From: Candidatus Danuiimicrobium aquiferis
Lineage (GTDB): Bacteria; Omnitrophota; Omnitrophia; Omnitrophales; Danuiimicrobiaceae
Direction of reading: 5' to 3'
NCBI GenBank assembly: GCA_001804285.1
Contig: MHFR01000053.1
Location: 79,857-143,856, forward strand
Length of the DNA stretch: 64,000 nucleotides
In this document: positions 1 through 64,000 of the stretch, one piece after another
How the letters are laid out: each line of letters opens with the position of its first letter
How positions within the stretch are numbered: position 1 is the stretch's first letter
Notes under the pieces: generated by a model
Database searches by the model: none
What the model saw: only the letters and a program-made list of their open reading frames with translations
What the model was told of the DNA's origin: nothing
Program-made: the position numbers and the translations under genes

Positions 1-100
1 CGGATATCAACCATCGCAAACATCACCGTCAGCACGCTTGTATAAATTCCAACGACAAGAAGTCCGAACATCGAAAAAATCGAAAAAACGAACGCACCAA
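1..100 (-). other. Hydrophobic (transmembrane-like) segment of the giant protein at the window edge
   Basis: Translation is KKLGLGAFVFSIFSMFGLLVVGIYTSVLTVMFAMVDI, and the ORF continues beyond position 1. Confidence 0.5.
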
Positions 101-3100
101 GACCTAATTTTTTGCTTGCCAACGCATCTTCCACGCCTTCAAGGTCATTCCGTTTCAATGCCTGCATGAACTTTTTGTTTCTTTTTAGTTTTTCATAGAA
201 TTTTACAATCTCGTCGGGCGTTTTCTCCTCATAGATCCTTTTTTCTGTTTCTTGCCGTAGCCACTCTTCTTCGCGTGTTTCCGATCGTGCATATGTTTGA
301 ATAGTTTCCCGGATTTTTTGGGTACTAAAATCGGGGAAAAGGTCTTTGTCTTTTTGATACTGACTAAATTTTTCGCGCCCAAGTAGCACATTTAAATATT
401 GAATTAAGATTGCTTTCGACCCTGATTCCGTCACACCTCTCAATAAAAGATCCGTGACTAACACCGATTCAACGGATTCTCCCTGTCGAATATCGTTCAG
501 TAATTCATTCAGGATGCCGCGAATATTTCGGTTCGGATCGAAATCCTTATCAACAAGATACCGTTTTTGAAGCGCAAGTTTTTCCGTATCACTCCAATCT
601 GTATATTCACTGTAAATTTGATCGTACGCAAACGGCGATGTAAACATGAGCTGCAGGAAATCATTGACCGTTTCAATAATCAAACCGGCCGTACCCTTAT
701 CGCGATCCGGCATTGCTTTTATTTCCTGCGAAAATGCATCATTTTCTAAAACATGAAACACCTCTTCCATTAACATCCGGTGCGGATGTTGCGCTTTTCT
801 CAATTGTGTGCTCAAAGCAATCATTTTTCCGGTGTCTTCCGGGATCCCCAACACTTCGCGCAATTTTGCGGCGGTGATTCCGGCTTCTTTTGCAATGGCT
901 TCAAAATAATCTTTTGAAACGGTCACGCCCGGCAGAATCACGCCGGCGGCGTTCTTCCAAAACTGCTGATCAGCAAAAGTCAGCGGGGTTTGCGACAATA
1001 ATTTTTCTAAATAGTCTTTCCAGCGCGCTTTCTCGACGCCGCTGATTAAATCGAGAGGAAGTGTTAAGGTCGGAGAAATTAAGATCAAGAATGCCGGGTC
1101 GCCGGGTTTCACATTCTCAACAAGGTAAACAGATTCATTCGCTAATATTGTTTTCAAATCGTTACGGGAAGGAATTCCTTCAATGTCTTTCGTCTCGCCC
1201 AAACCGAACCACGATCCCATTCCCCGCACTTCCGAACGAACCTGTAAAAGAATTTCATTCCGTCTGGCTCTGACAAGAATATCAATCACCCAGTTTTTCT
1301 GAGGTAAACTCCAGTCAACACCGCGCGCTCCTCTGTAAATTCCATCAGCGCGCCTTGCATAAAGAATATCTTCCCGGGCTCTTAGGCTCCTAAGCAGTTT
1401 TGTTAAATTTTCCCGGTCTTTTTCGGCCAAAGATCCGAATCTCAAAGTCCGAATCGCTTCTCGTCTCAATTCTTCGCCGGTCATATTGATTAATTCATAT
1501 CGATACGTTTTTAGGGCCGATCCTGAAAATTCTGCCCTCACTTCGGCCCGGGCAGCAACAGGCGTTTTGATTTCCTCCACAATCCAGCCAACACTTTTCA
1601 CCAAATCTTTGGCTCTTTTAAACAAATCGTGATCCTCGGTAAGTACATTTCTGCCCTCTAAGAAAACTCCAAGATCCCCAACTAACGTTTCAAATTTCAA
1701 TAACTGTTCCGAAAGTTTTTGATGTAATGCCGTGAAATTGATGAGTTTCTCTAAATACGCCGTTTCCTCCGGGCTTAAAGCTCTCAGCTTTTCTTTTTCC
1801 GATATTCCCAGCGTATTAAAAATAGAAAAAATTTTATTAAATTCACCGTATCGAGCTATCCAAATTCGGCGTTCTTTTAAAATCGGATCAAATTCCGAAA
1901 TAAAATCGCGGGCCAGTTGAATGTTTGTTTTGAGATTAGTTAAAAGCTTATTGTCATTATCGTGATTGCCAATACTATGACTGCGAATCAAAGCTAAAAT
2001 GCTGGTCTCCGCTCCATCTATTAAAGTCTTAAATTGATGCATGATGAGTCCCACCATCATCTTCCGGACTTCGGCCGGGGGCATGTCCTGAACCGGCGAC
2101 CGCGCTTCGGCCCTCGATACACGCACTTTGGACCGTATCGAGGACAGGTCGCCCGCTTTGATTGATTCCTGCCCTGGCATTCCAAATTCGAGGCGGGCTT
2201 CCGCACGACTACTTGCCGGTGAAAAAGCGGAGAGTTCCTTGTCATCCAGATACAAGTCATCGCCCTGCGGCGTGGGGGCAACCGACCGCGCCTCGGCCCT
2301 GAATTTTGTGTCATCCCCGTGTACGCGGGGATCCAGCAGCTGCCCGCCAAAGGCGGATCCGCCCTTGGCGGAGATTCCCGCCTTTCCGCCCATCAGGACG
2401 GCGGATTCGCCAGTTTGTTGGGTGGACGCGGGAATGACAGAATCTTCTTCCTCTTCAATTTCTCTGATTTCTTCGAGCGCGGCGAGAATATCATTTTCGT
2501 CTATCAGCTGTTCCGGCATCATTTCATTACCCGTCGCGGCTACCGCTTTCAATGGTTTCGCCCGAACCGGCAGACTGACGTTAGGATCAACGGGACTTCG
2601 GATAATCCCGTCTTCCATAATTTTGACATTGTGAATTTCTTCTACGAAGGCTTGAATCGTTGTTTTAATGTTCCTTGCGGTAAAGTTTTGATCATCCAGT
2701 TTCGCAAAACGGCCGAGAAGATTTTCGAAGTTTTGATCGCGAAGATCGGCCGGACTCATCGCGAGCATCCGCCAAACCAATTTGAATTTTTCGCCGGACG
2801 ATACCTTGACAAGGCCGGGATGAGAAAGCAACCGGTTTAAAAAGTTCTGAAATTCCGTGTGATTATAGCGACGGACAATTTGATCACGGTACTGGCTTGT
2901 GTTTTTCCCGATCTCTTCTTTGATTTTGCTTTGAATCTGTTCAAGTGCTCTTCTCTCAGTCCCTTGTATTTCTCTGATCGTGCCCGAATTCTGATGGACA
3001 AAGGGAATTGTGTATTGATGATTCGGATTTTCATCGGAAAAATATTCCGCAAAATCAACAGCTCCGGCAATTAACTGAAGCCAGCCTGAAAAAAGTGCCT

Positions 3101-6100
3101 TCCATCCGGCATTTTGAAGCGCCGGCTGTCCGGCTTTTACCTGCTTTTCAACTTCATCGCTCCACGCCCCGGAGCGGGACCCCAGTGCCCCGCCCGAAGG
3201 AGTACTTGCCGCAACCGGCGGCAAGTGCGCCTCGCTCGAACGCGGCCCCGGAAGAGGCCTCAGCGCCTCATCTGGCGCAGTGCTCGATTCAACCGGAATC
3301 GAGCGCATTTCGTTCCGTGTCCCGGCAACCGCGACAGGCCTTGAAACACCGCCTGTTAAACGAGCTTCATCAAACAATTCTGTCCGCGTCTGTGCGGCAG
3401 ACTTACGGAATTCCTCCGCTACACGATCCCATAAAATCTGATCGTCAACCGTTTCGGTATCAGAAAAACCAAACCACTGTTTCAAACCGCTTCTCACCGC
3501 TTCATACAATCGAGGGTTTGCTTTTTGGTTGATATCAAATAATTCCTGCAACAACCGGCTTTCCGCCGGACCTGCTTGCGATAATAAATAACCCAAAACA
3601 AGGCCGATATAATGATTTGCAAACCGTTGAAGTCTGACGGGATCATCTGTGTCATGGCGCAAATAAACGCCGTTTTCGATTTCGGTCCTGATATTTTCGA
3701 CTGCGAGTTCCCCGGGACGGTCAAATCCAAACTGAATGGCATGATCAATCTCGCTGTCTGAAAACCCCGGCCGGAACATTTCCCGGATTTCGCTTCGTGT
3801 TCTATCTGCAAGCACACCCAATTCTCCGAAACTTCGGGTACGCCCGATGATATGATAAACGTCGCGGCCCGGAAGAATTTGCGCCAGTCGTCTGACCGCC
3901 TGAATCGCCTGTCTGGCTCCGTCTTTCTGATCAGGCCGAACATAGCCCAGCGCGGTGTCCAAAGACGCATTTCCAAAATTTGTATCGACTGTTCCGTTGG
4001 CCCGCAAATTCATTCCGAAATAAGCTTGAAGTTCCTCAAGCCCGTTCATTTCATCAACATCAGGACGTTCGATAGAAGGCTGATCGGTTTTTCCGCCGGC
4101 ACGGTGATGAATTGATTCGTGGAACTCGGTTTTTTTCATCGGTCTTTCAATCCGGCCACCGGGATGATTAATATTTTGCGTCAAAAATGCGTATGAACCG
4201 ACCGCGCGAAAATAATTTTCCTGAGTCCCGTCTAATGTCTGAATCCGTAAAGGTCCGTATGTACCGGGATCGTTCATGAAACCTTGCGTCGAGCTTGTCT
4301 GGAAAACTCCGTTTTCCCGTAAATATAAAACTGCTTCTGCCGTCAGATGAATGTATCCCGCGTAATGATCGCGGATCCCGTTGGCTTTGAGAAAATCAGC
4401 GCCGATTTCCGGAAATTCGGAAAGTTTTTGGACTCCAATTTCGCATCCTTGGAATACATCGATTTCAGTCTCTGACGGTTCCCGATTTAACATCGTATGC
4501 GCAATAAGCCTGACTCGCTCGCGCGGAGTCATCCGGGAAAGTTGTTTCGAAGCGCGTAGACCGTCTTGATTGATTTTTTTCATCCGGGTCCGGACATTAA
4601 TGGCCTCGCGGACCGTAATTTGCTGGGAAGGAATTTGCGTAGCCGGTTTTGTCTGCAGGGTAGACGATGCCGAAGCTGATTTGGAAGAAGCAGGCGGTGC
4701 GAGGTCGGATGCGGTATGCGTTACGGGAGAAAGGCTCTTGATCGCTTGCGCGAGCGCGGCCGGATCGTTCTTCAGGGCCGGCGTCCGGGCCACAAGCGCC
4801 TGAGCCGCAATTAAAATATTCAAAAATCCATGAATCCGGTCAAGTTCAGCCTGTGTTTGTGCGGACAGAACGCCAAGAGCGCCCGCTTGATCCGAAGCAA
4901 TAATAATAACCAGTTCGCCTGTTTGCGGATGCCTGGCCAATTGATACCGGTAACCGCCCGCTCTCAATTCGTTCCCGGAAACACCATCGATAAAATCCAA
5001 ATCATCAATCATGTCAAATAAAATACCGGCCGCCGCTTGAAGTTCGGCCCTGACCATGTCGGCTCCCAACGGGCCCGCTCCCGGCATCGCCATAATCCGC
5101 GCTTCGGAGCGCTCATCAAGTGGTGTTTGAGCCGCTTGAGGACCAGTTTCCTGTACTTCTGTTAGAACTCTGGCCCGCATCCCAAGACTTACCGCACTTC
5201 CATCAGGAGCGAACTCAAATACGAAATGTCCTTGGCCATCTTTTACCGCTCGGCCTTCCGCTGACCGCTTAATGCCGTAGACAGACTTTACAGCAGAGTC
5301 TATCTTTCTTCCGTCGTCATCAAGCAAGATTAAATCTCTCCCATCAAACTCGTACCGATTACCACTTTCTCCGTCCTCTATTCGATCCCCTTTCTGCAAT
5401 CCTCGAAGCAATTCAATCCCCGATTGGCGGGCTTCTTCTATCGCTTGATTCGCTGCCTGCGTCTTTTTTACGCCTTGCGCAATCAGCTCATCCCTTCGTT
5501 TCGTTGTACGATCATCCCCGTCAAATTGCGCCCCCTGAAGAACGCGCGATGTTCCAGCGCCAGGCACTTCTGAACGACCGCCGGCATCCGCAGGAACCAT
5601 TTCACTATTTGGAAAAACTAAAATCTTGACTGCCTCACTTCCCCAATCCTGCCCTATGCGGGCCGGCATTAATGCCCCATCGGACGGATACCAATTATAA
5701 TAAGGCATAAAAAACATTTTCCCGATACTGAGTTTCCCCAGCACTTGAATATTTTCAGGATGAACTAAGTAATATCCCCCTGGCCGCCCTCTCATCCAAA
5801 CTTTAAATCTCCCGTCGGCTGTGCGTTCAAGTACATACTCTAAATCATGCGTAGAAGAACGAATCAACACCTGGTCACCCGGTTTCAAACTATCAAGATC
5901 AAGTTCGTTGACCTCTCGTCCTTTATTTTCATCAAGCTCGGGAGTTGGCTCCGTCAAACTTCCTCTCGGATGTAACGGATTCTCCGGCTCATCACGCATT
6001 TCCTTCTGAGCGGGCATCGCGGCTACCGAGGATGTCTTGACCGGTGCAACCACATCCGTTTTTGTGGAACCCGGTAAAGGCCCCGCCTTACTCTTGGCCT

Positions 6101-9100
6101 GATCCGCCAACTTTTTCACCAATTCACGCCGGATGGCTTCCAGTATTTTTCTTTGTTCCGCCATTGTTGTTCCAAAGGCTTTGGATGGTTCTGGATATTT
6201 TTCTAAGGCTTTTATTATCACCTGGAAAATTTTCGCCAACGTGCCCCATATCGTGAGATCCTGATGCTTCATAACGTATAGATAACCATCAAAATCGCTT
6301 AGCGAAATATCCTGAATATTACTCATGAGATCATCTGCGACCTTCGCTGCCAAATCGTTATATTCAGCCGAAATACTCTCCCCGGATGAAAATGCACTCA
6401 GAATTTCTTCGATCTTTTTCGCATAACGCCCGGCCACTCTGTTTGAAGCACTATGAAGTTGCTCTCGCACATCTGTTAAATCACCCCTGCTTTGCGCAAC
6501 ACGAATAAAATTAATAACGGCCCAGGCAAAAGCAACTTGCGGATCATTGGCTTCTATTGTTTGCTGCTGCAATTCGTTTAACAATTTTTCTATATCCCGG
6601 AGATCACCTTCCGAAACAGTTTTTCCCTGCAATGCCAGAGCTGCAGCCAATAGTCCCTCAAGCATTCTTTCCATCTTGCGGGCAGTTTCCGGATTAGATT
6701 GCGTCCTGTTTTGAGATGCTAACGGCAGCACAACTTCAGCAGTTTTTGTTGCTTCTGCGGTAGATGATTTTTCTTCCACTCCTCCATCTTTATTGCCAAG
6801 AGATTCCTTCTCCCACTCTCCGGCTTGATTTTTCCGATGCGCAACCAAATTACCATCCGAATCGATTTCAAGGAAGCCTCGTCCTCCCCCGTATCTTTCA
6901 TAAAGACCCACATCGACATTGACGCGCGATGCATTCGGGCTGGCAACAACGGGTGAATCCGCCTCTGGCGTGTGACCGAAAATTTGCCTCATTTTCCCTG
7001 CATCGACCGAGTCCATCACCCCGCGATTCCAAAAGATTCCATCCTCCCCAAAAATGGCGTGAGAGAAATTCTTGCCTGAAATCGCCTGCTTCAATATTTC
7101 ATTAATATGGTCAGCTATTTGTTTTTCGGTCACCTGCGAAGGATCAATGCCCAACTTTTGAGCAATCTCCTTAATCAACTGTTTCCTTATCTTCGATCTA
7201 GCTCCCGCATGCGTAAACACCTCTCCATGAAGCTGTTCGGCCGCTTTCAAATGATCATTCATAATGTCCTCTAACATTTGATCAACTATTTCTCCATAAA
7301 CTTCTCTAATGGCAGCCCGAAATCTTTGTGGATCGTCGCGAAATTCTTCAAACACGGCTCTTTGCTCCGTGGGCAAATTACGCCACCACATAAATAGCGC
7401 ATCATCGTCACCCAACATGCCCTCTAACAACATCAATTCATGATTCCCAATTAAACGCACAACATCCCCGCCGGCCTGTTGCGCTTGCCTTTTAAGACGC
7501 CTCAAGAATTCAATCGCCTCTTTTGATTTCGGCCCGCGATCAATCACATCTCCGACTTGCACAAAAACAGCGTCTCCGCCAATCCAATTTCCGTTTTCAT
7601 CAATCAATCCCGCCTGTCGCAAATCTTCTTTTAAGCCATCCAATTCTCCGTGAACATCGCCATGCACAACCATTCGAGGTTGTTTTTTGGGTATTTGTCT
7701 TTTTTCCGCAGGTTGTCGCGTGCCTTCTGCGAATTTTTCAGTTGAAGGAACTGCTATTTCTTCACCTGTCTTGCGCACTTCAGAACGCCTGCCTGCCGTC
7801 TGTGTGGCGGGGGCGGCGGGTAGCACTTCCCTAAACATTTCGCGCAATCTGTCCGACTGTTCTTGTAATGCCGCTTTCAAGTTCGGATCCTCGTCAGCCG
7901 GAATAAGTGACGGAAGCGCTTCATAACCGGCAATGAGCTGTCCAAACATATCCGCATTTTCAATTCCCATTTGTTCTAAATTAAGCCCCGCCGTTAACGC
8001 TGCATCGATTTCATCTCGCAGATTCCGGCCGACATCAACCGCTTCTTTTTGAACATTTTCACCGGCGGCTGCACGATCCTTCAACGCCTGCGCGCGTTTG
8101 GCATAATCAACAGCACAGGCGGAACATGAGGTCAAGATTGCTACAATCTCGGGCGCAATTTCATTCAACTGGCTTCCGAATTTCCGGAGAAGCGCTTCCA
8201 ATATTTTTGCCTTATAGTCATTCCGTTCAGCCCCGTGAAGCGGCCCGCCCTCGGAAACGAGCGCGCTCAGTTCCGCCCGCACTTCAGACCGGCTTAATTC
8301 ATCCGAATGTTCGATTTTACCAATGATGCCCTGCGTCGCTTGATCTGCTGTTTGATCCCCGACATAATCTTTCAATGCATTTAAATACATCGCCAAAAAC
8401 GAATCCATAATCTGACCCGGATCTTCGACAATCAGCTCTTCCAATTCTTGCGCATGCTCAAAAACACTTTCGGGAACGCCTTTCGTCAAAAATTGGCTTA
8501 GCGTCACTCCGGCCAAATGTGGCGCAAAACGATGCGGCCCAAAGTCTGTCGCCTTACGGAATTGGGCCAACCGCTCGGGAGTAAGCGTCCTGACCAAGAA
8601 CTCAGCCGCCAATCCGATCTCAAACAACCTTTTCATAATTCTGAGGTGAGCCAATCGTTGTGCTTTCATCCGCGCCTCTAACGCGGAAATCACTTGCTCG
8701 ATTTGCGTTTTACTCTCTTCATACAAGTCCGCATATTCGATCTTTAACTGCCGGTATTGAGCTAAAAGTGCTCCGTCTTTTTCTGACAACCGCGCCGAGA
8801 GAAATTTGCCGTACTCAATTAAAGCGGCACCCAACAAATCAAATAATTTTTTCAAGGCAAAATTTTGGGTGGAAATATTTTCAAAATAATCTTCGCCGAA
8901 TAATAGGACGCCCGAATGTTTTGCGGAAATCATCCGGTTCATCTCGTTGTTAAATTGCGCGGAAGGTTTGGCTTTGCCGGCCCCCATCACTTTGATTTCT
9001 AACTTGCCCGTTTGCCAATCAGAATCGCCAAAGATTTCCCGCTTTTCTTCATCGGTTAGATGGATATCAACACTTTCTTCAATATTGTCCTCTACAATAA

Positions 9101-12100
9101 TGAGGATATCCATATCTTGCGCATTATAATGATCAAACCCCGCAATGGTCCCGGGGCCCCAAATGTAACTGCCTTTAACGTTGATCGCGAGAATTTTGTG
9201 GCCGATCTTCTTCCTTAGAAAAGCCGGCAACCGCTCGCGGATAATTTCGATGCGGCCTCTTACTTCGTCTTTGGCTTCATCCGTCAGGCCGTGCCAATAC
9301 CAGTTCCGTTTTTCCAAATCTTGTTCAATGTCTTTCATCGGACGGCCGATTTCGCGCTCTTGCGGGCTTCTCCCTTTAAGGCGAGGCGCCATATACCGGT
9401 CGTGCTCCGGCATGTCTATCAATTGACTGAGTTGATCGTCCAACGCAGCGCGCAAAATAAAATCCTTATCTCCGTCCAACAAAGTCATGAGCGCTTGATA
9501 CCCTCGCTCAAGCTGTCCAAACATATTAAGATTCTGAATCCCCATCTGTGACAGCGTCAGGCCGGCTTTGAGCGCCGCCTCTATTTCCGTTTTTAAACTT
9601 TGAGCGATATCAAGAACTTCGCCGTGAACATCTTCCCCTTGGCCCGCCCGTTTGGCTAAATCCGATGCCCGGTTCGCATAATTCACGGCGCAGGAGGAGC
9701 ATGAGGTAAGAATTTCCGCAATCGCCGGCGCAACGTCAGTCAGTCGAGACCCAAACCGCTCGATCATTTCATTTAAAATTTGCGCTTTTAAATCATTATG
9801 CTTTTCACCGCGAAGTTCGCCTCTCGCCCCCACTAACAACCCCAACTCCGCTTCCAATTCCGGAAGATCCGATTCCTCTGCCTGCCTAATCCGTTCGAGC
9901 ATCTCCCTCGCAGCAATTTCGGCACTGAACACTTTTTCGAGCACCGCCTTGATTCGATTGGAATCACTCAATCCTCTTTCCGCGATTTTACGAACCATCT
10001 CGTCATAAGTTGCCTCGTCTTTATCTGCTTCCAATTCATTCAGTTCTTTTATGATTTCATTTTCCGCCATAAACCTTTCATAATCCCCTGAGGTTTGATA
10101 GCCGGAATCAAACTTAACTTCTTCTGCCTCAACCAAGTAAACTTTTTTTCCGTTTTTACGCGCATTTTCCATTCCGATGGCACCGATTTTTTTCAGCTCA
10201 TCCGCGCTCACTTCTCTCAGTTTAAGGTTCTTCAAACGGATGGCGTGTTCGTTTGTATGGACATTGACATAAATAGCATTCGGATCGGCTCCGATATGCT
10301 TCTCTGCGTCCGGATTGATCTCAAAAGAAAATACAATAATGTCACCGGTCGGCAATTGAAGACCTTCCCCCCCATCGTAAGAAAGAAGGGGCACTTGAGA
10401 CGCATAAACACCCTCACCAAAGGCGTTTGCAACCCCCGGGTAAATTACAATTTCTCCGCCTTCGACAATTTTCGACTTATCAATCCCGGAAACGTGATAG
10501 ACTGTTTTATTCCGACCGGATAAGAAATCGATTGCACGCATTAATTGATTTCTATACTCATCTTCCATGTTTGTTGCTATTTGAACCAAGGACTCCAGTT
10601 CCTTCGCTAATTCATCAACAGGCATTGTGTTATACGTATTAAGTAAAATTTCTAATTGCACGTGAGCGCGCAAACCCTTCAATTTTCGCTCAACCCGAGC
10701 CGCGTCTTCGCCTCGTCCCGTGCTTTGGTAGTATTCAATTAATTCCTTATATTTAGCCTCAGCCCCCGGCCAATCCCAGTTTTCGCCGCGCGTTTTCGTC
10801 GCCTGTCGATCCGCAATTTTTTCAATATTAGCGAAAATGCGCTCCAATTGCGCTGCCTTCTCTCTGGCCATTTGGGTTCGCAAAGCAGTTAGTTGCGTCT
10901 GCAATTCGGTTTTTAATTTTACATCCAACCCTTCGATTCCGTCGAGCGCAAGGTACCCTGCAATGAGCTGATCAAGCACGCCTGATGTTTCAATTCCCAT
11001 TTGAGGGAGTGACAATCCGGCTGCCAATGCCGCTCCGATTTCTGATTTTAAATTCTCCGCGACTTCGCGGGCTTCTGTCGCCACATTTTCGCCGGCGGCT
11101 GCACGATCCTTCAATTCCTGTGCGCGTTTGGCATAATCAACAGCACAAGATGAACAGGAAGTCAGAATATCTTCAATCGCCGGTGCAATTTCCGAAAGTT
11201 GATCTCCAAATTTTTCAACAAGCGCTCGCAAAATTTCCGCTTTTTGATCATTCGCTTCTTCGCCGCGAAGCGCACCGCCTTCTTTCACAAGCTCTCTGAG
11301 TTCCGCTTCAATGGATATAAGGTCCGCCTCATTTGCTTTTTTAATCCGATCGATCATCTGATCGGCAGCCACTTGCGCTACCGTCATTCGTTCTGCAAGG
11401 CGGCTGTCACTCATTGTTTTCAAAGCACCCTGAGAACCCGACTCTGCAGAAGATAGAGCCGCCATAATTGCCGGCGAAATCCCTGAAAGCGCCTGGCCGA
11501 ATTTTTCTTTGAGTGCATTTAAAATTTGTGCCCGGCGGTCGATTTGCTGACCACCAGAAAAATACGCCTTTAAAAAATAGTCTAATTTCTTTTGAAATTC
11601 GTCTAATCGATCTTGTTGTAATGTCTGGATTTCCTTGACGAGTTCCGCAACTTTTGCATCCAGCTCACGATCGGGATAGGAAATACCGTTCGCAATTTCT
11701 GTTCCGTTTGAGTCATAGAGCTGATATTCCACCTTCTTTGAGACATCGCGCTCCATCGGCCCGGTCGCTCGAACCACAAAGCCATTTTCGGAAAGAATTT
11801 GTCCCAACCTCGGAATGGCTTTCTTTGCGTCTTCCGCGGTATAATATTTTGTATAGATACCGTCAATCAGCACATTCGCCACAATAACCATATCGACTTT
11901 CCCCACAAGGTCGGCACGGCCGGCATTTTTCAAGCCTTCGTTCACATGAAATGCATCCGCAAGCGCGAATTCCATTTGAATTCCGGGCAAGGTTTCTTTC
12001 GATAATTGTTTGCGCGCAGAATCAATATATTGTCGGTTGTTATCAAATCCGATCATGACAACGTTCCCATATCCGGAATCCCGGAGAGAACGCGCAAGAT

Positions 12101-15100
12101 CAAAGGTCGTGGGCGCACCTTTTTTCCCGATTCCGTAATCGGCAATGACCAGTAAATCATTTTTGGACTTTCCCTGCTGCCGGCGCAGTTCCTCAACGCG
12201 AGCGATCATATCCCGATGAAGGGGCGACAAACGTCCCTGCCATGTCACCCCGGGTGTTTGATCAGAAAGCGAATCTTTTTCACCGACGAGCCGGACAAGT
12301 TCATCAAGACGGGCCCTTAACCGGCTTAATACATCCGCAGATTCAATTCCAAACAGTTGCGAATTTTTCAAAATCTGGTCATAAAGATCGCGGGCAGCCT
12401 CCAATTTTCCTTCTTCGGCCAATTGATTCGCTTGTGTCACATTTTGAATATTCAACGGGTAATCTGCCGGCACAGGTGCTTCAGTCTCACTCGCATTAAT
12501 GTCATCCCCACGAAAGTGGGGATCCAACTGGATTCCCGCCTTCGCGGGAATGACAGAATTCCGGACTTCGGCACGTTTGGCTAACATTTTGTCCGCCAAA
12601 GTACTCTCGCGCGTTCCGATTAATACCTGGTGAGAACCACTTTCAAGGTTACGCGCTTCGGAGCGAACAGCCTCAGTAGCCCTTGTTTCTGCTCCTTCCA
12701 CCAATTTAAACGGAGCAATCGCCGGAATTTTGACTGGAATACTGATCGCAAAGGTGGTGCTTTTTTCTTTTTTTCCTGTTTCCGGATTAATCACCTCACC
12801 CGAATCAATTTCAAGAACACCGTTATATTTCCCGATAACAGCGCGAACATTTTGAAGTCCCTGCCCCCTCCCCAAGGCCCCTTTCGTTGTCAGCGGAATC
12901 CCGCTCCGGATCTGCCGCAAAACATCCGCAGACATTCCTTTTCCGTTATCTTTCGCAACTAATCGAATCGATTGTTTTCCTTCTTCCGAAAGTTCGAATG
13001 TCGCTGAAATTTGAATTTCAAAATCGTCTTGTCCTGCCTTTTTTGCATCCCGTGCATTCTGAATTAAATTCGTCAGCAACACATCCAAATCCATCACGGC
13101 AAGCCCTGAATCCAACCCGATCTCCCAAGTCATTCTGACATACGGTTCTCGCCTTGCCCAATTAAGCAAAATGTTTAATTCCTCTTCTTGCGGCAATCTC
13201 TGACCTGTTTCCAGTCTTTCAAGCGTGTCCGCAAATCTTTTTGTTTCGTCGAGCGCACGCTCTGTCCAATCAATATATAGTTGGTCGTTCTCCTCGCTTT
13301 GAATCTGGTATTTTTTCATGAGCGTTAAAACAGCTTCGCCAAATTGCTCTGCTTCCCGGATTGCCTGCTTCGTCACCTCGATTAACACGATTAAATCGTC
13401 TATATATTCCGGCTGAAAATGGGTTTCTGTATTAACCGAACTGATCGTCTGCAACAGCATTCTTCCGTAATCAATCGCCTGAGCGCCTTTTGGTTTGAGC
13501 TCTTCATATCGGGCTCTGTCTTCCGGCGAAAGCGCCTTCTTCTCAAATCCGAAATAACGCATATTGGTAGCGGCCTTCCAAATATGACTTAAACGATGGG
13601 TAAAATCTCTTTGCGGCCAGCTCATATATTCGATAATTTCTCTCAACCGAACCTCATTTGCTCGAAGCGCTGCATTTTTATATTGATCCCGTTCGGTTTC
13701 GGGAACCAACGTATCAATCAATTGTTTAAACCGGTCTTTGGGTGTGACAATTATTGAAGGACTTTCAGCCACCGTTGTCCGGCTCTCCGATCTTGCTGTC
13801 TGCTGGACTTGACCTTCCCGCAGTTCCGAACGAGAAGTCTGTTTTTTCTGCCACTCATCAAGGTTAATCACCATTGTGTATAATTTTTTTCCATCCACCG
13901 TGTCTATTGAAGAAACTACCCGTGCAGTATGATAACGCCAAAGCTTGCGGCCCTGTTCTGTCACCGAATTAATTTGAACCTCCGTCAACCCCATGGTCAC
14001 GAACCGCTCAAGAAAACGGATTGCCAATTCATTTGCGACGGTTGTGCTTCTGCCCGCTAATTCGATGGGAAACGAACGTGCCGAATGAATTTGTCCTTTA
14101 GCAATGACGTGTTCTGGCTTTTTGGGATCAACCGCATATTCATAACGATGAGCGCCTACAAGTTCGCCCGAAGGTGTTTCAATATAGTCAACAAAAGTAT
14201 TCGGACGCAGACCTTTTAAACGGTCACGTTCGAAACCAAGAAAATCATTGACCCGATCAAAAAGAAATTGATTATCAACCTCTCCAATTTTCCAGCCACC
14301 TTGATCGCTCGTGCGCGCCTCCGTCCTTGGTTGAGCGGTCAGATCAGTCAAGGACGGAGCGCCGGTTGTTTTGATTAAATTCGCTTGGGAATTATTTTTT
14401 TCGAAGCGCTGCTCCGAACGGAATTCAGATCGCGGAAGTTTTTGGATGGCCCGGCAGTAAAAATTTTCTGCCGCGGGCGCCGCGGAAAAATTTCCATCGA
14501 CAATGTCAGAATTATGATCAATAAATTGAATTTCATTCGTATCGTTTTCAAACGCCGGTAAAAGGCTTAACGAGGCATCCTCTAAAATAAAGTGGACCTC
14601 ATTTAATATTTGAGCCGCCAGGACAGCGGCCGGATTGCTTTGTTTTTCTTCCTCCGCAAGGGCCGCTGCTATTTCGAGTCTTTTTAGAACACGGTTTTTG
14701 TTTTTGAGAATGCTTTGTCCGTTTACCGATAATGAAATTTGATCTCCGTCAATCTCGAGCAGGTTTAATTGATTGAACAGCAAATCATAAAGAGCTTGAA
14801 CGGTCTTTTCTTGTTTTAAAACTTGTTGGCCGGATTCGGTGAAAGAAAATGTCCGTCTGAGCAAATCTTCAGCTGTGTCGGGAGAAGACGCAAGCAACAT
14901 ATCTATCATCCTATTTTCTCCAGTTCCTATCGGATTTGCCGCGTCCGGAGCTTCAACAGCAACCATCTTGAGAATCTCCATACGCTCGGGAGTTTCCGGG
15001 GCAACCAATAATGTTTGGATCCCACGCGCAAAGGCGGCAAGGTCCGCTCTCGCCTCCGTGCGAGCGGCAATGGCAGCGGTTTTGGTATCAGCGGAAGCAG

Positions 15101-18100
15101 GTTCATAAATCCTGACGTATGATGATTCCTGTTGACTATCCATAATCGGAGGATCGAACGGGTTAAGATTCCGCAACTTTTCGAACTGATCGATCCTAAG
15201 CCCGCTGCCCATAAATGCTTCGTTGAAGACCATGACCAATTTCGTGTGTCCTGCAAATTCAATCATTTTATCCGTAAATTGGCGGCGGAATTGTTTGATC
15301 ATCCGTTTGGTCCTGGCCAAATTTTCCTCATCGCCAGGCTGAGTATAATAAAACATCACAAAATCTTTATCGCTCCATGGTACCTGAAACGCATCCTGAG
15401 GCGCTTCTGAGTAATGAAAACGCAAGGGGGCAATGATCCCTGCTTCCACAGCCCGGTCATAGAGGAATTGGCCATCACGATGAAATGCGGGATCGATCTC
15501 CACGGCTGTCACTTCCATGCCGAAAACCACGTGAGCCACCAAAGAAACAATTAAGTTCGGCCCCGAACCCATATCTAACAAATGTTTTCCGCTCAAGTTC
15601 CCGTACCGGTCGGATAATTGTTGAAATGCTTCCTGCAACATGTCAACGGAAGTCGACCCGTAACGGGTTTGATTTGCAGTCAACCGTCCATCTTCCACCA
15701 GCAAAGACATCTTTAAAAGACCTTCGACCGTCCGCATTCGATCTGCCAGCAGCGAATTGGGTGCAGTCACCGAATTTGCAACCTCTCCCACCCTGGGTTC
15801 AGCAGTTCCAGAAATCATCGCCTCTGCGCGGGCTTGAATGGCATCCCGAATCTTCGGCTGATTTAAGAAATGCCGCAGGGTCGGGCCGGCGTTGATATCA
15901 TCAAGCTGGGTAAGAAGCGATTGTTGCGGAACGAAAAAGATTTTCCAGATTTCGCCGCGGCCGGTCGTTTTCCCTGTTTCGTCGGTTTGCTGTTTGTCGA
16001 GACTTTGAAAATGGTTAACTTCACCTTCTGAAAGGGACGCATCCAACGTTTCTTTTGTTTTCTGAATCATGGCAACTTCTTCCGGCGTCGCATGGTAAAT
16101 ATAAATCGTCTTTTTTTCCTGATCCTTCGCTCGAGCTGCGGAAAATTCTCCATCATGACCGATACGTTCCCATTTCCCTTTTAATACGTAGCCCGCTGGG
16201 AAACCCAATTCTTCGACTAATTCTTTCTTGATCGCCTGGTCATAGCGGAAATCCTCGGATACGTGACCGCCATAAATATTTGCTGTGCGCTGCGCCGGAT
16301 CCTTATTTGTACGCTCCAACATGATAAAATTCCCGTCCGGCGTCCGGACAAACGCATTCGCCACCCGATGGAGAAGCTGTTTTCCTTCCGAACCGTCATT
16401 TTTTGCCTTCACCTGAACAACGCCGTTTGGCCCGTAATATAAATGTGCAAGGTTCCGGTCAAGAGAACCGAGAACTTCATCCGCTTGGGTGACGACATCA
16501 ATCATTTCGCCGCTCAATTTAACCTGCCCGGCTTGAATTAAATTCAAAACAGCGTCGACATGAGCCGCAGTCAACGGCGTGTCATTTTTCGGATTGGCTA
16601 TAATTGTTTCTAACTGAACCTTGACTTGTTTAGCCGTCACCCTCGCTTCCGCACGCCCAGCAAAAACAGAATCGGGGACAGGTTCTGGTTTCGTTGATGC
16701 AGAACCTGTCCCCATTATTGAGGCGAGGTTGCGCTGCTTCGCACGCTGGCGGGCAATTTTGAGAACTTCTTTAATTTGCTGATACGGAAGCCCTTTGGTT
16801 TCTGCTTCGATTTTTCGGATCACGGCATCATCCCCGACAAGTGTTTGACGTGCGTCGAGAAATTGTTCATACACGGCCAAACGGTCAAGCAATGTTTGAG
16901 CGGGAAGTTTCTCAAGCTCTTTTGCTTTCGCCTGAATTTCCTCAAATGAAAGCTCTGCGGGTTCCGCCGTTTGTTCGATCACACCTTGCATATCCGGCAC
17001 CAGCGCGAGCGCGGTGGCAAGGTTCGAATTGGAAACGCCGTTGACGCGGCTGACTAAGCTGCCGACGGATTCAGCGTCGATTTTGCCGCTTTTCCACATG
17101 TCTTTGAGGCCCTCTCCAAGGACTTCAATCTTTTTCGACATGAGCGCTTTCAGCTTACCGAAATAATTTGAATTGAAGGATTTGAGTTCCCGTTCGAGGG
17201 CTTGACGGAGGTCGTTGTCATTCCCGCGAAAGCGGGAATCCAGAGACTGTAGATCCCCGATTAAAGCATTCGGGGATGACAAAGAACCCTGCCCCGCGTC
17301 TCCTGCCCCTCCCTCCTGTTCCTTCCTCAATATCTGCACAAGCGCGTCCACATATCTTGTGTAAGAACCGGCTTCGGTCACTCGCCCTTCGGCGATGGAA
17401 TTCTGGATAATCCGGTCGCGCCAGCGTTTGAGGCTGGGTGTGAGTTCTTCGGTTTTAAGAGACGCGGCCATTTTCGCGGCATAATCTTTTGCGAGCGCGT
17501 CCCAGAGGCTTCCTTTGAAATATTTCATATAGGACATATTGCCGCGCATGACATTCATGTAATTCTCTTTCGTCCCGATCTCGCTGATTTTGGGCGCGAT
17601 GAGCGCGTAAGAAATACCGGCTGATTTCATTTTTTCTTTGATGCCTTCCGAATGGAAACCGCCGGTAACGATCACCGCGATCTTCGCGTTTTGACGGTCC
17701 ATGGTTTTAATAACGTTTTGGAAAAGCACTTCGTCACGCTCGAGCGCAAGTTCGTAGAAGCGGAAGTGCGGCTGGAAAAGAGTTACGAGGTCACTGGACA
17801 CTACGTCACTCGTCACTGGTGTAAAAAAAGGCGGGTGCTGTAACGCAAAAATAGTTTTGGGGTTTTTGTCATCCCCGTGCAAACGGGGATCCAGCCGGAT
17901 TCCCGCTTTCGCGGGAATGACAGAATAACCTCTTCGCAATGACGCACTATCTTTTTCCGGTGACTGGTGACCGGCGACTAGTGGCTTCACCTCTTTCCAC
18001 TGTTCATGCGTAATTTCCAGTTTCGCGAAATCGCGGAAAAGTTCCAAATCATAGAAACCGGAAACCAGTTCTTTCTCCTCTGCCGTTTTCGGAAGGAATT

Positions 18101-19778
18101 CTCTCAATTCTTTTTCGAGCGCTTCAAGTTCGTCAAACAACTTCGTCCCTTTAATCGAAGAAAGTGTCCGCGCATGTTTCGCCGTCGGTTTTAAAATATC
18201 CGGGATATACGCATCGAATCCGTATTTCCTCGATAGCTCCTCAACGCGGTCAACGAGCGCGCCTTGTTTGATCTGCCCGATTTTATACATTTGAATCATT
18301 TGGCCGGTCGTGATTTGTTCGGCTTTCGGAAGTTTCGGAAGGATTTTCGTCTCAAATCCGCGGATAAAATAATTCATCGCCACGTCAAAACCTTCGTCTT
18401 GAAAACGTTTTTCGTTTTCTTCGGCAGTCAGGATCTTGGAAAGTTCGGGATAGGCAGTAGAAAAACCCCTTACATCTCCTCCCCCTTTGTGGGGGAGTCC
18501 TCCTAACATCCGCCAAAATACGCGTCGGACTCGCCGCGCTGTTTGGCGAGAATTGGCGGATCCGCCATCCTGTTGGGCGGAGACTAAGGTGGGGGGTAAT
18601 GTCCTATTATCACCCCCATCCTTTCCTTCCCCCATCAAGGGAGAAGGAAACCTCAAAGAAAAGGGGACAGGTTCTGGTTCAATGGAGTCAAAACCTGTCC
18701 CCTTTTCTGCCTTCCATAACCGCTCCAGGCCTTTCGCATATGTCATCAAATCGATTTCGTCTGTTTTGAATTTTTTTTGGGAATGAATGAATTCCACAAT
18801 TGGGTTGGCCTGTAAAACCCCCTCACCCCAACCCTCTCCCCGAGGGAGAGGGTTAGGGTGAGGGTGAGGGCCTTTTCCCTTTTGATTTTTTTCTTCTAAT
18901 CTTTTCTCCAATTCCGCTTCCACCCTGTCCAGTTCCCTTAAAATCTCCGGCTCGTTCCTGGACGCTTCCAAGAACGCTTTCTTGTTTTCCTCGTATAGCT
19001 TCTTCTCCTCGATTCCGTAATAGCTCGAGTCAAATTCTTCATTAAGAATAGATGCCATTTCACCGCCGGAAAGTTCACCGCGCCCGACATATTCTTTCAC
19101 TACTTTCTGTTTTAATTCCTGATCGGGAAATGATTTGAAATAAAGGCTGTCCAATCGGCCGGCACCGCCTTCGAGGAGCGTAGGGGCGGGTTTGAAACCC
19201 GCCCCTACAAGCAGTTTCTGGATTTCCCGGATGATTTTCGAAATATTCGTTTCCGAATCATAATTCGTATGCGCATCCTGGAGGTAGAGGATGAGTTTTG
19301 GGGCATCGACAATAGACACTGGGACACTGGTCCCTGGTATGTCCCCGCTTGCTGTCATTCCCGCATGCTTCAGGTGGGAATCTATGCGTCTGGATGAAGA
19401 AAAGGGGACAGGTTCTGGTTCAATGGAGTCAGAACCTGTCCCCTTTTCTTTCTCTGATGACTGGTGACTGATGACTGACGACTTCTTTCCCGGCACAAAC
19501 GATTCCACAAGACTGCCGAGCTCTTCAGGAAGGCTGAGTGAATCAATGATTTCTCGAGGATTCACTTCCTTAATCCCGTGGCGAGGGTAGGCGCCTTCAA
19601 GAAGAGACTCGGCATAAACTGAACGACTCGGAGTAAATGTAAAATTGGTAAGGGTAAAGGTAATGACAAGAATAATGGCAATCAAGCGACGGCAAATCAG
19701 TATACTTTTATCTGATGTATTGGCCACGGGATTTCCTTTAAAACTGTTTACAACAGTTTGTAAAAGTATACATGGCAT
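1..19778 (-). CDS. Giant multidomain secreted/membrane-associated protein. The 5' start is in the window and the 3' end lies beyond position 1. About 6,590 codons are inside the window.
   Basis: Reverse-complement translation in the frame of ATG 19776-19778 shows no stop codon down to position 3. An alternative GTG start at 19725-19727 is preceded by AAGGAAA. The track has no minus-strand Met-ORF fragments in this frame. Recognisable catalytic motifs are spread over the whole length, all in this frame. The gene is absent from the ORF track because it runs off the window edge. Confidence 0.8.
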   Translation of the reverse strand, partial: MPCILLQTVVNSFKGNPVANTSDKSILICRRLIAIILVITFTLTNFTFTPSRSVYAESLLEGAYPRHGIKEVNPREIIDSLSLPEELGSLVESFVPGKKSSVISHQSSEKEKGTGSDSIEPEPVPFSSSRRIDSHLKHAGMTASGDIPGTSVPVSIVDAPKLILYLQDAHTNYDSETNISKIIREIQKLLVGAGFKPAPTLLEGGAGRLDSLYFKSFPDQELKQKVVKEYVGRGELSGGEMASILNEEFDSSYYGIEEKKLYEENKKAFLEASRNEPEILRELDRVEAELEKRLEEKNQKGKGPHPHPNPLPRGEGWGEGVLQANPIVEFIHSQKKFKTDEIDLMTYAKGLERLWKAEKGTGFDSIEPEPVPFSLRFPSPLMGEGKDGGDNRTLPPTLVSAQQDGGSANSRQTARRVRRVFWRMLGGLPHKGGGDVRGFSTAYPELSKILTAEENEKRFQDEGFDVAMNYFIRGFETKILPKLPKAEQITTGQMIQMYKIGQIKQGALVDRVEELSRKYGFDAYIPDILKPTAKHARTLSSIKGTKLFDELEALEKELREFLPKTAEEKELVSGFYDLELFRDFAKLEITHEQWKEVKPLVAGHQSPEKDSASLRRGYSVIPAKAGIRLDPRLHGDDKNPKTIFALQHPPFFTPVTSDVVSSDLVTLFQPHFRFYELALERDEVLFQNVIKTMDRQNAKIAVIVTGGFHSEGIKEKMKSAGISYALIAPKISEIGTKENYMNVMRGNMSYMKYFKGSLWDALAKDYAAKMAASLKTEELTPSLKRWRDRIIQNSIAEGRVTEAGSYTRYVDALVQILRKEQEGGAGDAGQGSLSSPNALIGDLQSLDSRFRGNDNDLRQALERELKSFNSNYFGKLKALMSKKIEVLGEGLKDMWKSGKIDAESVGSLVSRVNGVSNSNLATALALVPDMQGVIEQTAEPAELSFEEIQAKAKELEKLPAQTLLDRLAVYEQFLDARQTLVGDDAVIRKIEAETKGLPYQQIKEVLKIARQRAKQRNLASIMGTGSASTKPEPVPDSVFAGRAEARVTAKQVKVQLETIIANPKNDTPLTAAHVDAVLNLIQAGQVKLSGEMIDVVTQADEVLGSLDRNLAHLYYGPNGVVQVKAKNDGSEGKQLLHRVANAFVRTPDGNFIMLERTNKDPAQRTANIYGGHVSEDFRYDQAIKKELVEELGFPAGYVLKGKWERIGHDGEFSAARAKDQEKKTIYIYHATPEEVAMIQKTKETLDASLSEGEVNHFQSLDKQQTDETGKTTGRGEIWKIFFVPQQSLLTQLDDINAGPTLRHFLNQPKIRDAIQARAEAMISGTAEPRVGEVANSVTAPNSLLADRMRTVEGLLKMSLLVEDGRLTANQTRYGSTSVDMLQEAFQQLSDRYGNLSGKHLLDMGSGPNLIVSLVAHVVFGMEVTAVEIDPAFHRDGQFLYDRAVEAGIIAPLRFHYSEAPQDAFQVPWSDKDFVMFYYTQPGDEENLARTKRMIKQFRRQFTDKMIEFAGHTKLVMVFNEAFMGSGLRIDQFEKLRNLNPFDPPIMDSQQESSYVRIYEPASADTKTAAIAARTEARADLAAFARGIQTLLVAPETPERMEILKMVAVEAPDAANPIGTGENRMIDMLLASSPDTAEDLLRRTFSFTESGQQVLKQEKTVQALYDLLFNQLNLLEIDGDQISLSVNGQSILKNKNRVLKRLEIAAALAEEEKQSNPAAVLAAQILNEVHFILEDASLSLLPAFENDTNEIQFIDHNSDIVDGNFSAAPAAENFYCRAIQKLPRSEFRSEQRFEKNNSQANLIKTTGAPSLTDLTAQPRTEARTSDQGGWKIGEVDNQFLFDRVNDFLGFERDRLKGLRPNTFVDYIETPSGELVGAHRYEYAVDPKKPEHVIAKGQIHSARSFPIELAGRSTTVANELAIRFLERFVTMGLTEVQINSVTEQGRKLWRYHTARVVSSIDTVDGKKLYTMVINLDEWQKKQTSRSELREGQVQQTARSESRTTVAESPSIIVTPKDRFKQLIDTLVPETERDQYKNAALRANEVRLREIIEYMSWPQRDFTHRLSHIWKAATNMRYFGFEKKALSPEDRARYEELKPKGAQAIDYGRMLLQTISSVNTETHFQPEYIDDLIVLIEVTKQAIREAEQFGEAVLTLMKKYQIQSEENDQLYIDWTERALDETKRFADTLERLETGQRLPQEEELNILLNWARREPYVRMTWEIGLDSGLAVMDLDVLLTNLIQNARDAKKAGQDDFEIQISATFELSEEGKQSIRLVAKDNGKGMSADVLRQIRSGIPLTTKGALGRGQGLQNVRAVIGKYNGVLEIDSGEVINPETGKKEKSTTFAISIPVKIPAIAPFKLVEGAETRATEAVRSEARNLESGSHQVLIGTRESTLADKMLAKRAEVRNSVIPAKAGIQLDPHFRGDDINASETEAPVPADYPLNIQNVTQANQLAEEGKLEAARDLYDQILKNSQLFGIESADVLSRLRARLDELVRLVGEKDSLSDQTPGVTWQGRLSPLHRDMIARVEELRRQQGKSKNDLLVIADYGIGKKGAPTTFDLARSLRDSGYGNVVMIGFDNNRQYIDSARKQLSKETLPGIQMEFALADAFHVNEGLKNAGRADLVGKVDMVIVANVLIDGIYTKYYTAEDAKKAIPRLGQILSENGFVVRATGPMERDVSKKVEYQLYDSNGTEIANGISYPDRELDAKVAELVKEIQTLQQDRLDEFQKKLDYFLKAYFSGGQQIDRRAQILNALKEKFGQALSGISPAIMAALSSAESGSQGALKTMSDSRLAERMTVAQVAADQMIDRIKKANEADLISIEAELRELVKEGGALRGEEANDQKAEILRALVEKFGDQLSEIAPAIEDILTSCSSCAVDYAKRAQELKDRAAAGENVATEAREVAENLKSEIGAALAAGLSLPQMGIETSGVLDQLIAGYLALDGIEGLDVKLKTELQTQLTALRTQMAREKAAQLERIFANIEKIADRQATKTRGENWDWPGAEAKYKELIEYYQSTGRGEDAARVERKLKGLRAHVQLEILLNTYNTMPVDELAKELESLVQIATNMEDEYRNQLMRAIDFLSGRNKTVYHVSGIDKSKIVEGGEIVIYPGVANAFGEGVYASQVPLLSYDGGEGLQLPTGDIIVFSFEINPDAEKHIGADPNAIYVNVHTNEHAIRLKNLKLREVSADELKKIGAIGMENARKNGKKVYLVEAEEVKFDSGYQTSGDYERFMAENEIIKELNELEADKDEATYDEMVRKIAERGLSDSNRIKAVLEKVFSAEIAAREMLERIRQAEESDLPELEAELGLLVGARGELRGEKHNDLKAQILNEMIERFGSRLTDVAPAIAEILTSCSSCAVNYANRASDLAKRAGQGEDVHGEVLDIAQSLKTEIEAALKAGLTLSQMGIQNLNMFGQLERGYQALMTLLDGDKDFILRAALDDQLSQLIDMPEHDRYMAPRLKGRSPQEREIGRPMKDIEQDLEKRNWYWHGLTDEAKDEVRGRIEIIRERLPAFLRKKIGHKILAINVKGSYIWGPGTIAGFDHYNAQDMDILIIVEDNIEESVDIHLTDEEKREIFGDSDWQTGKLEIKVMGAGKAKPSAQFNNEMNRMISAKHSGVLLFGEDYFENISTQNFALKKLFDLLGAALIEYGKFLSARLSEKDGALLAQYRQLKIEYADLYEESKTQIEQVISALEARMKAQRLAHLRIMKRLFEIGLAAEFLVRTLTPERLAQFRKATDFGPHRFAPHLAGVTLSQFLTKGVPESVFEHAQELEELIVEDPGQIMDSFLAMYLNALKDYVGDQTADQATQGIIGKIEHSDELSRSEVRAELSALVSEGGPLHGAERNDYKAKILEALLRKFGSQLNEIAPEIVAILTSCSACAVDYAKRAQALKDRAAAGENVQKEAVDVGRNLRDEIDAALTAGLNLEQMGIENADMFGQLIAGYEALPSLIPADEDPNLKAALQEQSDRLREMFREVLPAAPATQTAGRRSEVRKTGEEIAVPSTEKFAEGTRQPAEKRQIPKKQPRMVVHGDVHGELDGLKEDLRQAGLIDENGNWIGGDAVFVQVGDVIDRGPKSKEAIEFLRRLKRQAQQAGGDVVRLIGNHELMLLEGMLGDDDALFMWWRNLPTEQRAVFEEFRDDPQRFRAAIREVYGEIVDQMLEDIMNDHLKAAEQLHGEVFTHAGARSKIRKQLIKEIAQKLGIDPSQVTEKQIADHINEILKQAISGKNFSHAIFGEDGIFWNRGVMDSVDAGKMRQIFGHTPEADSPVVASPNASRVNVDVGLYERYGGGRGFLEIDSDGNLVAHRKNQAGEWEKESLGNKDGGVEEKSSTAEATKTAEVVLPLASQNRTQSNPETARKMERMLEGLLAAALALQGKTVSEGDLRDIEKLLNELQQQTIEANDPQVAFAWAVINFIRVAQSRGDLTDVREQLHSASNRVAGRYAKKIEEILSAFSSGESISAEYNDLAAKVADDLMSNIQDISLSDFDGYLYVMKHQDLTIWGTLAKIFQVIIKALEKYPEPSKAFGTTMAEQRKILEAIRRELVKKLADQAKSKAGPLPGSTKTDVVAPVKTSSVAAMPAQKEMRDEPENPLHPRGSLTEPTPELDENKGREVNELDLDSLKPGDQVLIRSSTHDLEYVLERTADGRFKVWMRGRPGGYYLVHPENIQVLGKLSIGKMFFMPYYNWYPSDGALMPARIGQDWGSEAVKILVFPNSEMVPADAGGRSEVPGAGTSRVLQGAQFDGDDRTTKRRDELIAQGVKKTQAANQAIEEARQSGIELLRGLQKGDRIEDGESGNRYEFDGRDLILLDDDGRKIDSAVKSVYGIKRSAEGRAVKDGQGHFVFEFAPDGSAVSLGMRARVLTEVQETGPQAAQTPLDERSEARIMAMPGAGPLGADMVRAELQAAAGILFDMIDDLDFIDGVSGNELRAGGYRYQLARHPQTGELVIIIASDQAGALGVLSAQTQAELDRIHGFLNILIAAQALVARTPALKNDPAALAQAIKSLSPVTHTASDLAPPASSKSASASSTLQTKPATQIPSQQITVREAINVRTRMKKINQDGLRASKQLSRMTPRERVRLIAHTMLNREPSETEIDVFQGCEIGVQKLSEFPEIGADFLKANGIRDHYAGYIHLTAEAVLYLRENGVFQTSSTQGFMNDPGTYGPLRIQTLDGTQENYFRAVGSYAFLTQNINHPGGRIERPMKKTEFHESIHHRAGGKTDQPSIERPDVDEMNGLEELQAYFGMNLRANGTVDTNFGNASLDTALGYVRPDQKDGARQAIQAVRRLAQILPGRDVYHIIGRTRSFGELGVLADRTRSEIREMFRPGFSDSEIDHAIQFGFDRPGELAVENIRTEIENGVYLRHDTDDPVRLQRFANHYIGLVLGYLLSQAGPAESRLLQELFDINQKANPRLYEAVRSGLKQWFGFSDTETVDDQILWDRVAEEFRKSAAQTRTELFDEARLTGGVSRPVAVAGTRNEMRSIPVESSTAPDEALRPLPGPRSSEAHLPPVAASTPSGGALGSRSGAWSDEVEKQVKAGQPALQNAGWKALFSGWLQLIAGAVDFAEYFSDENPNHQYTIPFVHQNSGTIREIQGTERRALEQIQSKIKEEIGKNTSQYRDQIVRRYNHTEFQNFLNRLLSHPGLVKVSSGEKFKLVWRMLAMSPADLRDQNFENLLGRFAKLDDQNFTARNIKTTIQAFVEEIHNVKIMEDGIIRSPVDPNVSLPVRAKPLKAVAATGNEMMPEQLIDENDILAALEEIREIEEEEDSVIPASTQQTGESAVLMGGKAGISAKGGSAFGGQLLDPRVHGDDTKFRAEARSVAPTPQGDDLYLDDKELSAFSPASSRAEARLEFGMPGQESIKAGDLSSIRSKVRVSRAEARSPVQDMPPAEVRKMMVGLIMHQFKTLIDGAETSILALIRSHSIGNHDNDNKLLTNLKTNIQLARDFISEFDPILKERRIWIARYGEFNKIFSIFNTLGISEKEKLRALSPEETAYLEKLINFTALHQKLSEQLLKFETLVGDLGVFLEGRNVLTEDHDLFKRAKDLVKSVGWIVEEIKTPVAARAEVRAEFSGSALKTYRYELINMTGEELRREAIRTLRFGSLAEKDRENLTKLLRSLRAREDILYARRADGIYRGARGVDWSLPQKNWVIDILVRARRNEILLQVRSEVRGMGSWFGLGETKDIEGIPSRNDLKTILANESVYLVENVKPGDPAFLILISPTLTLPLDLISGVEKARWKDYLEKLLSQTPLTFADQQFWKNAAGVILPGVTVSKDYFEAIAKEAGITAAKLREVLGIPEDTGKMIALSTQLRKAQHPHRMLMEEVFHVLENDAFSQEIKAMPDRDKGTAGLIIETVNDFLQLMFTSPFAYDQIYSEYTDWSDTEKLALQKRYLVDKDFDPNRNIRGILNELLNDIRQGESVESVLVTDLLLRGVTESGSKAILIQYLNVLLGREKFSQYQKDKDLFPDFSTQKIRETIQTYARSETREEEWLRQETEKRIYEEKTPDEIVKFYEKLKRNKKFMQALKRNDLEGVEDALASKKLGLGAFVFSIFSMFGLLVVGIYTSVLTVMFAMVDI
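2309..2443. repeat. Composite MITE-like palindromic element inside the giant ORF (GTCATCCCCGTG..CGGGGATC + GGCGGATCCGCC...TTGTTGGGTGGA + CGCGGGAATGAC)
   Basis: Terminal inverted repeats GTCATCCCCG / CGGGAATGAC. It translates in-frame as ...DSVIPASTQQTGESAVLMGGKAGISAKGGSAFGGQLLDPRVHGDD. Confidence 0.75.
6850..7690 (-). other. PPP-family (calcineurin-like) Ser/Thr metallophosphatase domain (giant protein)
   Basis: MVVHGDVHGELDGL...VFVQVGDVIDRGPKS...VRLIGNHELMLL gives the GDxHG, GDxxDRG and GNHE signature triad. Later IFGHTP resembles the conserved His region. Confidence 0.75.
7925..8310 (-). repeat. Intragenic protein-module repeat, copy C (ELSALVSEGGPLHGAERNDYKAKILEALLRKFGSQLNEIAPEIVAILTSCSACAVDYAKRAQALKDRAAAGENV...MGIENADMFGQLIAGYEAL)
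   Basis: About 85 percent nucleotide identity to copies at 9497..9870 and 10950..11320. For example, 8058..8170 and 11088..11200 are nearly identical. Confidence 0.8.
8950..9300 (-). other. Pol-beta-like nucleotidyltransferase domain (giant protein)
   Basis: ILAINVKGSYIWGPGTIAGFDHYNAQDMDILIIVED matches the GS...[DE]xD minimal NTase motif, with a helical region after it. Confidence 0.5.
9497..9870 (-). repeat. Intragenic protein-module repeat, copy B (...KAQILNEMIERFGSRLTDVAPAIAEILTSCSSCAVNYANRA...)
   Basis: Same module with the conserved LTSCSSCAV and MGI..L..GY motifs. Confidence 0.8.
10950..11320 (-). repeat. Intragenic protein-module repeat, copy A (...KAEILRALVEKFGDQLSEIAPAIEDILTSCSSCAVDYAKRAQELKDRAAAGENV...)
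   Basis: Same module as copies B and C. Confidence 0.8.
11330..11560 (-). repeat. Partial, Cys-less copy of the same module (RRAQILNALKEKFGQALSGISPAIMAALSSAES...)
   Basis: Matches the first half of the module. TSCSSC is replaced by LSSAES. Confidence 0.5.
11750..12170 (-). other. Second Rossmann/MTase-like domain (giant protein)
   Basis: DLLVIADYGIGKKGAPTTFDLARSLRDSGYGNVVMIGFDNN...ADLVGKVDMVIVANVL resembles a glycine-rich loop, an acidic beta2 end and a hydrophobic beta4. Confidence 0.35.
12501..12556. repeat. MITE-like element (GTCATCCCCACGAAAGTGGGGATC-CAACTGG-ATTCCCGCCTTCGCGGGAATGAC) in-frame in the giant ORF
   Basis: Two hairpins flanked by GTCAT/ATGAC. It translates as SVIPAKAGIQLDPHFRGDD. 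Confidence 0.8.
12740..13100 (-). other. GHKL / HATPase_c (histidine-kinase-like ATPase) domain (giant protein)
   Basis: N-box LDVLLTNLIQNARDA, G1 box VAKDNGKGM, G2-like GALGRGQGLQNV, and a C-terminal TTFAISIPV strand. Confidence 0.65.
13450..13620 (-). other. Possible DHp/H-box-like segment upstream of the HATPase domain
   Basis: Segment REIIEYMSWPQRDFTHRLSHIWKAATNMRYF contains a His in a helical context about 150 aa before the N-box. It diverges from the canonical H-E-L-R-x-P-L. Confidence 0.25.
15200..15660 (-). other. Class I SAM-dependent methyltransferase-like domain (giant protein)
   Basis: Motif I-like HLLDMGSGPNLIVSLVAHVVFGMEVTAVEIDP is followed by an acidic residue at the end of beta2 and a hydrophobic beta4 region (DFVMFYY). 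Confidence 0.5.
16070..16400 (-). other. NUDIX hydrolase-like domain (giant protein)
   Basis: Translation is QLLHRVANAFVRTPDGNFIMLERT...GGHVSEDFRYDQAIKKELVEELGFPAGY. KELVEELGF fits the Nudix box REuxEExGu with R->K, and the spacing to the upstream G is near consensus. Confidence 0.5.
16660..16720. repeat. Degenerate copy of the GGGGACAGGTTCTG...CAGAACCTGTCCCC element in-frame in the giant ORF
   Basis: Sequence is cGGGGACAGGTTCTGGTTTCGTTGATGCAGAACCTGTCCCCa, translating as IMGTGSASTKPEPVPDS. Confidence 0.6.
17217..17280. repeat. MITE-like element (GTCATTCCCGCGAAAGCGGGAATCCAGAG...ATCCCCGATTAAAGCATTCGGGGATGAC) in-frame in the giant ORF
   Basis: Same family as 12501..12556. Confidence 0.8.
17868..17923. 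repeat. MITE-like element (GTCATCCCCGTGCAAACGGGGATCCAGCCGGATTCCCGCTTTCGCGGGAATGAC) in-frame in the giant ORF
   Basis: Same family. It translates as SVIPAKAGIRLDPRLHGDD. Confidence 0.8.
18470..18875. repeat. Cluster of at least five different palindromic elements, all in-frame inside the giant ORF: CCCCC-TTTGTGGGGG; GGCGGATCCGCC...TTGGGCGGAG; CCTTCCCCCATCAAGGGAGAAGG; GGGGACAGGTTCTGG...AAACCTGTCCCC at 18656..18708; CCTCACCCCAACCCTCTCCCCGAGGGAGAGGGTTAGGGTGAGGG at 18828..18870
   Basis: Each has a paralog elsewhere in the window (26735..26830, 21178..21350, 25056..25102, 25592..25686). The encoded peptide is low-complexity: ...GKGPHPHPNPLPRGEGWGEG...AEKGTGFDSIEPEPVPFSLRFPSPLMGEGKDGGDN... Confidence 0.8.
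19354..19447. repeat. GTCATTCCCGCATGCTTCAGGTGGGAATC element plus a GGGGACAGGTTCTGGTTCAATGGAGTCAGAACCTGTCCCC element, in-frame near the 5' end of the giant ORF
   Basis: It translates as ...SEKEKGTGSDSIEPEPVPFSSSRRIDSHLKHAGMTA. Confidence 0.75.
19600..19727 (-). other. N-terminal signal peptide or signal anchor of the giant protein
   Basis: From the GTG start the protein begins MANTSDKSILICRRLIAIILVITFTLTNFTFTPSRSVYA/ES. This is a basic n-region, a ~20-residue hydrophobic core and a VYA-E cleavage-like site. Confidence 0.5.
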
Positions 19779-19949
19779 ATAATTTTATATCAAACATCAC
19801 CCGTCTAAATTTCCGCAAGTTGTTTAATTTGAATAGTTTATGGATATTATTTTTGCTCGTTTTTTAGAGGAAAATTGGGGGCTGGCTTTGAGTCACAGAT
19901 TTTATTAAATCTATCAATAAATGGCGCGAAAAAAGCTCTTAAAACTTTC
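19779..19949 (-). promoter_or_regulatory. AT-rich intergenic region upstream of the giant ORF, and a putative promoter or leader
   Basis: It is the only non-coding stretch between queG and the giant gene. AAGGAAA and GGTGA Shine-Dalgarno-like sequences precede the candidate starts. Confidence 0.3.
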
Positions 19950-21155
19950 TTATTTCCTAAAGTTTTCTATCACGATAGAGGCGTTTCTTAAAAGCTGCCT
20001 GCGAGTTGCACGCGAAATAGCGGAGTCGGAAAACTTCTCTTTATATTCTCGATTGGTTTTGATGGCAAGTAACTCATTCAAATCAAGGCGGGAACCGGCA
20101 CCGGAAGTCGCTTTAAATTCTTTCCAGCGGGTTTCTTTCTGCTTCGACGTGTAAGGACAAACTTCCAAACACCGGTCGCACCCGAATATCCGGTCACCGA
20201 TCTTGGGCTTCAATTCTTCGGGAATCTCATTTTTATGCTCAATCGTAAGGTAAGCAATGCATTTACGCGCATCCATCGATTTATTTTCTCCGATAGCGCC
20301 TGTCGGGCATTGATCAATACATTTTCTGCACCGGCCGCAATTTCCTTCGATTGGCCGATCGGGTTCCAGCTGAAGATTCGTCACAATTTCCGCTAAAAAC
20401 AACCACGGCCCGAATTCCGGGGAAATAAGCTGAGACTGCCGTCCGATAAATCCAAGCCCGGCTTCGACGGCCAAGGAACGTTCGAGAAGCGGCTTTGTGT
20501 CTACGCATGTTTCCAAATGAATATTCTTGGTTTGCAGCGAACAGGCATGCCTGTTCGCTGCTACGACATTTTTAATTTTCCCAATCAATTTATTTAATTT
20601 TTCCGAAATGATTTTATGATAATCTTTTCCCCATGCGTAACGGGCGACACGGCCGGATGGCACCATGTTCGTAGGGGCAGACCCATGTGTCTGCCCTGTA
20701 CTGCTGTCATCAAAAAAAGGGGACAGGTTCTGGTATAGCGGCATCAGAACCTGTCCCCTTTTTTTGTCAGAACTCGGGCGAACACCTGCCTCGCCGGCAG
20801 GCGGGCGCGGGGTCGCCCCTACAGTCGCCCCCCCCGTCCAATAATTCACCCCGAGAACAATCACATTTTTTGCATCCGGAAACTCTTTGAAAAATTTTTT
20901 CTGCCGCTCCGGATATTCTTCAAGATAATGCATTCCACCGTGCTTCCCTTGGCGAATCCATTCTTTAAGATAAGATTCTTCCGCAACAAGCATCCCCTCA
21001 CCCCCCGCCTGCCCGCCTGCCGGCGAGGCAGGGAATTTCCCCTCTCCCTTAGGGAGAGGGTTAGGGTGAGGGGAAATATTAATATTTGTGATTCCGCAAG
21101 CGTCGAATCCGGTATCAAGTGCGAGAGATTTGATTTGACGGGAGGTGATACTCAT
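19950..21155 (-). CDS. queG: Epoxyqueuosine reductase QueG, carrying two in-frame MITE insertions
   Basis: GMHYLEEY and RYAWGKDYH signatures. CGRCRKCIDQCP and CDRCLEVCP [4Fe-4S] motifs. Insertions encode NISPHPNPLPKGEGKFPASPAGGQAGGEG and GGATVGATPRPPAGEAGVRPSSDKKRGQVLMPLYQNLSPFF. Confidence 0.85.
   Translation of the reverse strand: MSITSRQIKSLALDTGFDACGITNINISPHPNPLPKGEGKFPASPAGGQAGGEGMLVAEESYLKEWIRQGKHGGMHYLEEYPERQKKFFKEFPDAKNVIVLGVNYWTGGATVGATPRPPAGEAGVRPSSDKKRGQVLMPLYQNLSPFFDDSSTGQTHGSAPTNMVPSGRVARYAWGKDYHKIISEKLNKLIGKIKNVVAANRHACSLQTKNIHLETCVDTKPLLERSLAVEAGLGFIGRQSQLISPEFGPWLFLAEIVTNLQLEPDRPIEGNCGRCRKCIDQCPTGAIGENKSMDARKCIAYLTIEHKNEIPEELKPKIGDRIFGCDRCLEVCPYTSKQKETRWKEFKATSGAGSRLDLNELLAIKTNREYKEKFSDSAISRATRRQLLRNASIVIENFRK
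20712..20870. repeat. GGGGACAGGTTCTGGTATAGCGGCATCAGAACCTGTCCCC element plus a CCTGCCTCGCCGGCAGGCGGG palindrome, in-frame inside queG
   Basis: Palindromic repeat-family members. They encode about 50 extra residues between the QueG GVNYW and RYAWGKDYH motifs. Confidence 0.75.
20994..21072. repeat. CCTGCCCGCCTGCCGGCGAGGCAGGG palindrome plus CCTCTCCCTTAGGGAGAGGGTTAGGGTGAGGGG element, in-frame inside queG
   Basis: Same families as 18828..18870 and 25592..25686. Confidence 0.75.
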
Positions 21156-21177
21156 GAGTATAAATCCCAGTGACCAA

Positions 21178-21350
21178 ATCCTCCGCCAAAAAAAGTGGTC
21201 GGATCCGCCAACGCTTTAGTGGCGGACAATGACCAAGGAATTTTCAAATCACAAATCTCAAATATTGGGAGTTTGTGAATTAGGATTTCTTTGGACCTTG
21301 TCCGCCACAATGCACGGCGGATCCGCCATTTTGTTGGGTGGAGGATTTGG
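21178..21350. repeat. Intergenic repeat block (GGCGGATCCGCC...TTTAGTGGCGGACAATGACC ... GGCGGATCCGCCATTTTGTTGGGTGGAGG)
   Basis: The GGCGGATCCGCC(A)TTTTGTTGGGTGGA motif also occurs at 2345..2440, 18540..18600 and 34180..34240. Confidence 0.65.
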
Positions 21351-21357
21351 TAATTAA

Positions 21358-22011
21358 TCATTTTAACTTTACACCTTTTTTCGGGCACAGATCATTCACC
21401 ACACATCCCTCACATTTCGGCTTGCGGGCAACGCACGTTAAGCGGCCATGCCAAATGATGAGGTGGTTGACATCGACCCACTCTTTTTCAGGAATAATTT
21501 CATATAAATCAAATTCGATTTTTTCGGGATCGGTTTCTTCGGTGAATCCGAGGCGATACGAAAGCCGTATCATATGAGTATCTACTGCGATCCCGGGAAT
21601 TCCGTAGGCGTTCCCCAAAATCACGTTCGCAGTCTTACGGCCGACACCCGGAAGCGTCACCAGATATTCCATTCTATCGGGGACTTTCCCGTTGAATCGT
21701 TTGACTATTTCATTTGCGGCGCCGATAATATTTTTTGCCTTCGCTTTGTAAAATCCCGTCGAGCGAATTTCACTTTCAAACATTGCGGAATCCGCATCAG
21801 CATAATCACGCGCGGTTTTATATTTCTTAAACAAATCGGCCGTCACCATATTGACGCGCTTGTCGGTGCATTGAGCAGACAGGATCGTTGCTACTAAAAG
21901 TTCTGTCGGATTTTTAAAGACAAGTGCAATTTTCGCGTCTGGAATTTTTTTCTTAAGGCGCTTGATGATTTCATGCGCGCGTTTTCGTTTGGAGCGAATG
22001 GATTCAGGCAT
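21358..22011 (-). CDS. nth: Endonuclease III (DNA glycosylase/AP lyase)
   Basis: HhH-GPD region LPGVGRKTANVIL and C-terminal CVARKPKCEGCVVNDLC, a C-x6-C-x2-C-x5-C iron-sulfur loop. Confidence 0.85.
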   Translation of the reverse strand: MPESIRSKRKRAHEIIKRLKKKIPDAKIALVFKNPTELLVATILSAQCTDKRVNMVTADLFKKYKTARDYADADSAMFESEIRSTGFYKAKAKNIIGAANEIVKRFNGKVPDRMEYLVTLPGVGRKTANVILGNAYGIPGIAVDTHMIRLSYRLGFTEETDPEKIEFDLYEIIPEKEWVDVNHLIIWHGRLTCVARKPKCEGCVVNDLCPKKGVKLK

Positions 22012-22147
22012 TGTTCACCTTGGTTCTAAAATCCCAATGTCCAAGCACCCATGACCAAAGAAACCCCGAAGAATTAATGTCTCACGTTTGGATTTTGAAT
22101 TTGGTGTTTTTTGCGTCATTGCGATTTGGACATTGGACCTTTCTTCA

Positions 22148-23866
22148 TCATAATCTCCTCTTTCCCAGCCACTCTTCCACTTCCCCTGCCGTCATCGAAT
22201 TTAAAACATCTGATTTTTCGAGCCAGCCCTTGCGTGCGATCCCGACGCCATATTTCACGTCCTGCAATCCATGGACATCATGCGCATCCGGGTTGATACT
22301 CATCTTAAGCCCCATCGATTTTGCCAATTTCATATACCGCCAATCAAGATCAAGGCGGTGCGGATTGGCATTAATTTCGATGGCCACGTTATTCTTTTTT
22401 GCCACTTCAAATAATTTCTCATAATTGATCGCATACCCTTCGCGGGCAAGCAGCAATCGGCCCGTCGGGTGGCCCAAAAACGTCATCGCCGGATGTTCCA
22501 TCGCCCGGCAAATCCGGCGCGTCATTTCTTCTTCCGCTAAGTTCATCCGGCTATGAACGGACCCGATCACAAAATCAAGTTGCGCCAGCACCCGGTCCGG
22601 ATAATCAAGCGCACCGTCTCCGGAAATTTCGGATTCGATTCCCTGGAAAATTTTAATGTTTTCATATTTTTTTTGAAGCTTATCAATTTCTTTCCGCTGC
22701 GCTAAAATCCGGTCGGCAGAAAGCCCGTTTGCATAAAATGCGGATTTTGAATGCTCTGCGATTCCGATAAATTCGTATCCCATCTTTTCCGCCGCCGAAA
22801 TCATCTCTTCCAATGTCGACCGTCCGTCGCTGTAACTCGAGTGAACGTGAAAAATTCCGCGGATATCCTTCATTTCCAGGAGCTTCGGCAGTTTTCCTCC
22901 CCGCGCGATCCCGATTTCTCCCGTATTTTCCCTCAATTCGGGCGGAATGTATGAAAGGCCGAGAACTTTGAAAATATCTTCTTCATTTTTGCAAACTACG
23001 AGCTTTTCATTTTTAAAAATTCCGTATTCATTAATTTTATAATTCTGGCGTTTTGCAAGCGTTCGAACCGCAACATTGTGTTCTTTGCTGCCGGTAAAAT
23101 AATAAAGCGCGTACGGAAATTCCTGATCCGTCACCGTCCTGAGATCGGCCTGAACCCCGGACTTGAGAATCACGCTCGACTTGGTTTCCCCTTTGGCTAA
23201 AACTTGTTCTACTTCGCCGTAAGAAACAAATGCTTCGTGAACCGGTGCCGGATTTTTTGTACTCACTAAAACATCGATATCCCGGACCAATTCTTTTTTG
23301 CGCCTGAAACTGCCGGCCACTTCAATCCGGATAATTTCTTTCCGTTTTTTCAGGTAAGCGAGCAACTCACCGCTTTCTTCTTCGATTTGAGAAATCAGGA
23401 AATAACCTTTGTTCTTGTTGTAGTGTTTAATGGCCTCCAATATATTCGCTTGAGACTTTTCACCGAACCCTTCCAGCGCAAGCAAACGGTTTTCCTGGCA
23501 GGCATATTCAAGCTCTCCGATGCTTTTAATCCCCAGTTTGTCATATAATAGTTTGGCACGTTTGGAACCCAAACCCTGAATCTTCAGAAGATCCAAAAAA
23601 CCTTCAGGAAGCTCGCGGATTAATCCCTGATGATATTGACAAGAACCGGTATTAATAATTTCCGTAATTTTTTCAGAAAGGCCTTCGCCGATTCCTTTCA
23701 TTTCCCGCAATTTTCCGGCTCGCACCAACTCGCCAACGTCGCCGCCAATCCCGTCCACGACGCGTGCGCCGTTTTGATACGCCCGGACTTTAAAAGGATT
23801 TTCTCCTTTAATTTCAAGGAGAAGCGCGATTTCTTGGAGAATTTCTGAAATTTCTTTATTGGTCAT
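22148..23866 (-). CDS. polX: Family X DNA polymerase with C-terminal PHP phosphoesterase domain (PolX)
   Basis: N-terminus MTNKEISEILQEIALLLEIKGENPFKVRAYQNGARVV is typical of bacterial PolX. The PHP domain has GIFHVHSSYSDG. Confidence 0.8.
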   Translation of the reverse strand: MTNKEISEILQEIALLLEIKGENPFKVRAYQNGARVVDGIGGDVGELVRAGKLREMKGIGEGLSEKITEIINTGSCQYHQGLIRELPEGFLDLLKIQGLGSKRAKLLYDKLGIKSIGELEYACQENRLLALEGFGEKSQANILEAIKHYNKNKGYFLISQIEEESGELLAYLKKRKEIIRIEVAGSFRRKKELVRDIDVLVSTKNPAPVHEAFVSYGEVEQVLAKGETKSSVILKSGVQADLRTVTDQEFPYALYYFTGSKEHNVAVRTLAKRQNYKINEYGIFKNEKLVVCKNEEDIFKVLGLSYIPPELRENTGEIGIARGGKLPKLLEMKDIRGIFHVHSSYSDGRSTLEEMISAAEKMGYEFIGIAEHSKSAFYANGLSADRILAQRKEIDKLQKKYENIKIFQGIESEISGDGALDYPDRVLAQLDFVIGSVHSRMNLAEEEMTRRICRAMEHPAMTFLGHPTGRLLLAREGYAINYEKLFEVAKKNNVAIEINANPHRLDLDWRYMKLAKSMGLKMSINPDAHDVHGLQDVKYGVGIARKGWLEKSDVLNSMTAGEVEEWLGKRRL

Positions 23867-23907
23867 GTTGGGACTCTTGGATCATTACATTATTTGTTTC
23901 GCGTTTT

Positions 23908-23975
23908 GTCATTCCCGCGAAAGCGGGAATCCAGAGAAAATGCTGGATGCCCGCTTGAAGCGTGCGGGCATGACA
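23908..23975. repeat. MITE-like element GTCATTCCCGCGAAAGCGGGAATCCAGAG...GGATGCCCGCTTGAAGCGTGCGGGCATGACAC immediately upstream of polX
   Basis: Same family as 17217..17280. Confidence 0.75.
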
Positions 23976-24424
23976 CAAGTGAAAGTCAAAATATTAAACA
24001 GATACGATACATTTCTATCTGAAAACTGAGAACTGACAGCTATGTTTGAAATATAGTACTAAAAGTTGCCTGTGCTGACCACATAAAATATCCTTGCTTT
24101 CCTTTTTCGCAACATTATAATATATCACAGTTTGTGGATAAGTCTTGGCGTGTCATTTAGTCCGAGATAAAAAAATTCTGTACAATTTTTTTAAGATCTT
24201 TTTACCAACCAATTAACCCGACTTTCTCATCGATTTTGTAAATCGCCGAGAAAGTCGCTTTGGGCGCAATGAATTGCGACCAAAGTTTTGCGCCCTTATT
24301 GAATCAGGGCGCAAAAGATAAGCCCTGCGTCGCAAAGATACAAACCATCTTTGCACTGCAGCTCTTACGAGCAGAATTTCTTATTAACAATGAGAAAACC
24401 GGGCTAATCCTTGAGGAGGAAAAA

Positions 24425-24910
24425 ATGAAGAAGGTGTTGGCTTTAATCGTAATATGTTGTTTTATTCTTTCAATGTCACCAAACGTATATGCTAAAAGTC
24501 TTTGGGATATGGCCGCTTCACCTAAGTATGGTGAAAAAGCTTTGGGAATGTTCGGCCGCGGATTATTAAACGCTGCTTCCTGCTTTGTCGATATTCCAGT
24601 CGGAACAGTCAATGGAGCAAAAAGACAAAAACCTCAAATTTTTGGTGCTGTAGGCGGATTCGCAACCGGTTGTATGTGCGCAATTCTACGCGCGGCATCA
24701 GGCATCATTGACGTTGCCACATTCTGGGTCCCGGGATTTAACGGGATGCCGGTTTGCAGAACTTATGGCGATTGTCTTGAATGTTTTAATAAAGCGGAAG
24801 TGACTCCGATCGCTCAGCAAGCAATGCCTGCCTATCAGGGTGCAGCTCCTCAGGTTGTTTATCCGGACGCTTCGGTACCGGCAAACCGGATGAAATACGT
24901 TAAGAAATAA
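24425..24910 (+). CDS. Small secreted protein, tentatively exosortase-system-associated (TIGR04073-like) family
   Basis: GGAGG RBS precedes ATG 24425. Signal peptide MKKVLALIVICCFILSMSPNVYA. Pattern K.LG.FGRGLLN......IP...G....G...G...G is as I recall for that family. The track ORF 24260..24910 begins too far upstream. Confidence 0.5.
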   Translation: MKKVLALIVICCFILSMSPNVYAKSLWDMAASPKYGEKALGMFGRGLLNAASCFVDIPVGTVNGAKRQKPQIFGAVGGFATGCMCAILRAASGIIDVATFWVPGFNGMPVCRTYGDCLECFNKAEVTPIAQQAMPAYQGAAPQVVYPDASVPANRMKYVKK

Positions 24911-24938
24911 GAATCGGTTTTAAGAAGTTTCTAAAAAA

Positions 24939-24972
24939 GGACAAGCCGTTAATGGCTTGTCCTTTTTTATTT
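24939..24972 (+). terminator. Rho-independent terminator
   Basis: GGACAAGCC-GTTAAT-GGCTTGTCC hairpin followed by TTTTTTATTTT. Confidence 0.7.
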
Positions 24973-25055
24973 TACTCAGCTTTTTAAATACACAAGAGCA
25001 CAGGGACGCAAGAATTTCTTTACCCTGTGCGCTGGTGCCCATACGTGCTGAAAGG

Positions 25056-25102
25056 AAAAGGGGACAGGTTCTGGTTAATGGAGTCAGAACCTGTCCCCTT
25101 TT
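25056..25102. repeat. GGGGACAGGTTCTGGTTAATGGAGTCAGAACCTGTCCCC element, flanked upstream by GTGC(A/T)C(A/T)AG-type arms
   Basis: Near-identical to 19399..19447. Confidence 0.8.
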
Positions 25103-25108
25103 CTATTG

Positions 25109-25492
25109 TCACGCTGATGTTTGAATAAGTCGTGCGTTTTTATACTTGGAAATTAAAAAAGACAAATCTGCTTCCCCTGCCGCATTCGCCCTCGCAGCGG
25201 CATCATTTGGTCCTCGCCGCAACTGCGAGGACAGGTCGCCCGCATTGATTAATGCCTGCTTTGGCATTCTCAAATCGTTGCGGGCTTCCGCAAGGCTTGC
25301 CTGATGTTCTGAAGAATCCGCATTTAAAAGAAAATTTACCTGACCGGAGGGAATTTTAAGAAGGGTTCCCATATTAGGAATGGTTGCAAGCGTTGTCAAT
25401 GAATTGCTATCTTTTGAAGTCAGCATAGCAGAAAAAATCGTCAAACCGGCTATGATCACAAGAACCCTAAAAAAACGATTGCCCGTGCCCAT
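25109..25492 (-). CDS. Hypothetical membrane-anchored protein
   Basis: ORF with an N-terminal hydrophobic helix. No recognisable motif. Confidence 0.4.
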   Translation of the reverse strand: MGTGNRFFRVLVIIAGLTIFSAMLTSKDSNSLTTLATIPNMGTLLKIPSGQVNFLLNADSSEHQASLAEARNDLRMPKQALINAGDLSSQLRRGPNDAAARANAAGEADLSFLISKYKNARLIQTSA

Positions 25493-25591
25493 AACAAACT
25501 CTCCGGTTGTTATGCTTGGTCAATGAATCAATATGCTTGTTCAAATCTCAAAGGAAAAATATACCTGATTTAGCATTTTGAAGTTGACTAT

Positions 25592-25686
25592 AACCCCTCA
25601 CCCCTGCCCTCTCCGCTTCGCTACAAGGACTGCCTGTAAGAGTTTGGACTGCCCTCTCCCCGAAGGGAGAGGGTTAGGGTGAGGGA
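25592..25686. repeat. CCCCTCACCCCTGCCCTCTCC ... CCCTCTCCCCGAAGGGAGAGGGTTAGGGTGAGGG palindromic element
   Basis: Family shared with 18828..18870, 20994..21072 and 30614..30636. Confidence 0.75.
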
Positions 25687-25698
25687 AATTTAAGAAAC

Positions 25699-26076
25699 CT
25701 AAACTTCCGGAATCATTGTTTCGGGCGCGCAAAGAGGCTTCCAATCCCGCCCGGCCGGAGTATAAAACGTAAACAGATCAAAAAGCCCGGCAAAAAGTTG
25801 ACGGCCCGTGTCATACACTCCGGTCGCGAGCCCGACGGTCGGGCCTTTCCATGTCGCTAAATAAAAAGGCTCCGTTTCCGCACTGATTTGAATCACATCT
25901 TTAAAAACTTGGAACGGACTTCCGATCATATAGACAATCCCTCTGGAAAATTTATGAAGAGGACCTTTCGTCTCTGAAAGCTGATTTGAAAGTTGATCGG
26001 CATACGCACTGGACAGGAAAAAGAAAAACGTTAAAACAAGGACACCCACGAACCTCATGTTTTTCATCTGAATCAT
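25699..26076 (-). CDS. Small secreted protein, paralog-like to the 24425..24910 product (TIGR04073-like)
   Basis: Signal peptide followed by HKFSRGIVYMI...G....G...G.....G..DL.TF.TP. Confidence 0.45.
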   Translation of the reverse strand: MIQMKNMRFVGVLVLTFFFFLSSAYADQLSNQLSETKGPLHKFSRGIVYMIGSPFQVFKDVIQISAETEPFYLATWKGPTVGLATGVYDTGRQLFAGLFDLFTFYTPAGRDWKPLCAPETMIPEV

Positions 26077-26105
26077 AATGATCTCCTTTGTTAAAATGTC
26101 GGCGC

Positions 26106-26576
26106 TTATCTTGAAATCTTTAAAATTTTATATTTGATCACTCCGGCAGGTACCCTCGCTTCGGCGACCTCCCCTAACTGCCGCCCCAATAACGCGCGCG
26201 CGATCGGAGATTGAATTGAAATTTTTCCCTGTGCAATATCGGCTTCGTCTTCGGCCACCAACGTAAATTTGAGCGTATCGCCCGTATTTTCATTTTTCAC
26301 TTCGACAATTGTGCCGAAATAAACTTTGTCGGTTGGAGCATCCTGCGTATCGACCACTTTGGCACGGCCGAGCTTATCCTCAAGCATTTGAATTCTGGCT
26401 TCAAGCTGCTGCTTGGCCAATTTTGCGGCATCATATTCGGCATTTTCGCGCAAATCACCGTGCGCTCGCGCTTTTTCAAGCGCATTTGCCGCTTCTTTTC
26501 GCTTTGTTGATTTAAGAAAGCCAAGCTCCTCGCTTAGCTTTTGGAAACCTTCTTTCGTCAAAATGACCTGATCCAT
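26106..26576 (-). CDS. greA: Transcription elongation factor GreA
   Basis: N-terminal coiled coil with DLRENAEYDAAK, and a C-terminal FKBP-like domain with SIQSPIARALLGRQLGE. Confidence 0.9.
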   Translation of the reverse strand: MDQVILTKEGFQKLSEELGFLKSTKRKEAANALEKARAHGDLRENAEYDAAKLAKQQLEARIQMLEDKLGRAKVVDTQDAPTDKVYFGTIVEVKNENTGDTLKFTLVAEDEADIAQGKISIQSPIARALLGRQLGEVAEARVPAGVIKYKILKISR

Positions 26577-26734
26577 TAGTCGATCCTTCCTTCTCTAATT
26601 TTAATAAAATAAAACACTCTGATTTGTCTTGTCAGCTATAATCATCGGTCAATAAATCTATTATATGAATCCCTTTTTTCGATTGCAACCTTTCTGATAG
26701 AAGGAGAAAAACATCCGATGAGTGTTAGGCATTT

Positions 26735-26893
26735 TCCCTCCCCTTCGATGGGGGAGGTGAAGGTGGGGGTGATATTTAAGAATTCTCCCCCCATCCTCAC
26801 CTTCCCCCCTTGTGGGGGAAGGAAATTCGCGCATTCAACTTACGCTTCTCCGCCTTAGGCGGACAAGCGTAAGTTGAGCGCTCATTTGACTTT
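26735..26893. repeat. Two palindromic elements in the greA/queF divergent intergenic region: CCCCTTCGATGGGGGAGG...CCCCCCTTGTGGGGGAAGG, and TTCGCGCATTCAACTTACG...CGTAAGTTGAGCGCTCATTTGACTTT
   Basis: The second element recurs at 34236..34285. The first family recurs at 18470..18500 and 32215..32250. Confidence 0.7.
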
Positions 26894-26919
26894 CACATTA
26901 AAACCTTTACAATACCGCC

Positions 26920-27294
26920 ATGTCAACAAAACCCAATAAAAATCTCGAAGTTTTTCAGAACCCTTATTCACAAAGAAATTATGTCATCAATTTCGAATGT
27001 CCGGAATTCACCTGCCTGTGTCCCAAAACCGGCCAGCCCGATTTTGCGACGATCCGGATTGAATACATTCCGAATAAATTTTGCGTCGAATTAAAATCTC
27101 TTAAACTTTACCTTTGGTCCTACCGGAATGAAGGCACATTTCACGAAGCCGTGACGAATCAAATTCTCGATGATTTGGTCAAAGCCACAAAACCTCGCCG
27201 GATGAAAGTCGTCGGTGATTTCTATGTACGGGGAGGAATTCATACGGTGGTGACGGCGGAGTATTCGAAAAAAGCAGTAAGCACTCCGCAATAA
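26920..27294 (+). CDS. queF: NADPH-dependent 7-cyano-7-deazaguanine reductase QueF (type I)
   Basis: [24 protein letters not shown] contains the E-x-T-x-LCP-x-T-x-QPD motif. Confidence 0.9.
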
Positions 27295-27325
27295 GCAGTC
27301 CTATTTTATTTTTCCTGCCAACTGT

Positions 27326-28492
27326 TTACTGCCTTCTGCCTACCGGTTCCCGGTTTTCCCGATACGAACTATCCACCTTCACCGGTTTAAAGCCGGCGCG
27401 TTCGATCGATGAAATCAATTTTTTCTCATTTAAATCCAGTGGAACTTGACTTCCGGCTTCATGCATCACTTTCTCGTTCAAATTTGTTCCTCCGAAATCA
27501 TCAGCTCCGAATGCAAGTGCGACTTCAGCAAGTTTTAAATTAAACGCCGGCCAGTGAACTTTGATGTGAGGAATATTGTCGAAAAGAAGCCGCGAAACGG
27601 CAAATACTTTTAAATCCGTAAATCCGCCCGGTGTATCAATTTCTCCGAGCCGCGAATTTTTCGGATTGTATGGCATGGGAATAAACGCCTGAAACCCTTT
27701 TGTTTCGTCCTGAAGTTTCCGCAATCTTAAAATATGATCCACTCGATCCTTGGCCGATTCCAGATGCCCATAAAGCATCGCGCAGTTTGAAGGGATGCCG
27801 ATTCTGTGTGCGGTTTTATGAATCTCGAGCCATCGGGTGCTATTTGTTTTATGAGCGCAAATTTTTTGTCTGATCGCTTCATCAAATATTTCCGCCCCGC
27901 CGCCCGGGAGCGCGCCAAGCCCTGCGGACCGGAGCCGGACGAGAACTTCTTTGCAGGTTAAATCGGACCGCCGCGATAAATCATCAATTTCAACAGCGGT
28001 GAGCGCTTTAATCAAAACGGCCGGAGCGGCTTCGTGAATCGTACGAAACATTTCCAAGAAATAGTCAAAGTTTAAATCCGGATTCAATCCGCCGACAATA
28101 TGGACTTCATTAATTCGATATTTCTCATACGCTTGTTTTACCCGGTCCCTAATTTCCGGGATCGAAAACTGGTAGCCGCCCGCTTCACCGGGTTTGCGGG
28201 AAAACGCACAAAAGGAACAATGGGCCGTACAAATATTGGTGTAATTTAAATGTAAGTTAATCGAATAATAAACTCTCTTGCCGTGCAACCGCTCACGAAC
28301 GCGGTTGGCGAGAAAACCGAGAGAGTTGAGGTCGTTTGATTGAAATAGCCGGACGCCGTCCTCGAATGTCAGGCGCTCGTTGTTTTCGAGCCGGATTTGA
28401 ATGTCGTGAAGGTCTGCACCAAAAAAGGGGACAGGTTCTGCTTCAACGGAGTCAGAGCCTGTCCCCTTTTTTGCCCCTGTGCTCTTATGCAC
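27326..28492 (-). CDS. Radical SAM enzyme of the MqnC/MqnE family (futalosine-pathway menaquinone biosynthesis). The true start is uncertain.
   Basis: NYTNICTAHCSFCAF gives the CxxxCxFC cluster motif, and the overall length fits. The N-terminal 20-25 residues of the track ORF (KKGTGSDSVEAEPVPFF) are encoded by a MITE at 28421..28471. Confidence 0.7.
   Translation of the reverse strand: MHKSTGAKKGTGSDSVEAEPVPFFGADLHDIQIRLENNERLTFEDGVRLFQSNDLNSLGFLANRVRERLHGKRVYYSINLHLNYTNICTAHCSFCAFSRKPGEAGGYQFSIPEIRDRVKQAYEKYRINEVHIVGGLNPDLNFDYFLEMFRTIHEAAPAVLIKALTAVEIDDLSRRSDLTCKEVLVRLRSAGLGALPGGGAEIFDEAIRQKICAHKTNSTRWLEIHKTAHRIGIPSNCAMLYGHLESAKDRVDHILRLRKLQDETKGFQAFIPMPYNPKNSRLGEIDTPGGFTDLKVFAVSRLLFDNIPHIKVHWPAFNLKLAEVALAFGADDFGGTNLNEKVMHEAGSQVPLDLNEKKLISSIERAGFKPVKVDSSYRENREPVGRRQ
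28421..28471. repeat. GGGGACAGGTTCTGCTTCAACGGAGTCAGAGCCTGTCCCC element, followed by a GTGCTCTTATGCACTTGTGCTCCTGTGC arm
   Basis: Same family as 19399..19447. Confidence 0.8.
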
Positions 28493-28507
28493 TTGTGCTC
28501 CTGTGCT

Positions 28508-29575
28508 TTATTCTTTCCGTTTCTCTATTTCCTTAAACAACTCGTCGACCAATTCACTTTCCGGCACCACTCGCGCCTGTTTGCCGTGAACATAAATCAT
28601 TCCTTTGCCTTTTCCGCCGGTAATGCCGAAATCCGACTCCATCGCTTCGCCGGGGCCGTTGACCGCGCAGCCCATCACGGAAATCCGGACCGGTTCTTTG
28701 AGTTTGAGCGCGCGCGATTCCACTTCATTCGCAAGTTTAAACACGTCAATTTCCGCGCGGCCGCAGCGAGGGCACGCAATCACTTGCGCCCCGAATTTCC
28801 GGAGATTGAGGGATTCTAAAATAAAACGCGCCGCTTTAATTTCTTCAGTGGGTTCAGCCGACAGCGAAACGCGAATGGTATCGCCGATTCCTTCCTGAAG
28901 CAGCGTCCCCACTCCGATCGCATTCGCGACGGCACCTTTAAGAAGCGTTCCCGCTTCCGTGACGCCAACGTGAAGCGGATAATCAAATGTTTTTGAAGCA
29001 AGCCGGTAAGCTTCAATCGTAGTCAACACATCGCTTGATTTCATTGAAATGACAATATCGCTAAATCCATATTCTTCCAGAATCTCGACATGGCCTTTTG
29101 CGCTTTCAACAAGCGCTTTCGGCGTCGGGTGTTTATATTTCTCGAGAATTTCTTTCTCAAGCGATCCGCCGTTCACTCCGATCCGGATCGGAATGCCCCG
29201 TTCTTTTGCTTTTTTCACGATGACTTTCACGCGATTCCGCGCGCCAATATTTCCGGGATTGAGCCGAAGCTTATCGATTCCTTCTTCAAGCGCGATCAAC
29301 GCGTTTTCAAAATGGTATTGAATGTCAGCCACAAGCGGAATTTTGATTCTTGCCCGGATCTTACCGATCACCCTCGCATCTTCTTCCGTCAAACACGCAA
29401 CTCGCGCAATTTCACATCCGAGCTCCGTCATCTGCTGAATTTGATCAACCGTTTGAGCCACATCACGTGTCGGCGTGGTGCACATGGATTGAATGCGGAT
29501 GGGCGCACCGCCACCGATAGTCACAACCCCGACTTTTACCTGTTTCGTTTTTTTTCGCACCGTCATCCTCCGCAC
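28508..29575 (-). CDS. ispG: 4-hydroxy-3-methylbut-2-enyl diphosphate synthase IspG (GcpE)
   Basis: Full-length match to the IspG pattern, including C-terminal CPRCGR and GCAVNGPGE. Confidence 0.9.
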   Translation of the reverse strand: MRRMTVRKKTKQVKVGVVTIGGGAPIRIQSMCTTPTRDVAQTVDQIQQMTELGCEIARVACLTEEDARVIGKIRARIKIPLVADIQYHFENALIALEEGIDKLRLNPGNIGARNRVKVIVKKAKERGIPIRIGVNGGSLEKEILEKYKHPTPKALVESAKGHVEILEEYGFSDIVISMKSSDVLTTIEAYRLASKTFDYPLHVGVTEAGTLLKGAVANAIGVGTLLQEGIGDTIRVSLSAEPTEEIKAARFILESLNLRKFGAQVIACPRCGRAEIDVFKLANEVESRALKLKEPVRISVMGCAVNGPGEAMESDFGITGGKGKGMIYVHGKQARVVPESELVDELFKEIEKRKE

Positions 29576-30504
29576 ACCTCGAGCATCCGTTCGATCGGCG
29601 TGATCGCCCGCTTTTGGATTTCGGCCGATACTCTGATTTCATATTTCATATTCTCAAGCGACCACACAAGACTTTCGAGTGTATTTTGCTTCATATAATT
29701 ACAAAACGCCGTATCCGTCGCGGGAATAAATATTTTATCGGGGTGATCTTTTCTCAATTTATGAAGGAGTCCCGTTTCGGTGGCGATAATAAATTCGCTC
29801 GCCGTCGACTGATCAACGTACTTAATCATTCCGGCCGTCGATAAAATTTGATCGGCATATTTCATCGATTTCGTCAGGCACCCGCATTCCGGATGCATCA
29901 GAATTTCTGCCTTGGGATATTTTTTCTTGAGTGCCTCTAATTCTTCCGGCTGGATCATGACGTGGATATGACAATATCCGTTCCAAATCGTCATGTTCTC
30001 GCGCCCTGTTCTGATTTTGACATACGTCCCCAAATAATAATCCGGTATAAACAGAATATCCTTATCCTTCGGAAGTTTCTCTACCAATTTGACCGCATTC
30101 GCGGACGTGCAGCAGTAATCGGACTCAGCTTTAACATCGGCGGTCGAATTGACATAGGCAACCACAAGCCCGTCCGGGTGCGATTTCCGCCACACACGGA
30201 CTTCTTCCGGGTGAACCATGCTCGAAAGCGAGCAACCGGCCTCGAGGGAAGGAATTAAAACTGTTTTATCCGGACAAAGAATACTGGCCGTCTCGGCCAT
30301 AAAAAGAACACCGGAAAAAAGAATAACTTTCGCTTTTACCTTTTTCGCCTGCTGCGAGAGCGCCAGCGAATCGCCGACGAAATCCGCAACGTCCTGAATC
30401 CCGCCCACTTGATAATTATGGGCAAGAATCACCGCATCACGTTCTTTCTTGAGCGCCTGGATTTCTTCTTGAATGCTCCTATATATTTTTTTCGCCATAA
30501 ACAT
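29563..30504 (-). CDS. nadA: Quinolinate synthase NadA
   Basis: ILAHNYQ, FMAETA and HPEC motifs. Confidence 0.85.
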   Translation of the reverse strand: MFMAKKIYRSIQEEIQALKKERDAVILAHNYQVGGIQDVADFVGDSLALSQQAKKVKAKVILFSGVLFMAETASILCPDKTVLIPSLEAGCSLSSMVHPEEVRVWRKSHPDGLVVAYVNSTADVKAESDYCCTSANAVKLVEKLPKDKDILFIPDYYLGTYVKIRTGRENMTIWNGYCHIHVMIQPEELEALKKKYPKAEILMHPECGCLTKSMKYADQILSTAGMIKYVDQSTASEFIIATETGLLHKLRKDHPDKIFIPATDTAFCNYMKQNTLESLVWSLENMKYEIRVSAEIQKRAITPIERMLEVCGG

Positions 30505-30542
30505 TACCCCTTATGCCGTCATTGCGTACAACTTCACATTTT

Positions 30543-32065
<1,523 letters not shown>

Positions 32066-32254
32066 TTAATTTCGGGACGGTTCAATCGTAACCTCATTGA
32101 TCGCAATGGGTTATGGAAAATCATCCCCGCATTTGAAGATGTTCCTTGTTTTGAAAGTGTACTAAATCGTGCGGAATCTGTCTATCTTTTCCTAATGTAT
32201 GTAGGAATTGAGGATCAAATTTTCTTCCCCCCTCTGTGGGGGAAGAATAGTATC

Positions 32255-32392
32255 TGTTTAGCGTTCTGAAGTGGCGAACACGCCAAGTTCGTGTCATGCC
32301 CGCATGCTTAAAGCGGGCATCCACAGTTTCTGGAAAAAGGGGACAGGTTCTGATCCTATTAAGTCAGAACCTGTCCCCTTTTTATATCGGGT
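32255..32392. repeat. 75-nt repeat TTTAGCGTTCTGAAGTGGCGAACACGCCAAGTTCGTGTCATGCCCGCATGCTTAAAGCGGGCATCCACAGTTTCTGGA, plus a GGGGACAGGTTCTGATCCTATTAAGTCAGAACCTGTCCCC element
   Basis: The 75-nt unit is almost identical to 53596..53675. Confidence 0.8.
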
Positions 32393-32397
32393 TAGGG

Positions 32398-34092
32398 TTA
32401 GCTCGCTTTTACAAAACGCATCCGGTATTCTTCGTACCGCTTGGAATCAACATTGTCTTCAATTAGTTGTTTTGTAAACGAAAAAAAAGTGGGTTCGATT
32501 TCTTTTAAACTTTTTGCCAGATTTTTTTCAAGCAGCGCTTTTTCGGCTTTCACATCATATTCCGGCCCTTGTTTTCGAATTTCACGGATAAAATTAAGAA
32601 ATCGATCCCGATATTCGCTATGCAACAGAAAATAAATAAATACCCAGCTTTCCGCATACGTCAAATTGGCATACTTCGGATCAAGTTCATGGAGGCCGAT
32701 GCCCCGGTCAAAATTCATAATGTACTCAAGCGGAAGCAATTCACTCTTTTCAAGCTCATACTTGAGCTGAATCAAACGTTCTTCATGCGGATCTCCGATC
32801 GGATCCGTTTCGCAGTAAACGGCAAGTCCCTCAATGAGCCAGCCGCCTTGGTAAATTTCGAAAGGGGTAATTCCGAATAAATGGAATAGCTGATGAGCCC
32901 CTTCATGACGGATGACCTTCCCGGTCCGGTTCCGTGCTTCGCTCAAAATCCGGAGTTCAGTCTTCTCTGCCTGAGTAGCCGCGCGATCCACTTCGCCCAT
33001 TTGGCTCCCCGCTGTCAGATTTTTCATCATGCCGGCCATTTGCACCTGAAACCCTTTGTTTTGAGATAAAGCCGCCATAATATCCCGGTCCGTCTTTGCA
33101 TTATAAAACACAAGTTTTTTTGCCTTAAACTCATAAAAACCAATCGGGTTACTTCTAATATGAATGTTCAGCTCGGTCAGCATATCGTCAAATTCTTTAC
33201 GGGTACCGAAAATAATAACATCCAGCGCCTCCGGCTGTTTTGTCAAGTCAATCAGGTCAAAAAAATTGCGGACGAAATCCTGATAAAATAAATCCAGGGA
33301 TTTTAAATATAATTTGAGTTCAACCGGATCTTTTTCAGACGCGAGAATCTGATAAAGCCCTTTGTGCCTGAACTCAAAACCCGGGTGACTTTCCTGGAAA
33401 ACTTTTAAACTTTCCCGAATCTCAGAAGCCGGCTTCCACAGAAAAAATTTTTCGATCCGGTCCATATCCAGCGTCAGAACCACCGAACCGCCTTCTTCAA
33501 GCTTTTGACGAACCTCAATTGAATCTCCCTCTTTTTTCACGATATGCCCGCCGATTTTTTCTCCGTTCTTCAAAACCAAAACCTGTTCCGCGCCCGTCGG
33601 CCAATCGTCGTCAGCTTCCTTTTCACGATTGGGGAGATAAATTCCGCTTTTCTCGGCGACAACGTTTCCCTGCAAAATATTCCTCTCGATATCTTGAATC
33701 TCAGATTTTGAAAAGCCGACAATTCCGTCTTTTAATTGCATCCTGATTTTTCCCCGATACTCCTCAACAAGTTTCCCCTCAACGATTCCTCCATTTTTGA
33801 GTGTCAGCCTGTCTACAACGAGCGGGGTGACTGGAACCGGAGATGTTGGTGTTTCGGCGGTAACTGTTTTGGGTGCACTTTTCTGTAAGTTTTTATTTAG
33901 AAATGGAATCCGGTCGCAACCGGAAAGGGTAAAGAGCACAAAGGTGCACAAGAGCACAAGTCGGAAAAAGGGGACAGGTTCTGACTTAACGGAATCAGAA
34001 CCTGTCCCCTTTTTCCGCAGTATATCGTATGCCGTGTTACTCATTTGCATATTCCCTTTTTTTTGCCGCCTTTGTTCCCAACACCATGTCAT
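32398..34092 (-). CDS. Putative lipoprotein with an HExxH motif (candidate zinc metallopeptidase). The start is uncertain.
   Basis: Lipobox-like LFTLSGC after a hydrophobic stretch, and VIRHEGAHQLFH. The N-terminal KKGTGSDSVKSEPVPFF is MITE-encoded (33965..34013). Confidence 0.5.
   Translation of the reverse strand: MTWCWEQRRQKKGNMQMSNTAYDILRKKGTGSDSVKSEPVPFFRLVLLCTFVLFTLSGCDRIPFLNKNLQKSAPKTVTAETPTSPVPVTPLVVDRLTLKNGGIVEGKLVEEYRGKIRMQLKDGIVGFSKSEIQDIERNILQGNVVAEKSGIYLPNREKEADDDWPTGAEQVLVLKNGEKIGGHIVKKEGDSIEVRQKLEEGGSVVLTLDMDRIEKFFLWKPASEIRESLKVFQESHPGFEFRHKGLYQILASEKDPVELKLYLKSLDLFYQDFVRNFFDLIDLTKQPEALDVIIFGTRKEFDDMLTELNIHIRSNPIGFYEFKAKKLVFYNAKTDRDIMAALSQNKGFQVQMAGMMKNLTAGSQMGEVDRAATQAEKTELRILSEARNRTGKVIRHEGAHQLFHLFGITPFEIYQGGWLIEGLAVYCETDPIGDPHEERLIQLKYELEKSELLPLEYIMNFDRGIGLHELDPKYANLTYAESWVFIYFLLHSEYRDRFLNFIREIRKQGPEYDVKAEKALLEKNLAKSLKEIEPTFFSFTKQLIEDNVDSKRYEEYRMRFVKAS
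33965..34013. repeat. GGGGACAGGTTCTGACTTAACGGAATCAGAACCTGTCCCC element, with upstream arm GAGCACAAAGGTGCACAAGAGCACAAG
   Basis: Same family as 19399..19447. Confidence 0.8.
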
Positions 34093-34285
34093 TCCCGCAT
34101 GCTTTCCCTCGGTAAATCGAGGGCCGGCCCTGTATTTCCAGGGAGGCGGGAATCTCTATTTATAAATCCCCGCCAAGAACATGCAGGGATCTCCGCCACA
34201 AATCATTGGCGGATCCGTCCGCGCTGTATGGCGGAAAATTCGCGCATTCAACTTACGTTCCATAAGTTGAGCGCTCATTTGACTT
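34088..34285. repeat. Block of GTCATTCCCGCATGC...GCGGGAATC, GGCGGATCCG, and TTCGCGCATTCAACTTACG...ATAAGTTGAGCGCTCATTTGACTTT elements
   Basis: Matches 26824..26893 and the other family members. Confidence 0.7.
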
Positions 34286-34672
34286 TTTCATCATCCTTTA
34301 ATCACACCGATTGGCCGCATCCGGACGACACGTTTTGCAATACCGGCCTCATTTACAACTTCGACCACATCGCTGACATCTTTATAGGCCAGCATTTTGA
34401 TTCAGATCAAATTGACTTGAATTAAATCTTACCATAGCCGAATCGTTGACTCATAATAGACCTTGCCGAAACCCGGAGGGAGTTTTACATGCGTCCAACT
34501 TCAAAAAATACAGTAATGCCTTAATTAAGTATTGTGTCCCAAGTATCATACATTACACAACTAATGACTGATAAGATTTCTCTTTCAATGCTATCGGTAG
34601 AATAATAGAATGTGAATTGTAAATTAAAAGATTGCTTTAATATCCCATAAAGAAAATTAGCCTTAGGAATCA

Positions 34673-36463
34673 ATGCAAAGAAAATTCTTTTCGGTTTTAA
34701 AGCGCCTGAATCATTTTGCAAAACAGATGGATTTAAAGATCTGGGCCTTTACCTTGCCTGCGCTTTTTGCCTTGGGCGCCGCTTTCTTCGAAGGGGCTAG
34801 TTTCGGCTTGATGGTTCCTCTGATCAATGGCATCATCCAAAGAAATTTCAGCTCTATCACTGACAATCAGTTTTTTGTTTTCATTTTTTCCAGGTTTTCA
34901 TCGATTACCAATAATCCAAACCTGTCTATATTTATATCGCTTGTCGGCTTAATCTTCATTTCCGCGCTAATCAAAAACCTACTGCAATACGGATCAACGA
35001 GAAGCATCAATCATCAGGTCAGAAAATTTGCTAATGCACTACGAAAAGCCTTGTTTGACACTTACTTATCCCTCGGCAAGCCTTTCTTTGACAAAAACGA
35101 TTCCGGTTATCTTAACAACGTATTAATGGATTTTACAAACTCCATTTCTTATCAAATCATTAACCTGAATCAGATGCTAATCAGTTTTTTCATGATTATC
35201 ATTTATCTCGTACTCATGCTGAAAATTTCTTACGAAATCACTCTTTTGACAATTGCCATTTTCCCCGCAATGTATTTTTCGTCAAACTGGCTTACAGAAA
35301 AAATCAAACGGACATCAAATGAATACGCACAAAAAAGAAGCGCCTTAAGCAAAAAAACTCAAAACATTCTTTCCTGTATCCCTCTCGTTTATTTTTACTC
35401 GCAGGAAGAAGCGGAAAAAAAGAAATTTGCCAAAATCAGCGATGAAACTCAAACGCTGGAATCAAGCATGGACAACAAATACTCTCTCATTCCTTCTCTT
35501 CAGGAAATCGTTTCTCTTTTGTTTTTACTTATCCTAATTTCTGTCATGGCTCTTATGTTGAAAAATTTCCAACATAAAGCCATCGGAAGCTTCCTGGTTT
35601 TCTTTTTAATCCTACGGCGCGCCACGATATCTTTCACAACCTTAAATGCCATCAAAGCACAAATCGCAACAATCAGCGGACATTTGAATAGCGTGCTCGC
35701 AATTCTGGATCAAAAAGGAAAGGCTTTTATTACTGGAGGCTCTAAAAAATTTGACGGCCTCAAAGAAAACATTGAATTCTGCCAATTGAATTTTGCTTAC
35801 CAAAAAGAAAATCCAATCCTCCAAAATATTAACTTTGTTATCGAAAAAGGAAAAAGGACAGCAATCGTTGGCCCGACCGGTTCCGGGAAAACAACTCTTA
35901 TAAATTTACTTCTCCGTTTTTACGATACCCCTCAGGGCTCACTAAAAATCGATGGCACAGATATTCGAGAATTCACATTAAAATCGCTGCGTTCAAGAAT
36001 GGCATTAGTCAGCCAAGACATATGGCTTCTAAACGATACCATCGAAGCAAACATAACCTACGGCCTTACGGATATTTCTGACGAACAAATCATTGAAACA
36101 TCAAAGAAAGCGCGGATTTACGACTTCATCGTGCAGTTACCAAATCAATTCGAAACCATTGTGGGAGACCGGGGAGTCACGCTATCCGGAGGAGAAAAAC
36201 AAAGACTTTCGATTGCTCGTGCTATTCTCAAGAACGCAGAGATCTTAATTCTTGATGAAGCCACAAGTGCCCTTGATTCCACCACGGAAAATTTAATTCA
36301 AGAAGCGCTGCGTGAATTAACAAAAGACAAAACTTGCATTGTTATCGCTCACCGTTTATCAACCATCAAAAATTCCGACAAAATAGTCATTATTGAAAAT
36401 GGGGAAGTAATTGAGCAAGGAACTTTTGTTCAATTACTTAAATTAAACGGCTTTTTTTCTTAG
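34673..36463 (+). CDS. ABC transporter, fused permease/ATPase exporter (MsbA-like)
   Basis: Six N-terminal TM helices, then Walker A GPTGSGKTT, signature LSGGEKQRLSIARA, and Walker B ILILDEATSALD. Confidence 0.85.
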   Translation: MQRKFFSVLKRLNHFAKQMDLKIWAFTLPALFALGAAFFEGASFGLMVPLINGIIQRNFSSITDNQFFVFIFSRFSSITNNPNLSIFISLVGLIFISALIKNLLQYGSTRSINHQVRKFANALRKALFDTYLSLGKPFFDKNDSGYLNNVLMDFTNSISYQIINLNQMLISFFMIIIYLVLMLKISYEITLLTIAIFPAMYFSSNWLTEKIKRTSNEYAQKRSALSKKTQNILSCIPLVYFYSQEEAEKKKFAKISDETQTLESSMDNKYSLIPSLQEIVSLLFLLILISVMALMLKNFQHKAIGSFLVFFLILRRATISFTTLNAIKAQIATISGHLNSVLAILDQKGKAFITGGSKKFDGLKENIEFCQLNFAYQKENPILQNINFVIEKGKRTAIVGPTGSGKTTLINLLLRFYDTPQGSLKIDGTDIREFTLKSLRSRMALVSQDIWLLNDTIEANITYGLTDISDEQIIETSKKARIYDFIVQLPNQFETIVGDRGVTLSGGEKQRLSIARAILKNAEILILDEATSALDSTTENLIQEALRELTKDKTCIVIAHRLSTIKNSDKIVIIENGEVIEQGTFVQLLKLNGFFS

Positions 36464-36524
36464 CAATGGCATTCCGAAGAAAATTATAACTTTGAATAGA
36501 CTCTCTCCATGAAAAGGAATTCTT

Positions 36525-37652
36525 TTGAAAAAAGCGTTGATTATTTCATTCAATTATGAAGAAATGGCAAGAGACCCAAGGGTCCTCCGACAAATTGAGT
36601 GCTGCAAAAATCACTTTGCTCTTACGGCTATCGGGATAGAAGACCCTAAGCTTAGTTTTCTCCGGTTCATTAGATTGCTGCCTCCTGAAAGAACCCTCTT
36701 GAAGAAAATTGTTTGGAAATTTCGAGCATATGAACAACAACTGTGGTGGAAATATGGGTTTCAAAAAGCTTATGATATTTTGCGTAGCGAAGAGTTCGAT
36801 TTGATCATCGCAAACGAAATTGAAAGCTTGCCACTATCTTTCGCTTTAAGAAAAAAAGCAAAAATAATCTTCGATGCCCACGAATATTATCCAAAAGAAT
36901 TTGAAGAGTCTTTTCTTTGGCGATTCTTTTGCCGAGAATATTATGAACATCTATGCAGAACTTATATCCCGCTGGTTGATAGCATGACAACGATTTGTAA
37001 AAGCATTGCTGATTCTTACCAAATAAATTATAAGAAATCGTGTGAGATAATTATGAATACTGCAAAATTTCATGAACTTAAGCCGTCGGCCATCGACATT
37101 AGCAACATTAAACTTATTCACCATGGGGCCGCAATCAAATCACGCCATATTGAAACCATGATTTATATGCAAGATTACCTTGATGACAAGTATCATCTCT
37201 ATCTTATGTTAGTAGGGCCCAAGAAGAGCTATTATAATTATCTGCAACATATAGCTAGCAAACGACGGAACGTTCATTTTCTTGATCCTGTTGGGATCGA
37301 ACAAATTATTCCAACATTGAATCAATTTGATGTGGGCCTATACTTATTGCCAGATCACAACTTTAATCATAAACATGCTTTGCCAAACAAGTTTTTTGAA
37401 TTCGTTCAAGCCAGAATAGCTATAGCGATAGGTCCTTCTTTGGAAATGGCTGCATTGGTTCGTGAATACGATTTAGGAATTATCGCAAAAGATTTTTCAC
37501 CGCAAGCAATGGCAAATGAGATAAAAACCTTGAATCAAAAACGAATTGAATATTACAAAAAGCAATCTAATCTAGCAGCACAGTCTTTAAATGACACACA
37601 AAATATAAAAAAACTCCATTCGCTAATCAAATTGATTTTAGAAAATAAATGA
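36525..37652 (+). CDS. Putative glycosyltransferase (GT-B fold)
   Basis: The C-terminal half has a GT4-like pattern (LPNKFFEFVQARIAIAIGPSLE). No other motifs. Sits in a glycan-biosynthesis context. Confidence 0.45.
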   Translation: MKKALIISFNYEEMARDPRVLRQIECCKNHFALTAIGIEDPKLSFLRFIRLLPPERTLLKKIVWKFRAYEQQLWWKYGFQKAYDILRSEEFDLIIANEIESLPLSFALRKKAKIIFDAHEYYPKEFEESFLWRFFCREYYEHLCRTYIPLVDSMTTICKSIADSYQINYKKSCEIIMNTAKFHELKPSAIDISNIKLIHHGAAIKSRHIETMIYMQDYLDDKYHLYLMLVGPKKSYYNYLQHIASKRRNVHFLDPVGIEQIIPTLNQFDVGLYLLPDHNFNHKHALPNKFFEFVQARIAIAIGPSLEMAALVREYDLGIIAKDFSPQAMANEIKTLNQKRIEYYKKQSNLAAQSLNDTQNIKKLHSLIKLILENK

Positions 37653-37708
37653 TTTCCAATTGGCATTAAGTATAACTGTTAAATTTAACGATAAAATATT
37701 TTAGAATT

Positions 37709-39673
37709 ATGTGCGGCATTGCAGGAATAATAGCATTGAAAGAAAAGACATTACCACCCTCTTTCATCATCTCCATGACGAATACATTAAAAAACAGGGG
37801 ACCAGACGATGAGGGATTCCTCGCGGTAAATTTCAGAGAAAAAACATCGTATTCTTTGGCCGGCGATGATACCAAAATTTCATTACCCCATATCAGTAAA
37901 CTCCAAAAGGAGGCTACTTTGTATTTTGGTCATCGAAGGCTTTCAATCATTGATCTCTCCGTAGCGGGACATCAACCAATGTCAAGCAGAGATGGTTCTC
38001 TTTGGATTATTTATAATGGTGAAATTTATAACTATTGTGAATTGAGAGATGAACTAATCCAATTGGGGTATGGATTTAAGAGCGCAACAGACACCGAAGT
38101 TGTCCTGGCCGCTTATGAGTTTTGGGGGAAAGATTGTGTTAATAAATTCAACGGCATGTGGTCTTTTGTAATTTATGATTCCAATAAAAGCATTCTGTTT
38201 GGTTCTCGCGATCGTTTTGGGGTGAAACCGTTTTATTATTATTTTGATAATACTCTATTTGTGTTTGCGTCTGAAATAAAAGCTATTTTACAAATTCCTA
38301 CCATTAAAAAACAAGCCAATGATAAAGCTATCTTTGATTACTTGGTCCTGCAGTTGGACGATCCCGCGGAAGAATCTATGTTTAAGAATATTTTTGAATT
38401 GCTCCCTTCTCATTGTTTCGAATTTAGCTTAAACGACAAACAATTAAAGATATGGAAATATTATGATTTGTCTTGGAATCATAAATGGGAAAATGTCAAC
38501 CAACCACAAATGGAAGAATACGTACAAAATATCGGCTCCTTAATAAAAAACGCTGTTCAATTGAGACTACAATCTGATGTGCCTGTCGGAACATGTTTAA
38601 GTGGAGGAATCGACAGCTCAAGTATTGTTTCTGTTATTAATAAGTTTCGTTTAGACGGGAAAGCTCCGTCTATCGGCCTTGTTCAGAAAACTTTTACTGC
38701 TTGTTATGAAAATCTAGAAATCGATGAACGTAAGTGGGCCCAAATTATAATTCAAAAATCCAATACCTCATGGCATAGGGTTTTCCCTGACGCTAAAAGC
38801 TTGTTACACGATTTAGAAGATATGATTTACACCCAAGATGTGCCTTTTGGATCAACCAGCATTTACGCGCAATATCGCGTAATGAAACTTGCCAAAGAAA
38901 ATGGAATAAAGGTTTTGCTTGATGGACAAGGCGGAGATGAGCTTTTCGCCGGATACACTGCATATTATCGCATTTTCTTTGCGGAAATAATCGCGCAATC
39001 AGACTTCCACCGATTAATTACGGAGATGAGCAACTTAAAAAACTCCCCCATAAAACCAATCTCATTATTAAGTTCGCTTTTTCGCATGTATGCTTCAAAA
39101 ATCTTCCCCAATTGTGGAAGAAAAACCCTCTTTCATCAAAATGTTCTTCGGGGGATACAACCAACATTTTTCAAGAAACATAATGAACGATTAAATACAT
39201 TAAAAGAGTTCCTTTCCGCATCCCTCAATCAAAACTTGGCTAAATTAATGTTTAGCGCTTCTCTTAAACAATTATTACGATACGAAGATCGGAACTCCAT
39301 GCGCTTTTCAATTGAAGCTCGAACACCATTTGCCGATGATGTCAATTTAATTGAATATGTATTTAATGTTCCTTCTAGTTATAAAATCTATAATGGTTGG
39401 AGCAAGTATCTATTGAGAATGGCCATGGCAGGCTTTTTGCCAGAAGAAATTCGTTGGCGCAAAGATAAAATAGGCTTTGCAACGCCGGAACATAATTGGC
39501 TTTATTCCATCAAAAACGAACTTAGCTATTACATCACGGATAACCTTAATGACTACATTGATACGAAAACTATTCTTTCAAATTGGGATCGTATTTTAGA
39601 TCAGCAGAAAAGTTGCGATATTACATGGCGAATCATTAACCTGGCGATATGGAAAAAAATCTGGAATATTTAA
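37709..39673 (+). CDS. asnB: Asparagine synthetase (glutamine-hydrolysing) family protein
   Basis: N-terminal MCGIAGI (Cys2 nucleophile) and PP-loop CLSGGIDSS. Confidence 0.85.
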   Translation: MCGIAGIIALKEKTLPPSFIISMTNTLKNRGPDDEGFLAVNFREKTSYSLAGDDTKISLPHISKLQKEATLYFGHRRLSIIDLSVAGHQPMSSRDGSLWIIYNGEIYNYCELRDELIQLGYGFKSATDTEVVLAAYEFWGKDCVNKFNGMWSFVIYDSNKSILFGSRDRFGVKPFYYYFDNTLFVFASEIKAILQIPTIKKQANDKAIFDYLVLQLDDPAEESMFKNIFELLPSHCFEFSLNDKQLKIWKYYDLSWNHKWENVNQPQMEEYVQNIGSLIKNAVQLRLQSDVPVGTCLSGGIDSSSIVSVINKFRLDGKAPSIGLVQKTFTACYENLEIDERKWAQIIIQKSNTSWHRVFPDAKSLLHDLEDMIYTQDVPFGSTSIYAQYRVMKLAKENGIKVLLDGQGGDELFAGYTAYYRIFFAEIIAQSDFHRLITEMSNLKNSPIKPISLLSSLFRMYASKIFPNCGRKTLFHQNVLRGIQPTFFKKHNERLNTLKEFLSASLNQNLAKLMFSASLKQLLRYEDRNSMRFSIEARTPFADDVNLIEYVFNVPSSYKIYNGWSKYLLRMAMAGFLPEEIRWRKDKIGFATPEHNWLYSIKNELSYYITDNLNDYIDTKTILSNWDRILDQQKSCDITWRIINLAIWKKIWNI

Positions 39674-39742
39674 TTTTGGTTTGGTGAAACAAATTGGCTT
39701 GTTCTAAAGCATTTTTTTTGTATTAATTAAAAGGAAAACACC

Positions 39743-41134
39743 ATGAAAACAATATTAATGATTTGTCATGCCTATCCTCCCGTCCCTGGGGTAGGCTCTC
39801 TTCGCAACCTTGGATTTAGCAGACATTTACCGTCATTCGGTTGGCAACCGACAGTTTTAACGACTCAAGTTCCTCCCACGCAAACGCTCGAAGAACAGGC
39901 CTTACTTAATTTTATCCCGGAAACAATAAAAATAATTCGTACGCCGAATGGATTCCAACTAAATCCCAAGAATGTAATTATTAAAATTTTGTATTTTCTG
40001 GGCATCATTTCGAAAGACAATGCTTCACAAATCGCATCCGGACATTCAATTTATTCTGGTTTGCCATCGTTCTTGAGTCGGACGATTCCTTTATTCCGTC
40101 TGATTTTCTGGCCTGAAGGAGAAACGATTTGGACTTTTACTACTCTCCTAAAAGCACTTTCTATCGTAAAAGATTTTGACTGCATTTACTCAAGCTCTCC
40201 TCCGGCTGCATGCCATGTTGTAGCTTCCTTGTTAAAAAAAATCACAAAAAAACCTTGGATCGCTGATATGCGAGATCCTTTAGTAAAACATCACTATTAC
40301 TCTACTGATCTTTCAAGTCCCATCAATGACGCTTATAAATCTATTCGCCGCTTTTACAAAGCGCAACATGCCGCAATAGAACGGGATATTGTCACCCATG
40401 CAGATAAAGTCATTGTGGTATCTCCTGAGTTTAAAGACATGCTGTCCACGTCTTACCCGGAGGTGCCCCCCGATAAATTCATTTCTATTACAAACGGATA
40501 TGACGAAGATATCGTCTCCCATCTAAAGAATACTTTCTTAAAGCAATATCCCAATAATCAATTAAGCAAACTCAAAATAACATTAACAGGAACTATTTAT
40601 GCCCCACACTCGTATTTACCCTTATTAAGAACCATTAAAGCAATGAAAAACAGTCAAACAATCACCACCACAAACTTTGAGCTAAAATTTGTAGGCCACG
40701 ATTTTGCGAATCTACATCAAATCATAAGGAATGATGGAATTGATGATGTCATAAAGATCGTTCCGAGAGTTTCTTTTGCTAAGGCTTACGAATTTATGTT
40801 CGAAGCAGATATTTTGCTTGTTGTCGTTGAAAAACAGCTTACCAATGTTTATTTTCATGCAAAATTATTTCCTTATATGATTATCGGAAAACCTATACTT
40901 TGCTTATCAGCCGGAAACAATCCGGTTACCGAAATTATCAAATCGTGCCGATTAGGAAACGTTGTCCCCTGCGATAATGAACTTGCTATCCAAAGTACAA
41001 TTGCTCAATATATCGATAAGTTTTCATCGGGGCGGCTTGAAAAAATATCGCCAACGAGTCAAATTATGAACTTTGATAGAAAAACTCTTACTAAGAATCT
41101 CGCCGAATTGCTCGACGACGAGTCAATTCTTTAG
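39743..41134 (+). CDS. Glycosyltransferase, GT4-like
   Basis: N-terminus MKTILMICHAYPPVPGVGSLRNLGFSRHL is typical of GT-B/GT4 enzymes. Confidence 0.6.
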   Translation: MKTILMICHAYPPVPGVGSLRNLGFSRHLPSFGWQPTVLTTQVPPTQTLEEQALLNFIPETIKIIRTPNGFQLNPKNVIIKILYFLGIISKDNASQIASGHSIYSGLPSFLSRTIPLFRLIFWPEGETIWTFTTLLKALSIVKDFDCIYSSSPPAACHVVASLLKKITKKPWIADMRDPLVKHHYYSTDLSSPINDAYKSIRRFYKAQHAAIERDIVTHADKVIVVSPEFKDMLSTSYPEVPPDKFISITNGYDEDIVSHLKNTFLKQYPNNQLSKLKITLTGTIYAPHSYLPLLRTIKAMKNSQTITTTNFELKFVGHDFANLHQIIRNDGIDDVIKIVPRVSFAKAYEFMFEADILLVVVEKQLTNVYFHAKLFPYMIIGKPILCLSAGNNPVTEIIKSCRLGNVVPCDNELAIQSTIAQYIDKFSSGRLEKISPTSQIMNFDRKTLTKNLAELLDDESIL

Positions 41135-41139
41135 GCAAC

Positions 41140-42060
41140 ATGGGCCAAAAAATGATTATTTCTGCGATTATTTGCACCCATAACCGAAGCGATTATCTTT
41201 CACGATCAATTAATAGTTTAGTTCATCAGTCGTATCCGGCTTCTGATTATGAAATACTGGTCATCGATAATCATTCCTCTGATGACACAAAAAAGATCGT
41301 TACCCATGGATTTCAGCATGTTAAGAATTTACGTTATATTTATGAGGGAGCTATCGGCCTTTCACACGCGAGAAATACCGGATGGAAAGAAGCAAACGGT
41401 AAATATGTCGCATATCTTGACGATGATGCAATCGTGGAAAAAGATTGGCTTGAAAAAATTGTCAGTGCGTTTGAAACCATCAAGCCGATGCCTGGATGTG
41501 TTGGCGGCAAAACCGAACCCATTTTTGAAACGCCTCGCCCTCGTTGGTTAACAAACACTCTCTTGCCTTATCTTTCTATCATTAATTGGTCAAACACACC
41601 AATCATCCTTAGTTGCGGCCAATGGCTCATCGGAACAAATATGGCATTCCCGAAAAAACTTTTAGCAGATATGAATGGCTTCCCGTTAAATCTGGGAAGG
41701 ATTGGCAACAAACTTTTATCGGGAGAAGAACGGCTACTTCAGTTACATCTGCAAGCCCAAGGAATGACTTCTTATTATGACCCAAGAATTTCCGTAAGCC
41801 ACCATATTCCCATTTCAAGGTTAACTCGATCTTGGTTCGTATCACGATCGTTTTGGAGCGGCGTTTCAAAATCTGTGATTATAGAAAATCTAAGCGTATG
41901 TTCTAAAATCCCGATAAAAAATTTAAAAGGGTCTTCTCTAATAAAACCATTTCGGCAAAGGTTGGGAGCACTCAAAGAACTACTTAGCCCATTTACCGTA
42001 TTGTGTTATCTCGCAAGTCTTATGGGGCGAATATCGGCTCAACTCAAAATTGTCAAATAG
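41140..42060 (+). CDS. Glycosyltransferase family 2
   Basis: ISAIICTHNRSDYLSRSINSLVHQ, YEILVIDNHSSDDT and AYLDDDA (DxD). Confidence 0.8.
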   Translation: MGQKMIISAIICTHNRSDYLSRSINSLVHQSYPASDYEILVIDNHSSDDTKKIVTHGFQHVKNLRYIYEGAIGLSHARNTGWKEANGKYVAYLDDDAIVEKDWLEKIVSAFETIKPMPGCVGGKTEPIFETPRPRWLTNTLLPYLSIINWSNTPIILSCGQWLIGTNMAFPKKLLADMNGFPLNLGRIGNKLLSGEERLLQLHLQAQGMTSYYDPRISVSHHIPISRLTRSWFVSRSFWSGVSKSVIIENLSVCSKIPIKNLKGSSLIKPFRQRLGALKELLSPFTVLCYLASLMGRISAQLKIVK

Positions 42061-42104
42061 CTATACCCTTTTCCTCTATCCTCTCAATATTTGCTGCAAG
42101 TTTT

Positions 42105-43142
42105 TTATATATCGTCATGAGCCTCCACAATCTGCGCACAAATAAAATTTGTTCCATTAATTGATTCTTTTTGAATTTTTTCGCCGATTCCCTTCCAATG
42201 GATAACATCCTTTGCTTTAAGAATTTCTTCGGCGCAAACGACGGCTTTTGTCAGCTCATCCAGCGTATACCAATGAACGATTTCCCATTTTTCGCTTTGT
42301 TCCTTTGTATAACCGCGCTTAATTCTTGGATAAACAAAAACACTGGGAACGCCTAAAACAGCCGCTTCGGAACACATCGTGCTGCTTTCGCCAAAAACCA
42401 AAGACGCAAATGCGATTGCATCATGAACACGAAAATATGGTAGCGGAAATTTGTATTGCCTGATACCGTCGACTAAACCGCTTTCATCGGTAACAAAAAC
42501 CTTGCCGTATTTTAAAAGCGTCTGAATGACTTGCCTTTTTTGCGCGGCGGTCAACCCATGATAGCCCCAATCATGCCCAGCGCCCCATTTCACAAAACGG
42601 ACAATGCTGTATTTCTCGTCCGGCCTGACACCAAGTTCTTCCCGCACTTTTGAATCAGCACTGAACAAGTCCCTGTGCAAATAAGCCAGCGAATGATACC
42701 CCGCATATCTCACTTCTCTCTCAACCGGCTTGCTGAGATAACAATCGGGAACGCAAATTCTGGTCGCGAAGGGATACGTCAACATATTGGATAAGCTGTC
42801 GTTTTCCGTATCATAAAAAACCACCGTCGGCACATTCATTAATTTCCCCAGTAACGCAATAAACGGGCCCGCGCACGCCGTCATGACGTCAGGCTTAAAT
42901 TCGCGCACAATATGATATAACCAGATTTTCCGTTTTAGAAGAAGCGCTATCTTGCCAAGCAAACTTTCAGGAAATGCGCCGAAGAATTTCATGTCAATTT
43001 TATATTCCAACGCCAAATTCCGTAAAATATCCTTGTCGCGCCCCGTAATGCAAAGTACATGGCCTGCTTTTGAAAGTTTGGTTATCACATGCCTGTAGAA
43101 ATGAAGATATGCAGGATGGGTAATGTCAATGAGGATTCGCAT
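42105..43142 (-). CDS. DUF354-family protein (GT-B-like, polysaccharide-cluster associated)
   Basis: N-terminus MRILIDITHPAYLHFYRHVITKLSKAGHVLCITGRD matches the conserved DUF354 start as I recall it. Confidence 0.55.
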   Translation of the reverse strand: MRILIDITHPAYLHFYRHVITKLSKAGHVLCITGRDKDILRNLALEYKIDMKFFGAFPESLLGKIALLLKRKIWLYHIVREFKPDVMTACAGPFIALLGKLMNVPTVVFYDTENDSLSNMLTYPFATRICVPDCYLSKPVEREVRYAGYHSLAYLHRDLFSADSKVREELGVRPDEKYSIVRFVKWGAGHDWGYHGLTAAQKRQVIQTLLKYGKVFVTDESGLVDGIRQYKFPLPYFRVHDAIAFASLVFGESSTMCSEAAVLGVPSVFVYPRIKRGYTKEQSEKWEIVHWYTLDELTKAVVCAEEILKAKDVIHWKGIGEKIQKESINGTNFICAQIVEAHDDI

Positions 43143-44146
43143 CAGGGCTGTTCGTAATCACGATTATTTTTCTCTATCGAATCTTTGCGAAGCAAATAAA
43201 GAATCCGTTCGTTCATAATCCGTTGCCGGTGCATCATGTCGGCCGACAATCCAATCGTAAAAATAATTAGGCCGCATCCCAGCAAAAATCCACCCGAAAA
43301 GCCGGCCCATTTATGCGGTGAAAAATCACCTACTTTTAGATAGTGTATGAACAAAAACATTAAGAGCGCAAGTCCAACCGAAAAACAACCAAACGCTAAC
43401 GTCCCAAAAACGGTTAACGGCTGGTAATCCCGAAATGTTCTGATAATAAAGCCTCCTGTCCGCATCGCATATCTAAAAACACTGGAAGCCATCCGGCTAT
43501 CCCCGAATTCTCTCACGCCTCGTACTTTTAGAGGAACTTCCAAAATTCGAAATCCTTTAAACGCTAAGTCTAAAAATGTTTCCTGCGTATATGTAAAATT
43601 TCCAATGAGATTCAAATTTAACAAAGCTTCTCGCGAGTAAGCACGAAAACCGCACGATACATCTCTAAATTTTTTCCCGGTTAAGAATCCGAGAATTTGT
43701 GCAACCCGTCGATTCCCCCATTTTTTGACAAGCGGCATCTGCGGCGTCAGTGCCGGATCCAAAAACCGGGAAGCCGTTACGCAATCAGCTTCATTTCTAA
43801 GAATCGGCTCAACCAATCTGGAAATATCTTCAGAATTAAATTGCCCGTCTCCGTCAATATTCACAACTATATCAGCCCCCATTTGAAGGGCGTAATCAAT
43901 TCCAAGGGCAAACGCCCTTCCCAACCCGCGATTCGTCGAATTTCTCAAAACTACCGCTCCGGCATCGCGCGCGCACCCGGCAGTGTGATCTGTTGATCCA
44001 TCATCAACAACAAGAACCTTAATTTCTGATATTTTTTCGATTTGGGACGGAATGGCCGAAATAACCTTTTGAATAGTCGCTTCTTCATTCAAACACGGGA
44101 TTATGACAACTAATTTTGAAAATGTTGCATTCATCGCTTCGTCCAC
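43142..44146 (-). CDS. GT2 polyprenol-phosphate glycosyltransferase (DPM1/ArnC-like) with C-terminal TM helices
   Basis: LVVIIPCLNEEATI, VDDGSTD and VNIDGDGQF (DxD), plus two C-terminal TM helices. Confidence 0.8.
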   Translation of the reverse strand: MDEAMNATFSKLVVIIPCLNEEATIQKVISAIPSQIEKISEIKVLVVDDGSTDHTAGCARDAGAVVLRNSTNRGLGRAFALGIDYALQMGADIVVNIDGDGQFNSEDISRLVEPILRNEADCVTASRFLDPALTPQMPLVKKWGNRRVAQILGFLTGKKFRDVSCGFRAYSREALLNLNLIGNFTYTQETFLDLAFKGFRILEVPLKVRGVREFGDSRMASSVFRYAMRTGGFIIRTFRDYQPLTVFGTLAFGCFSVGLALLMFLFIHYLKVGDFSPHKWAGFSGGFLLGCGLIIFTIGLSADMMHRQRIMNERILYLLRKDSIEKNNRDYEQP

Positions 44147-44263
44147 GGTTTAGCATCCATAAAAAAATACTGAAAAGAACATACAAAAGTGTTTTTTGTC
44201 GACAAAATTAAATATATAATCTTCCAAGAAACGGCACATAAGTCTTTATGTATTTGAGTGCAT

Positions 44264-44354
44264 GTCATTCCCGCAAGCTTCTAGCGGGAATCTAAGAACC
44301 ATTTTCGCCACCATTCGTGGCTGAGATTCCCGACAAAGGCATTCGGGAATGACA
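44264..44354. repeat. MITE-like element GTCATTCCCGCAAGCTTCTAGCGGGAATC...GAGATTCCCGACAAAGGCATTCGGGAATGACAG
   Basis: Family with GTCAT/ATGAC termini. This is the first repeat copy after about 10 kb of repeat-free sequence. Confidence 0.75.
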
Positions 44355-44383
44355 GCAAAGCGAAATATCAAAAGGCTTTTGAA

Positions 44384-46411
44384 TTGCTACTTTTCAGCTT
44401 TCCTGATTTTAGATTATTATATCAACAAAACAGGATCGATATGTCAAGAAAACTTAATTGGTTGTCCGATAAATTTTTGTACATCATAAATACTTACTCC
44501 CCTTTAATTATCGGCTTTTCAATTCTTCTTGCTTATCAAAATTCTTTTTTTGTACCATTTATCTTCGATGATGATAAATGTATTATCAATAATCCCCATA
44601 TCCGGCACCTATGGCCTCTATGGGAAGCCCTGTCGCGGCCCTTCTGGTTTAACGAAACACGCGTCCAAGTTATGGCAGAACGGCCTATTATCAGTTTGAC
44701 GCTTGCGGTCAATTATGCCTTTGGCAAACTGAATCCTTGGGGATACCACTTACTTAATTTATTGATTCATACAACAGCGGGGTTATTGATGTATGGGAGC
44801 GTTTGGCGCACATTAATTCTGCCGATATTTAAAAATAAATTTGAAGGCTATGAAAAATTGATCGCTTTTTCTATCGCTTTATTATGGAGCTTGCATCCTC
44901 TCCAAACGCAAAGTGTCATTTACATTATTCAACGTTGTGAATCTCTAATGGGGCTTTTTTATATCGCGACAGTCTATTTTTTAATCAAAGGATTTCAATT
45001 AAACAACCGGATTTATTACTTTTTATCCATTTGCTCTTGTTATTTGGGAATGGGAAGTAAAGAAGTCATGGTGACAGCCCCTCTGATGGCAGTAATATAT
45101 GACAAATCTTTCCTTTCATCTACATGGAAAGGACTAATTAAAAAAAGATGGTTATATTATCTCGGGCTCTGTTCAGCTTGGATTTTGTTATATTTCGTAT
45201 CAGTTAAAAGATTTTTCATTCAGCCTTTTCTTGAATATAATTTCGTATCCAGAGCCCCCGATCCAATCTCTCCCATCTCTTATGCGCTCACCCAAACACA
45301 AGTCATCCTTCATTACATCCGTCTTTCTATTTTCCCCCGCGGCTTGACTTTTGATTATCATTGGCCGGTTGTCAAGTCAGCATGGGAGGCCTTCCCTCAT
45401 ATAATTATTATTATTTCTTTACTCATGCTCTGTTTATGGCTTTTATTAATCCGTTCCAAATTAGCTTTCTTGGTTATTTGGTTTTTTCTGATTCTTGGGC
45501 CGACATCAAGCTTCCGGCCAATCTCATCAACCGCATTTGAACACCGCATGTATTTGCCTTTATTTAGCATTGTTGCTTTTTTTGCGCTATTGCTAAATAT
45601 ATTCTGCAAACGTATTTCACTTAAATACCAAAATCGCAAGGAGATAAAACTTCTCCTTTTTTTCGCTATCACGACTATACTCGCATTGTCATTAGGGATG
45701 TTGACGTACAATCGGAATGAAATTTATTCCAGCGAATTTTTGCTGTGGAAAGACGCCACGGAAAAAAGCCCAAACAACTCTCGCGCCTTATATAATGCCG
45801 GATACTTTTTTTATCAGAAAACAGGCGATACAGATAAAGCTATTGGATATGCCGAAAAAGCAATAGCGATTGAACCTTTCTATGTCGAAGCTATGAATTT
45901 TCTTGGATCTATTTATACTTTATTGGGCGACTTTAGCAAGGCCGAATCCCATTTACAAAAAGCATTGGAAATAGAACCGTTAAATTCCCAAATCATGATC
46001 AATCTGGGAATATTAAAACAAAAACAAAGCAAGCCGGAAGACGCCCTGATGCTTTTCCAAAATGCTGCAAAAGTGAGTCCTTACTTGCCCGTCGCACGAA
46101 TTTATTTAGGAAGGGCCTATGAAATGAAAAATGATGATGTTGGCGCTCGTGAGCAATACGAAACAGCGAGCCGCCTTGATCCGGAATCAGATATCCCGCA
46201 CATCTATCTTGGTATGCTATTTGAAAAACAAAACAAGATAAAAGAGGCTATTGATGAACATACTAAAGCCCTTGAAATAAACCCTAAAGGCGACATGGCG
46301 CATGAAAAACTTGGAATGTTATTTTTAAACGCCGATCAAACCGAAAAAAACAGCTTGAATAACACCTTAAAACGATCAACCCAAAAAACCGATTCGTCAG
46401 AAATACTATAA
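44384..46411 (+). CDS. Polytopic membrane protein with C-terminal TPR repeats (TMTC/PMT-like GT-C glycosyltransferase candidate)
   Basis: About 12 TM helices with a luminal FIFDDD motif, and a C-terminal 200 aa of TPR units. An alternative start is M at 44441. Confidence 0.6.
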   Translation: MLLFSFPDFRLLYQQNRIDMSRKLNWLSDKFLYIINTYSPLIIGFSILLAYQNSFFVPFIFDDDKCIINNPHIRHLWPLWEALSRPFWFNETRVQVMAERPIISLTLAVNYAFGKLNPWGYHLLNLLIHTTAGLLMYGSVWRTLILPIFKNKFEGYEKLIAFSIALLWSLHPLQTQSVIYIIQRCESLMGLFYIATVYFLIKGFQLNNRIYYFLSICSCYLGMGSKEVMVTAPLMAVIYDKSFLSSTWKGLIKKRWLYYLGLCSAWILLYFVSVKRFFIQPFLEYNFVSRAPDPISPISYALTQTQVILHYIRLSIFPRGLTFDYHWPVVKSAWEAFPHIIIIISLLMLCLWLLLIRSKLAFLVIWFFLILGPTSSFRPISSTAFEHRMYLPLFSIVAFFALLLNIFCKRISLKYQNRKEIKLLLFFAITTILALSLGMLTYNRNEIYSSEFLLWKDATEKSPNNSRALYNAGYFFYQKTGDTDKAIGYAEKAIAIEPFYVEAMNFLGSIYTLLGDFSKAESHLQKALEIEPLNSQIMINLGILKQKQSKPEDALMLFQNAAKVSPYLPVARIYLGRAYEMKNDDVGAREQYETASRLDPESDIPHIYLGMLFEKQNKIKEAIDEHTKALEINPKGDMAHEKLGMLFLNADQTEKNSLNNTLKRSTQKTDSSEIL

Positions 46412-46420
46412 AGCTTTATT

Positions 46421-46460
46421 TATAAAAAAACAGGCGCGGGATTTTCTCCCGCGCCTGTCT
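46421..46460. terminator. Bidirectional rho-independent terminator between convergent genes
   Basis: AAAAAAA-CAGGCGCGGGA-TTTTC-TCCCGCGCCTG is a perfect 11-bp stem. A T-run follows on the minus strand (the pilin side) and an A-run precedes on the plus strand. Confidence 0.7.
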
Positions 46461-46494
46461 GCTTCAAAAAACCTATTCTCTATCCACTCTAATA

Positions 46495-47004
46495 TCAAAC
46501 AGGAATGCACTGGGCCGGCGTATTGCTTGACCTTAAGTATTTCGTACCGTCACAATCAAAGGTTCCACTATTTAATCCTAGCTGAACCTTGGCATCATTA
46601 TAAATTCCGCCAGCTGGATCTACTCTTGTTGCTTCACAATAGTTTTCAGCACTTGCCTGTCCTGTAAACGTACGTGTACCAACAGGACATAAATAACTAA
46701 ATCTTGCACTGCTAGGCAATCCTTGCAAACCCAATGTTCTCCATTGGGTAGGGATAGCGCCACCAGTCCCACCAGGTGCAACAGCTCCTGCCCATGTTGC
46801 ATAGGCACCACCACTCTGAGAATCCGCAAATGTTTGTTGCGCACGTCGAAGAACCCCTAGATATTGAACCCCTTCCGCAACAATTGCTTTCTCAGGTTGC
46901 GACATTAGACGAGGTAAAATTAGAGCTGCTAAAATACCGATGATCACTACGACAATCAAGATTTCAACGAGTGTGAAACCTTTTTTGTTTTTGAATGATT
47001 TCAT
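46495..47004 (-). CDS. Type IV pilin / pseudopilin (prepilin-type N-terminal methylation domain)
   Basis: MKSFKNKKGFTLVEILIVVVIIGILAALILP has the class III signal with a G-F cleavage site and E+5. AGGAGGA RBS. Confidence 0.85.
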   Translation of the reverse strand: MKSFKNKKGFTLVEILIVVVIIGILAALILPRLMSQPEKAIVAEGVQYLGVLRRAQQTFADSQSGGAYATWAGAVAPGGTGGAIPTQWRTLGLQGLPSSARFSYLCPVGTRTFTGQASAENYCEATRVDPAGGIYNDAKVQLGLNSGTFDCDGTKYLRSSNTPAQCIPV

Positions 47005-47081
47005 TTTATTTTCCTCCTGAGTTATAAGTTAAGTAATGAAGGTTATGAAATAGAAAGTGCGTTTTGGGGGGATATACCACT

Positions 47082-47151
47082 GTCATCCCCGCACGTTTTA
47101 AGTGAGAATCCACGATCAATAGATTCCCGCCTAAAGCTTGCGGGAATGACA
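47082..47151. repeat. MITE-like element GTCATCCCCGCACG...GAGAATCC...AGATTCCCGCCTAAAGCTTGCGGGAATGACAG in the pilin promoter region
   Basis: Same family. Confidence 0.75.
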
Positions 47152-47417
47152 GCTTAGTGAGCCCAAAACGGAGGATTTGATTAGATTAAGAGTAAAATGC
47201 CTTTTCCAATCCATCCTTAAACCGAAAGCCGGCTTCTCCTCCATCTTTCAAAGAACTTCATCGCTTACTGATTTTGCGGTTACGAAGGAAATAAATATTT
47301 ATAAAATCCTCCGAACCACGTTAATAAACTAACTCCAATTTACATCAAAGTCAAATATTAGAAAAACATATTTAGGCTTATTTTACTGTTTAAATATGTC
47401 TTCCCACTTCTTAAATC

Positions 47418-48776
47418 TTAACGCCCGCCCGTAGAAAGATCTAAAATGGGCATAAACATTGAAACGACAATGACTCCAATAATTGCCCCCATAATGACCA
47501 GCATAACAGGTTCTACGGCTGTCGCCAACCTTTGTAATAATGTATCGACTCTTTCTTCATAATATTTAGCGACCACCTCCAGGAAGCGGTCCATTTCTCC
47601 CGCCTCTTCACCGATACTAATGAGCTGCGTCATAAAAACAGGAAAAGTTCTTTTTGATTCCAATTGCCCGCCCAAACCATGCCCGCCCCGGACTCCTTCT
47701 CTTGCAGATAAAATCAAAGCTTCAAGCACGGAATTTTCGACCAATTTCCCTCCGATTGTAAGAGACTGAAGAATCGGGACTCCGGAACGGATCAGCGTTG
47801 TAAATCCCCTGCAAAACCGCGCGACTGCAACTTCAAGATTTAAAGCCCCCACAATTGGTATTCTCAATTTAATTAAATCAAGAATAAATTTTCCTTTAGA
47901 CGTTTTTCCCACCATAACAAAAGAAGCAATAATCGAGGCAACTCCTAACGCAACCGCAACCGTATACTTTCTGAGTATCTCGCTCGCCAAAACCACAAAT
48001 TGAGTAAGCGGTGGCAACACCATGTTTTGAGATTTAAAAATATCCGCAAATTTCGGAACGATCTTAAGCAGCAGAAAAGATAAAGCCGCAGTTGCTAAAA
48101 CGCTTAAAACAATCGGATAAAAAAACGCGGAAATCACCCGACTTTTAAGTTTTGCTGCAGATTCCTGATACCCAGCAATTTCAGAAAGAACTTGCGGAAG
48201 ATTTCCGCCCATTTCACCCACTTCAATCAAATTCTGCCAAATCGGAGGGAACACTTTCGGATATTCACTTAACGCATAGCTTAAACTTAACCCCATGCTT
48301 AAATTTTTAATACACGCCTTAAGGATGTCTTTAAGATAAAGATTGTTAGATCCTTTTTGGATAATTTCAATTGAACGAATAAGCGGAATACCGGCTTTTA
48401 AGAGCGCTGAAAGCTGGACGGCAAATGAAATAAGGTCACGCGTAGATACGTGATAAAATAATGGGGTTAAAAAATTGCTTTTCTTTTTTTTGGTCTTGCC
48501 AAAAGCCGATTGTTCGTTTGATTCAGAATCACCTTTTTCAAGCTCATCAACCTGCGATCTATTTCCAAAACCAAAATAACTAAAAGAGGCTTTACTTTCC
48601 TCCACCGAAACAATCAAATATCCGTCTGCCTGAAGTTTCGCGATCGCATCTTCTTTACTGTTTGCATCAACGGTTATATTCTTAACTTGGGTGGAATTAT
48701 CGCGATCACGCACACGGCACTCGAATTGCTTTTTGTGAGGGCTGCCGTCTGGAAATTTGGGAAATGGAACAGCCAT
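47418..48776 (-). CDS. pilC: Type IV pilus inner-membrane platform protein PilC (GspF family)
   Basis: Two GspF repeats and three TM helices. Confidence 0.8.
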   Translation of the reverse strand: MAVPFPKFPDGSPHKKQFECRVRDRDNSTQVKNITVDANSKEDAIAKLQADGYLIVSVEESKASFSYFGFGNRSQVDELEKGDSESNEQSAFGKTKKKKSNFLTPLFYHVSTRDLISFAVQLSALLKAGIPLIRSIEIIQKGSNNLYLKDILKACIKNLSMGLSLSYALSEYPKVFPPIWQNLIEVGEMGGNLPQVLSEIAGYQESAAKLKSRVISAFFYPIVLSVLATAALSFLLLKIVPKFADIFKSQNMVLPPLTQFVVLASEILRKYTVAVALGVASIIASFVMVGKTSKGKFILDLIKLRIPIVGALNLEVAVARFCRGFTTLIRSGVPILQSLTIGGKLVENSVLEALILSAREGVRGGHGLGGQLESKRTFPVFMTQLISIGEEAGEMDRFLEVVAKYYEERVDTLLQRLATAVEPVMLVIMGAIIGVIVVSMFMPILDLSTGGR

Positions 48777-48808
48777 GGTTTTATTCCTTTATTTCTTATG
48801 CCTAATAA

Positions 48809-50518
48809 TCAATCCACCGCAATACTCAATATTTCCTCAAGCGATGTCACGCCTTCTTCAACCTTCTTAAGGCCGCTCGTAAGCAAAGTAGCGTATCCTT
48901 TTTTGCGCTGTATTTTCCGGATATCATCGGCGCTCGCATTACTTGCAATCATTCTTCTAAACTCTTCGTCTATAGGCAACAGCTCATAGATCGCAACGCG
49001 GCCCCAAAAACCGATATTGCGGCATTCTTTGCAGCCTTTCGCCTGATAAATTCTGTCGACCTTAAACCCATATTCCTTACGCATATAATCGTTCACCGGA
49101 ACGGGCTCTTTACAGGATTCGCATAACATTCTGACAAGCCGCTGGGCCACGAGCAGCACAAGACTGCCGGCTAAAAGATAAGGTTTGATTCCGATATCTA
49201 CCAACCGGTTAATGGCCGTCGGCGCATCATTCGTATGAAGGGTGCTGAACACAAGATGTCCGGTCAGGGAAGCTCGAATACAAATCTCGGCCGTTTCCTG
49301 ATCACGCACTTCTCCCACCAGAATAATATCCGGGTCCTGCCGCAAAAACGCTCTCAGTCCGGTCGCGAAAGTAAGCCCGATATCGGGCTTGACCGGCACC
49401 TGATTAATCCCTCCCATTTGATATTCAACCGGGTCTTCAATGGTCATAATATTCACTTTTGTCGATTTCCGCTTACAAATGGAAGCGTACAACGTGGTAG
49501 ACTTTCCGCTTCCGGTCGGGCCCGTCACAAACACAAGGCCGTAAGGTCTTTTGATGCAATCATTGAAAATCTGGAGTTGATCCTTCTCAAATCCGAGCGC
49601 CTCCAAATCCAGCAGTTCAACACGTTTATCTAAAAGGCGCATGACAATTTTTTCGCCATTAACGGTCGGTACCGTTGAAACGCGAACATCAATTTTCCGC
49701 CCTTTATACCGGAGCTCAAATGATCCGTCCTGGGGGATTCGTTTCTCCGCAATATCGAGTTTGGAAAGAATTTTAATGCGCGACACAATGGCCAAATGAA
49801 ATTGTTTGGGCGGCGGCGGAAGCGCATATAAAATTCCGTCAATCCGGTAACGGATCGCTATTTTTTCTTGAAAAGGCTCAATATGAATATCACTTGCTCG
49901 ATCATCCGCCGCTTTTTTGAGAAGCACATCCACAAGTTTCACCACGGGCGCCTGATCCGCTGCAACCACGAGTGACTCAAGGTCAACAATTTCGCGGTCG
50001 TCTTCCTGAAAATATAACGCCTTCGCCGCATCCAATTCAGAAGAGCTCACCACTTCTTCAAGGCCCGTTGATCCGTAAAATTTTTCAATTGCAGCTCTGA
50101 CGCCATCTTCCGTCGCAAGAACCGGTGTAATGTCACATCCGGTAATCGCACGCAAATTATCGAGCAAAATAATGTCCGGTGGTTTTGCTATCGCAAGTTT
50201 CAGTTGATCGCCCCGCCGCTCGAGCGGAAGAATTAAATGTTCAAGCGCCACATCCCTCGGAACCAGCTCTTTCAGCCGTTGATCCATTTTAGGTTTGAGC
50301 ATTTCAGAAGGCACGAATGCCGCATCGAGCTGCGACGCAAGCGCGAGTTTGAGCTGTACCTCGTTTTGGACAAAACCGAGGCTGAGCAGAAGGCGGCCAA
50401 GCGGTTCTCTGGTTTCTTTTTGTTTTTCAAGCGCGGTTTCAAGCTGGTATTTCGAGATTAACCCCTTGGCAACGAGGAGATTTCCGATCTGAATACTTTT
50501 TTTCATAATTTCATACAC
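48809..50518 (-). CDS. pilB: Type IV pilus assembly ATPase PilB (GspE family)
   Basis: N-terminal GSPII_E_N-like domain, Walker A GPTGSGKSTT, Asp and His boxes, and a CxxC...CxxC tetracysteine. Confidence 0.85.
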   Translation of the reverse strand: MYEIMKKSIQIGNLLVAKGLISKYQLETALEKQKETREPLGRLLLSLGFVQNEVQLKLALASQLDAAFVPSEMLKPKMDQRLKELVPRDVALEHLILPLERRGDQLKLAIAKPPDIILLDNLRAITGCDITPVLATEDGVRAAIEKFYGSTGLEEVVSSSELDAAKALYFQEDDREIVDLESLVVAADQAPVVKLVDVLLKKAADDRASDIHIEPFQEKIAIRYRIDGILYALPPPPKQFHLAIVSRIKILSKLDIAEKRIPQDGSFELRYKGRKIDVRVSTVPTVNGEKIVMRLLDKRVELLDLEALGFEKDQLQIFNDCIKRPYGLVFVTGPTGSGKSTTLYASICKRKSTKVNIMTIEDPVEYQMGGINQVPVKPDIGLTFATGLRAFLRQDPDIILVGEVRDQETAEICIRASLTGHLVFSTLHTNDAPTAINRLVDIGIKPYLLAGSLVLLVAQRLVRMLCESCKEPVPVNDYMRKEYGFKVDRIYQAKGCKECRNIGFWGRVAIYELLPIDEEFRRMIASNASADDIRKIQRKKGYATLLTSGLKKVEEGVTSLEEILSIAVD

Positions 50519-50558
50519 TATTTTTTATGAAGTATGATGTAAGAGGCATGAAATAAGA

Positions 50559-50930
50559 TCAGGAATAATTGCGCCAAGCGCTGTGCAATTTGAACAGTTT
50601 GGCGCCTAACTCCTCATAGCCTCTTAAAAAGCTATCATGCTTCTCTTGTGTTAAGTAATGACAGTCCAATGAAAATAATAACCATGCTTTCGTCTCTTCA
50701 AGTGATCCGATCGCATCGACCAAATGCCGTTTGAAAAGACTTACATATTTTCGTTTTCCCCAGCCTTCGGCTATATTAACAGCAACAGAACGGGATGCCC
50801 GAAGAATTTGATCAACCAAAGAATATTTTTCTTCTTTAGGAAAGATTTTGCTTATTTCAAATATTTTCATCGCTAAATTATGAGCCAGTTGATATACTTC
50901 CAAATCCAAAAATGTTTTAATCGTTTTCAT
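50559..50930 (-). CDS. Four-helix-bundle protein (TIGR02436 / 23S rRNA intervening-sequence protein family)
   Basis: MKTIKTFLDLEVYQLAHNLAMKIFEISKIFPKEEKYSLVDQILRASRSVAVNIAEGWGK matches the characteristic family pattern. Confidence 0.75.
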   Translation of the reverse strand: MKTIKTFLDLEVYQLAHNLAMKIFEISKIFPKEEKYSLVDQILRASRSVAVNIAEGWGKRKYVSLFKRHLVDAIGSLEETKAWLLFSLDCHYLTQEKHDSFLRGYEELGAKLFKLHSAWRNYS

Positions 50931-51195
50931 TATTATTCTAACAGTTATTTTGGACTTTCTGCTTCCTGTTTCTTACTCCTGATTAAAAAGATACATGATG
51001 TTCTTAAGAATTGCTACAGTACGGTTAAAAAAATACAACAATCGTTTTTCTCCGGCGCCTGCTTTCTTCTTTTTAAATATCTTAACCAAGTCTTGAAATA
51101 AAAGGGAACATGCACTCTAAGCACATGTCCCCGCTTTTCTTACTTCATACATCCTGCTTCTTACTTCTATTCAGCCTTTAAGCTTGTACCCCCCC

Positions 51196-53034
51196 CTACC
51201 GCGTCACCGCCCCCGCTTTTGCATTAATCACAATCGGCCGCCCGTCACTTTCAATAATCGAATCGGGGCCCAATGCGCTTTCCGGTTGCTGTAATCCGGC
51301 TTCAATTTCCTGCGCCGCAAGATCCATCAAAAGATCTCTCTCTTTTGTATTTCCTTCTTGTCCGGCAAGTTCTTGATTTTTTTCTTTGGTTAAATTCTTA
51401 TACCATTCTTTCTTTTTAACCTTCCAAATCGGCGCGGAAACATCTTCTTGTCGTTCTTTTTTATCCGGCACTGAAACAACACGCAAATCTGACGGATCCT
51501 TAATAATATGAGGCGTAATAAATACAACCAACTCCCTATCATTCATTTGTTTAGTACCCCGCTTAAACGCTCTTCCAATCACCGGAATATCGCCCAATCC
51601 GGGAACCTTGTGCTGCGCATTGGTTTGCGAACTCACAATCATTCCGCCAAAACATACGGTTTGACCGTTATTCACCATTAGATCCGTTACCACATTTCGC
51701 GCAGTCGGGTCTTTTCGGGTCGACACCAAATCAGATACAGCGGTTGTAATATGCGCTACCTCAACATGTAGCGTAATTCTGTTCTCCGTGTTGATCATAG
51801 GAATGACATAAAGCAGTGTTCCCGTTAACTGCCTTTCGGCTGTTGTTGCTTGACTAGTTGCTTGTGTGCCCACAGTCACAGTCACATTTTGCTCTCCAAT
51901 CGTTTCGGAATTTGCAACAGCAATCAGGGCATAATTATTGTCGCGAACCAAAACTTTAGGCTTCGCAATAATCTTAAGTTTGGACGCCACTTGCAAAGCT
52001 TTCAAAGTTGCCGTCAGATTTGTAAAGGATAACGATCCGGGAGTATACGTATTTGAAACTGCCGTTTCGGTCTTCGTTCCAAACCATTCATCTTTCCCTA
52101 AAAACTGCGGGCCTTTAATATTAAATGGAAACCGTTCCGTTGAGGTTCCCCCCGTTAATATGCCCCATGTGCCTTGTGTTGTCGACTTAGTCCATTCAAT
52201 ACCAAAATAATCTTCAAGAGCAGAAAGAGTTTCAACAATCACTGCTTCCATATAAATTTGTTCGACCGGTTGATCTAACGAAACGATTGCCTCTTCAATC
52301 ATTTTTAATCTTTCTTCTGTATCTGTGATGACCAAGCTATTGGATCGATTGTCCACTTGAAGTTTTCCCCGATCAGATAAAATATTTTTAACGATTTTGA
52401 AAAGGGGCATTTCGTCCACTCTTGTATGTTCGATGGTACTTAATAATGACTTGCCGCTACTGCCGCCTCCTGTAATTTCAAATTTATCTAAACGTTCCGG
52501 TTCAGAAACAAGAATATAGTAAAGTTTAAATACTTTTGTGATCAGCGACGGCTGATCTTCTGTTATAACAGAACCACGGAAAACATAAAGGTTCCGATCG
52601 GGATAAAAATCATAAATGACATTCGCACCGCGTGAAATTGCATCGAGCGCATCTTCGAGCGTAACTTTATCAAGTACCATGTTCAATCTGCGCTCAGCCA
52701 CTTCTTTCCCGGCGATAAAATTAATACCGGTTAACTGTGAAAGGGAATGAACTACATTTAAAAGTGTTGCACCTCTAGATTCCACGCCGACTTTCCCTTC
52801 CGCCATGGGAACGGCAGTCACTTCATCTTGAAAAGAATCTATTTGAGACTTTTCGGACTTCTGTGACACGGATGATGCTGCCTCGAGAGGAGCTGGCACG
52901 GGTGGCTCTACCGGAGCAGATTGGATCTCTTGAGGGGGTTGTTCTTCTGTCAAAACGGATTCAGCAGACAGAGAATCAGACAAACAAAATAAAACCAGAA
53001 AAAAACTCAACACTACAATTATTTTTATCCGCAT
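51196..53034 (-). CDS. pilQ: Type IV pilus secretin PilQ
   Basis: Signal peptide, N-domains, and a C-terminal secretin domain ending ...ELVVFITPHIIKDP. Confidence 0.85.
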   Translation of the reverse strand: MRIKIIVVLSFFLVLFCLSDSLSAESVLTEEQPPQEIQSAPVEPPVPAPLEAASSVSQKSEKSQIDSFQDEVTAVPMAEGKVGVESRGATLLNVVHSLSQLTGINFIAGKEVAERRLNMVLDKVTLEDALDAISRGANVIYDFYPDRNLYVFRGSVITEDQPSLITKVFKLYYILVSEPERLDKFEITGGGSSGKSLLSTIEHTRVDEMPLFKIVKNILSDRGKLQVDNRSNSLVITDTEERLKMIEEAIVSLDQPVEQIYMEAVIVETLSALEDYFGIEWTKSTTQGTWGILTGGTSTERFPFNIKGPQFLGKDEWFGTKTETAVSNTYTPGSLSFTNLTATLKALQVASKLKIIAKPKVLVRDNNYALIAVANSETIGEQNVTVTVGTQATSQATTAERQLTGTLLYVIPMINTENRITLHVEVAHITTAVSDLVSTRKDPTARNVVTDLMVNNGQTVCFGGMIVSSQTNAQHKVPGLGDIPVIGRAFKRGTKQMNDRELVVFITPHIIKDPSDLRVVSVPDKKERQEDVSAPIWKVKKKEWYKNLTKEKNQELAGQEGNTKERDLLMDLAAQEIEAGLQQPESALGPDSIIESDGRPIVINAKAGAVTR

Positions 53035-53076
53035 AATGATTCCTTTTATCGTACCCTTTCTTGCTCCTTTACTTCA

Positions 53077-53637
53077 TCACTTTGTTACCTTCGCAGTCGC
53101 CGCATCCAATTCAAAAAGGCGAAGGGTTTCGCTTACTCCATTTATTATAATATCGACTTCATTCTTACGAATTTGAGTAACAATAATGCCATTCTTTTCT
53201 TCATTCTTACTGTAAATTTCTCCGTTAATAATCGCCTTCGCCCCTTTGTTGGACATGCTGACGCCCTCAAGAACTGCGCTGGATGCGGATTTTACTCTTT
53301 TCTCGCTTTTCACCTCAACCGGAATGGGAGCCGTTGGTAGGTTCGATTCAAAAGGATCGCGAATTTGATCCAATTGATCTGCCGGTTGATTTGGAACTGC
53401 CGTTTTTTCTTTAGATTCGGGTGAAAGCAGAGGTTTCGCGATTGATGTTTGTTCCGATAGCGGCGGTTGTTCCAATGTTTCCGGAAGCTTTGTTTCGTCA
53501 GAAGATTGACTATAGAGAAGGGGCGCAAAAAGGAAGAAAAAAAGAATAGCGTAGAGTGTGTAGCGTATAGCGCAGAGCGTAGAGCCTTTGTGTCTATTTA
53601 GCGTTTTGAAGTGGCGAACACGCCATGTTCGTGTCAT
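53077..53637 (-). CDS. PilP-like pilus assembly lipoprotein. The start is uncertain.
   Basis: C-terminal beta domain NKGAKAIINGEIYSKNEEKNGIIVTQI...ETLRLFEL. The track ORF 53077..53808 extends through MITE sequence, and the first plausible Met is at 53637. Confidence 0.45.
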   Translation of the reverse strand: MTRTWRVRHFKTLNRHKGSTLCAIRYTLYAILFFFLFAPLLYSQSSDETKLPETLEQPPLSEQTSIAKPLLSPESKEKTAVPNQPADQLDQIRDPFESNLPTAPIPVEVKSEKRVKSASSAVLEGVSMSNKGAKAIINGEIYSKNEEKNGIIVTQIRKNEVDIIINGVSETLRLFELDAATAKVTK

Positions 53638-53697
53638 GCCCGCATGCTTAAAGCGGGCATCCACAGTTTCTGGATTCCCGCTTTCGCGGGAATGACA
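53596..53697. repeat. 75-nt repeat (TTTAGCGTTTTGAAGTGGCGAACACGCCATGTTCGTGTCATGCCCGCATGCTTAAAGCGGGCATCCACAGTTTCTGGA) plus ATTCCCGCTTTCGCGGGAATGAC
   Basis: Near-identical to 32255..32328. Confidence 0.8.
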
Positions 53698-53821
53698 AAA
53701 AAACAGATGCTCTTTTACAGATAATCGCTTCAAAGCGCTAAACAAATACGAGCGTTTAGCGTGTAGCGTATATTGAATTTTATTGGTCATGTAAATATTT
53801 TTTGCCATTGAGAAGGTTGCG

Positions 53822-54364
53822 TTAGCCCTTTTTCAGGTATGTCTGCACCGCAATTTTTACCTGCGGCAGAACCTCGCTATCAGAATTCTCTCGAGTTCTG
53901 ATAGCACTAAAATTCATAATAAAAGAATTCACAGAAATATCCGGGCGTTCTTTTTCCAAAATCGAAAAGAATTTCAAGATATTGCGAAATTCGCTTTTCG
54001 CATTTATCTCCATTGATAAAACATCATATTGTTCTTCCGATCTGATCGACGGAGTTAAAGAATCCATATCGATTCCGCTCTGATTGACGTATTTCGTCAC
54101 TTCTCCCATAATCGCATGCCGATCCGCCTTGCCGGATAATTGTTTTGCAAGAATTTCCCGCTGTTTTTTTATTTGGTTAATTTCGAAAATAAGATCGGAT
54201 CTTTCTTTCGCTGTTTTTGCGGTATATTTATAGGATTGGATTTGAATAAGCGCCGGCTGAACGAAGCCCAAATAGCCCACGATCACTAACCCTGCCGCCA
54301 AGCCGGCATAAATTGCTTTTACTTTTTGCGATTCTTTAAGATTATTTAAATCTGTCAGCTGCAT
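53822..54364 (-). CDS. pilO: Pilus assembly protein PilO
   Basis: N-terminal TM helix, coiled coil and a periplasmic domain, in the operon position after pilN. Confidence 0.65.
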   Translation of the reverse strand: MQLTDLNNLKESQKVKAIYAGLAAGLVIVGYLGFVQPALIQIQSYKYTAKTAKERSDLIFEINQIKKQREILAKQLSGKADRHAIMGEVTKYVNQSGIDMDSLTPSIRSEEQYDVLSMEINAKSEFRNILKFFSILEKERPDISVNSFIMNFSAIRTRENSDSEVLPQVKIAVQTYLKKG

Positions 54365-55911
54365 AAAATATAAAATTGTGAGGCATCCCGCCCCATTAAT
54401 TTCTGTCGCTTCACTTCTTCGAGCGAAATCGATTTAAAACTTGCAGAAAATCTTTTCATGGCATTCAGATCTTTAACCCATTGATTAATTTCCTGAACTT
54501 CTTTTTCCGCATCTGCAAGATAACAATAACCGCGAATTTCAAATTTCAATTTTCCTCCTTCATTCTGTCTTTCGCCCCCCATCCGAGAAAACCGCTGTCC
54601 GTCGCGTCCCGTCCCATATGAAACATCTTCAATCCAGACGGATTTGGGCATCGCACTGACAAGTTCAAAAAGAATCTCTTTCATTGACACGCTTTTTCCG
54701 GACACCTGTTTAAGCTGATTGAGCCCGGTTTCAAGTTCGGATTTGAGCGCACTCAACGCAGCCGGCGCTTTTTGAGCGAGCTCCATATCTGCGCGCGCTT
54801 CAGGACTCAATTGGTTGACCGCTTCCTGCTTGGCACGATTTAAATAAGGCTGGAGTCCCACGAAATAGACCGCAAGAAAGAACAGAACAATTCCAAATAG
54901 TTCCGATAGTACCACTTTTTTTATTTTCGCGGGATCAATCTGGCGATCGGCAACGGGAAGCAATTGAAAATCACCCAAGGGGGATTCGTAACCAAGATTG
55001 AGCAAAGCAAGCCCGATCGGGACAATTAAGGCGCCTAATACATTTTTGGGAATATTTTGTTCGGCGGGAAAACCAGCCAACAAAATTTCGGCTTGTTTTC
55101 CAAATACACCGGTTAGAAAATTATTCCAAAAAATGAGGTCGCCGTTCCCGACTAAAAATATTTGATCAATTTTCGCTTGGCCCGATTTATTAAATAAGAA
55201 ATCAAGGGATGCTTTCACTTCCTGAAAAAACCGGGTTTCATTCGCCACTTGGTCATCCGAAAGGAAAAAATCCCGGCAAAGGAAAACGGTCCCTTGGGAC
55301 GCAAGTGTAATATTCACGCTTCCATCCGCATCGATCAGAATAAAACCGTATGTCTTATTCTTCAAATCCTTTTCAACAACCCCGAGAGTCCGCGCAATCG
55401 AACAAAAAACAGGCTCTACCATGTAAACACCGGCTGTTCCTTTCCGCAGGTGCCCAAGATGAGAATAAAGCACCTCTTGCTTGACCGCCGTATAAGTCAC
55501 CCAGAGAGATTTTCCCTCATTCGGAAGATCGTGATATTCAACATGAAAGTCAGAAAACGATTCATCCAGCTTGTATGGCACATAACGGCGAGCTTCGAAC
55601 CGGATCGCTTCATCCCACTCACGGCGTGGAATGACGGGCATTTTAAAAAATCGGGTGGCAAAATGTCCGGAACTGATTGAAGCATTTAAATAGGCGTGAC
55701 GGATTCCCATTTTAAGAAGGGCTCGTTCAACCGCTTGAGATTCGGGAGTCGTCTGCCTCTTTGCGGCTGGCCTTGCGTGCTGTCCTTCGCTCTCATCAAT
55801 AATGATGGGCTCTATTGCAAACTGTTTAAGCTGAAGCGCTCCTTTAAGACGCACAACACAAGCGGCAATAACTTCTTTCCGCCCGATGTAAATTCCAACA
55901 CCTTTTTCCAT
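54355..55911 (-). CDS. Fused PilM (actin-like ATPase) and PilN protein
   Basis: The N-terminal ~340 aa has the PilM pattern. A TM helix VVLSELFGIVLFFLAVYFVGL and a PilN-like periplasmic domain follow. The likely start is MEKGVGIYIG at 55911 rather than the track's 55983. Confidence 0.7.
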   Translation of the reverse strand: MEKGVGIYIGRKEVIAACVVRLKGALQLKQFAIEPIIIDESEGQHARPAAKRQTTPESQAVERALLKMGIRHAYLNASISSGHFATRFFKMPVIPRREWDEAIRFEARRYVPYKLDESFSDFHVEYHDLPNEGKSLWVTYTAVKQEVLYSHLGHLRKGTAGVYMVEPVFCSIARTLGVVEKDLKNKTYGFILIDADGSVNITLASQGTVFLCRDFFLSDDQVANETRFFQEVKASLDFLFNKSGQAKIDQIFLVGNGDLIFWNNFLTGVFGKQAEILLAGFPAEQNIPKNVLGALIVPIGLALLNLGYESPLGDFQLLPVADRQIDPAKIKKVVLSELFGIVLFFLAVYFVGLQPYLNRAKQEAVNQLSPEARADMELAQKAPAALSALKSELETGLNQLKQVSGKSVSMKEILFELVSAMPKSVWIEDVSYGTGRDGQRFSRMGGERQNEGGKLKFEIRGYCYLADAEKEVQEINQWVKDLNAMKRFSASFKSISLEEVKRQKLMGRDASQFYILCS

Positions 55912-56027
55912 TATTCGACTCCTTAATCCCGGGCTAAGAACATAAGAGCACAAGCGCACAGGAACACAAGTTTGAAATTTCATCTCTTGTGCACATGTGC
56001 ACTTGTGCTCTTGTGCACTTTATGAAT

Positions 56028-57515
56028 TTATAAACCCAGATAAATGGCGTCTCCGGAATTCACCCGTTCTAAAACATCTTCACTGATGATCGAAGCGGCT
56101 GATAGTGTTTGATAAACCCGCTCAATTTTTCCGGTTCCGAGCAACTTTCCATTCTGATAAATTTCCACTGTCCGGCCGATTTGAGCACCGTTACTCGGCC
56201 CGATATTGACGATCACAAACCGATGCCAACGGTTCACAAGCATCACTTTTCCGTCCGAAACGCCTGTTTTAACAGAAGCTTTTATGGCCGAAACTTCTCG
56301 CCTTGTGCTGCCACTCGCTGTCGCTATGGGTTCGACCCGTTTCTGATCGACCGGCACCTGACTGGCCAAAGGCTGAGTTTTTGAATATCCGCGCGTTTGA
56401 GAGATTCCACCCTCAAGCAACTTCCGGATCGACTCAAGATTGGATTCAAATGTCTTAATCAAATCATCCCTCATGGCAATCACATTTCTCATCGATGCCA
56501 CTTGATCCTCATACACTTTGGCGACGCGTGCGAGCTCTTGCCGATGACCGTCCTGAATCGTATCGATCATGTCTCCCCTTGCTTTAGCCACCTCAAGATC
56601 GGTGAGCAGACGGTTCATTTCAATTTTGTTTTGATCAAGTTCCTTTTTGAAATTCCCGATTTCCATTTCAAGATCGCTTTTCGCTTGCCTGAATTCACTC
56701 AGTTGCGCTCTATCCTGCTTCCTTAAAGTCATCTCCCGATAAAACAACTGTCCTAGCGCCAGAGCAATCACGGCTACAAAGACTAAAAAAACGATTGTTA
56801 AATTTGGAATTTTTGCTTTTCCTAAAGTTTCTATTGGTTTCATAAAAACACTCGATAATTTCGCTGCCGGTTGCCCAACATCCGGTTGTGGAACCGATTC
56901 TGTTGGTTGAATGATTTCTTTATAGATTGATTCGTTTTGTGATTTTTTAAAAATGTTTGGAATGCCAAATTGAATCTTAGGCAAACCAAAATTGATCTTT
57001 GGCATATTAAACTTTATCTTCGGTAAAATCGGCATCTTGAATTTTATTTTGGGAACATGAAAACGAACCGCCGGAAGATGCAGCTTGAAAGTCGGAATAG
57101 CAAACGCAAATCTCGGGAAATTAAACTTAAGCACAGGAACATTAAACGTAAATTTCGGAAAGCTAAACTTAATTTTCGGCAGCACAAAACGGATCTTTGG
57201 GAAACTAAACCGGATTCTAATCCTTGTCCACCCTTTAAGGCCTTCCCAAACCCGCTCAACCGACTCACTGATATTCCGAACCAATCTACTTCCGTCAAAA
57301 TCCAAATCAAACCTGCGAATCGCATAAATCTGTTTCTCAACCCACTTCATTTCTTTCGAGCTTTTTAAACGCGCAGGCAAAATCAATATTTTTTCGGCAA
57401 AATACGGCGCCCTTTTAACCGGTTTGGCTTCCTCTTTTTCCACGATCTTAATCGGGGAAATGTCCGGATCTTTAATCTCAAGTTCTGGCCATGCTGTTTC
57501 AGCTAACTGTACCAT
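56028..57515 (-). CDS. Hypothetical protein with about 14 tandem P-K-(I/F)-K-F hexapeptide-like repeats, a TM helix, a coiled coil and a C-terminal beta-barrel-like domain
   Basis: Translation is FSFPKIRFVLPKIKFSFPKFTFNVPVLKFNFPRFAFAIPTFKLHLPAVRFHVPKIKFKMPILPKIKFNMPKINFGLPKIQFGIPNIF, then TM helix IVFLVFVAVIALALGQLF, then a coiled coil. Confidence 0.6.
   Translation of the reverse strand: MVQLAETAWPELEIKDPDISPIKIVEKEEAKPVKRAPYFAEKILILPARLKSSKEMKWVEKQIYAIRRFDLDFDGSRLVRNISESVERVWEGLKGWTRIRIRFSFPKIRFVLPKIKFSFPKFTFNVPVLKFNFPRFAFAIPTFKLHLPAVRFHVPKIKFKMPILPKIKFNMPKINFGLPKIQFGIPNIFKKSQNESIYKEIIQPTESVPQPDVGQPAAKLSSVFMKPIETLGKAKIPNLTIVFLVFVAVIALALGQLFYREMTLRKQDRAQLSEFRQAKSDLEMEIGNFKKELDQNKIEMNRLLTDLEVAKARGDMIDTIQDGHRQELARVAKVYEDQVASMRNVIAMRDDLIKTFESNLESIRKLLEGGISQTRGYSKTQPLASQVPVDQKRVEPIATASGSTRREVSAIKASVKTGVSDGKVMLVNRWHRFVIVNIGPSNGAQIGRTVEIYQNGKLLGTGKIERVYQTLSAASIISEDVLERVNSGDAIYLGL
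56945..57230. repeat. Nucleotide tandem repeats encoding the PK(I/F)KF units
   Basis: Reiterated aaa(t/c)tt..gg(c/a)a..aaaa motifs on the plus strand. Confidence 0.6.
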
Positions 57516-57518
57516 GGG

Positions 57519-58286
57519 TTACTCCGTTTCGCTTGCAATCGTCGTAATTTGGTTTTTACCTGATTTTCTGGCTTTCTCCAAGGCGCGATCAAGAGAACTC
57601 AGTACATCTTCTTTTCGGCGATGGATTGCAGAATCAAAACCAACCAGGCCTATACTAACGGTAATCTTAATTTCCCTTCCTTCGATCCGGAAGATTTTCT
57701 TTTCAATCGAATAACGAATCCGTTCCGCCACCACGCGCGCGGAATTCACAGCTGTCTCAGGTAAAATAGCAACCAGCTGATCATCGCCTTTACGGATAAT
57801 AATATCGACTCCCCGCATGCTTTCCTTTAAGAATTGATTCATTTCCTGCGCCAAAACTTCTGATGTAATCTCACCGTATTCTTTCTTGACATCCGAAAAA
57901 CCATCGATTCCCGCGAGCAGAAATGAAAGCGGCCTTCGATAACGCCGGGAACGATCGCATTCCTCCGTAAGCCGTGAACAAAGAAGTCTCTCATTATAAA
58001 CATGTGTTTGCGAATCAATGGCAAGGCATGAATCAAGGGCTTCTTTCGCTTTCTTGAGCTCGTAAGACTGCATAAACACTTCCCGATTCAATCGATCCCG
58101 TTCGCCAATGAGATTGCTCGCGTAAAACCCTCCCCATCCACAAATAGAGATCCCGATCACAAAAATCAATTGATGAAAAGGAGTGTGAATAAAAAATGGC
58201 AGTATCACCACCGGTGAAAATATCACGGCTGAAAACAATATTCCCCTGCTAATTTTTTTAATATCCATAGAAGATGACCCTATCAA
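57519..58286 (-). CDS. Membrane-anchored GGDEF-domain protein with a degenerate active-site motif (RKGDDQL instead of RxGGEEF)
   Basis: GGDEF fold pattern (LFLLAGIDGF...YGE..S.EVL...VDIIIRKGDDQLVAILPET...ITVSIGL...ALEKARKSGKNQ). The signature has G-D-D-Q-L. Confidence 0.7.
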   Translation of the reverse strand: MIGSSSMDIKKISRGILFSAVIFSPVVILPFFIHTPFHQLIFVIGISICGWGGFYASNLIGERDRLNREVFMQSYELKKAKEALDSCLAIDSQTHVYNERLLCSRLTEECDRSRRYRRPLSFLLAGIDGFSDVKKEYGEITSEVLAQEMNQFLKESMRGVDIIIRKGDDQLVAILPETAVNSARVVAERIRYSIEKKIFRIEGREIKITVSIGLVGFDSAIHRRKEDVLSSLDRALEKARKSGKNQITTIASETE

Positions 58287-59416
58287 GGTATCGGCGGAAG
58301 ATTAAATTTTATTGAGCAGATTAATTTCGGCCCAGAAGTTCCGCGAATTGGCTCACGATCCAGCCTTAATTGCCCGCACGCGGCGTTAATATCGCGGCCG
58401 GCAGTTTGGCGGACAGTGACGCGAACACCTTTTTTCTCGAGTAAAGCGCAGAAGGTTTTAACTTGCGCAGGCGTCGGGCTTTGATAATCTGCTTCACGCA
58501 CAGGATTATAAGGGATGATATTGACCTTGGCGTGAATCCGGTTGGCCAGCCGGGCAAGTCCGGAAGCAGCCTCCGGGGAATTATTCATCCCTTGAATTAA
58601 CGTATACTCAAAGGTAATTTCCCTTTTTAATTTTCTATACAACTGCTCCAAAGCACTCATTAAATCATCAAGATTATATCTTTTATTGATGGGAACTAAT
58701 TCGTTGCGCACGGTTTGCTGACTCGAGTGAAGAGATATCGAAAGCCGGACCCGACCGTCAACGTCTTTTACAAATTGTTCGATTTTTGGAATAATGCCGC
58801 AGGTTGAAACGGTAATCCGCCTACCGCCCAGGCCAAAGCCCCAGTCTGCCATTAAAATTTTAATGGCGCGAAGCGTTGCATCATAGTTATCAAGCGGCTC
58901 TCCCATCCCCATAAATACCACGTTGGTAATGGCCTGTAGGGAACGGTCGCGACCGTTCCCTACTTCCAATGGCGACAATGTCCGCGCCACCCGGGATACC
59001 TGCTCGATGATCTCGCCCGCCGTCAAATTTCTCACAAATTTTCCCATTCCGCTGGCGCAGAAACTACATTTCATCTTACAACCGAGTTGCGTAGAAACAC
59101 AAACCGTATTCCTCCCGCCCTGAACAATTAAAACGCTCTCGAGAAAATGTCCGTCCTGCGTCTCAAAAAGATATTTTTGCGAACTTTGATCGTTCGATTT
59201 GGGAGTTTCGCGAAGTTTGAGAACACTCACAAGGGAAGATTCTGACAACTTTCCGAGTAACTTTTTCGGAAGATTTTTCATCTCTCCAAACTCTGTTATA
59301 TGCTTTTGATGGAGCCAATTCAAAATTTGGCGGGCCCTGTAGGTAGGAAAACTCCACGATTTAAGAAGTGTTTCGAGCTCAGTTAGATTGATTGACCGGA
59401 GTTGGGATTGCATCAC
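58283..59416 (-). CDS. rlmN: 23S rRNA/tRNA m2A methyltransferase RlmN (radical SAM)
   Basis: CVSTQLGCKMKCSFCASG, plus C-terminal Cys residues typical of RlmN/Cfr. Confidence 0.85.
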   Translation of the reverse strand: MMQSQLRSINLTELETLLKSWSFPTYRARQILNWLHQKHITEFGEMKNLPKKLLGKLSESSLVSVLKLRETPKSNDQSSQKYLFETQDGHFLESVLIVQGGRNTVCVSTQLGCKMKCSFCASGMGKFVRNLTAGEIIEQVSRVARTLSPLEVGNGRDRSLQAITNVVFMGMGEPLDNYDATLRAIKILMADWGFGLGGRRITVSTCGIIPKIEQFVKDVDGRVRLSISLHSSQQTVRNELVPINKRYNLDDLMSALEQLYRKLKREITFEYTLIQGMNNSPEAASGLARLANRIHAKVNIIPYNPVREADYQSPTPAQVKTFCALLEKKGVRVTVRQTAGRDINAACGQLRLDREPIRGTSGPKLICSIKFNLPPIP

Positions 59417-59511
59417 TGTCTTGAGTAAGATAAGTTAAGTAGGCAGTATGCAGAAAGCGGTAGGCTTTCTTTGCTTCACTGCTTACTGCCATCTGCCGAC
59501 GGCTTACCTGG

Positions 59512-60477
59512 TTAATACCATTTCTTGATTTTCATCCAAATCATCAGAATCGCGGATATCGCTATCATAAGTCCGATGGAAAAATGAAAACCATATTTCC
59601 ATTCGAGATGGGGAATATATTTAAAATTCATCCCGTAAACACTTGCGATGGCAACACTTGGAATAGAAACCGTGGCGATGACCGTCATGGTTTTGATCGC
59701 TTTATTGAGTTGATAAGAAACATGCGAAAAGTAGACCTGAAGAATTCCATTTAAAAGCCCGTTCAATTCTTCAGCCATTTGATAATATTTGAACAAGTGA
59801 TCATAAATATCGCGATAATAAGCCAGATTTTGCGGCCTCACAAATGTCCACGCACTTCGTGAAAGTTGTGCCATTTTATCCCGTTGCGGACCAATAATGC
59901 GCTTCAGATAAAGGACTCCTTTTTGAATATCCAATATTTGCTGAAGCACTTGTTCTCCCGCCCCTTTAAAAATGGTATCTTCGATCTCGTCAAGCCTTCG
60001 ATCTTGTTCTGTAATAACCGGGAGATATTTATCCACCAGCCGGTCGAGAATCGCATGGACAAGCATATCAAGCCCTTCCGACATCGGACCTCCGGCTTTT
60101 TTCTCAACCAAATTTCTGACTTCTGCGACACTTGCAATCGGATTCTTATGAAATGTCACCACGTAATTCTTATTAATAAAAACGTTCAATTCCTTCGTCT
60201 TGAGTTCTGCCGATGAACCCACATCAATCGCGTGAACCACCATAAATAAATATTCATCATATTCATCAATTTTGGGTTCACTGTGGTCGTTAATGCAATC
60301 TTCGATCGAAAGCGGATGGAAATTAAAAAGTTCGATGAGTATTTCAGTCTCAAACTCAGTAGGGTCTTCAAGATCAACCCAGATAAAAGAATCTTTTTCC
60401 CACAATGTTTTGGCGAGGTCTTGCCGTGAAATATTTTGAAGTAATTTATCCTGGCGGTAAACAAAATTTGTAATCAT
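59512..60477 (-). CDS. corA: Magnesium/cobalt transporter CorA
   Basis: Two C-terminal TM helices with the YGMNF motif. Confidence 0.85.
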   Translation of the reverse strand: MITNFVYRQDKLLQNISRQDLAKTLWEKDSFIWVDLEDPTEFETEILIELFNFHPLSIEDCINDHSEPKIDEYDEYLFMVVHAIDVGSSAELKTKELNVFINKNYVVTFHKNPIASVAEVRNLVEKKAGGPMSEGLDMLVHAILDRLVDKYLPVITEQDRRLDEIEDTIFKGAGEQVLQQILDIQKGVLYLKRIIGPQRDKMAQLSRSAWTFVRPQNLAYYRDIYDHLFKYYQMAEELNGLLNGILQVYFSHVSYQLNKAIKTMTVIATVSIPSVAIASVYGMNFKYIPHLEWKYGFHFSIGLMIAISAILMIWMKIKKWY

Positions 60478-60669
60478 AAAATTTTTTTCTTTCCCTCTTA
60501 AAAAATATTTTTTACCCCTGTTACCATTGCGACCTCAAAACGCTTCTTGAAATTGTTGGCCACTCGATATGCTTTCGAGCTGTGCTTTATAGGAAACGGA
60601 AAAATTTGAAAATAACGGGTTTTTTCATCATTTACCTTATGATACTTTAATTAACTCAAAAATGATTTT

Positions 60670-62535
60670 TTAAATTCTTCCGGAGTCGCGATTAATTTTC
60701 AAAACGGTTGGATTAACAGGAGATATTAACAAATCTTCAAGCGACGCCGGAATGACCATGGTCCAATTTCGGTCACTCATCGTTCCCGGAAAATTAATCC
60801 GGAATTCCCAGAGATCAGAAATGCCTAAATCCGCAAGCGAAAGCCAATCTTGCAAAAGCTGAATGCTGAATATGGAACTTGCTTCATGTGCTCGCTCAAA
60901 TGCCCTTCTCACAAGTTCCGGATAATCTTTCTTCTTCGGCATAGTCGGAATTCCAAGAAATTTTAAGAATTTTTCTTTTTCATCAACCGTTCCTTTATAA
61001 ATATCGGCCAAGTTCCAAACTTGATCGTAACTTTTCCCCAAGACCTCAAGCAAACGATCAACACTATTAATTTCTTTGCGCCAACGAAGTCTGCCATGTT
61101 TTGATTTTTTTATATCAAAAAGCGCTTCTTTGATTTGATCAAAGGGAATCCCTTTTTCACTGCATTTCCGTCTGAATAAAATTTCATCCGCCGTTCCGGC
61201 TTCGAATTCCCACCACCCGAGAAACGAACTCATATCATGTGTCGAAATCGTCGCGATAGAGTGTTTGCGATATAATTCCGGCGCCTTAAAATCGTAAGTC
61301 TTATTCCAGTCTCGACTCCAGCGTTGGACATCCATTCCCGGAATTCCGTATTCTTCAAGCGTTTGAAATGAACACATCGGAATCGTCCCCAAATCCTCGC
61401 CGCAGGGAAGCATTTTAGAATTTCCAATCATCACGGATATAATGTTCCGGCCGTGATCATTCCATACGCATTCTTCCGGTGGGTCAAAAAAGCCTCTCAT
61501 CCCTTCATGCTCCGGAGGCTCTGAAATTGAAATGGCCCATACCCGAAATAAACCCACAAAATGATCGATCCGATACAGATCAAAAAAACGATCCGCATAT
61601 TGTAATTTTTTAACGAGATACGCATATCCGTCTCTCTCAATTTCTTCCCATCGATAGGGCGGCATCCCCCAACGCTGGCCGTTCGCATAATAAGGATCCG
61701 GCGGCGCACCGGAAGCAAGGTCCAACTTAAAATAATTCTGATGTGCCCAAACATCCGCACTATTTCGCGATACCAGAAATGGAAAATCCCCCATTAAAAA
61801 CACTTTTTGTTTTTCCGCATACTGTTTGACGCTTGAAAATTGTTCATAAATTTGCCATTGCAGCCATTCTTGAAAATTAATTTGCTGATAATGTCCTTCC
61901 ATATATTTATCAATCGCATGTTCGTCCCGGTATTTAAACTCATCCGGCCACGAATCCCAACCGCTGTAATCGAATTCTTCCTGGATCGATTTGAAAAGAG
62001 CATAGTCCTTCAGCCAATTCCGATTGGCTTGAACATAGGCTTCAAACCGGGAACTTTTCTTGCTTCCGCAATGAGTAAATATAATTCGTAATAATTCGAG
62101 TTTTGCTTTTTTAATCCGGTAATTGACTTTTTTTCTATCGGCGGGAAAATTCTTGCGGAGAGCGTTGATTTGATCCTGATAACTTCTGATGTCGACTTCA
62201 ACCAATTGCTCAAGCGATAAATACATGGGATCGAAAGCAATTGTACTTTGGGCATCATACGGCCGGAAATCGAACCCGACATCATTCAGCGGCAACATTT
62301 GAATAATGCTCAGTCCGACAGATTTCGACCAATCGATGATCAATTTCAGATCCGGGAATTCACCGATACCGATGCTTTCCTTCGAATAAACGGAAAAAAG
62401 CGGCAATGCAACACCGGCGCGTTTTTTGACGCCAATTCGTTTCCATTGTTTACCGGTGAGGCAGGAAAGAAAATGTTGATAAGCTTCATCCATAGCAAGA
62501 CGCTTCGCCTGTGCTTCCATCTTTAGGTTTTGCAT
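60670..62535 (-). CDS. malQ: 4-alpha-glucanotransferase (amylomaltase, GH77)
   Basis: GH77 pattern, including the ...DHFVGLFRVW... catalytic region. Confidence 0.75.
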   Translation of the reverse strand: MQNLKMEAQAKRLAMDEAYQHFLSCLTGKQWKRIGVKKRAGVALPLFSVYSKESIGIGEFPDLKLIIDWSKSVGLSIIQMLPLNDVGFDFRPYDAQSTIAFDPMYLSLEQLVEVDIRSYQDQINALRKNFPADRKKVNYRIKKAKLELLRIIFTHCGSKKSSRFEAYVQANRNWLKDYALFKSIQEEFDYSGWDSWPDEFKYRDEHAIDKYMEGHYQQINFQEWLQWQIYEQFSSVKQYAEKQKVFLMGDFPFLVSRNSADVWAHQNYFKLDLASGAPPDPYYANGQRWGMPPYRWEEIERDGYAYLVKKLQYADRFFDLYRIDHFVGLFRVWAISISEPPEHEGMRGFFDPPEECVWNDHGRNIISVMIGNSKMLPCGEDLGTIPMCSFQTLEEYGIPGMDVQRWSRDWNKTYDFKAPELYRKHSIATISTHDMSSFLGWWEFEAGTADEILFRRKCSEKGIPFDQIKEALFDIKKSKHGRLRWRKEINSVDRLLEVLGKSYDQVWNLADIYKGTVDEKEKFLKFLGIPTMPKKKDYPELVRRAFERAHEASSIFSIQLLQDWLSLADLGISDLWEFRINFPGTMSDRNWTMVIPASLEDLLISPVNPTVLKINRDSGRI

Positions 62536-62565
62536 GATCTACGATTGGTTAGAATTGTTCCCGAA

Positions 62566-62976
62566 TTACTCAACACCAAATTCAAATTCTCGCAAACACT
62601 CAAGTGTTTTTTCGGGATTCTCAGTTTTGATAACAATACAACCGGTACTTTGACTGCTGCCGGCAGTACAATACGCATATGAAATATTAATATCCGCCCG
62701 CGCAAGTTTTTCTGCAATGCGGGAAAGCGTTCCCGGTTTATTGTCAACTTGAAGGACAACGACATCTTGTTCCATCAAATAAAAATCTTCTTGTTCAATG
62801 AGAAGAAGAGCTTTGGTTGGATTATCTACTAAAAGCCGGACAACAGCATTATCAACGGTATCGTGAACCGAAAGTGCCTGGATATTAATACTGGCTTCAC
62901 AAAGAACATTACAGATACGCGCTAATAAACCCGGCCGGTTTTCCAAAAAAACAGAAATTTGCTTTTGAATTGGCAT
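62566..62976 (-). CDS. ACT-domain protein (tandem ACT)
   Basis: Two beta-alpha-beta-beta-alpha-beta units: VFLENRPGLLARICNVL..., VLQVDNKPGTLSRIAEKL. Confidence 0.6.
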   Translation of the reverse strand: MPIQKQISVFLENRPGLLARICNVLCEASINIQALSVHDTVDNAVVRLLVDNPTKALLLIEQEDFYLMEQDVVVLQVDNKPGTLSRIAEKLARADINISYAYCTAGSSQSTGCIVIKTENPEKTLECLREFEFGVE

Positions 62977-63103
62977 ATTAAAACCCTCGCTTACGGCGAC
63001 AAAAATTCACGCTTGTTAAGAATTTATCCTTGTAAAGCGATTATGATACCACTTCACTTATAAAATTGCATTCATTTTTCGCAAACGCACTGGATTTTAT
63101 GCT

Positions 63104-63283
63104 TTATCCGAATAGCGCCTCACCTTTTGCCCAATTTTCTCCATTCACTTCATCAAAAACAATATAGGTCTGATTCTTTGCTTTTCTGGCGTGTGATAGG
63201 AGCGAATTTGAAATATCAGCCGCAATATTTTTCTTTTGCTTTTTTGAAAGTTTTCCGACCACTTTCACATTTACATACGGCAT
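63104..63283 (-). CDS. 4-oxalocrotonate tautomerase family protein (59 aa). It is absent from the ORF track, probably because it is under 60 aa.
   Basis: Translation is MPYVNVKVVGKLSKKQKKNIAADISNSLLSHARKAKNQTYIVFDEVNGENWAKGEALFG*, with Pro1 after Met and GGAGA RBS. Confidence 0.7.
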   Translation of the reverse strand: MPYVNVKVVGKLSKKQKKNIAADISNSLLSHARKAKNQTYIVFDEVNGENWAKGEALFG

Positions 63284-63365
63284 TGATCATTCTCCTTATT
63301 TTTAAAAATTTTTTATGTTGATCATGGTTCTTAATTTACGGTTTTCCCCAGCCGATAATGAATCC

Positions 63366-64000
63366 ATGAACAACAAAAAGCAAGTGATTATTACAACTAT
63401 CATTATATTAGTGATCACAGCTGCTTTATTCAAACTCTTTTGGAAACCAACGCAAACTCCTCCATTAAAAACCTCCCAAACCATTTCGATTGCAGCCGTC
63501 GCTGACAAAATCGAACTATCCCCAGCACCGGTACAAGAAAAGAAAACTTTCCGGAAAAAATTGCTTAGAATTATTTTCCCGTTCCGAAGACAACAATCGT
63601 CAAAACCGCAATCTACTTTTTCCCAAGCGGCAAGAAGCTTGGTCCCTCCTCTTGAACTTTTTTATCAATATTTTGATTTTAACCAAAAAAATGCGCTTCG
63701 AAACTGGGAGGAAAAAATATTTTCAAACAGGGTAAAATATGACGTCGATTTCCAAGGACCCGACGGGTTTGTTCACGGCACAAGCCTTAAGGCAGCCTCG
63801 GCAATTTACTGCCGTATCAAATATGACTTGTCGGATTATCCTTATCTGTCGTGGAAATGGCGCGTTGTAAAATTTCCGGATAAAACAGCCGTTAGTGATC
63901 CGAAGCAACGCGACGATTATGCCGGCCGAGTTTACGTCATTTTTATGTCACGATTCTTTACCAATTTGAAATGTATCGAATATGTATGGGATCAATTTCT
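63366..64000 (+). CDS. DUF3047-like secreted protein. It is 3'-partial and runs off the window end.
   Basis: Signal-anchor MNNKKQVIITTIIILVITAALF. Later it has YLSWKWRVVKFPDK...DDYAGRVYVIFMS, resembling the DUF3047 core. Confidence 0.45.
   Translation, partial: MNNKKQVIITTIIILVITAALFKLFWKPTQTPPLKTSQTISIAAVADKIELSPAPVQEKKTFRKKLLRIIFPFRRQQSSKPQSTFSQAARSLVPPLELFYQYFDFNQKNALRNWEEKIFSNRVKYDVDFQGPDGFVHGTSLKAASAIYCRIKYDLSDYPYLSWKWRVVKFPDKTAVSDPKQRDDYAGRVYVIFMSRFFTNLKCIEYVWDQF

Follow-up and report, generated by a model that had tools for sequence, protein, structure and literature searches.

The giant proteins of the Omnitrophota are a recognized puzzle, both in what they do and in whether they act as a single intact chain or are processed into pieces. 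The left end of the 64,000-nt window (the whole stretch of DNA analyzed here) raises the same question for a single long open reading frame: is it one genuine gene, what modules does it encode, and where would its product act? The source is Candidatus Danuiimicrobium aquiferis (taxid 1801832), of the Omnitrophota, known from Rifle aquifer groundwater MAGs. Three proteins encoded in the window (GreA, Nth, and PolX) have identical counterparts (UniRef) in the MAGs Omnitrophica bacterium RIFCSPLOWO2_12_FULL_44_17 and RIFCSPHIGHO2_02_FULL_45_28, which bears out the suggestion of a first-pass annotation that this locus belongs among the giant genes reported from uncultivated lineages.

Reading frame, translation start, and in-frame hairpins

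Translation of the reverse complement in the frame of ATG 19778-19776 gave 6,592 codons without a stop between positions 3 and 19778, in agreement with the ~6,590 stop-free codons claimed by the first-pass annotation. Over the same interval the five remaining frames hold 218 to 397 stops each, with longest open stretches of 85 to 205 codons, and the second-longest open frame within the 64-kb window has 708 codons. Given the base composition, a run of 6,592 codons would lack stops by chance with a probability of ~1e-165. No stop has been reached by base 3, and the frame continues past the left window edge, which is indeed why the ORF track omits it. Its codon usage correlates with that of neighboring genes at r = 0.94, compared with r = 0.32 to 0.38 for the off-frames, and coding statistics are even along the entire in-window ORF. 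The full product was gene-called as 9,320 aa (27.96 kb) on two ENA contigs from two independent samples, and the 5' 8.4 kb of the ORF, the part compared across assemblies, is at least 99.98% identical in four independent assemblies, the two with the gene call among them. On the ENA contigs the gene lies at roughly 45.7-73.7 kb of ERZ4903125 k141_3601312 and 4.3-32.3 kb of ERZ4903137 k141_2702823. The domain, motif, and hydropathy analyses below cover the in-window 6,592 aa of the called 9,320 aa.

3..19778, minus strand: in-window giant ORF (stop-free frame, codon usage, ENA gene calls, assembly identity)
19725..19738, minus strand: likely translation start, with AAGGAA at 19738-19733, a 6-nt spacer, and GTG at 19727-19725 (ENA gene callers' start)

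The start had been placed earlier at ATG 19776-19778. A stop codon lies two codons 5' of this ATG, and the ATG has no Shine-Dalgarno-like site. GTG 19727-19725 is the likelier candidate because a Shine-Dalgarno-like AAGGAA lies 6 nt upstream and the ENA gene callers picked the same codon. The true start is probably GTG 19727, 17 codons downstream of the ATG, giving 6,575 in-window codons. In the residue numbering used here, GTG 19727-19725 is aa 18.

Seven hairpin elements lie inside the giant gene, all of them in frame and stop-free (positions are listed without strand).

19397..19449: hairpin, family b (GGGACAGGTTCTG-loop-CAGAACCTGTCCC; peptide GTGSDSIEPEPVPF)
18656..18708: hairpin, family b
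17863..17926: double hairpin, family a (peptide VIPAKAGIRLDPRLHGDD)
17212..17244: hairpin, family a (peptide LDSRFRGNDN)
16667..16719: hairpin, family b, diverged copy
12496..12559: double hairpin, family a (peptide VIPAKAGIQLDPHFRGDD)
2305..2337: hairpin, family a, diverged (peptide LLDPRVHGDD)

The hairpin elements fall into two or three families and lie mostly in linkers of the giant gene, with one copy in QueG. A scan of the whole window at Rfam gathering thresholds revealed no known RNA family, hairpin elements included. As a separate observation, QueG of this neighborhood has only ~34%-identical matches, in unrelated phyla.

Could the ORF be an artefact, either a repeat-mediated misassembly or a decaying pseudogene unexpressed as one product? 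Dispersed repeats do lie inside the gene, and assemblies break at such elements (contig L004 ends at the one at 23908), NCBI record MHFP01000017.1 carries no gene call for the ORF, and agreement among assemblies was checked over the 5' 8.4 kb only. Against this explanation stand the vanishing chance of a stop-free chimera of this length (~1e-165, as above), the uniformity of the coding statistics over the whole length, the passage of the frame through all seven repeat elements without a stop, and the identical, complete 9,320-aa call from two independent samples. Furthermore, dN/dS between the paralogous CxxC modules described below is 0.19 to 0.28, with synonymous sites near saturation, which indicates that these modules are under purifying selection. 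We regard an artefact as extremely improbable and conclude that the ~28-kb gene is genuine, its translation into one 9,320-residue protein being predicted.

Domain content of the in-window protein

About 85% of the 6,592-aa stretch is without a match to anything known. Curated Pfam thresholds were passed only by Nudix, HATPase_c, and Metallophos/PPP, each present in one copy. The recognizable and putative modules, listed from the N terminus, are as follows.

16656..19610, minus strand: N-terminal region, aa 57-1041, no recognizable domain, with five in-frame hairpin elements (no family match)
16038..16373, minus strand: Nudix hydrolase domain, aa 1136-1247 (PF00293, E 4.3e-7, 30.4 bits versus a cutoff of 21.1)
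15099..15611, minus strand: putative class I methyltransferase 1, aa ~1390-1560 (motifs only, LLDMGSGPN ... VTAVEID)
12729..13091, minus strand: GHKL/histidine-kinase-type ATPase domain, aa 2230-2350 (PF02518, E 3.8e-11)
11733..12107, minus strand: marginal methyltransferase 2, aa 2558-2682 (PF13847, Methyltransf_31, E 3.3e-4, 20.8 bits, below the 27-bit cutoff)
11379..11711, minus strand: partial, degenerate fourth helical copy, aa 2690-2800, CxxC replaced by SAES (comparison with the copies)
10824..11426, minus strand: helical CxxC module copy A, aa 2785-2985, CSSC at nt 11145-11156 (copies, structure model)
9930..10541, minus strand: uncharacterized family 1, aa 3080-3283, YHVSG...PGVANAFGEGVYASQ.PLL.Y.GGEG (relatives)
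9369..9983, minus strand: helical CxxC module copy B, aa 3266-3470, CSSC at nt 9690-9701 (comparison with the copies)
8457..9344, minus strand: family 2, nucleotidyltransferase-like, aa 3479-3774, NWYW...KGSYIWG...DMD...[DE]xK (motif)
7764..8351, minus strand: helical CxxC module copy C, aa 3810-4005, CSAC at nt 8115-8126 (comparison with the copies)
6789..7673, minus strand: PPP-family (Shewanella-like) phosphatase domain, aa 4036 to ~4330 (PF00149, E 5e-9)
4107..4121, minus strand: HESIH (HExxH), aa 5220-5224, possible zinc-protease site (motif only)

The core of the Nudix box reads KELVEELGF (nt 16200-16226), with K in place of R relative to GX5EX7REUXEEXGU, and the upstream G-x5-E part deviates (GGHVSEDF). 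The GHKL domain carries an N-box (LTNLIQNARDA), a G1 box (DNGKGM), and a G2 box (GRGQGL), and it also matches sensor-kinase ATPase domains; a HisKA-type phospho-accepting domain had no match in aa 2001-2229, immediately upstream. By these sequence features the module classes as a GHKL ATPase and not, for want of a DHp/HisKA domain, as a histidine kinase. The phosphatase domain scores 37.3 bits against PF00149 (cutoff, 21.5), matches PDB 1v73/2z72 at E 5e-14, and carries GDVHG at aa 4040, GDVIDRG at aa 4076, and GNHE at aa 4111. We take the assignment to these three sequence families (Nudix, GHKL ATPase, PPP phosphatase) as confirmed, with activity predicted.

All three had been named in the first-pass annotation, which also used catalytic motifs to anchor the frame. 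Its anchor at 16070-16400 is the Nudix domain, that at 12740-13100 is HATPase_c, and that at 6850-7690 is the PPP phosphatase, whose three motifs lie at nt 7437-7661; the anchor at 8950-9300 corresponds to the KGSYIWG...DMD segment of family 2, and that at 15200-15660 contains LLDMGSGPN. Its general picture of a single giant gene made of unrelated enzyme modules and low-complexity linkers holds up, and domain searches detected none of the Ig/cadherin-type repeats that it had found missing. Two of its enzyme calls survive in part. The pair of methyltransferase-like modules consists of a marginal second member (20.8 versus 27 bits) and a first member defined by motifs, for which Pfam, NCBIfam, and PDB gave no match. 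The Pol-beta nucleotidyltransferase is favored by its motif and by a conserved family with an invariant D.D and disfavored by the lack of HMM or PDB support.

That family (family 2) has 11 members in which D.D is invariant, accompanied by an invariant G and a conserved [DE]xK strand; the GS is not invariant. Neither Pfam, NCBIfam, nor PDB profiles matched it, and a single-sequence AF2 model of the domain reached a pLDDT of 42, too low for use. Its stand-alone relatives are mostly exported proteins. Family 1 ("YHVS...GVYAS") is common to large Omnitrophota proteins and small stand-alone proteins. A PARP-like ADP-ribosyltransferase was considered for family 1 and dropped, as ten members gave no Pfam match and no PDB-profile match was found.

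The triplicated Cys-containing module of the first-pass annotation is present as copies A to C, with the partial fourth copy in addition. Copy A was modeled with a pLDDT of 80.5 as eight helices. Fold searches returned generic helical-repeat matches only, with a HEAT-like resemblance, and the module has no homologue outside the giant protein. On the basis of this model, the module is predicted to be a helical scaffold with a CxxC pair.

Other candidates gave no family. The HESIH segment matched no family; relatives P0007 and P0008 also carry HExxH, in segments for which BLAST detected no homology, and the protease reading stays at the level of a motif. No protease domain was found in the in-window 6,592 aa. 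A TraB/ChaN/TIKI-like domain at aa 160-715 was likewise discarded, having no match in any library. PADLOC defense-system models did not match any of ten slices of the protein, and tandem repeats are absent from it.

Export signals and a recurrent motif between modules

In the hydropathy profile of the 6,592 aa just two segments stand out as hydrophobic, with ~6,500 residues between them.

19611..19727, minus strand: signal-peptide-like N terminus, aa 18-56 (hydropathy peak 2.23, assessed by hand)
45..101, minus strand: transmembrane-type segment LGAFVFSIFSMFGLLVVGI, aa 6560-6578 (hydropathy 2.37)

The N terminus combines a basic n-region (K, RR; K24, R30, and R31), a 17-residue hydrophobic core (LIAIILVITFTLTNFTF), and then SVYA-ES; judged by hand, it fits the signal peptide with which the first-pass annotation had the product begin. 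Topology was read from hydropathy and charge by hand, and topology predictions are described as unreliable for such giants (West-Roberts et al. 2023, bioRxiv 10.1101/2023.11.21.568195). Cysteine makes up 0.15% of the giant protein versus 1.32% of neighboring proteins (p = 1e-25). The window's own exported proteins are low in Cys too, so that the depletion resembles exported proteins. The large relatives are nearly without Cys, and one of them, P0006, has a signal peptide; N-terminal hydrophobic segments are present in 8 of 9 stand-alone family-2 proteins. A type II secretion/type IV pilus-like cluster lies 27 kb from the giant gene, and West-Roberts 2023 reports giant genes with such clusters nearby.

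The in-window protein also contains a short recurrent motif, R-[SAT]-E-x-R, with 17 occurrences versus 0.2 expected.

16641..16655, minus strand: RAEAR, aa 1042, junction motif
15048..15062, minus strand: RTEAR, aa 1573, junction motif
14313..14327, minus strand: RTEAR, aa 1818, junction motif
13818..13832, minus strand: RSELR, aa 1983, junction motif
13779..13793, minus strand: RSESR, aa 1996, junction motif
12651..12665, minus strand: RSEAR, aa 2372, junction motif
12561..12575, minus strand: RAEVR, aa 2402, junction motif
8277..8291, minus strand: RSEVR, aa 3830, N-terminal edge of module C, motif
7773..7787, minus strand: RSEVR, aa 3998, between module C and PPP domain, junction motif
5097..5111, minus strand: RSEAR, aa 4890, junction motif
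3783..3797, minus strand: RSEIR, aa 5328, motif
2286..2300, minus strand: RAEAR, aa 5827, junction motif
2193..2207, minus strand: RAEAR, aa 5858, junction motif
2100..2114, minus strand: RAEAR, aa 5889, junction motif
1536..1550, minus strand: RAEVR, aa 6077, junction motif
1224..1238, minus strand: RSEVR, aa 6181, junction motif
273..287, minus strand: RSETR, aa 6498, motif

R.E.R ranks top of 48,000 tested patterns (Bonferroni p = 2e-8), and R-[SAT]-E-x-R does not occur in 12,866 aa of neighboring proteins. The motif lies in linker-like sequence: the residues around it tend more toward disorder (p = 0.014), and all 17 copies fall outside the catalytic domains. The copy at aa 3830 is possibly fortuitous because it is not conserved in copies A and B. 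Different copies use different codons for Arg, Ser, Ala, and Glu. It is therefore the peptide that is conserved, and a DNA-level origin of R-x-E-x-R was rejected. Spacing is irregular, from 13 to 1,428 aa, and the 1,428-aa stretch, which holds five modules, has no internal motif. Relatives show module-border motifs of their own, G.R.A in P0005 (Bonferroni p = 2e-3) and D.AM in P0006 (Bonferroni p = 7e-3), although these were first spotted by eye and three of the five relatives were not significant in an unbiased pattern test. A homology block shared by P0006 and P0007 is bounded by those proteins' motifs. We speculate that R-[S/A/T]-E-[A/V]-R flags the boundaries between modules, where it could be a recognition or cleavage site that splits the polyprotein into modules.

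These features suggest a Sec-exported, membrane-tethered enzyme array at the host-cell interface, possibly cut at the junction motif, a reading to which we assign a probability of roughly 0.55. A Sec-type signal peptide would take the long middle part across the cytoplasmic membrane, and the downstream membrane segment would keep the exported part tethered as a cell-surface or periplasmic enzyme array. Since Omnitrophota are thought to be host-dependent, the array would most likely act on host or prey molecules at the contact site, or its modules would be delivered there. The helical modules could serve as spacers or docking scaffolds ahead of each enzyme. We read the gene as having grown by module duplication and shuffling, and its linkers tolerate dispersed hairpin DNA elements of the genome inserted in frame.

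Nucleotides and SAM are not expected outside the cytoplasm. The Nudix, GHKL, methyltransferase, and nucleotidyltransferase modules need them, which would imply either delivery into another cell or a cytoplasmic location. The latter leads to an alternative that we consider fairly unlikely, namely an enzyme scaffold anchored on the cytoplasmic side of the membrane, with the N-terminal segment an uncleaved anchor or mis-oriented. Such a protein would be a regulatory or metabolic mega-enzyme in which R-x-E-x-R is a structural linker or docking site, not a cleavage site. The recognized enzymes are indeed all of typically cytoplasmic, nucleotide-dependent types, and ATP, SAM, and nucleotides would be available to them there; the methyltransferase/HATPase_c module is compatible with the cytoplasmic-face anchoring of the TM-only half of a published catalogue (Nielsen & Lui 2026), and some extracellular predictions have been called "highly unlikely" (West-Roberts et al. 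2023). However, K24, R30, and R31 precede the hydrophobic core and a small-x-small VYA-ES follows it, which points to an N-in, cleavable signal peptide. The extreme Cys depletion, shared with the window's exported proteins, and the signal-peptide-like N termini of stand-alone family-2 relatives argue in the same direction. In the PDB, the phosphatase domain is closest to the Shewanella-like PPP phosphatases. A structural role, as a surface coat or adhesin for host attachment in which the enzyme-like modules are degenerate, noncatalytic binding domains, would account for the ~85% of sequence with no recognizable domain and for the likeness of the helical modules to HEAT-like repeat scaffolds, and adhesion or coat roles have been proposed in the literature for other Omnitrophota giants. 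We judge it quite improbable: the searches turned up neither tandem repeats nor any repeat of the Ig, cadherin, FN3, discoidin, laminin-G, dockerin, or beta-helix kind, and the PPP domain (GDxHG, GDxxDRG, GNHE), the GHKL domain (N, G1, G2), and the core of the Nudix box all retain their catalytic motifs.

Within the preferred reading of an exported array, a more specific and rather doubtful proposal is that R-[S/A/T]-E-[A/V]-R is a processing code by which a 9,320-aa exported precursor, a bacterial secreted polyprotein, would yield ~15 enzymes and scaffolds, with lineage-specific codes in related large proteins (GAR[LM]A, D-x-A-M) that would co-evolve with a dedicated protease. If true, this would supply the cleavage points called missing by West-Roberts et al. 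and a rule for dividing Omnitrophota giant proteins into functional units. As a border motif that is unambiguous statistically and has counterparts in two relatives, it offers a handle on whether and where giant proteins are processed, as well as rational cut points for structure prediction.

Comparison with known systems

Rickettsia palindromic elements are reportedly short palindromic repeats found in frame within protein genes. The hairpins described here are similar in being dispersed DNA elements that lie between genes and in frame within coding sequence, where they add short peptides; they differ in sequence and in phylum.

Vibrio MARTX toxins carry several effector domains that are released by an internal cysteine protease domain. 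As a working analogy, the giant protein shares with them a very large size, predicted export, serial unrelated enzyme modules, and possible cleavage between modules. It differs in that cleavage is hypothetical here, there is no sequence similarity, and RTX repeats, the cysteine protease domain, and type I secretion genes are absent from the protein and 30 neighboring genes (Pfam, NCBIfam).

Omnitrophota are already known to encode giant multi-enzyme proteins that combine a signal peptide with a transmembrane segment (West-Roberts 2023; Seymour 2023; Nielsen & Lui 2026), including ones with methyltransferase, HATPase_c, and Nudix domains (West-Roberts 2023; Nielsen & Lui 2026). The present gene is a giant ORF as defined by Seymour et al. 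2023, being a single ORF of >20 kb (27.96 kb by gene calls) in an Omnitrophota genome. The Archaeovorin type protein, of 39,678 aa, comes from Velamenicoccus archaeovorus LiM (West-Roberts et al. 2023, bioRxiv 10.1101/2023.11.21.568195). Shared with Archaeovorin are the phylum, one very long ORF, a domain-free N-terminal region beside the signal peptide, methyltransferase, Nudix, and HATPase_c modules (Nudix above threshold here, the methyltransferases marginal or at motif level), HEAT-like helical modules, a membrane segment toward the C terminus, secretion/pilus genes nearby, and divergent, mostly unannotatable sequence. In contrast to Archaeovorin, the product has 9,320 aa versus a survey threshold of >30,000 (three to nine times shorter). 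The in-window 6,592 of the called 9,320 aa show two hydrophobic segments by hydropathy; Archaeovorin has dozens. Glycosyltransferase, glycoside hydrolase, TPR, and C39/S8 peptidase domains, as found in Archaeovorin, were not detected: GT, GH, HEAT, and TPR families had no Pfam match at E<=1 in the 6,592 aa, and no C39/S8 or other peptidase family was found in aa 1-1046, although the Archaeovorin type carries such a peptidase near the N terminus. A divergent SecA_DEAD domain, which in Archaeovorin follows C-terminal TM anchors, had no match in the window portion of the protein; the 2,745 residues downstream of the segment at aa 6560 lie past the window edge. No glycoside hydrolase, glycosyltransferase, or adhesin domain in the 6,592 aa links the protein to the published model of cell-wall degradation; the enzyme set points to nucleotide/phosphate rather than carbohydrate chemistry.

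Another close counterpart is the "multi-enzyme" class 1/Pfam module 1 of Nielsen & Lui (bioRxiv 10.64898/2026.06.07.730766), which likewise combines many Pfam families, none dominating, with methyltransferase and HATPase_c, Nudix, and a signal peptide plus a later transmembrane segment (hand-judged here), in sequence singletons without a close homologue. Consistent with the last point, a word-indexed homologue search with the last 1,200 in-window aa matched only a self-fragment. At 9,320 aa, the protein falls just under the 10,000-aa threshold of that catalogue, and its source, a 2016 Rifle aquifer MAG, is outside that collection. Nielsen & Lui 2026 do not describe a junction motif, a helical CxxC module, or hairpin elements in frame. 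Should none of our proposals hold, the gene would be one more member of this published class. It is a comparatively small, 28-kb example with a clean architecture that is reproduced in several assemblies. Its Nudix, PPP, GHKL, and nucleotidyltransferase-like set differs from the carbohydrate-centered sets used to argue for cell-wall digestion, and hints that some giants may manipulate nucleotide/phosphate chemistry at the host interface.

Frame, start, and extent of the giant gene

The first-pass annotation had described positions 3 to 19778 of the minus strand as one uninterrupted open frame. Retranslation of the reverse complement of 1 to 19778, in the frame of ATG 19778-19776, gave 6,592 codons and no stops. 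The frame remains open where it reaches base 3; two codons before that ATG there is a stop. The remaining five frames of the region each contain 218 to 397 stops, with longest open stretches of 85 to 205 codons, and the probability of 6,592 stop-free codons, computed from base composition, is ~1e-165. The second-longest open frame in the 64-kb window has 708 codons. GC contents at codon positions 1, 2, and 3 (~0.58/0.39/0.46; neighbors, 0.54/0.37/0.46) are uniform along the gene, and its codon frequencies correlate with those of the neighbors at r = 0.94, a coefficient that falls to 0.38 and 0.32 when the frame is shifted either way. As had been noted, the ORF lister left the gene out, because it runs off the window. 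We conclude that the giant ORF is a real gene and that the initial reading of it was correct.

Exact look-up placed the window's GreA and endonuclease III on many public contigs. Matching loci from GCA_001804245.1 (MHFP01000017.1), from that project's re-assembly at ENA, and from two more ENA samples (ERZ4903125 and ERZ4903137) were 99.84 to 100% identical to the window; for the giant gene's 5' 8.4 kb, identity was at least 99.98%. A contig end cuts the gene at 5,199 aa in the ENA re-assembly; in ERZ4903125 and ERZ4903137 the contigs (98.8 and 49.4 kb) extend well past it on both sides, and the called product is 9,320 aa. Gene callers start it at GTG 19727-19725, which has AAGGAA upstream with a 6-nt spacer, and no AAGGAA-like site precedes ATG 19778. 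The proposed frame stood, and the proposed ATG is probably not the start; counted from the GTG, the window holds 6,575 of 9,320 codons. Residue numbers here are counted from ATG 19778.

The gene list of NCBI MHFP01000017.1 (loci L001 and L005) has no giant ORF downstream of QueG, where ~22.7 kb of it is expected, and the public NCBI annotation seems to lack the gene. Its sole database fragment, P0001 (aa 5491-6246), is 99% identical, with a tight cluster of six substitutions at aa 5612-5619 (window ~2922-2945; LEQ.QS.I to IKK.KR.K), which on its sequence would be a small charge-changing patch that varies between strains.

Neighbors are ordinary chromosomal genes, encoding QueG, Nth, PolX, GreA, an MqnC-like radical-SAM enzyme, IspG, NadA, ThiC, RlmN, CorA, and MalQ, together with a cluster of polysaccharide genes. 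By exact look-up, GreA, Nth, and PolX match proteins of Omnitrophica bacterium RIFCSPLOWO2_12_FULL_44_17 and RIFCSPHIGHO2_02_FULL_45_28, listed in UniRef under Ca. Danuiimicrobium aquiferis (taxid 1801832; phylum Omnitrophota). Three regions need coordinates.

Neighboring regions
32398-34092, ORF encoding DUF1570 (PF07607), hairpin element in its 5' part; start differs between gene callers (548 or 564 aa)
34000-46000, plus strand, polysaccharide-type cluster: ABC exporter, asparagine synthase, GT4, GT2, DUF354, second GT2, TPR protein
46495-57515, minus strand, type II secretion/type IV pilus-like cluster, 27 kb from the giant gene: pseudopilin with N-methylation motif, GspF, GspE with MshEN domain, secretin, PilM-like protein, several unannotated ORFs

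DUF1570 is, we presume, a Planctomycetes-associated family. The polysaccharide-type stretch has a GC content of 0.36 to 0.39 (0.44 to 0.50 elsewhere) and may be a horizontally acquired island.

Domains and module families

Recognizable segments of the giant protein (minus strand)
aa 1136-1247, NUDIX; passes curated threshold
aa ~1390-1560, first methyltransferase; look-alike of motif I/II only
aa 2230-2350, HATPase_c; passes curated threshold; N, G1, and G2 boxes intact
aa 2558-2682, second methyltransferase; score under threshold
aa 3080-3283, family 1; YHVSG...GEGVYASQ.PLL.Y.GGEG
aa 3479-3774, family 2; invariant D.D behind KGSY.WG, conserved acidic strand
from aa 4036, PPP-type metallophosphatase; passes curated threshold; GDVHG, GDVIDRG, GNHE

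Three domains in the in-window part, NUDIX, HATPase_c, and the PPP-type metallophosphatase, exceed curated thresholds, which bears out the Nudix, GHKL ATPase, and phosphatase assignments made earlier. The phosphatase best matches, in the PDB, a Shewanella cold-active phosphatase (E = 5e-14), and no HisKA domain was detectable with the HATPase_c. Both proposed methyltransferase-like modules keep a motif-level or marginal resemblance, and neither is a threshold-passing domain. Searches of the in-window part found no peptidase, SecA, or carbohydrate-active domain and no match to RTX/MARTX features, Ig/cadherin adhesin domains, or defense-system models, in agreement with the claim of enzymatic modules in place of Ig/cadherin repeats. 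Some 85% of the protein remains dark, and a search with the final 1,200 residues of the in-window part yielded nothing but the self-fragment.

A HMMER search with aa 2791-3990 against 1.84 billion representatives found only a self-fragment for the helical CxxC module, present in three copies, and relatives for families 1 and 2, neither of which has a Pfam match or a PDB sequence match by profile. Three large proteins (1,606 to 2,476 aa), one from another Omnitrophota MAG, contain family 1, as do small proteins, one of them from a Patescibacteria MAG. Family 2 is the segment read as a Pol-beta nucleotidyltransferase; the invariant D.D holds across the family, and the assignment itself found no profile match. 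Its stand-alone members (P0014, P0016-P0019, P0021, P0023, P0027, and P0029) have 300 to 430 aa, with a hydrophobic signal-like N terminus in eight of nine, and are uncharacterized, putatively exported proteins that have no Pfam model. Family-2 paralogues P0014/P0028 and P0016 are each recorded with a longest contig of 23,007 bp, possibly one JGI contig.

Since orthologues of the giant gene are absent, the paralogous CxxC modules were compared for selection. Synonymous sites are near saturation (pS 0.68 to 0.80) and dN/dS is low (0.19 to 0.28; nonsynonymous differences, 0.33 to 0.37), indicating an old duplication with the protein sequence under purifying selection.

Junction motif and hairpin elements

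The giant protein contains 17 copies of the peptide R-[STA]-E-[AVSILT]-R, compared with 0.2 in shuffles. In an unbiased count of three-residue patterns inside a five-residue span (48,000 tested), R.E.R came out on top, with 21 occurrences for an expectation of 2.5 (Bonferroni p = 2e-8), and all other leading patterns derive from the CxxC module. Motif codons vary between copies, so it is the peptide that is conserved; not one copy occurs in the window's 35 other ORFs (12,866 residues). Counterparts in large relatives were first spotted by eye, before the unbiased test, which supported G.R.A in P0005 (7 versus 0.31; Bonferroni p = 2e-3) and D.AM in P0006 (6 versus 0.22; Bonferroni p = 7e-3) and gave no significant recurrent peptide in P0007, P0008, or P0013. 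In P0013, GARLA stands at 558, 973, and 1387, either side of its two family-2 repeats. P0006 and P0007 have just one long block of homology, and it starts and stops at their own motifs. These two proteins also have in common a C-terminal segment of ~58 aa (P0006 aa 2419-2476, P0007 aa 1541-1598; 55% identical; GGIDL.P....L.TQ..GG.I.F..D.AML..LQNA.GF.PVV..I.P..DL..FLG), which may serve as a signal for sorting or anchoring.

West-Roberts et al. 2023 state that the cleavage points of such giants are unknown and put forward proteolytic processing as speculation. None of the 17 sites falls within a recognized catalytic domain, and the flanks are richer in P/S/T/A/G/Q (46% versus 36%). Compared with random positions, they score higher for disorder (TOP-IDP, p = 0.014) and lower for hydrophobicity (p = 0.012). 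Spacing is irregular (13 to 1,428 aa), the site at aa 3830 is probably fortuitous, and no protease for the motif was identified in the in-window part. We consider it unlikely that the motif is a processing site.

Hairpins of two families are dispersed through the window.

Hairpin elements
GGGACAGGTTCTG-loop-CAGAACCTGTCCC: 16675-16712, 18664-18701, 19405-19442, 20720-20757, 25061-25097, 28428-28465, 32340-32377, 33971-34008
GGATTCCCGC-NNN-GCGGGAATGACA, often together with a TGTCATCCCCG...CGGGGATCC hairpin: 2305-2337, 12496-12559, 17212-17244, 17863-17926, 23908-23932, 53672-53696

The first has 8 copies in 64 kb (17 half-sites versus 0.5 expected): three in frame within the giant gene, one within the QueG ORF, and the others between genes or at ORF 5' edges. 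It resembles Rickettsia palindromic elements, which occur in frame. The second encodes VIPAKAGIQLDPRxxGDD or LDSRFRGNDN in the giant gene and has copies outside it. The peptides PHPNPLPRGEGWGEGV (giant aa 304-321) and, at the N terminus of QueG, SPHPNPLP suggest a third family. ENA contig k141_3974396 (L004) ends at 23910, within the element at 23908-23932, indicating that such repeats break short-read assemblies; these breaks may explain the frequent truncation of giant genes in such genomes.

Proposed export and role, and relation to known giant genes

From the GTG, the N terminus reads as a classical signal peptide, with basic residues, a 17-residue hydrophobic core, and SVYA|ES, consistent with the signal peptide predicted earlier. 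By hydropathy, the next comparable segment is at aa 6560-6578, at the window edge. Only 10 of 6,592 residues are cysteines (0.15%, versus 1.32% in neighbors; p = 1e-25), two within or ahead of the signal peptide and six forming the three CxxC pairs. Exported proteins elsewhere in the window, the secretin among them, are likewise cysteine poor, as are the large relatives (0 to 0.17%; one has a clear signal peptide), which supports export. The nucleotide- and SAM-dependent enzymes argue against export, or else point to another cell as the place, inside or at its surface, where the protein would act. An exported, membrane-tethered protein whose enzyme array would act at the host interface is the likeliest mechanism, with a probability of about 0.55.

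The giant gene is of an already published kind. Seymour et al. 2023 found that most Omnitrophota classes have ORFs of >20 kb, with low conservation and few domains that could be annotated, a picture that the gene fits, in line with its earlier assignment to giants of uncultivated lineages. The "Archaeovorins" of West-Roberts et al. 2023 have methyltransferase, NUDIX, HATPase_c, HEAT, GT, and GH domains, many TM helices, SecA_DEAD domains, and C39/S8 peptidases, with type II secretion genes nearby. Nielsen & Lui 2026 define a multi-enzyme class and a methyltransferase/HATPase_c module, with SP+TM topology in 39% of long proteins and singletons making up 80% of sequence clusters. The present gene shares the general picture of both catalogues, although its size is under both thresholds and its in-window part lacks the carbohydrate-active, SecA, and peptidase domains of Archaeovorins. 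Neither of these two papers mentions recurrent junction motifs. New here are the junction motif, whose counterparts are lineage specific; a CxxC helical module private to this protein; two uncharacterized module families that other large or exported proteins also have; and hairpin elements that lie in frame.

Follow-up and report, generated by a model that had tools for sequence, protein, structure and literature searches.

The giant open reading frame that crosses the start of the window analysed here (64,000 nucleotides of contig MHFR01000053.1 of the groundwater bacterium Candidatus Danuiimicrobium aquiferis) contains three homologous copies of a single module, and the repeat is ancient, not recent. 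We tentatively explain these copies, together with a decayed half copy, as a lineage-restricted all-alpha bundle of ~180-210 aa that has a scaffold role and carries a redox CxxC.

An ancient intragenic triplication

Copies A, B and C are homologous and constitute a genuine intragenic triplication (Table 1): pairwise protein identity is 51-56% over 150-180 aa (E = 2e-44 for A/B, 9e-55 for A/C and 9e-49 for B/C). A profile built from the three copies recovers exactly A, B and C plus the half copy A0 (iE 3e-9), which covers profile positions 15-85 and stops (..AALSSAES) where the CxxC is expected. An earlier, sequence-only reading had located the three full copies, and a partial one lacking Cys, at roughly these positions, and the consensus that it quoted is correct (K.A.IL...FG.QL.EIAP.I..ILTSCS[SA]CAV[DN]YA.RA...QMGI...QL..GY.AL). 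Its boundaries needed revision: the module is ~175-210 aa long rather than ~130 aa, the gene lies on the minus strand, and the interval assigned to the partial copy (11330-11560) covers the last part of A0 and the first part of A. Internal repeats are also detected in the DNA, as direct repeats of 290 nt (70% identity, spacing 3030) and as a 59-nt block present in three copies (71-73% identity). From one full copy to the next the distance is ~500 aa, and different enzyme-like segments flank each of them.

Table 1. Features of the giant gene and its product, in order of translation; positions are those of the window.
Feature	Position	Strand	Residues (aa)	Basis or remark
Giant ORF	1..19727	-		open from 19784, runs past window start
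N-terminal signal peptide / signal anchor	19626..19727	-		hydropathy scan; VANTSDKSILICRRLIAIILVITFTLTNFTFTPS then ..SVYA/ES
NUDIX hydrolase	16038..16373	-	1138-1249	Pfam E 1.3e-5, 25.6 bits (gathering score 21.1 exceeded)
GHKL ATPase (HATPase_c)	12729..13091	-	2232-2352	Pfam E 5.5e-10
SAM-methyltransferase-like Rossmann segment	11736..12107	-	2560-2683	Pfam Methyltransf_31; upstream of A0/A
Half copy A0, degenerate, Cys-less	11439..11645	-	2714-2782	profile match
Module copy A	10860..11402	-	2795-2975	weaker similarity to ~3007
CxxC of copy A (CSSC)	11145..11156	-	2877-2880	
Partner, in copy A, of the 65-nt tract	11083..11147	-		94% nt identity
Beta-containing globular segment between A and B	10095..10517	-	3090-3230	sequence, by eye
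Module copy B	9411..9932	-	3285-3458	weaker similarity to ~3499
CxxC of copy B (CSSC)	9690..9701	-	3362-3365	
Putative Pol-beta-type nucleotidyltransferase-like motif (KGSYIWG...QDMDILIIVED), between B and C	9087..9179	-	3536-3566	by eye
Module copy C	7827..8384	-	3801-3986	weaker similarity to ~4007
CxxC of copy C (CSAC)	8115..8126	-	3887-3890	
65-nt tract in copy C, candidate micro gene-conversion	8053..8117	-		begins at second Cys codon
Calcineurin-like (PPP/NinI-type) metallophosphatase	6828..7673	-	~4038-4319	Pfam, PHROG, NCBIfam; downstream of C

The sequence-only reading took the triplication to be recent, or the copies to be kept alike by ongoing gene conversion: this view we find hardly tenable. 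Synonymous sites are saturated in all three pairs (pS 0.71-0.77, dS >2), and the copies are therefore old. Third-position identity is 30-50%; codon-aligned windows of 20 codons are, across the three pairs, mostly 50-70% identical at the nucleotide level in the conserved core; and A compared with C at the fixed offset of 3030 nt shows ~56% nucleotide identity over the module. The copies differ by indels and their flanks have diverged. At the same time, dN/dS among the copies is 0.18-0.21: all three full copies are under purifying selection.

What speaks for conversion is the tract shared by A and C, in which 61 of 65 nt are identical, with a longest exact match of 26 nt. The same codon is used at 18 of 21 codons for identical amino acids, compared to a background of 51% (permutation P = 0.006). 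The longer segments previously described as near-identical (8058-8170 and 11088-11200) agree at 90 of 113 positions (80%), near-identity being confined to the 65-nt tract, and comparison of copy B with A and C reveals no tract of this kind (permutation P = 0.36 and 0.57). The tract may be a later micro-conversion event; gene conversion is plausible for these 65 nt only, with no homogenising force over the module. That the sequence of the gene is an assembly consensus of diverged strains is unlikely, because the first 2,809 aa of the giant are 99.96-100% identical across five independent assemblies.

Searches for relatives and the predicted fold

The module is a lineage-restricted orphan, with relatives detected only inside its own gene. 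A word-indexed search of 5.8 billion proteins returned no match, and when 1.84 billion representatives were searched exhaustively with an HMMER profile, the sole true match was a 58-aa fragment of the same gene, located on a chimeric contig (two further matches were repetitive false positives). GTDB species genomes and JGI metagenomes likewise gave no match. The module, which the sequence-only reading did not recognise, matches no known family: no significant match was found in Pfam, NCBIfam, PADLOC or PHROGs (NCBIfam gave weak matches only). A PDB sequence search yielded no natural protein at E < 0.5, the matches below this value being exclusively de novo designed helical proteins (best E 2e-4).

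The AlphaFold2 model of copy C, built on a three-sequence alignment, predicts seven helices (pLDDT 89.9, pTM 0.85; the other four models have pLDDT 75-80). Foldseek comparison of the model to PDB and BFVD produced no match at E <= 1e-3; the best TM-scores were 0.3-0.5, and most of those in PDB belong to designed helical repeats. Such results bear on the idea of a helical linker with a purely structural role, in which the cysteines are incidental survivors without chemistry: the top PDB sequence matches are de novo antiparallel coiled-coil bundles, the best Foldseek matches are designed helical repeats, and helical scaffolding is common in giants of this kind (bioRxiv 10.64898/2026.06.07.730766). 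We nevertheless hold this to be very unlikely, given that the giant is depleted in cysteine and yet the CxxC is invariant in copies diverged to 51-56% identity; moreover, the half copy that lost the CxxC is also truncated and decayed. HEAT, TPR and adaptin-N scaffolds in giants resemble the module in being helix-only, repeated and set between catalytic domains, and Foldseek places designed helical repeat proteins and TPR/14-3-3 folds nearest to it. However, the module has no HEAT or TPR HMM match (TM-scores are 0.3-0.4), its unit is ~180 aa compared to 34-47 aa, and helical repeat scaffolds lack the invariant CxxC that it possesses.

The CxxC pair

The giant contains 10 cysteines in 6,594 aa (0.15%), compared to 1.26% in 34 neighbouring ORFs – a depletion of ~8-fold (P about 2e-24). 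The protein is thus nearly free of cysteine, yet the three CxxC pairs take up six of the 10 residues, and a functional importance of the CxxC is therefore likely. Both cysteines are invariant in A, B and C, a conservation that with three paralogues (n=3) is statistically inseparable from the overall column invariance of 38%. In the model of copy C the stretch S-C-S-A (residues 87-90) is a loop, and a helix (91-107) opens with C91: the CxxC is predicted to lie where the chain turns into helix 4, at the N-terminus of that helix. The same geometry is known from the redox-active CxxC motifs of thioredoxin-fold and AhpD-like proteins. The module CxxC is probably redox-active, and would be a dithiol/disulfide rather than a metal site. 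No partner oxidoreductase for it was identified, which counts against the redox reading.

AhpD-like ancestry is no more than hinted at. If the module belonged, as a highly divergent member, to the AhpD-like / carboxymuconolactone-decarboxylase (CMD) superfamily (AhpD, 1KNC and 1GU9; P. aeruginosa PA0269, 2O4D; TIGR01926), then it would be thiol peroxidase-related or a disulfide relay, with a catalytic CxxC on a helical hairpin. Like these proteins the module is all-alpha, and its CxxC marks the start of the second helix in a two-helix hairpin (in the AlphaFold2 model the CxxC occupies the turn of a helix-turn-helix), with an acidic residue 12 positions before the first Cys and a conserved aromatic/ionisable residue four after the second. 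In the AhpD family such a hairpin carries the relay Glu-x11-Cys-x-x-Cys-x3-His (PMC3141380); the counterpart in the module is [E/D]-x11-C-x-x-C-x3-Y. TIGR01926 ('peroxidase-related enzyme') matches two of the three copies and is the top NCBIfam match of copy C (E 0.012 for the copy alone, 0.002 for a long fragment), while hhalign aligns Cys130/Cys133 of M. tuberculosis AhpD (sequence checked against 1GU9) with the CxxC of the module, and His137 with Tyr95. Against this, TIGR01926 scores 15-18 bits compared to a cut-off of 81.8, neither Pfam CMD (PF02627) nor TIGR00778 matches even at E <= 10, and the hhalign probability is 2% whether the target is AhpD by itself or an alignment of 119 AhpD sequences. 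There is no AhpD-like chain among the PDB sequence matches (E <= 10) or the top 50 Foldseek PDB matches, nor any significant sequence, profile or fold match, and two of the five relay positions differ, with Ser/Ala in place of the inner relay residue (His/Tyr, within the CxxC) and Tyr in place of His137. AhpD-like proteins are also free oligomeric enzymes of ~180 aa, whereas the module occurs three times inside an apparently exported giant. We therefore regard membership of this superfamily as unlikely.

The cysteines might instead be a metal ligand pair, binding Zn shared between two modules of the same or of different chains in the manner of the Rad50 zinc hook, or, pair by pair, two-coordinate Cu(I)/Hg(II) as in MxCxxC metallochaperones; the giant would then be cross-linked or stiffened. 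The Rad50 hook has its CxxC at the apex between two helices, where the AlphaFold2 model also places that of the module; the local [TS]-C-x-x-C resembles the heavy-metal-associated (HMA) motif, and only two cysteines are conserved per module. However, no invariant His or extra Cys is present to complete a site, the copy number is odd, and the seven-helix bundle is neither a long coiled-coil hairpin nor the beta-alpha-beta-beta-alpha-beta HMA fold. With no HMA or Rad50 HMM match either, metal binding appears quite unlikely.

The host protein

In public identical contigs gene callers place the start at GTG 19727, giving a product of 9,320 aa. The window covers the first ~6,575 aa, and since the C-terminal ~2,745 aa lie beyond its start, the module copy number is a lower bound. 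The modules lie in the central part of the giant. Topology was assigned from a by-eye reading of the signal peptide and the positive-inside rule; export of the bulk of the protein would follow from the N-terminal signal-like segment. Further TM-like segments occur along the giant (hydropathy scan).

The modules were originally said to alternate with different domains. This stands for the methyltransferase-like segment (E 7.5e-5, 22.9 bits, under the gathering score of 27), for the alpha/beta segment between A and B and for the phosphatase (Pfam Metallophos E 3.6e-9 to 6.8e-9; PHROG 246 E 8e-18; NCBIfam Ser/Thr phosphatase E 6.5e-6); the nucleotidyltransferase is putative, recognised at motif level only (GS...DMD), with no HMM or PDB sequence match. 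The A-B segment, also with no HMM or PDB sequence match, has strands in a low-confidence AlphaFold2 model, and by eye its H..Y..E pattern (YHVSG / GEGVYAS / FSFEI) is reminiscent of ADP-ribosyltransferases.

The host protein fits the described multi-enzyme giants of Omnitrophota, its closest match: these include the 'Archaeovorin' type (West-Roberts et al. 2023, bioRxiv 10.1101/2023.11.21.568195) and a 'multi-enzyme' class with helical (HEAT/adaptin-like) scaffolding, in which internal repeats are reported as the norm, and as ancient rather than recent (Nielsen & Lui 2026, bioRxiv 10.64898/2026.06.07.730766). Shared features are a length of several thousand aa, an N-terminal membrane/signal segment with later TM segments, domains of NUDIX, HATPase_c, methyltransferase and phosphatase type arranged as a mosaic with helical regions between, internal repeats that prove old when judged by their nucleotide sequence, a nearby T2SS-like cluster (here T2SS/T4P-like, at 47-56 kb of the window) and Omnitrophota affiliation (the nearest relatives of IspG are from an uncultured-bacterium MAG, 73%, and a Candidatus Omnitrophota MAG, 74%). 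The giant differs in being 9,320 aa long, compared to the at least 10-30 kaa in focus of both studies, in having no SecA-DEAD, glycosyl hydrolase or HEAT Pfam match in the 6,594 aa scanned, and in its repeated unit – a non-Pfam orphan CxxC bundle absent from the descriptions in both papers.

MARTX-type multi-effector toxins are very large, exported proteins in which recurring non-catalytic sequence lies between unrelated enzyme domains. The giant likewise appears to be an exported string of enzyme domains separated by recurring non-catalytic sequence, but no RTX repeats, cysteine protease domain or homology to these toxins were found in it. Domains that need ATP, SAM or NTP would be odd outside the cell unless delivered into another cell, a point that we count against our explanation; such delivery is conjecture.

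Judged from its position and fold, the module would be a recurring scaffold or spacer, keeping the enzyme domains apart and in position. If the giant is exported by Sec, then outside the cytoplasm its CxxC would be oxidised to a disulfide staple; in a reducing compartment – a host or prey cell, for example – it could be reduced, and the CxxC would thereby act as a redox switch or thiol-disulfide relay.

Copies of the module and their divergence

The giant, a minus-strand multi-enzyme protein of 9,320 aa, carries a helical module in three full copies (A, B and C), each with a pair of cysteines (CxxC: CSSC in A and B, CSAC in C), and in one further half copy (A0). Self-BLASTP of the whole protein had shown the main diagonal only; when the giant was cut into 200-aa chunks and these were compared all against all, segments aa 2802-2975 (A), aa 3301-3458 (B) and aa 3808-3986 (C) proved to be related (51-56% identity, E 2e-44 to 9e-55), with a weaker partial match immediately upstream of A. 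Searching the giant with a profile built from the three copies gave the boundaries in the table below and also returned A0, which corresponds to the module's N-terminal half only and no longer has the cysteines. Direct repeats are likewise evident in the DNA, as a pair of 290 nt at 70% identity and a block of 59 nt present three times at 71-73%. Thus the repeats that the sequence-only reading had described (three copies with cysteines and a partial copy without) are borne out by self-comparison of both protein and DNA, and its consensus was correct; corrections concern the strand, the gene being on the minus strand, the length of the unit, which is 175-210 aa and not 130, and the degree of nucleotide identity.

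Modules and annotated domains of the giant (aa numbers refer to the ORF in the window)
Feature	Giant aa	Window positions	Strand	Basis
NUDIX	1138-1249			HMM search
GHKL ATPase (HATPase_c)	2232-2352			HMM search
Methyltransferase-like Rossmann segment	2560-2683			Methyltransf_31, weak, below gathering score
A0	2714-2782	11439-11645	minus	three-copy profile, iE 3e-9
A	2795-2975	10860-11402	minus	three-copy profile searched back on giant
B	3285-3458	9411-9932	minus	three-copy profile searched back on giant
C	3801-3986	7827-8384	minus	three-copy profile searched back on giant
Calcineurin-like phosphatase (Metallophos)	~4038-4319			Pfam/NCBIfam/PHROGs matches

The duplication had been proposed to be recent. 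Codon-aligned, the copies share mostly 50-70% of nucleotides in the conserved core, with third-position identity of 30-50%, and Nei-Gojobori estimates give pS of 0.71-0.77 (dS >2 or not computable), dN of 0.39-0.45 and dN/dS of ~0.2. On these values the triplication is ancient and A, B and C are all under purifying selection: a recent duplication is rejected. The segments 8058-8170 and 11088-11200, thought to be near-identical, have a measured identity of 80%. The one exception is a shorter tract, 8053-8117 in C against 11083-11147 in A, which starts at the second Cys codon and is identical at 61 of 65 positions, including an exact run of 26 nt. Where A and C encode the same amino acid they use the same codon in 51% of cases overall, vs 18 of 21 in the tract (permutation p = 0.006). 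The simplest explanation of these 65 nt is that A and C underwent a brief gene conversion. Gene conversion, also part of the original proposal, is plausible for this one tract only; the same permutation test found no comparable same-codon tract in A/B or B/C.

Several smaller repeats were seen in the course of this work. After the phosphatase domain, aa 4440-4486 (~6327-6467, 'LHSASNRVAGRYAKKIEEILSAFSSGESISAEY') may be what is left of a fifth module, strongly degenerate and without Cys; it is not supported as a further copy (hmmsearch iE 0.015, hhalign probability 3.6%) and is not counted. The motif N-W-[DY]-W-[PH]-G-x(1-2)-[DE]-[AE]-x-K follows directly on A (aa 2999-3014, ~10743-10790) and B (aa 3491-3506, ~9267-9314), not on C, and may mark the junction to the next globular segment. 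Elsewhere in the giant, aa 113-194 and 360-429 (~19203-19446 and ~18498-18705) form a pair of ~80 aa, 37% identical, with 'KGTG[SF]DSIEPEPVPFS', and a stretch of 21 aa recurs with 76% identity 1,800 aa away (aa 621-641 and 2410-2430). A palindromic mini-repeat, CCCTCACCCTAACCCTCTCCC..GGGAGAGGG..GGGGTGAGGGG, lies in frame in two ORFs, the giant (18810-18880, aa ~300-325) and a QueG-like gene (21000-21075), in both of which it encodes 'PHPNPLP[RK]GEG...GEG'; a third copy of the core is found at 25665-25678, and the core pattern has five matches where 0.39 are expected. The repeat is reminiscent of REP/MITE-like elements and seems to be tolerated within coding sequence.

Predicted fold and the search for relatives

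An AlphaFold2 (AF2) model of C, with the three copies as alignment, is all-helical, with seven helices (pLDDT 89.9, pTM 0.85). Residues 87-90 (S-C-S-A) form the turn after a long helix (53-86) and the second cysteine, C91, opens the next (91-107), such that the CxxC pair is predicted to cap a helix N-terminus. Foldseek returned no match to the model in PDB or BFVD at E <= 1e-3: the nearest PDB structures are designed helical repeats (TM 0.3-0.4, E >= 0.01), and by sequence the module core is matched best, within the PDB, by antiparallel coiled-coil bundles designed de novo.

The sequence-only reading did not recognise the module, and neither did the family libraries, as Pfam, PADLOC and PHROGs gave nothing significant on it. 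No relative was found by a word-indexed search of 5.8 billion proteins, nor by degenerate-pattern scans of 185,579 species genomes (GTDB) and of JGI metagenomes, the latter having been suggested as a source of standalone homologues. When 1.84 billion cluster representatives were searched exhaustively with a HMMER profile, three matches came up. Two are false positives, RTX-like and fibre-like repetitive proteins that sum weak repeat matches; the third, 58 aa long, reproduces part of A exactly and comes from a chimeric 1-kb contig (JGI 3300009031 Ga0103682_10203213) in which 165 nt (574-738) equal window 10901-11065 and the flanks are unrelated. This spurious 'protein' is not an independent homologue, and is the only database match to the module bar the repetitive false positives. 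Membership of a HEAT/TPR/adaptin-type scaffold was not borne out either: the HEAT, TPR and Adaptin Pfam models match neither the modules (E <= 10) nor the flanks (E <= 5), and the unit of ~180 aa is unlike the tandem helix-turn-helix units of 34-47 aa that make up such scaffolds. The module is an orphan helical bundle.

The sole family hint comes from TIGR01926 ('peroxidase-related enzyme', of the AhpD/CMD type), none of the library matches being significant. It is the top NCBIfam match for C (E 0.012 for the copy alone, 0.002 in a long fragment) and matches two of the three copies, but its scores of 15.4-17.9 bits are far from the cut-off of 81.8, and PF02627 and TIGR00778 have no match on the module at E <= 10. 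What defines the AhpD-like family is a hairpin of two helices with Glu-x11-Cys-x-(His/Tyr)-Cys-x3-His, the residues of a five-residue proton relay (PMC3141380). The corresponding motif of the module is [E/D]-x11-C-S-[S/A]-C-x3-Y: the acid and both cysteines are present, but none of the three copies has the inner His/Tyr or the terminal His. Although hhalign aligns the CxxC of the module with Cys130/Cys133, and Tyr95 with His137, of M. tuberculosis AhpD, whose sequence was checked against 1GU9, the aligned stretch spans 14 columns with a probability of 2%; this was still 2% with a profile of 119 AhpD sequences, among the matches listed all ~80% identical mycobacterial AhpDs. A pattern scan of 1.56 Mb of retrieved loci found no CMD-type gene that could serve as a better seed. 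Because the Pfam CMD model, PDB profile searches and Foldseek all give no support, the module is not placed in this family, and true membership of the AhpD/CMD superfamily seems to us unlikely. As an analogy for the CxxC hairpin, AhpD may nonetheless be the most useful one to work with.

The giant and its chromosomal setting

The minus-strand frame is free of stops from 19784 past window base 1, a length of 6,594 codons or more. Two ENA contigs (ERZ4903125 k141_3601312 and ERZ4903137 k141_2702823) have the giant called at 9,320 aa with a GTG start at 19727, so that ~2,745 C-terminal aa fall outside the window and the analysis covers 6,594 aa; an exact-DNA scan of JGI contigs for the remainder gave no match. 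The locus is present in five independent public assemblies, one of them the Rifle aquifer MAG GCA_001804245.1, with 99.96-100% identity over compared loci that, anchored on Nth, reach aa ~2,809. The N-terminus is signal-peptide-like and TM-like segments lie near aa 6231 and 6559. Along the giant the order is methyltransferase-like segment, A0, A, an alpha/beta segment, B, a segment with a GS...DMD motif, C and phosphatase, with module starts spaced by ~490-515 aa. The segments between modules (A-B and B-C) have no HMM, PDB-sequence or database relative. The central 832 aa (aa 2976-3807) have no homologue in protein databases, and neither they nor the module have a match in 80 loci of related genomes; a single-sequence AF2 model of aa 3005-3810 has a pLDDT of 42.7. 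The A-B segment could be read as ART-like and the B-C segment as nucleotidyltransferase-like, at the level of motifs picked out by eye. Beside the phosphatase, 6285-7826 (aa ~3987-4500) has sub-threshold Pfam matches to a WipA-like phosphatase domain (E 0.019) and DUF2267 (E 2e-4); the WipA-like phosphatase domain is a Legionella effector family.

The neighbours are chromosomal housekeeping genes, for QueG, Nth, PolX, an MqnC/CofH-like radical SAM protein, IspG, NadA and ThiC, together with a DUF1570 protein; the closest matches of IspG are in an uncultured-bacterium MAG (73%) and a Candidatus Omnitrophota MAG (74%). Given these flanks, the idea of a polyvalent protein of a conjugative element was dropped: 5 kb of the region have no match in a plasmid database, PADLOC is blank and PHROGs match the phosphatase alone. 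A T2SS/T4P-like cluster (T2SSF, T2SSE ATPase, secretin, PilM-like) is encoded on the minus strand at 47418-55983, ~28-36 kb away from where the giant gene starts, which echoes the published pairing of Omnitrophota giant genes with T2SS-like loci. Between them lies a plus-strand block (34000-42000) with a G+C content of 36-39% vs 45-50% elsewhere; its products include an ABC exporter, asparagine synthase and glycosyltransferases of families 2 and 4, and it may be a horizontally acquired surface-polysaccharide island.

Omnitrophota giants are described as NUDIX/methyltransferase/HATPase_c mosaics with helical scaffolding, T2SS-like loci nearby and frequent internal repeats that are old in nucleotides (bioRxiv 10.1101/2023.11.21.568195; bioRxiv 10.64898/2026.06.07.730766). 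The present protein matches this class in its very long ORF, its signal-like N-terminus and TM-like segments, its mosaic of NUDIX, HATPase_c, Methyltransf_31 (weak) and Metallophos domains, its T2SS-like locus and its Omnitrophota affiliation, the comparison being with published descriptions of such giants (e.g. the V. archaeovorus protein). Ancient internal repeats and helical scaffolding are already known for Omnitrophota multi-enzyme giants, and a repeat that is old and selectively kept agrees with the recently made claim that such proteins owe their repeat architectures to ancient events and not to recent expansion; a module with a conserved CxxC in a Cys-purged giant is undescribed and has no detectable relatives.

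The cysteine pair and its possible function

Cysteine accounts for 10 of the 6,594 aa of the giant (0.15%), vs a mean of 1.26% in the 34 other ORFs of the window (binomial P ~2e-24). The three CxxC pairs make up six of the ten; of the remaining four, one precedes the called start and one is in the signal segment. Since both cysteines are kept in three copies that have diverged to ~50% identity, within a protein otherwise purged of the residue, there is good circumstantial evidence that the pair matters. In the AF2 model its geometry is that of redox-active CxxC motifs: in thioredoxin-fold and AhpD-like proteins, too, the first cysteine is part of a turn and the second belongs to the opening turn of a helix.

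A rival explanation is that the pair binds metal, either in the manner of a zinc hook or as a Cu/Hg site. In the Rad50 zinc hook the CxxC forms the tip of a long antiparallel coiled coil, and Zn mediates dimerisation; in the AF2 model of the module it lies at a helix-helix turn (H53-86/H91-107), but the domain is a seven-helix bundle. The HMA domain has a beta-alpha-beta-beta-alpha-beta ferredoxin-like fold with M-x-C-x-x-C. Membership of that family was rejected, as the AF2 model contains no strands and there is no HMA Pfam match.

Together these data describe a module that is old, selectively kept and three-fold repeated, with an invariant CxxC, alternating with enzyme-like segments that differ from one another; the protein around it is poor in Cys and has an export signal. 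On the favoured reading the module would act as a scaffold or spacer for the enzyme domains; that it is a purely structural linker is another rival. The CxxC itself would be a redox-active dithiol/disulfide, possibly a disulfide staple or switch of an exported protein, or else a thiol relay of the AhpD kind. One specific version, which is speculative and in our judgement quite improbable, is an undescribed redox-switch domain. The helix-capping CxxC would be disulfide-bonded while the giant is displayed outside the Omnitrophota cell, and would be reduced when the segment with the enzymes enters the cytoplasm, a reducing environment, of a host or prey cell. The helical bundle would thereby become looser, so that the adjacent effector domains (methyltransferase-like, nucleotidyltransferase-like and phosphatase) would be unmasked or released. 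There would be one switch per effector, which would account for the long retention of the copies.

Because orthologues are lacking, the finding is a clean, testable lead rather than a result, lineage-restricted and with a mechanism that is conjectural. Giant Omnitrophota proteins are a recognised gap in knowledge, most of their sequence being without annotation or tested function. The module is a unit of ~200 aa that could be expressed alone; it has three conserved copies, its helical model is confident, and no other conserved cysteines occur in the 6,594 aa: through its redox potential, its metal content and mutants of the CxxC it gives a concrete handle on how multi-enzyme giants are organised or regulated.

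What the first reader, a model, noticed from the sequence alone, without database searches (positions are those of the whole stretch)
6850..7690. Eukaryotic-like PPP-family phosphatase module embedded in the giant protein
GDVHG, GDVIDRG and GNHE are present in the canonical order and spacing of calcineurin-like Ser/Thr phosphoprotein phosphatases. Together with the GHKL ATPase-like, NTase and Nudix modules in the same polypeptide, this suggests a protein able to act on phospho- or nucleotide-modified substrates of another cell, or a self-contained signalling machine.
Basis: partly seen in the sequence, partly recalled or inferred. Interest (0 to 1): 0.55.

Follow-up and report, generated by a model that had tools for sequence, protein, structure and literature searches.

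The report
Bacterial-type phosphatase module in giant protein
A real and apparently active metal-dependent phosphatase domain sits inside a secreted protein of more than 6,500 residues from an uncultured Omnitrophota bacterium, but it is the bacterial "Shewanella-like" type rather than a eukaryotic one, and such enzyme modules are already known to stud these giant proteins.

Summary
On the minus strand, GDVHG, GDVIDRG and GNHE lie in canonical order inside a stop-free frame of at least 6,594 codons (window 3-19784). The domain (aa 4030-4334, window 6783-7697) passes Pfam Metallophos. Its AlphaFold model has pLDDT 92.9, and every catalytic and metal-binding residue of the PPP family is present.

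The "eukaryotic-like" label is not supported. It has VDVG in place of SAPNY, a Gly before the last metal-binding His, a GIFWNRG motif and an insert after GNHE. By sequence, profile and fold its closest solved relative is the Shewanella cold-active phosphatase. The characterised members of that Shelph branch are tyrosine-specific in vitro.

Closest relatives are stand-alone ~285-aa bacterial enzymes. The same module also recurs inside many other very long proteins, including a 7,523-aa one at about 51-60% identity.

The host protein opens with a signal peptide and an Omnitrophota-specific N-terminal domain, and carries NUDIX and GHKL modules. This is the published pattern for Omnitrophota giant proteins.

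My best reading is an active phosphatase cassette of an exported multi-enzyme protein that acts outside the producer's cytoplasm. Verdict: new member of a known kind.

The more novel by-product is a pentapeptide, R-S/A/T-E-V/A/T-R. It punctuates the protein 17 times (0.23 expected) and sits exactly where the conserved phosphatase cassette begins. It is a candidate processing site.

The parts
3..19727 (-). Giant ORF of at least 6,575 codons counted from the likely GTG start. It is truncated at the left edge of the window.
   Evidence: The stop-free frame spans 3-19784. The likely start is the GTG at 19727, preceded by AAAGGAAAT; an alternative ATG lies at 19778. GC is 47%, like the neighbouring housekeeping genes. 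The adjoining 21 kb is 99.99% identical to four independent ENA assemblies.
19611..19727 (-). Signal-peptide-like N-terminus: VANTSDKSILICRR-LIAIILVITFTLTNFTFT-PSRSVYA|ES
   Evidence: This is one of only two strongly hydrophobic stretches; the other is the C-terminal segment at the window edge, and the weaker 1412-1430 and 6232-6250 are discounted. It has a basic n-region, a hydrophobic core and a VYA|E site. All N-domain homologues start the same way.
16665..19607 (-). Conserved N-terminal domain of the giant-protein family (QDAH...EG...ERD..N...GGFH), interrupted by insertions derived from palindromic repeats
   Evidence: It is shared with P0121, P0194, P0160, P0236, P0132, P0125, P0122 and P0182. 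Invariant residues are H122, E155, R633, N640 and H661. Named homologues are mostly Candidatus Omnitrophica/Omnitrophota, with one Elusimicrobia. The AlphaFold core has pLDDT 80-93 and the insertions are below 50.
16038..16373 (-). NUDIX module (aa 1138-1249)
   Evidence: Pfam PF00293 scores 30.5 bits against a cut-off of 21.1.
12729..13091 (-). GHKL / HATPase_c module (aa 2232-2352)
   Evidence: Pfam PF02518 scores 44.1 bits against a cut-off of 26.4; PF14501 scores 26 bits.
7815..8363 (-). Third copy of a ~180-aa internal repeat module (aa 3808-3990), lying directly upstream of the phosphatase cassette
   Evidence: Segment-versus-whole BLASTP finds copies at aa 2789-2975, 3270-3455 and 3808-3990, 50-62% identical.
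7773..7787 (-). Junction pentapeptide RSEVR (aa 4000-4004), 37 residues before GDVHG
   Evidence: It is one of 17 R[STAN]E[AVLMTS]R motifs (0.23 expected). Homology with the P0121 phosphatase cassette begins here (WIN 3998 / P0121 6037).
6783..7697 (-). Shelph-like PPP metallophosphatase domain (aa 4030-4334)
   Evidence: The evidence is the Pfam Metallophos hit, the HMM envelope, an AlphaFold model with pLDDT 92.9 and pTM 0.91, and Foldseek top hits 2zbm/2z72/1v73.
7647..7661 (-). GDVHG (metal ligands Asp4043 and His4045)
   Evidence: The positions are conserved in essentially all 236 aligned modules: His in all, Asp in 235 with one alignment gap.
7533..7553 (-). GDVIDRG (bridging Asp4079, Asp4082, phosphate-binding Arg4083)
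   Evidence: These residues are invariant or nearly so in 236 modules. The motif is canonical, not the modified ApaH form.
7437..7448 (-). GNHE (metal ligand Asn4114, catalytic His4115)
7215..7436 (-). 74-residue helical insert between GNHE and HAG
   Evidence: The alignment shows about 30 extra residues relative to stand-alone homologues. The model shows helices over model residues 85-146. Inserts at this position are a Shelph/Rhilph trait (PMC535813).
7203..7214 (-). THAG (metal ligand His4192)
7020..7040 (-). GIFWNRG, a Shelph-type 'GP(L/T)WxRG' motif that supplies a candidate second phosphate-binding Arg4254
   Evidence: The Shewanella enzyme reads GPTWYRGY. 35 of 236 modules have this form instead of the RGG loop.
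6966..6977 (-). GHTP (last metal ligand His4271, preceded by Gly)
   Evidence: A Gly before this His is the bacterial-type trait.
6906..6917 (-). VDVG, the bacterial-type (I/L/V)D(S/T)G motif in its Shelph variant with Val
   Evidence: The definition is in PMC535813.
5112..6782 (-). 557 residues of unknown function that follow the phosphatase within the same motif-bounded segment
   Evidence: There is no Pfam hit at E<=0.01 and no PDB sequence hit below E 0.38. None of the 150 hits listed in the 1.84-billion-protein search had a best-scoring stretch in this part of the query.
5097..5111 (-). Next junction pentapeptide RSEAR (aa 4892-4896)
3..101 (-). First strongly hydrophobic (membrane-spanning-like) segment after the signal peptide (aa 6562-6594), cut by the window edge
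   Evidence: Kyte-Doolittle scan.

Best explanation
Window 6783-7697 (minus strand) encodes a catalytically competent binuclear-metal phosphatase domain. It belongs to the bacterial, Shewanella-like (Shelph-like) branch of the PPP family. It is one enzyme cassette of a signal-peptide-bearing, multi-enzyme giant protein of an uncultured Omnitrophota bacterium. The protein is of the multi-enzyme kind that West-Roberts et al. grouped as 'Archaeovorins'.

Proposed mechanism, step by step:
(i) Two metal ions are held by Asp4043/His4045/Asp4079 and by Asp4079/Asn4114/His4192/His4271. His4115 acts as general acid, with Asp4082. Arg4083 and probably Arg4254 bind the phosphate. This step is inferred from conserved residues and from the fold.
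(ii) The chain is exported through Sec, because it begins with a signal peptide and has no membrane segment for about 6,500 residues. This step is inferred from sequence.
(iii) The module therefore works outside the producer's cytoplasm, on or in a partner or prey cell. It may first be released by cleavage at the flanking R-S-E-V/A-R junctions. This step is speculative.
(iv) The substrate is most likely a phosphoprotein. Phosphotyrosine is a serious possibility, because the characterised Shelphs are tyrosine-specific. This step is an inference by analogy only.
For: Identity and integrity:
- Pfam Metallophos is above threshold.
- All PPP signature motifs and both downstream metal-binding His residues are present, and they are essentially invariant in 27 embedded and 209 other modules.
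- The AlphaFold model has pLDDT 92.9 and pTM 0.91.

Branch assignment:
- The best solved relative is the Shewanella cold-active phosphatase by phmmer (E 3e-15), by profile (E 2e-20 against about 4e-5 for PP2A) and by Foldseek (E 2e-13, TM 0.65).
- VDVG, GHTP, the post-GNHE insert and GIFWNRG match the bacterial/Shelph criteria of PMC535813.

Recurrent cassette:
- The same module is embedded in proteins of 900-7,989 aa, including P0121 (7,523 aa; 51% identity by BLASTP; 54-60% by other measures), P0122 (named Omnitrophota) and P0202 (named Woesearchaeota).

Host protein and taxon:
- NUDIX and HATPase_c modules are present.
- Named homologues of the N-terminal domain are mostly Omnitrophota, and the nearest named IspG is Omnitrophota.
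- The published description of Omnitrophota giant proteins lists NUDIX, methyltransferases, HATPase_c and Ser/Thr phosphatases, with mostly extracellular predictions.

Export:
- The signal peptide is described, and it is conserved in all homologues.

Junctions:
- The pentapeptide occurs 17 times against 0.23 expected and is encoded by varying codons.
- It is absent from 14,767 other ORF residues of the window.
- It is enriched in the related giants P0121 (11 copies) and P0194 (7 copies).
- Homology between the WIN and P0121 phosphatase cassettes starts at the motif.

Tyrosine specificity of characterised Shelphs: PMC5658161.
Against: - No experiment bears on activity, substrate, export or cleavage.
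- Overall identity to the Shewanella enzyme is only about 20-22%, and the strong similarity is confined to the N-terminal 88 residues. 'Shelph-like' is therefore a nearest-neighbour statement. No formal phylogeny with reference Shelph, Alph and Rhilph sequences was made.
- The module lacks the RGG loop that is nearly invariant in its closest stand-alone relatives.
- Other modules of the same chain (GHKL ATPase, SAM methyltransferase-like, NUDIX) need cytoplasmic cofactors. This fits delivery into another cell, but it equally casts doubt on the topology prediction. West-Roberts et al. themselves call such predictions unreliable.
- The C-terminal part of the protein is outside the window and could not be retrieved.
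- No protease was identified that would cut at the junction motif.
Confidence: 0.55

Rival explanations
1. The module is a nucleotide or nucleic-acid phosphoesterase, not a protein phosphatase. It would be ApaH/PrpE-like (dinucleoside polyphosphates, Np4-caps) or Pnkp-like (2',3'-cyclic or 3'-phosphate RNA ends). It would work together with the NUDIX module and the putative nucleotidyltransferase-like region of the same chain.
For: The next-best solved relatives after the Shewanella enzyme are the Clostridium Pnkp phosphatase domain 4j6o (E 9e-8), RLPH2 and ApaH (E 4e-7). NCBIfam gives weak hits to ApaH, PrpE and Pnkp models. NUDIX lies in the same polypeptide. ApaH-like PPPs act as decapping enzymes in trypanosomes (abstract of PMC8220851). 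Bacterial PPPs have broad specificity (PMC535813).
Against: All NCBIfam scores are far below the curated cut-offs: 28.7 against 176 for ApaH, 22.9 against 340 for PrpE, and 18 against 750 for Pnkp. GDVIDRG is canonical, whereas diadenosine tetraphosphatases carry characteristic changes in this motif (Figure 3 legend of PMC535813). The Shewanella enzyme is closer by 12 or more orders of magnitude in E-value. The NTase-like region is not detected by Pfam.
Confidence: 0.2
2. The module is a cytoplasmic regulatory phosphatase. It would reverse phosphorylation made by the GHKL module of the same protein, giving a self-contained signalling device as in the reader's second suggestion.
For: A histidine-kinase-type ATPase fold (HATPase_c, 44 bits; HATPase_c_5) is present about 1,700 residues upstream. 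ATP-dependent modules are easier to rationalise in the cytoplasm.
Against: No HisKA/DHp, receiver or other signalling domain was detected anywhere in the 6,594 residues. The protein and all its homologues begin with a signal peptide. The two modules lie in different motif-bounded segments. They are not linked in relatives: P0121 shares only the N-domain and the phosphatase cassette.
Confidence: 0.1
3. It is a conventional eukaryotic-type PPP (PP1/PP2A/calcineurin-like) acquired from a eukaryote, as the finding's title implies.
For: The three N-terminal signature motifs are shared with eukaryotic PPPs. PP5 and PP2A appear among the Foldseek hits (E 4e-8 to 1e-5).
Against: There is no SAPNY motif; VDVG stands in its place, and a Gly precedes the last metal-binding His. 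PP2A scores E 0.5 with the single sequence and about 4e-5 with the profile, against 3e-15 and 2e-20 for the Shewanella enzyme. Every source-named sequence homologue among the 120 listed is bacterial (most carry no name), and among the embedded relatives looked up P0122 is Omnitrophota and P0202 Woesearchaeota.
Confidence: 0.03
4. It is a decayed, non-catalytic remnant, or the ORF is an assembly or annotation artefact.
For: Many palindromic repeat elements are inserted in frame in the giant ORF. The protein itself is absent from the two protein collections searched.
Against: A 19.8-kb stop-free frame cannot arise by chance. Every catalytic residue is intact. The model is confident throughout. 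The flanking genome is reproduced at 99.99% identity in four independent assemblies. No repeat element lies inside the phosphatase domain.
Confidence: 0.02

Closest known systems
Shewanella sp. cold-active protein-tyrosine phosphatase / psychrophilic phosphatase I (PDB 1V73, 2Z72, 2ZBM), the prototype of the Shelph (SLP) branch of PPP phosphatases
   Same: It is the best solved relative by sequence (E 3e-15), profile (E 2e-20) and fold (Foldseek E 2e-13, TM 0.65). It shares GDxHG, GDxxDRG and GNHE, an insert after GNHE, H(A/G)G, a W-x-R-G motif (GPTWYRGY against GIFWNRG), a Gly-His, and a (V/I)D(V/S)-type motif in place of SAPNY.
   Different: Overall identity is only about 20-22%, and the similarity is concentrated in the first 88 residues. 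The Shewanella enzyme is a free ~340-aa protein, whereas this module is an internal cassette of a protein of more than 6,500 aa. The substrate is untested here.
Uncharacterised stand-alone ~285-aa bacterial metallophosphoesterases (P0001-P0120; source-named examples come from Syntrophales, Chloroflexota, Elusimicrobia and Chlamydiae MAGs)
   Same: They are 35-39% identical over 97% of the domain, with the same motifs throughout.
   Different: Most carry an 'RGGxxxVGG' loop that the window module lacks. They also lack its ~30-residue insert after GNHE. They are single-domain proteins.
Phosphatase cassette of P0121 (7,523-aa protein from an ENA metagenome), and cassettes in P0194, P0236 and P0123
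   Same: P0121 is 51% identical by BLASTP and 54-60% by other measures. These cassettes share the same FWxR variant, a preceding RSExR motif and, apart from P0123, the same N-terminal family domain and signal peptide.
   Different: All the other modules of the two giants differ. P0121 places the cassette at aa 6062, after a multi-spanning membrane region, and has a second, weaker PPP-like module.
Omnitrophota giant proteins ('Archaeovorins', West-Roberts et al. 2023, bioRxiv 10.1101/2023.11.21.568195; giant ORFs of Seymour et al. 2023, PMC10066038)
   Same: They are Omnitrophota proteins with a signal peptide and a largely unannotated N-terminus. They carry NUDIX, methyltransferase and HATPase_c domains. 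Ser/Thr phosphatases are listed among the domains shared by giant proteins. Locations are predicted to be mostly extracellular, and proteolytic processing is suspected.
   Different: Those studies treat genes over 90 kb or over 20 kb. This ORF is at least 19.8 kb and truncated. No C39 or S8 peptidase, SecA-like, glycosyl hydrolase or dockerin domain was found in the part available. The papers do not describe the type of phosphatase or any junction motif.
Legionella WipA (Dot/Icm effector with a PPP-like fold and tyrosine phosphatase activity); the statement about its activity is from memory
   Same: It is a translocated bacterial effector built on the same fold. There are weak sub-threshold hits: Pfam WipA_Phos E 0.01 (15.8 bits against 27) and NCBIfam T4SS_Wip E 0.025.
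   Different: It is not a member, because the scores are well below the cut-offs. The delivery system is different.

Membership tests
PPP family of phosphatases (calcineurin-like metallophosphoesterase superfamily) | [quoted passage not shown] | tested here: met
   GDVHG is at aa 4042, GDVIDRG at aa 4078 and GNHE at aa 4113. The definition is quoted.
PPP family of phosphatases (calcineurin-like metallophosphoesterase superfamily) | A profile match above the curated threshold | tested here: met
   PF00149 scores 36.9-38.1 bits against a cut-off of 21.5.
PPP family of phosphatases (calcineurin-like metallophosphoesterase superfamily) | The two C-terminal metal-binding His residues (equivalents of PP1 H173 and H248) | tested here: met
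   His4192 (THAG) and His4271 (GHTP) are invariant in 236 aligned modules.
PPP family of phosphatases (calcineurin-like metallophosphoesterase superfamily) | The PPP alpha/beta sandwich fold | tested here: met
   The AlphaFold model has pLDDT 92.9. All 50 Foldseek PDB matches listed are PPP-family enzymes or complexes that contain one, and 147 matches have E<=0.001.
PPP family of phosphatases (calcineurin-like metallophosphoesterase superfamily) | A binuclear metal centre and phosphomonoesterase activity | not testable with these tools
   This needs biochemistry or a solved structure.
Conventional eukaryotic PPPs (PP1, PP2A, PP2B, PP5 and others) | A SAPNY motif in the beta12-beta13 loop (PMC535813) | tested here: not met
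   The aligned position reads NVDVGL (VDVG, aa 4290-4293).
Conventional eukaryotic PPPs (PP1, PP2A, PP2B, PP5 and others) | Closest similarity is to eukaryotic catalytic subunits | tested here: not met
   PP2A scores E 0.5 (sequence) and about 4e-5 (profile), against 3e-15 and 2e-20 for the Shewanella enzyme. In Foldseek, PP5 scores 4e-8 against 2e-13.
Bacterial-type PPPs | An (I/L/V)D(S/T)G motif in place of SAPNY | tested here: met
   The motif here is VDVG. Asp is present in 232 of 236 modules and Gly in 224 of 236.
Bacterial-type PPPs | The last metal-binding His is preceded by a conserved Gly | tested here: met
   The sequence reads FGHTP.
Shelph / SLP (Shewanella-like phosphatases) | The S/T position of (I/L/V)D(S/T)G is replaced by Val or Phe | tested here: met
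   The motif is VDVG. The paper's statement is quoted.
Shelph / SLP (Shewanella-like phosphatases) | An insert between GNHE and H(A/G)G | tested here: met
   74 residues lie between the two motifs. They are helical in the model. The trait is described.
Shelph / SLP (Shewanella-like phosphatases) | Groups with Shewanella PPI and plant SLPs in a phylogeny of the N-terminal subdomain | tested here: inconclusive
   Only nearest-neighbour evidence is available: the Shewanella enzyme is the best PDB hit by three methods, and the GPxWxRG-type motif is shared. No tree with reference Shelph, Alph and Rhilph sequences was built.
Shelph / SLP (Shewanella-like phosphatases) | Tyrosine-specific activity of the characterised members | not testable with these tools
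   This comes from the literature only (PMC5658161).
ApaH / PrpE diadenosine tetraphosphatases | An equivalog model score above the cut-off, and a modified GDXXDRG motif | tested here: not met
   NF001204 scores 28.7 against 176, TIGR00668 scores 12.4 against 222.85, and NF010148 scores 22.9 against 340. GDVIDRG is canonical.
Bacterial Pnkp (polynucleotide kinase-phosphatase) | The TIGR04075 equivalog, and the kinase-phosphatase-ligase architecture | tested here: not met
   The score is 18 bits against a cut-off of 750. No kinase or ligase domain lies adjacent.
Omnitrophota giant multi-enzyme proteins ('Archaeovorin' type, West-Roberts et al. 2023) | An Omnitrophota host genome | tested here: met
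   Homologues of the N-terminal domain are mostly named Candidatus Omnitrophica/Omnitrophota. The closest named IspG is Omnitrophota, 74% identical over a partial match. P0122 is named Omnitrophota. The genome itself was not named by any source.
Omnitrophota giant multi-enzyme proteins ('Archaeovorin' type, West-Roberts et al. 2023) | [quoted passage not shown] | tested here: inconclusive
   NUDIX is present and a methyltransferase is present weakly, and HATPase_c is present. No glycosyl transferase, glycosyl hydrolase or peptidase was detected in the 6,594 residues available. The C-terminus is missing.
Omnitrophota giant multi-enzyme proteins ('Archaeovorin' type, West-Roberts et al. 2023) | Gene length over 90 kb (their operational cut-off), or over 20 kb (Seymour et al.) | tested here: inconclusive
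   19.8 kb lies inside the window and the ORF continues beyond the edge. The remainder could not be fetched.

The most novel reading that the evidence does not exclude
The phosphatase is one cassette of a secreted bacterial polyprotein. The giant chain would be cut at the conserved R-S/A/T-E-V/A/T-R junctions into a cocktail of separate enzymes (phosphatase, NUDIX, GHKL ATPase, methyltransferases and others) that act on or in a host or prey cell. Cassettes would be exchanged between giant genes at these junctions. Other lineages of giant proteins would use their own junction peptides ('ASSPV'; 'DLGMxxDGGEE'). If so, these motifs supply the cleavage points that West-Roberts et al. said were lacking.
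Probability: 0.3. Interest if true: 0.7.

Novelty: new member of a known kind. Interest (0 to 1): 0.3.

Why it matters
By itself the module adds little. Bacterial-type PPP phosphatases are widespread. Giant Omnitrophota proteins are already described as strings of enzyme domains, and Ser/Thr phosphatases are mentioned among them.

Its value is as a clean, well-folded and clearly active-looking handle on an otherwise opaque class of proteins. It could be expressed and assayed. It shows that the same cassette travels between giant proteins of Omnitrophota and even of a DPANN archaeon. Its boundaries also coincide with a short conserved peptide.

If that peptide proves to be a processing site, the giant proteins of episymbiotic and predatory nanobacteria would be bacterial polyproteins that deliver enzyme cocktails. 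Their hundreds of unannotated segments could then be cut informatically into units that structure prediction can handle.

Tried and rejected
1. Retrieving the missing C-terminus and a named genome:
- The search for related loci with the last 300 residues found nothing in GTDB representative genomes or in JGI metagenomes.
- An exact look-up of the neighbouring QueG found nothing.
- ThiC did locate four ENA contigs with the same genome, but the fetched flanks stop before the giant gene.

2. The giant protein itself is not in either protein collection. The best hit to the phosphatase region is 54% identical.

3. The idea that the conserved N-terminal domain is a Tiki/TraB/ChaN/EreA-type hydrolase, and hence a candidate processing protease:
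- It rested on the QDAH...E...ERD..N...GGFH pattern.
- The only support found was a Pfam Cofac_haem_bdg hit at E 0.1 in one of five members and a non-significant Foldseek top hit to the effector HopBA1 (E 0.83).
- The profile found nothing in PDB sequences.
- I leave this as inconclusive.

4. The 557 residues after the phosphatase, and the next segment (which contains the protein's only HExxH, at aa 5222), gave nothing in Pfam or in PDB sequences.

5. Tandem Repeats Finder found no tandem repeats in the gene. A whole-protein self-BLAST returned only the self-hit, so segment-wise BLAST was needed.

6. The junction pentapeptide is not a DNA-level repeat, because its codons vary.

7. A literature search for the pentapeptide (RSEVR, RSEAR, RSETR, RAEAR) and for bacterial giant polyproteins found nothing relevant.

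9. The first attempt at a neighbour-joining tree timed out. Only pairwise identities were used.


Full report
**What is in the sequence.** The finding lies on the minus strand. A six-frame scan shows one stop-free frame from window 19784 down to 3 (6,594 codons). It runs off the left edge, so the C-terminus is missing. The ORF listing does not list it for that reason. In this frame GDVHG is aa 4042-4046 (window 7661-7647), GDVIDRG is aa 4078-4084 (7553-7533) and GNHE is aa 4113-4116 (7448-7437).

**Is it more than chance?**
- Pfam PF00149 (Metallophos) scores 36.9-38.1 bits against a gathering cut-off of 21.5.
- phmmer against all PDB sequences gives E 3e-15.
- The 5.8-billion-protein search returns 185 homologues down to E 1e-47, covering about 97% of a 296-residue query.
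- An AlphaFold2 model built on 35 aligned sequences has mean pLDDT 92.9 and pTM 0.91, with no segment below 50.

**Catalytic residues.** I extracted 236 modules from the retrieved proteins with an HMM of the family and aligned them. The following positions are invariant or nearly so, and all are present in the window:
- Asp4043 and His4045 (GDxHG)
- Asp4079, Asp4082 and Arg4083 (GDxxDRG)
- Asn4114 and His4115 (GNHE)
- His4192 (THAG)
- His4271 (GHTP)
- Asp4291 (VDVG)

From established knowledge of PP1 and lambda phosphatase, these are the ligands of the two metals, the general acid with its partner Asp, and one phosphate-binding Arg. That test is passed.

**Which kind of PPP?** Andreeva & Kutuzov (PMC535813) define the family by the three N-terminal motifs. 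They separate bacterial-type enzymes from conventional eukaryotic ones by four traits:
- an (I/L/V)D(S/T)G motif replaces SAPNY;
- a Gly precedes the last metal-binding His;
- Shelphs carry Val or Phe at the S/T position;
- Shelphs carry an insert between GNHE and H(A/G)G.

The window has VDVG, FGHTP, THAG and a 74-residue helical stretch between GNHE and THAG.

The closest solved protein is the Shewanella cold-active protein-tyrosine phosphatase (1V73, 2Z72, 2ZBM), the founding Shelph. This holds for three methods:

| Method | Shewanella enzyme | Other relatives |
|---|---|---|
| Single sequence (phmmer) | E 3e-15 | PP2A E 0.5 |
| Family profile | E 2e-20 | Pnkp 9e-8, RLPH2 2e-7, ApaH 4e-7, PP2A about 4e-5 |
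| Foldseek on the model | E 2e-13, TM 0.65 | PP5 4e-8 |

The module also carries GIFWNRG, the counterpart of GPTWYRGY in the Shewanella enzyme. 35 of the 236 modules have this form, while 144 have an 'RGG' loop instead. The Arg of this motif is my candidate for the second phosphate-binding arginine; this is an inference.

NCBIfam equivalog models for PrpA/B, ApaH, PrpE and Pnkp all score far below their cut-offs.

So this is a PPP-family phosphatase of the bacterial, Shelph-like branch. It is not eukaryotic-like. Overall identity to the Shewanella enzyme is only about 20-22% and no reference phylogeny was built, so I file it as Shelph-like rather than as a proven Shelph. The characterised Shelphs (Shewanella PPI, PbShelph1, PfShelph2) are tyrosine-specific in vitro despite the 'Ser/Thr' family label (PMC5658161). 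The substrate class therefore cannot be read from the motifs.

**Relatives.** The word-indexed search returned only stand-alone enzymes of about 285 aa, 35-39% identical. The few that carry source names come from uncultured Syntrophales, Chloroflexota, Elusimicrobia and Chlamydiae. The exhaustive search of 1.84 billion representatives found 5,547 hits. It showed the same module embedded in many long proteins:
- P0121: 7,523 aa, module at 6062-6375
- P0202: 7,989 aa, named Woesearchaeota archaeon
- P0194: 5,891 aa
- P0160: 4,340 aa
- P0236: 3,497 aa
- P0166: 3,103 aa
- P0132: 2,973 aa
- P0183: 2,828 aa
- P0125: 2,559 aa
- P0122: 2,530 aa, named Candidatus Omnitrophota

P0121 is the nearest, at 51% identity by BLASTP, 54% in the representative search and 60% over conserved alignment columns. 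The rest, embedded and free alike, sit at 42-48%. Embedded modules keep every catalytic residue, which argues for selection on activity.

**The host protein and organism.**
- The surrounding genes are ordinary chromosomal ones: QueG, Nth, PolX, MqnC-like, IspG, NadA and ThiC.
- GC content is uniform across the giant gene and its immediate neighbours (44-49% over window 1-32000).
- The 21 kb next to the giant gene is 99.99% identical to contigs from four independent ENA assemblies, one of them from sample 'ANAN16-1'.
- The nearest IspG sequences in GTDB representatives are uncultured bacteria (73%) and a Candidatus Omnitrophota MAG (74%, partial match).

The giant protein begins, most likely at the GTG at 19727 behind an AAAGGAAAT ribosome-binding site, with a signal-peptide-like segment (...ICRR-LIAIILVITFTLTNFTFT-PSRSVYA|ES). 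The next strongly hydrophobic segment is at aa 6562, at the window edge.

An N-terminal domain of about 1,000 residues follows the signal peptide. It has invariant His, Glu, Arg, Asn and His residues (QDAH...EG...ERD..N...GGFH). It is shared with P0121, P0194, P0160, P0236, P0132, P0125, P0122 and P0182. A profile search for it retrieves only 12 proteins; the seven that carry source names are six Candidatus Omnitrophica/Omnitrophota and one Elusimicrobia, and all 12 start with signal peptides.

Pfam recognises NUDIX (aa 1138-1249), HATPase_c (aa 2232-2352), a weak SAM-methyltransferase and the phosphatase.

This matches the published picture of Omnitrophota giant proteins (West-Roberts et al. 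2023; Seymour et al. 2023; a 2026 preprint):
- signal peptides and unannotated N-termini;
- NUDIX, methyltransferase and HATPase_c among the commonest domains;
- Ser/Thr phosphatases listed among the shared domains;
- mostly extracellular predictions;
- suspected but unlocated proteolytic processing.

Hence the novelty class is 'new member of a known kind'.

**How it most likely works.**
- *Shown:* the domain is intact, confidently folded, conserved at all catalytic positions and recurrent as a cassette.
- *Inferred from sequence:* the chain is exported, because it has a signal peptide and no membrane segment for about 6,500 residues. The phosphatase therefore acts outside the producer's cytoplasm.
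- *Inferred by analogy:* it dephosphorylates proteins, possibly on tyrosine, of a partner or prey cell. This agrees with the symbiotic or predatory lifestyle proposed for Omnitrophota.

The co-resident ATP-, SAM- and nucleotide-dependent modules make sense only in a cytoplasm. That favours delivery into another cell, but it also weakens confidence in the topology call.

Rivals are a nucleotide or RNA-end phosphoesterase working with NUDIX (0.2), a cytoplasmic regulator paired with the GHKL module (0.1), a eukaryote-derived PPP (0.03), and a dead or artefactual domain (0.02).

**A by-product that may matter more.** The pentapeptide R-[STAN]-E-[AVLMTS]-R occurs 17 times in the 6,594 residues. 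Shuffling gives 0.23 expected and a maximum of 2 in 500 trials. The supporting observations are:
- Its codons vary synonymously, so it is selected as a peptide and is not a DNA repeat.
- It is absent from the other 14,767 ORF residues of the window.
- It has no conserved flanks.
- It lies outside all four Pfam domain spans (positions).
- It is likewise enriched in P0121 (11 copies), P0194 (7) and P0236 (2).
- It first appears 220-370 residues after the GGFH motif of the N-domain in four proteins.
- An RSEVR lies 37 residues before GDVHG in the window, and an RSELR lies 10 residues before it in P0121.
- BLAST homology between these two giants is confined to the N-domain and to the phosphatase cassette. 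The cassette homology starts at the motif (WIN 3998 / P0121 6037).

Other lineages of PPP-bearing long proteins show different recurrent junction peptides. [AS]SSP[VILA] occurs 9, 7, 4 and 2 times in P0166, P0183, P0172 and P0175, where it brackets the phosphatase module on both sides. G[ML]xxDGGE occurs 4 and 3 times in P0132 and P0135.

These behave like cassette boundaries and are candidate processing sites. West-Roberts et al. state that cleavage points are unknown, and a full-text search found no mention of the motif. No protease was identified. The Tiki/ChaN-like idea for the N-domain remained inconclusive.

**Limits.**
- There is no experimental evidence of any kind.
- The C-terminal part of the protein is missing.
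- No reference phylogeny was built.
- The 557 residues that share the motif-bounded segment with the phosphatase are uncharacterised.

Noticed in passing
Window 3-19784 minus strand. The pentapeptides start at aa 1044, 1575, 1820, 1985, 1998, 2374, 2404, 3832, 4000, 4892, 5490, 5829, 5860, 5891, 6079, 6183 and 6500. Examples are window 7773-7787 and 5097-5111.: The pentapeptide R-S/A/T-E-V/A/T-R recurs 17 times (0.23 expected). It is encoded by varying codons and lies between recognisable domains. It is also enriched in the related giants P0121 (11 copies) and P0194 (7 copies). Homology of the phosphatase cassette starts exactly at one copy. It is a candidate proteolytic processing or cassette-junction motif, and no paper in the searchable library mentions it.
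   Followed up: partly
Proteins P0166, P0183, P0172, P0175 and P0132, P0135 (retrieved): Other lineages of long proteins that carry the PPP module have their own over-represented junction peptides. '[AS]SSP[VILA]' occurs 9, 7, 4 and 2 times and brackets the phosphatase module on both sides. 'G[ML]xxDGGE' (DLGMATDGGEE) occurs 4 and 3 times. About 0 are expected in each case.
   Followed up: partly
Window 2308-2339, 2385-2426, 12499-12562, 16667-16719, 17215-17246, 17866-17929, 18656-18708, 18832-18864, 19353-19384 and 19397-19449 (inside the giant ORF). Further copies lie at 20712 (inside the QueG ORF), 21040, 23906, 25052, 25653, 28420, 30542, 32292, 32332, 33963, 44263, 47081 and 53632.: Several families of short palindromic (REP/MITE-like) elements pepper the genome. 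Examples are AAAAGGGGACAGGTTCTG...CAGAACCTGTCCCCTTTT, TGTCATTCCCGC...GCGGGAATCC and CCCTCTCCCCGAGGGAGAGGGTTAGGGTGAGGG. At least ten copies sit in frame inside the giant ORF without breaking it. They are translated as peptides such as EKGTGSDSIEPEPVPFS, VIPAKAGIQLDPRLHGDD and PHPNPLPRGEG. In the AlphaFold model of the N-domain, the low-confidence (pLDDT below 50) segments include the stretches that hold these elements.
   Followed up: partly
Window 10860-11417, 9420-9974 and 7815-8363 minus strand (aa 2789-2975, 3270-3455 and 3808-3990): There are three copies, 50-62% identical, of a ~180-residue module that contains a conserved 'ILTSCSSCAVDYAKRA' stretch. P0121 has no counterpart.
   Followed up: partly
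Window 16665-19607 minus strand (aa 60-1040): This is the conserved N-terminal domain of the giant-protein family, with invariant H122, E155, R633, N640 and H661 (QDAH...EG...ERD..N...GGFH). It always follows a signal peptide. Source-named homologues are Omnitrophota apart from one Elusimicrobia. The residue pattern recalls Tiki/TraB/ChaN/EreA-type hydrolases (this comparison is from memory). The only hints found were a Pfam ChaN hit at E 0.1 and a Foldseek top hit to HopBA1 at E 0.83.
   Followed up: partly
Window 4107-4121 minus strand (aa 5222-5226, FHESIHH): This is the only HExxH in the 6,594 residues, in an otherwise unannotated segment. By eye, HExxH motifs also recur in P0121, P0194, P0160 and P0202. 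It is a possible zincin-type protease module and a candidate for processing. No Pfam or PDB support was found.
   Followed up: partly
Protein P0202 (RLE38497.1, 7,989 aa, Candidatus Woesearchaeota archaeon), module at aa 4896-5184: The same Shelph-like phosphatase module, about 42% identical, is embedded in a giant protein of a DPANN archaeon. That protein lacks the Omnitrophota N-domain and the RSExR motif. The cassette is therefore shared by giant proteins of unrelated small-celled lineages.
   Followed up: no
Protein P0121, aa ~2117-2232 and beyond: The closest giant relative carries a second, divergent PPP-like module (GDVHGDFEG...GDYVDRG...GNHD...THGS...GHDP...VDGG) in addition to the orthologous cassette.
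   Followed up: no
Only NUDIX, HATPase_c, a weak methyltransferase and Metallophos are detected in the whole protein.
   Followed up: partly
Window 32250-32334 and 53590-53674: An 85-nt direct repeat, 95% identical, lies in two intergenic regions 21 kb apart. It includes one of the TGTCATGCCCGC hairpin elements plus a shared upstream stretch.
   Followed up: no
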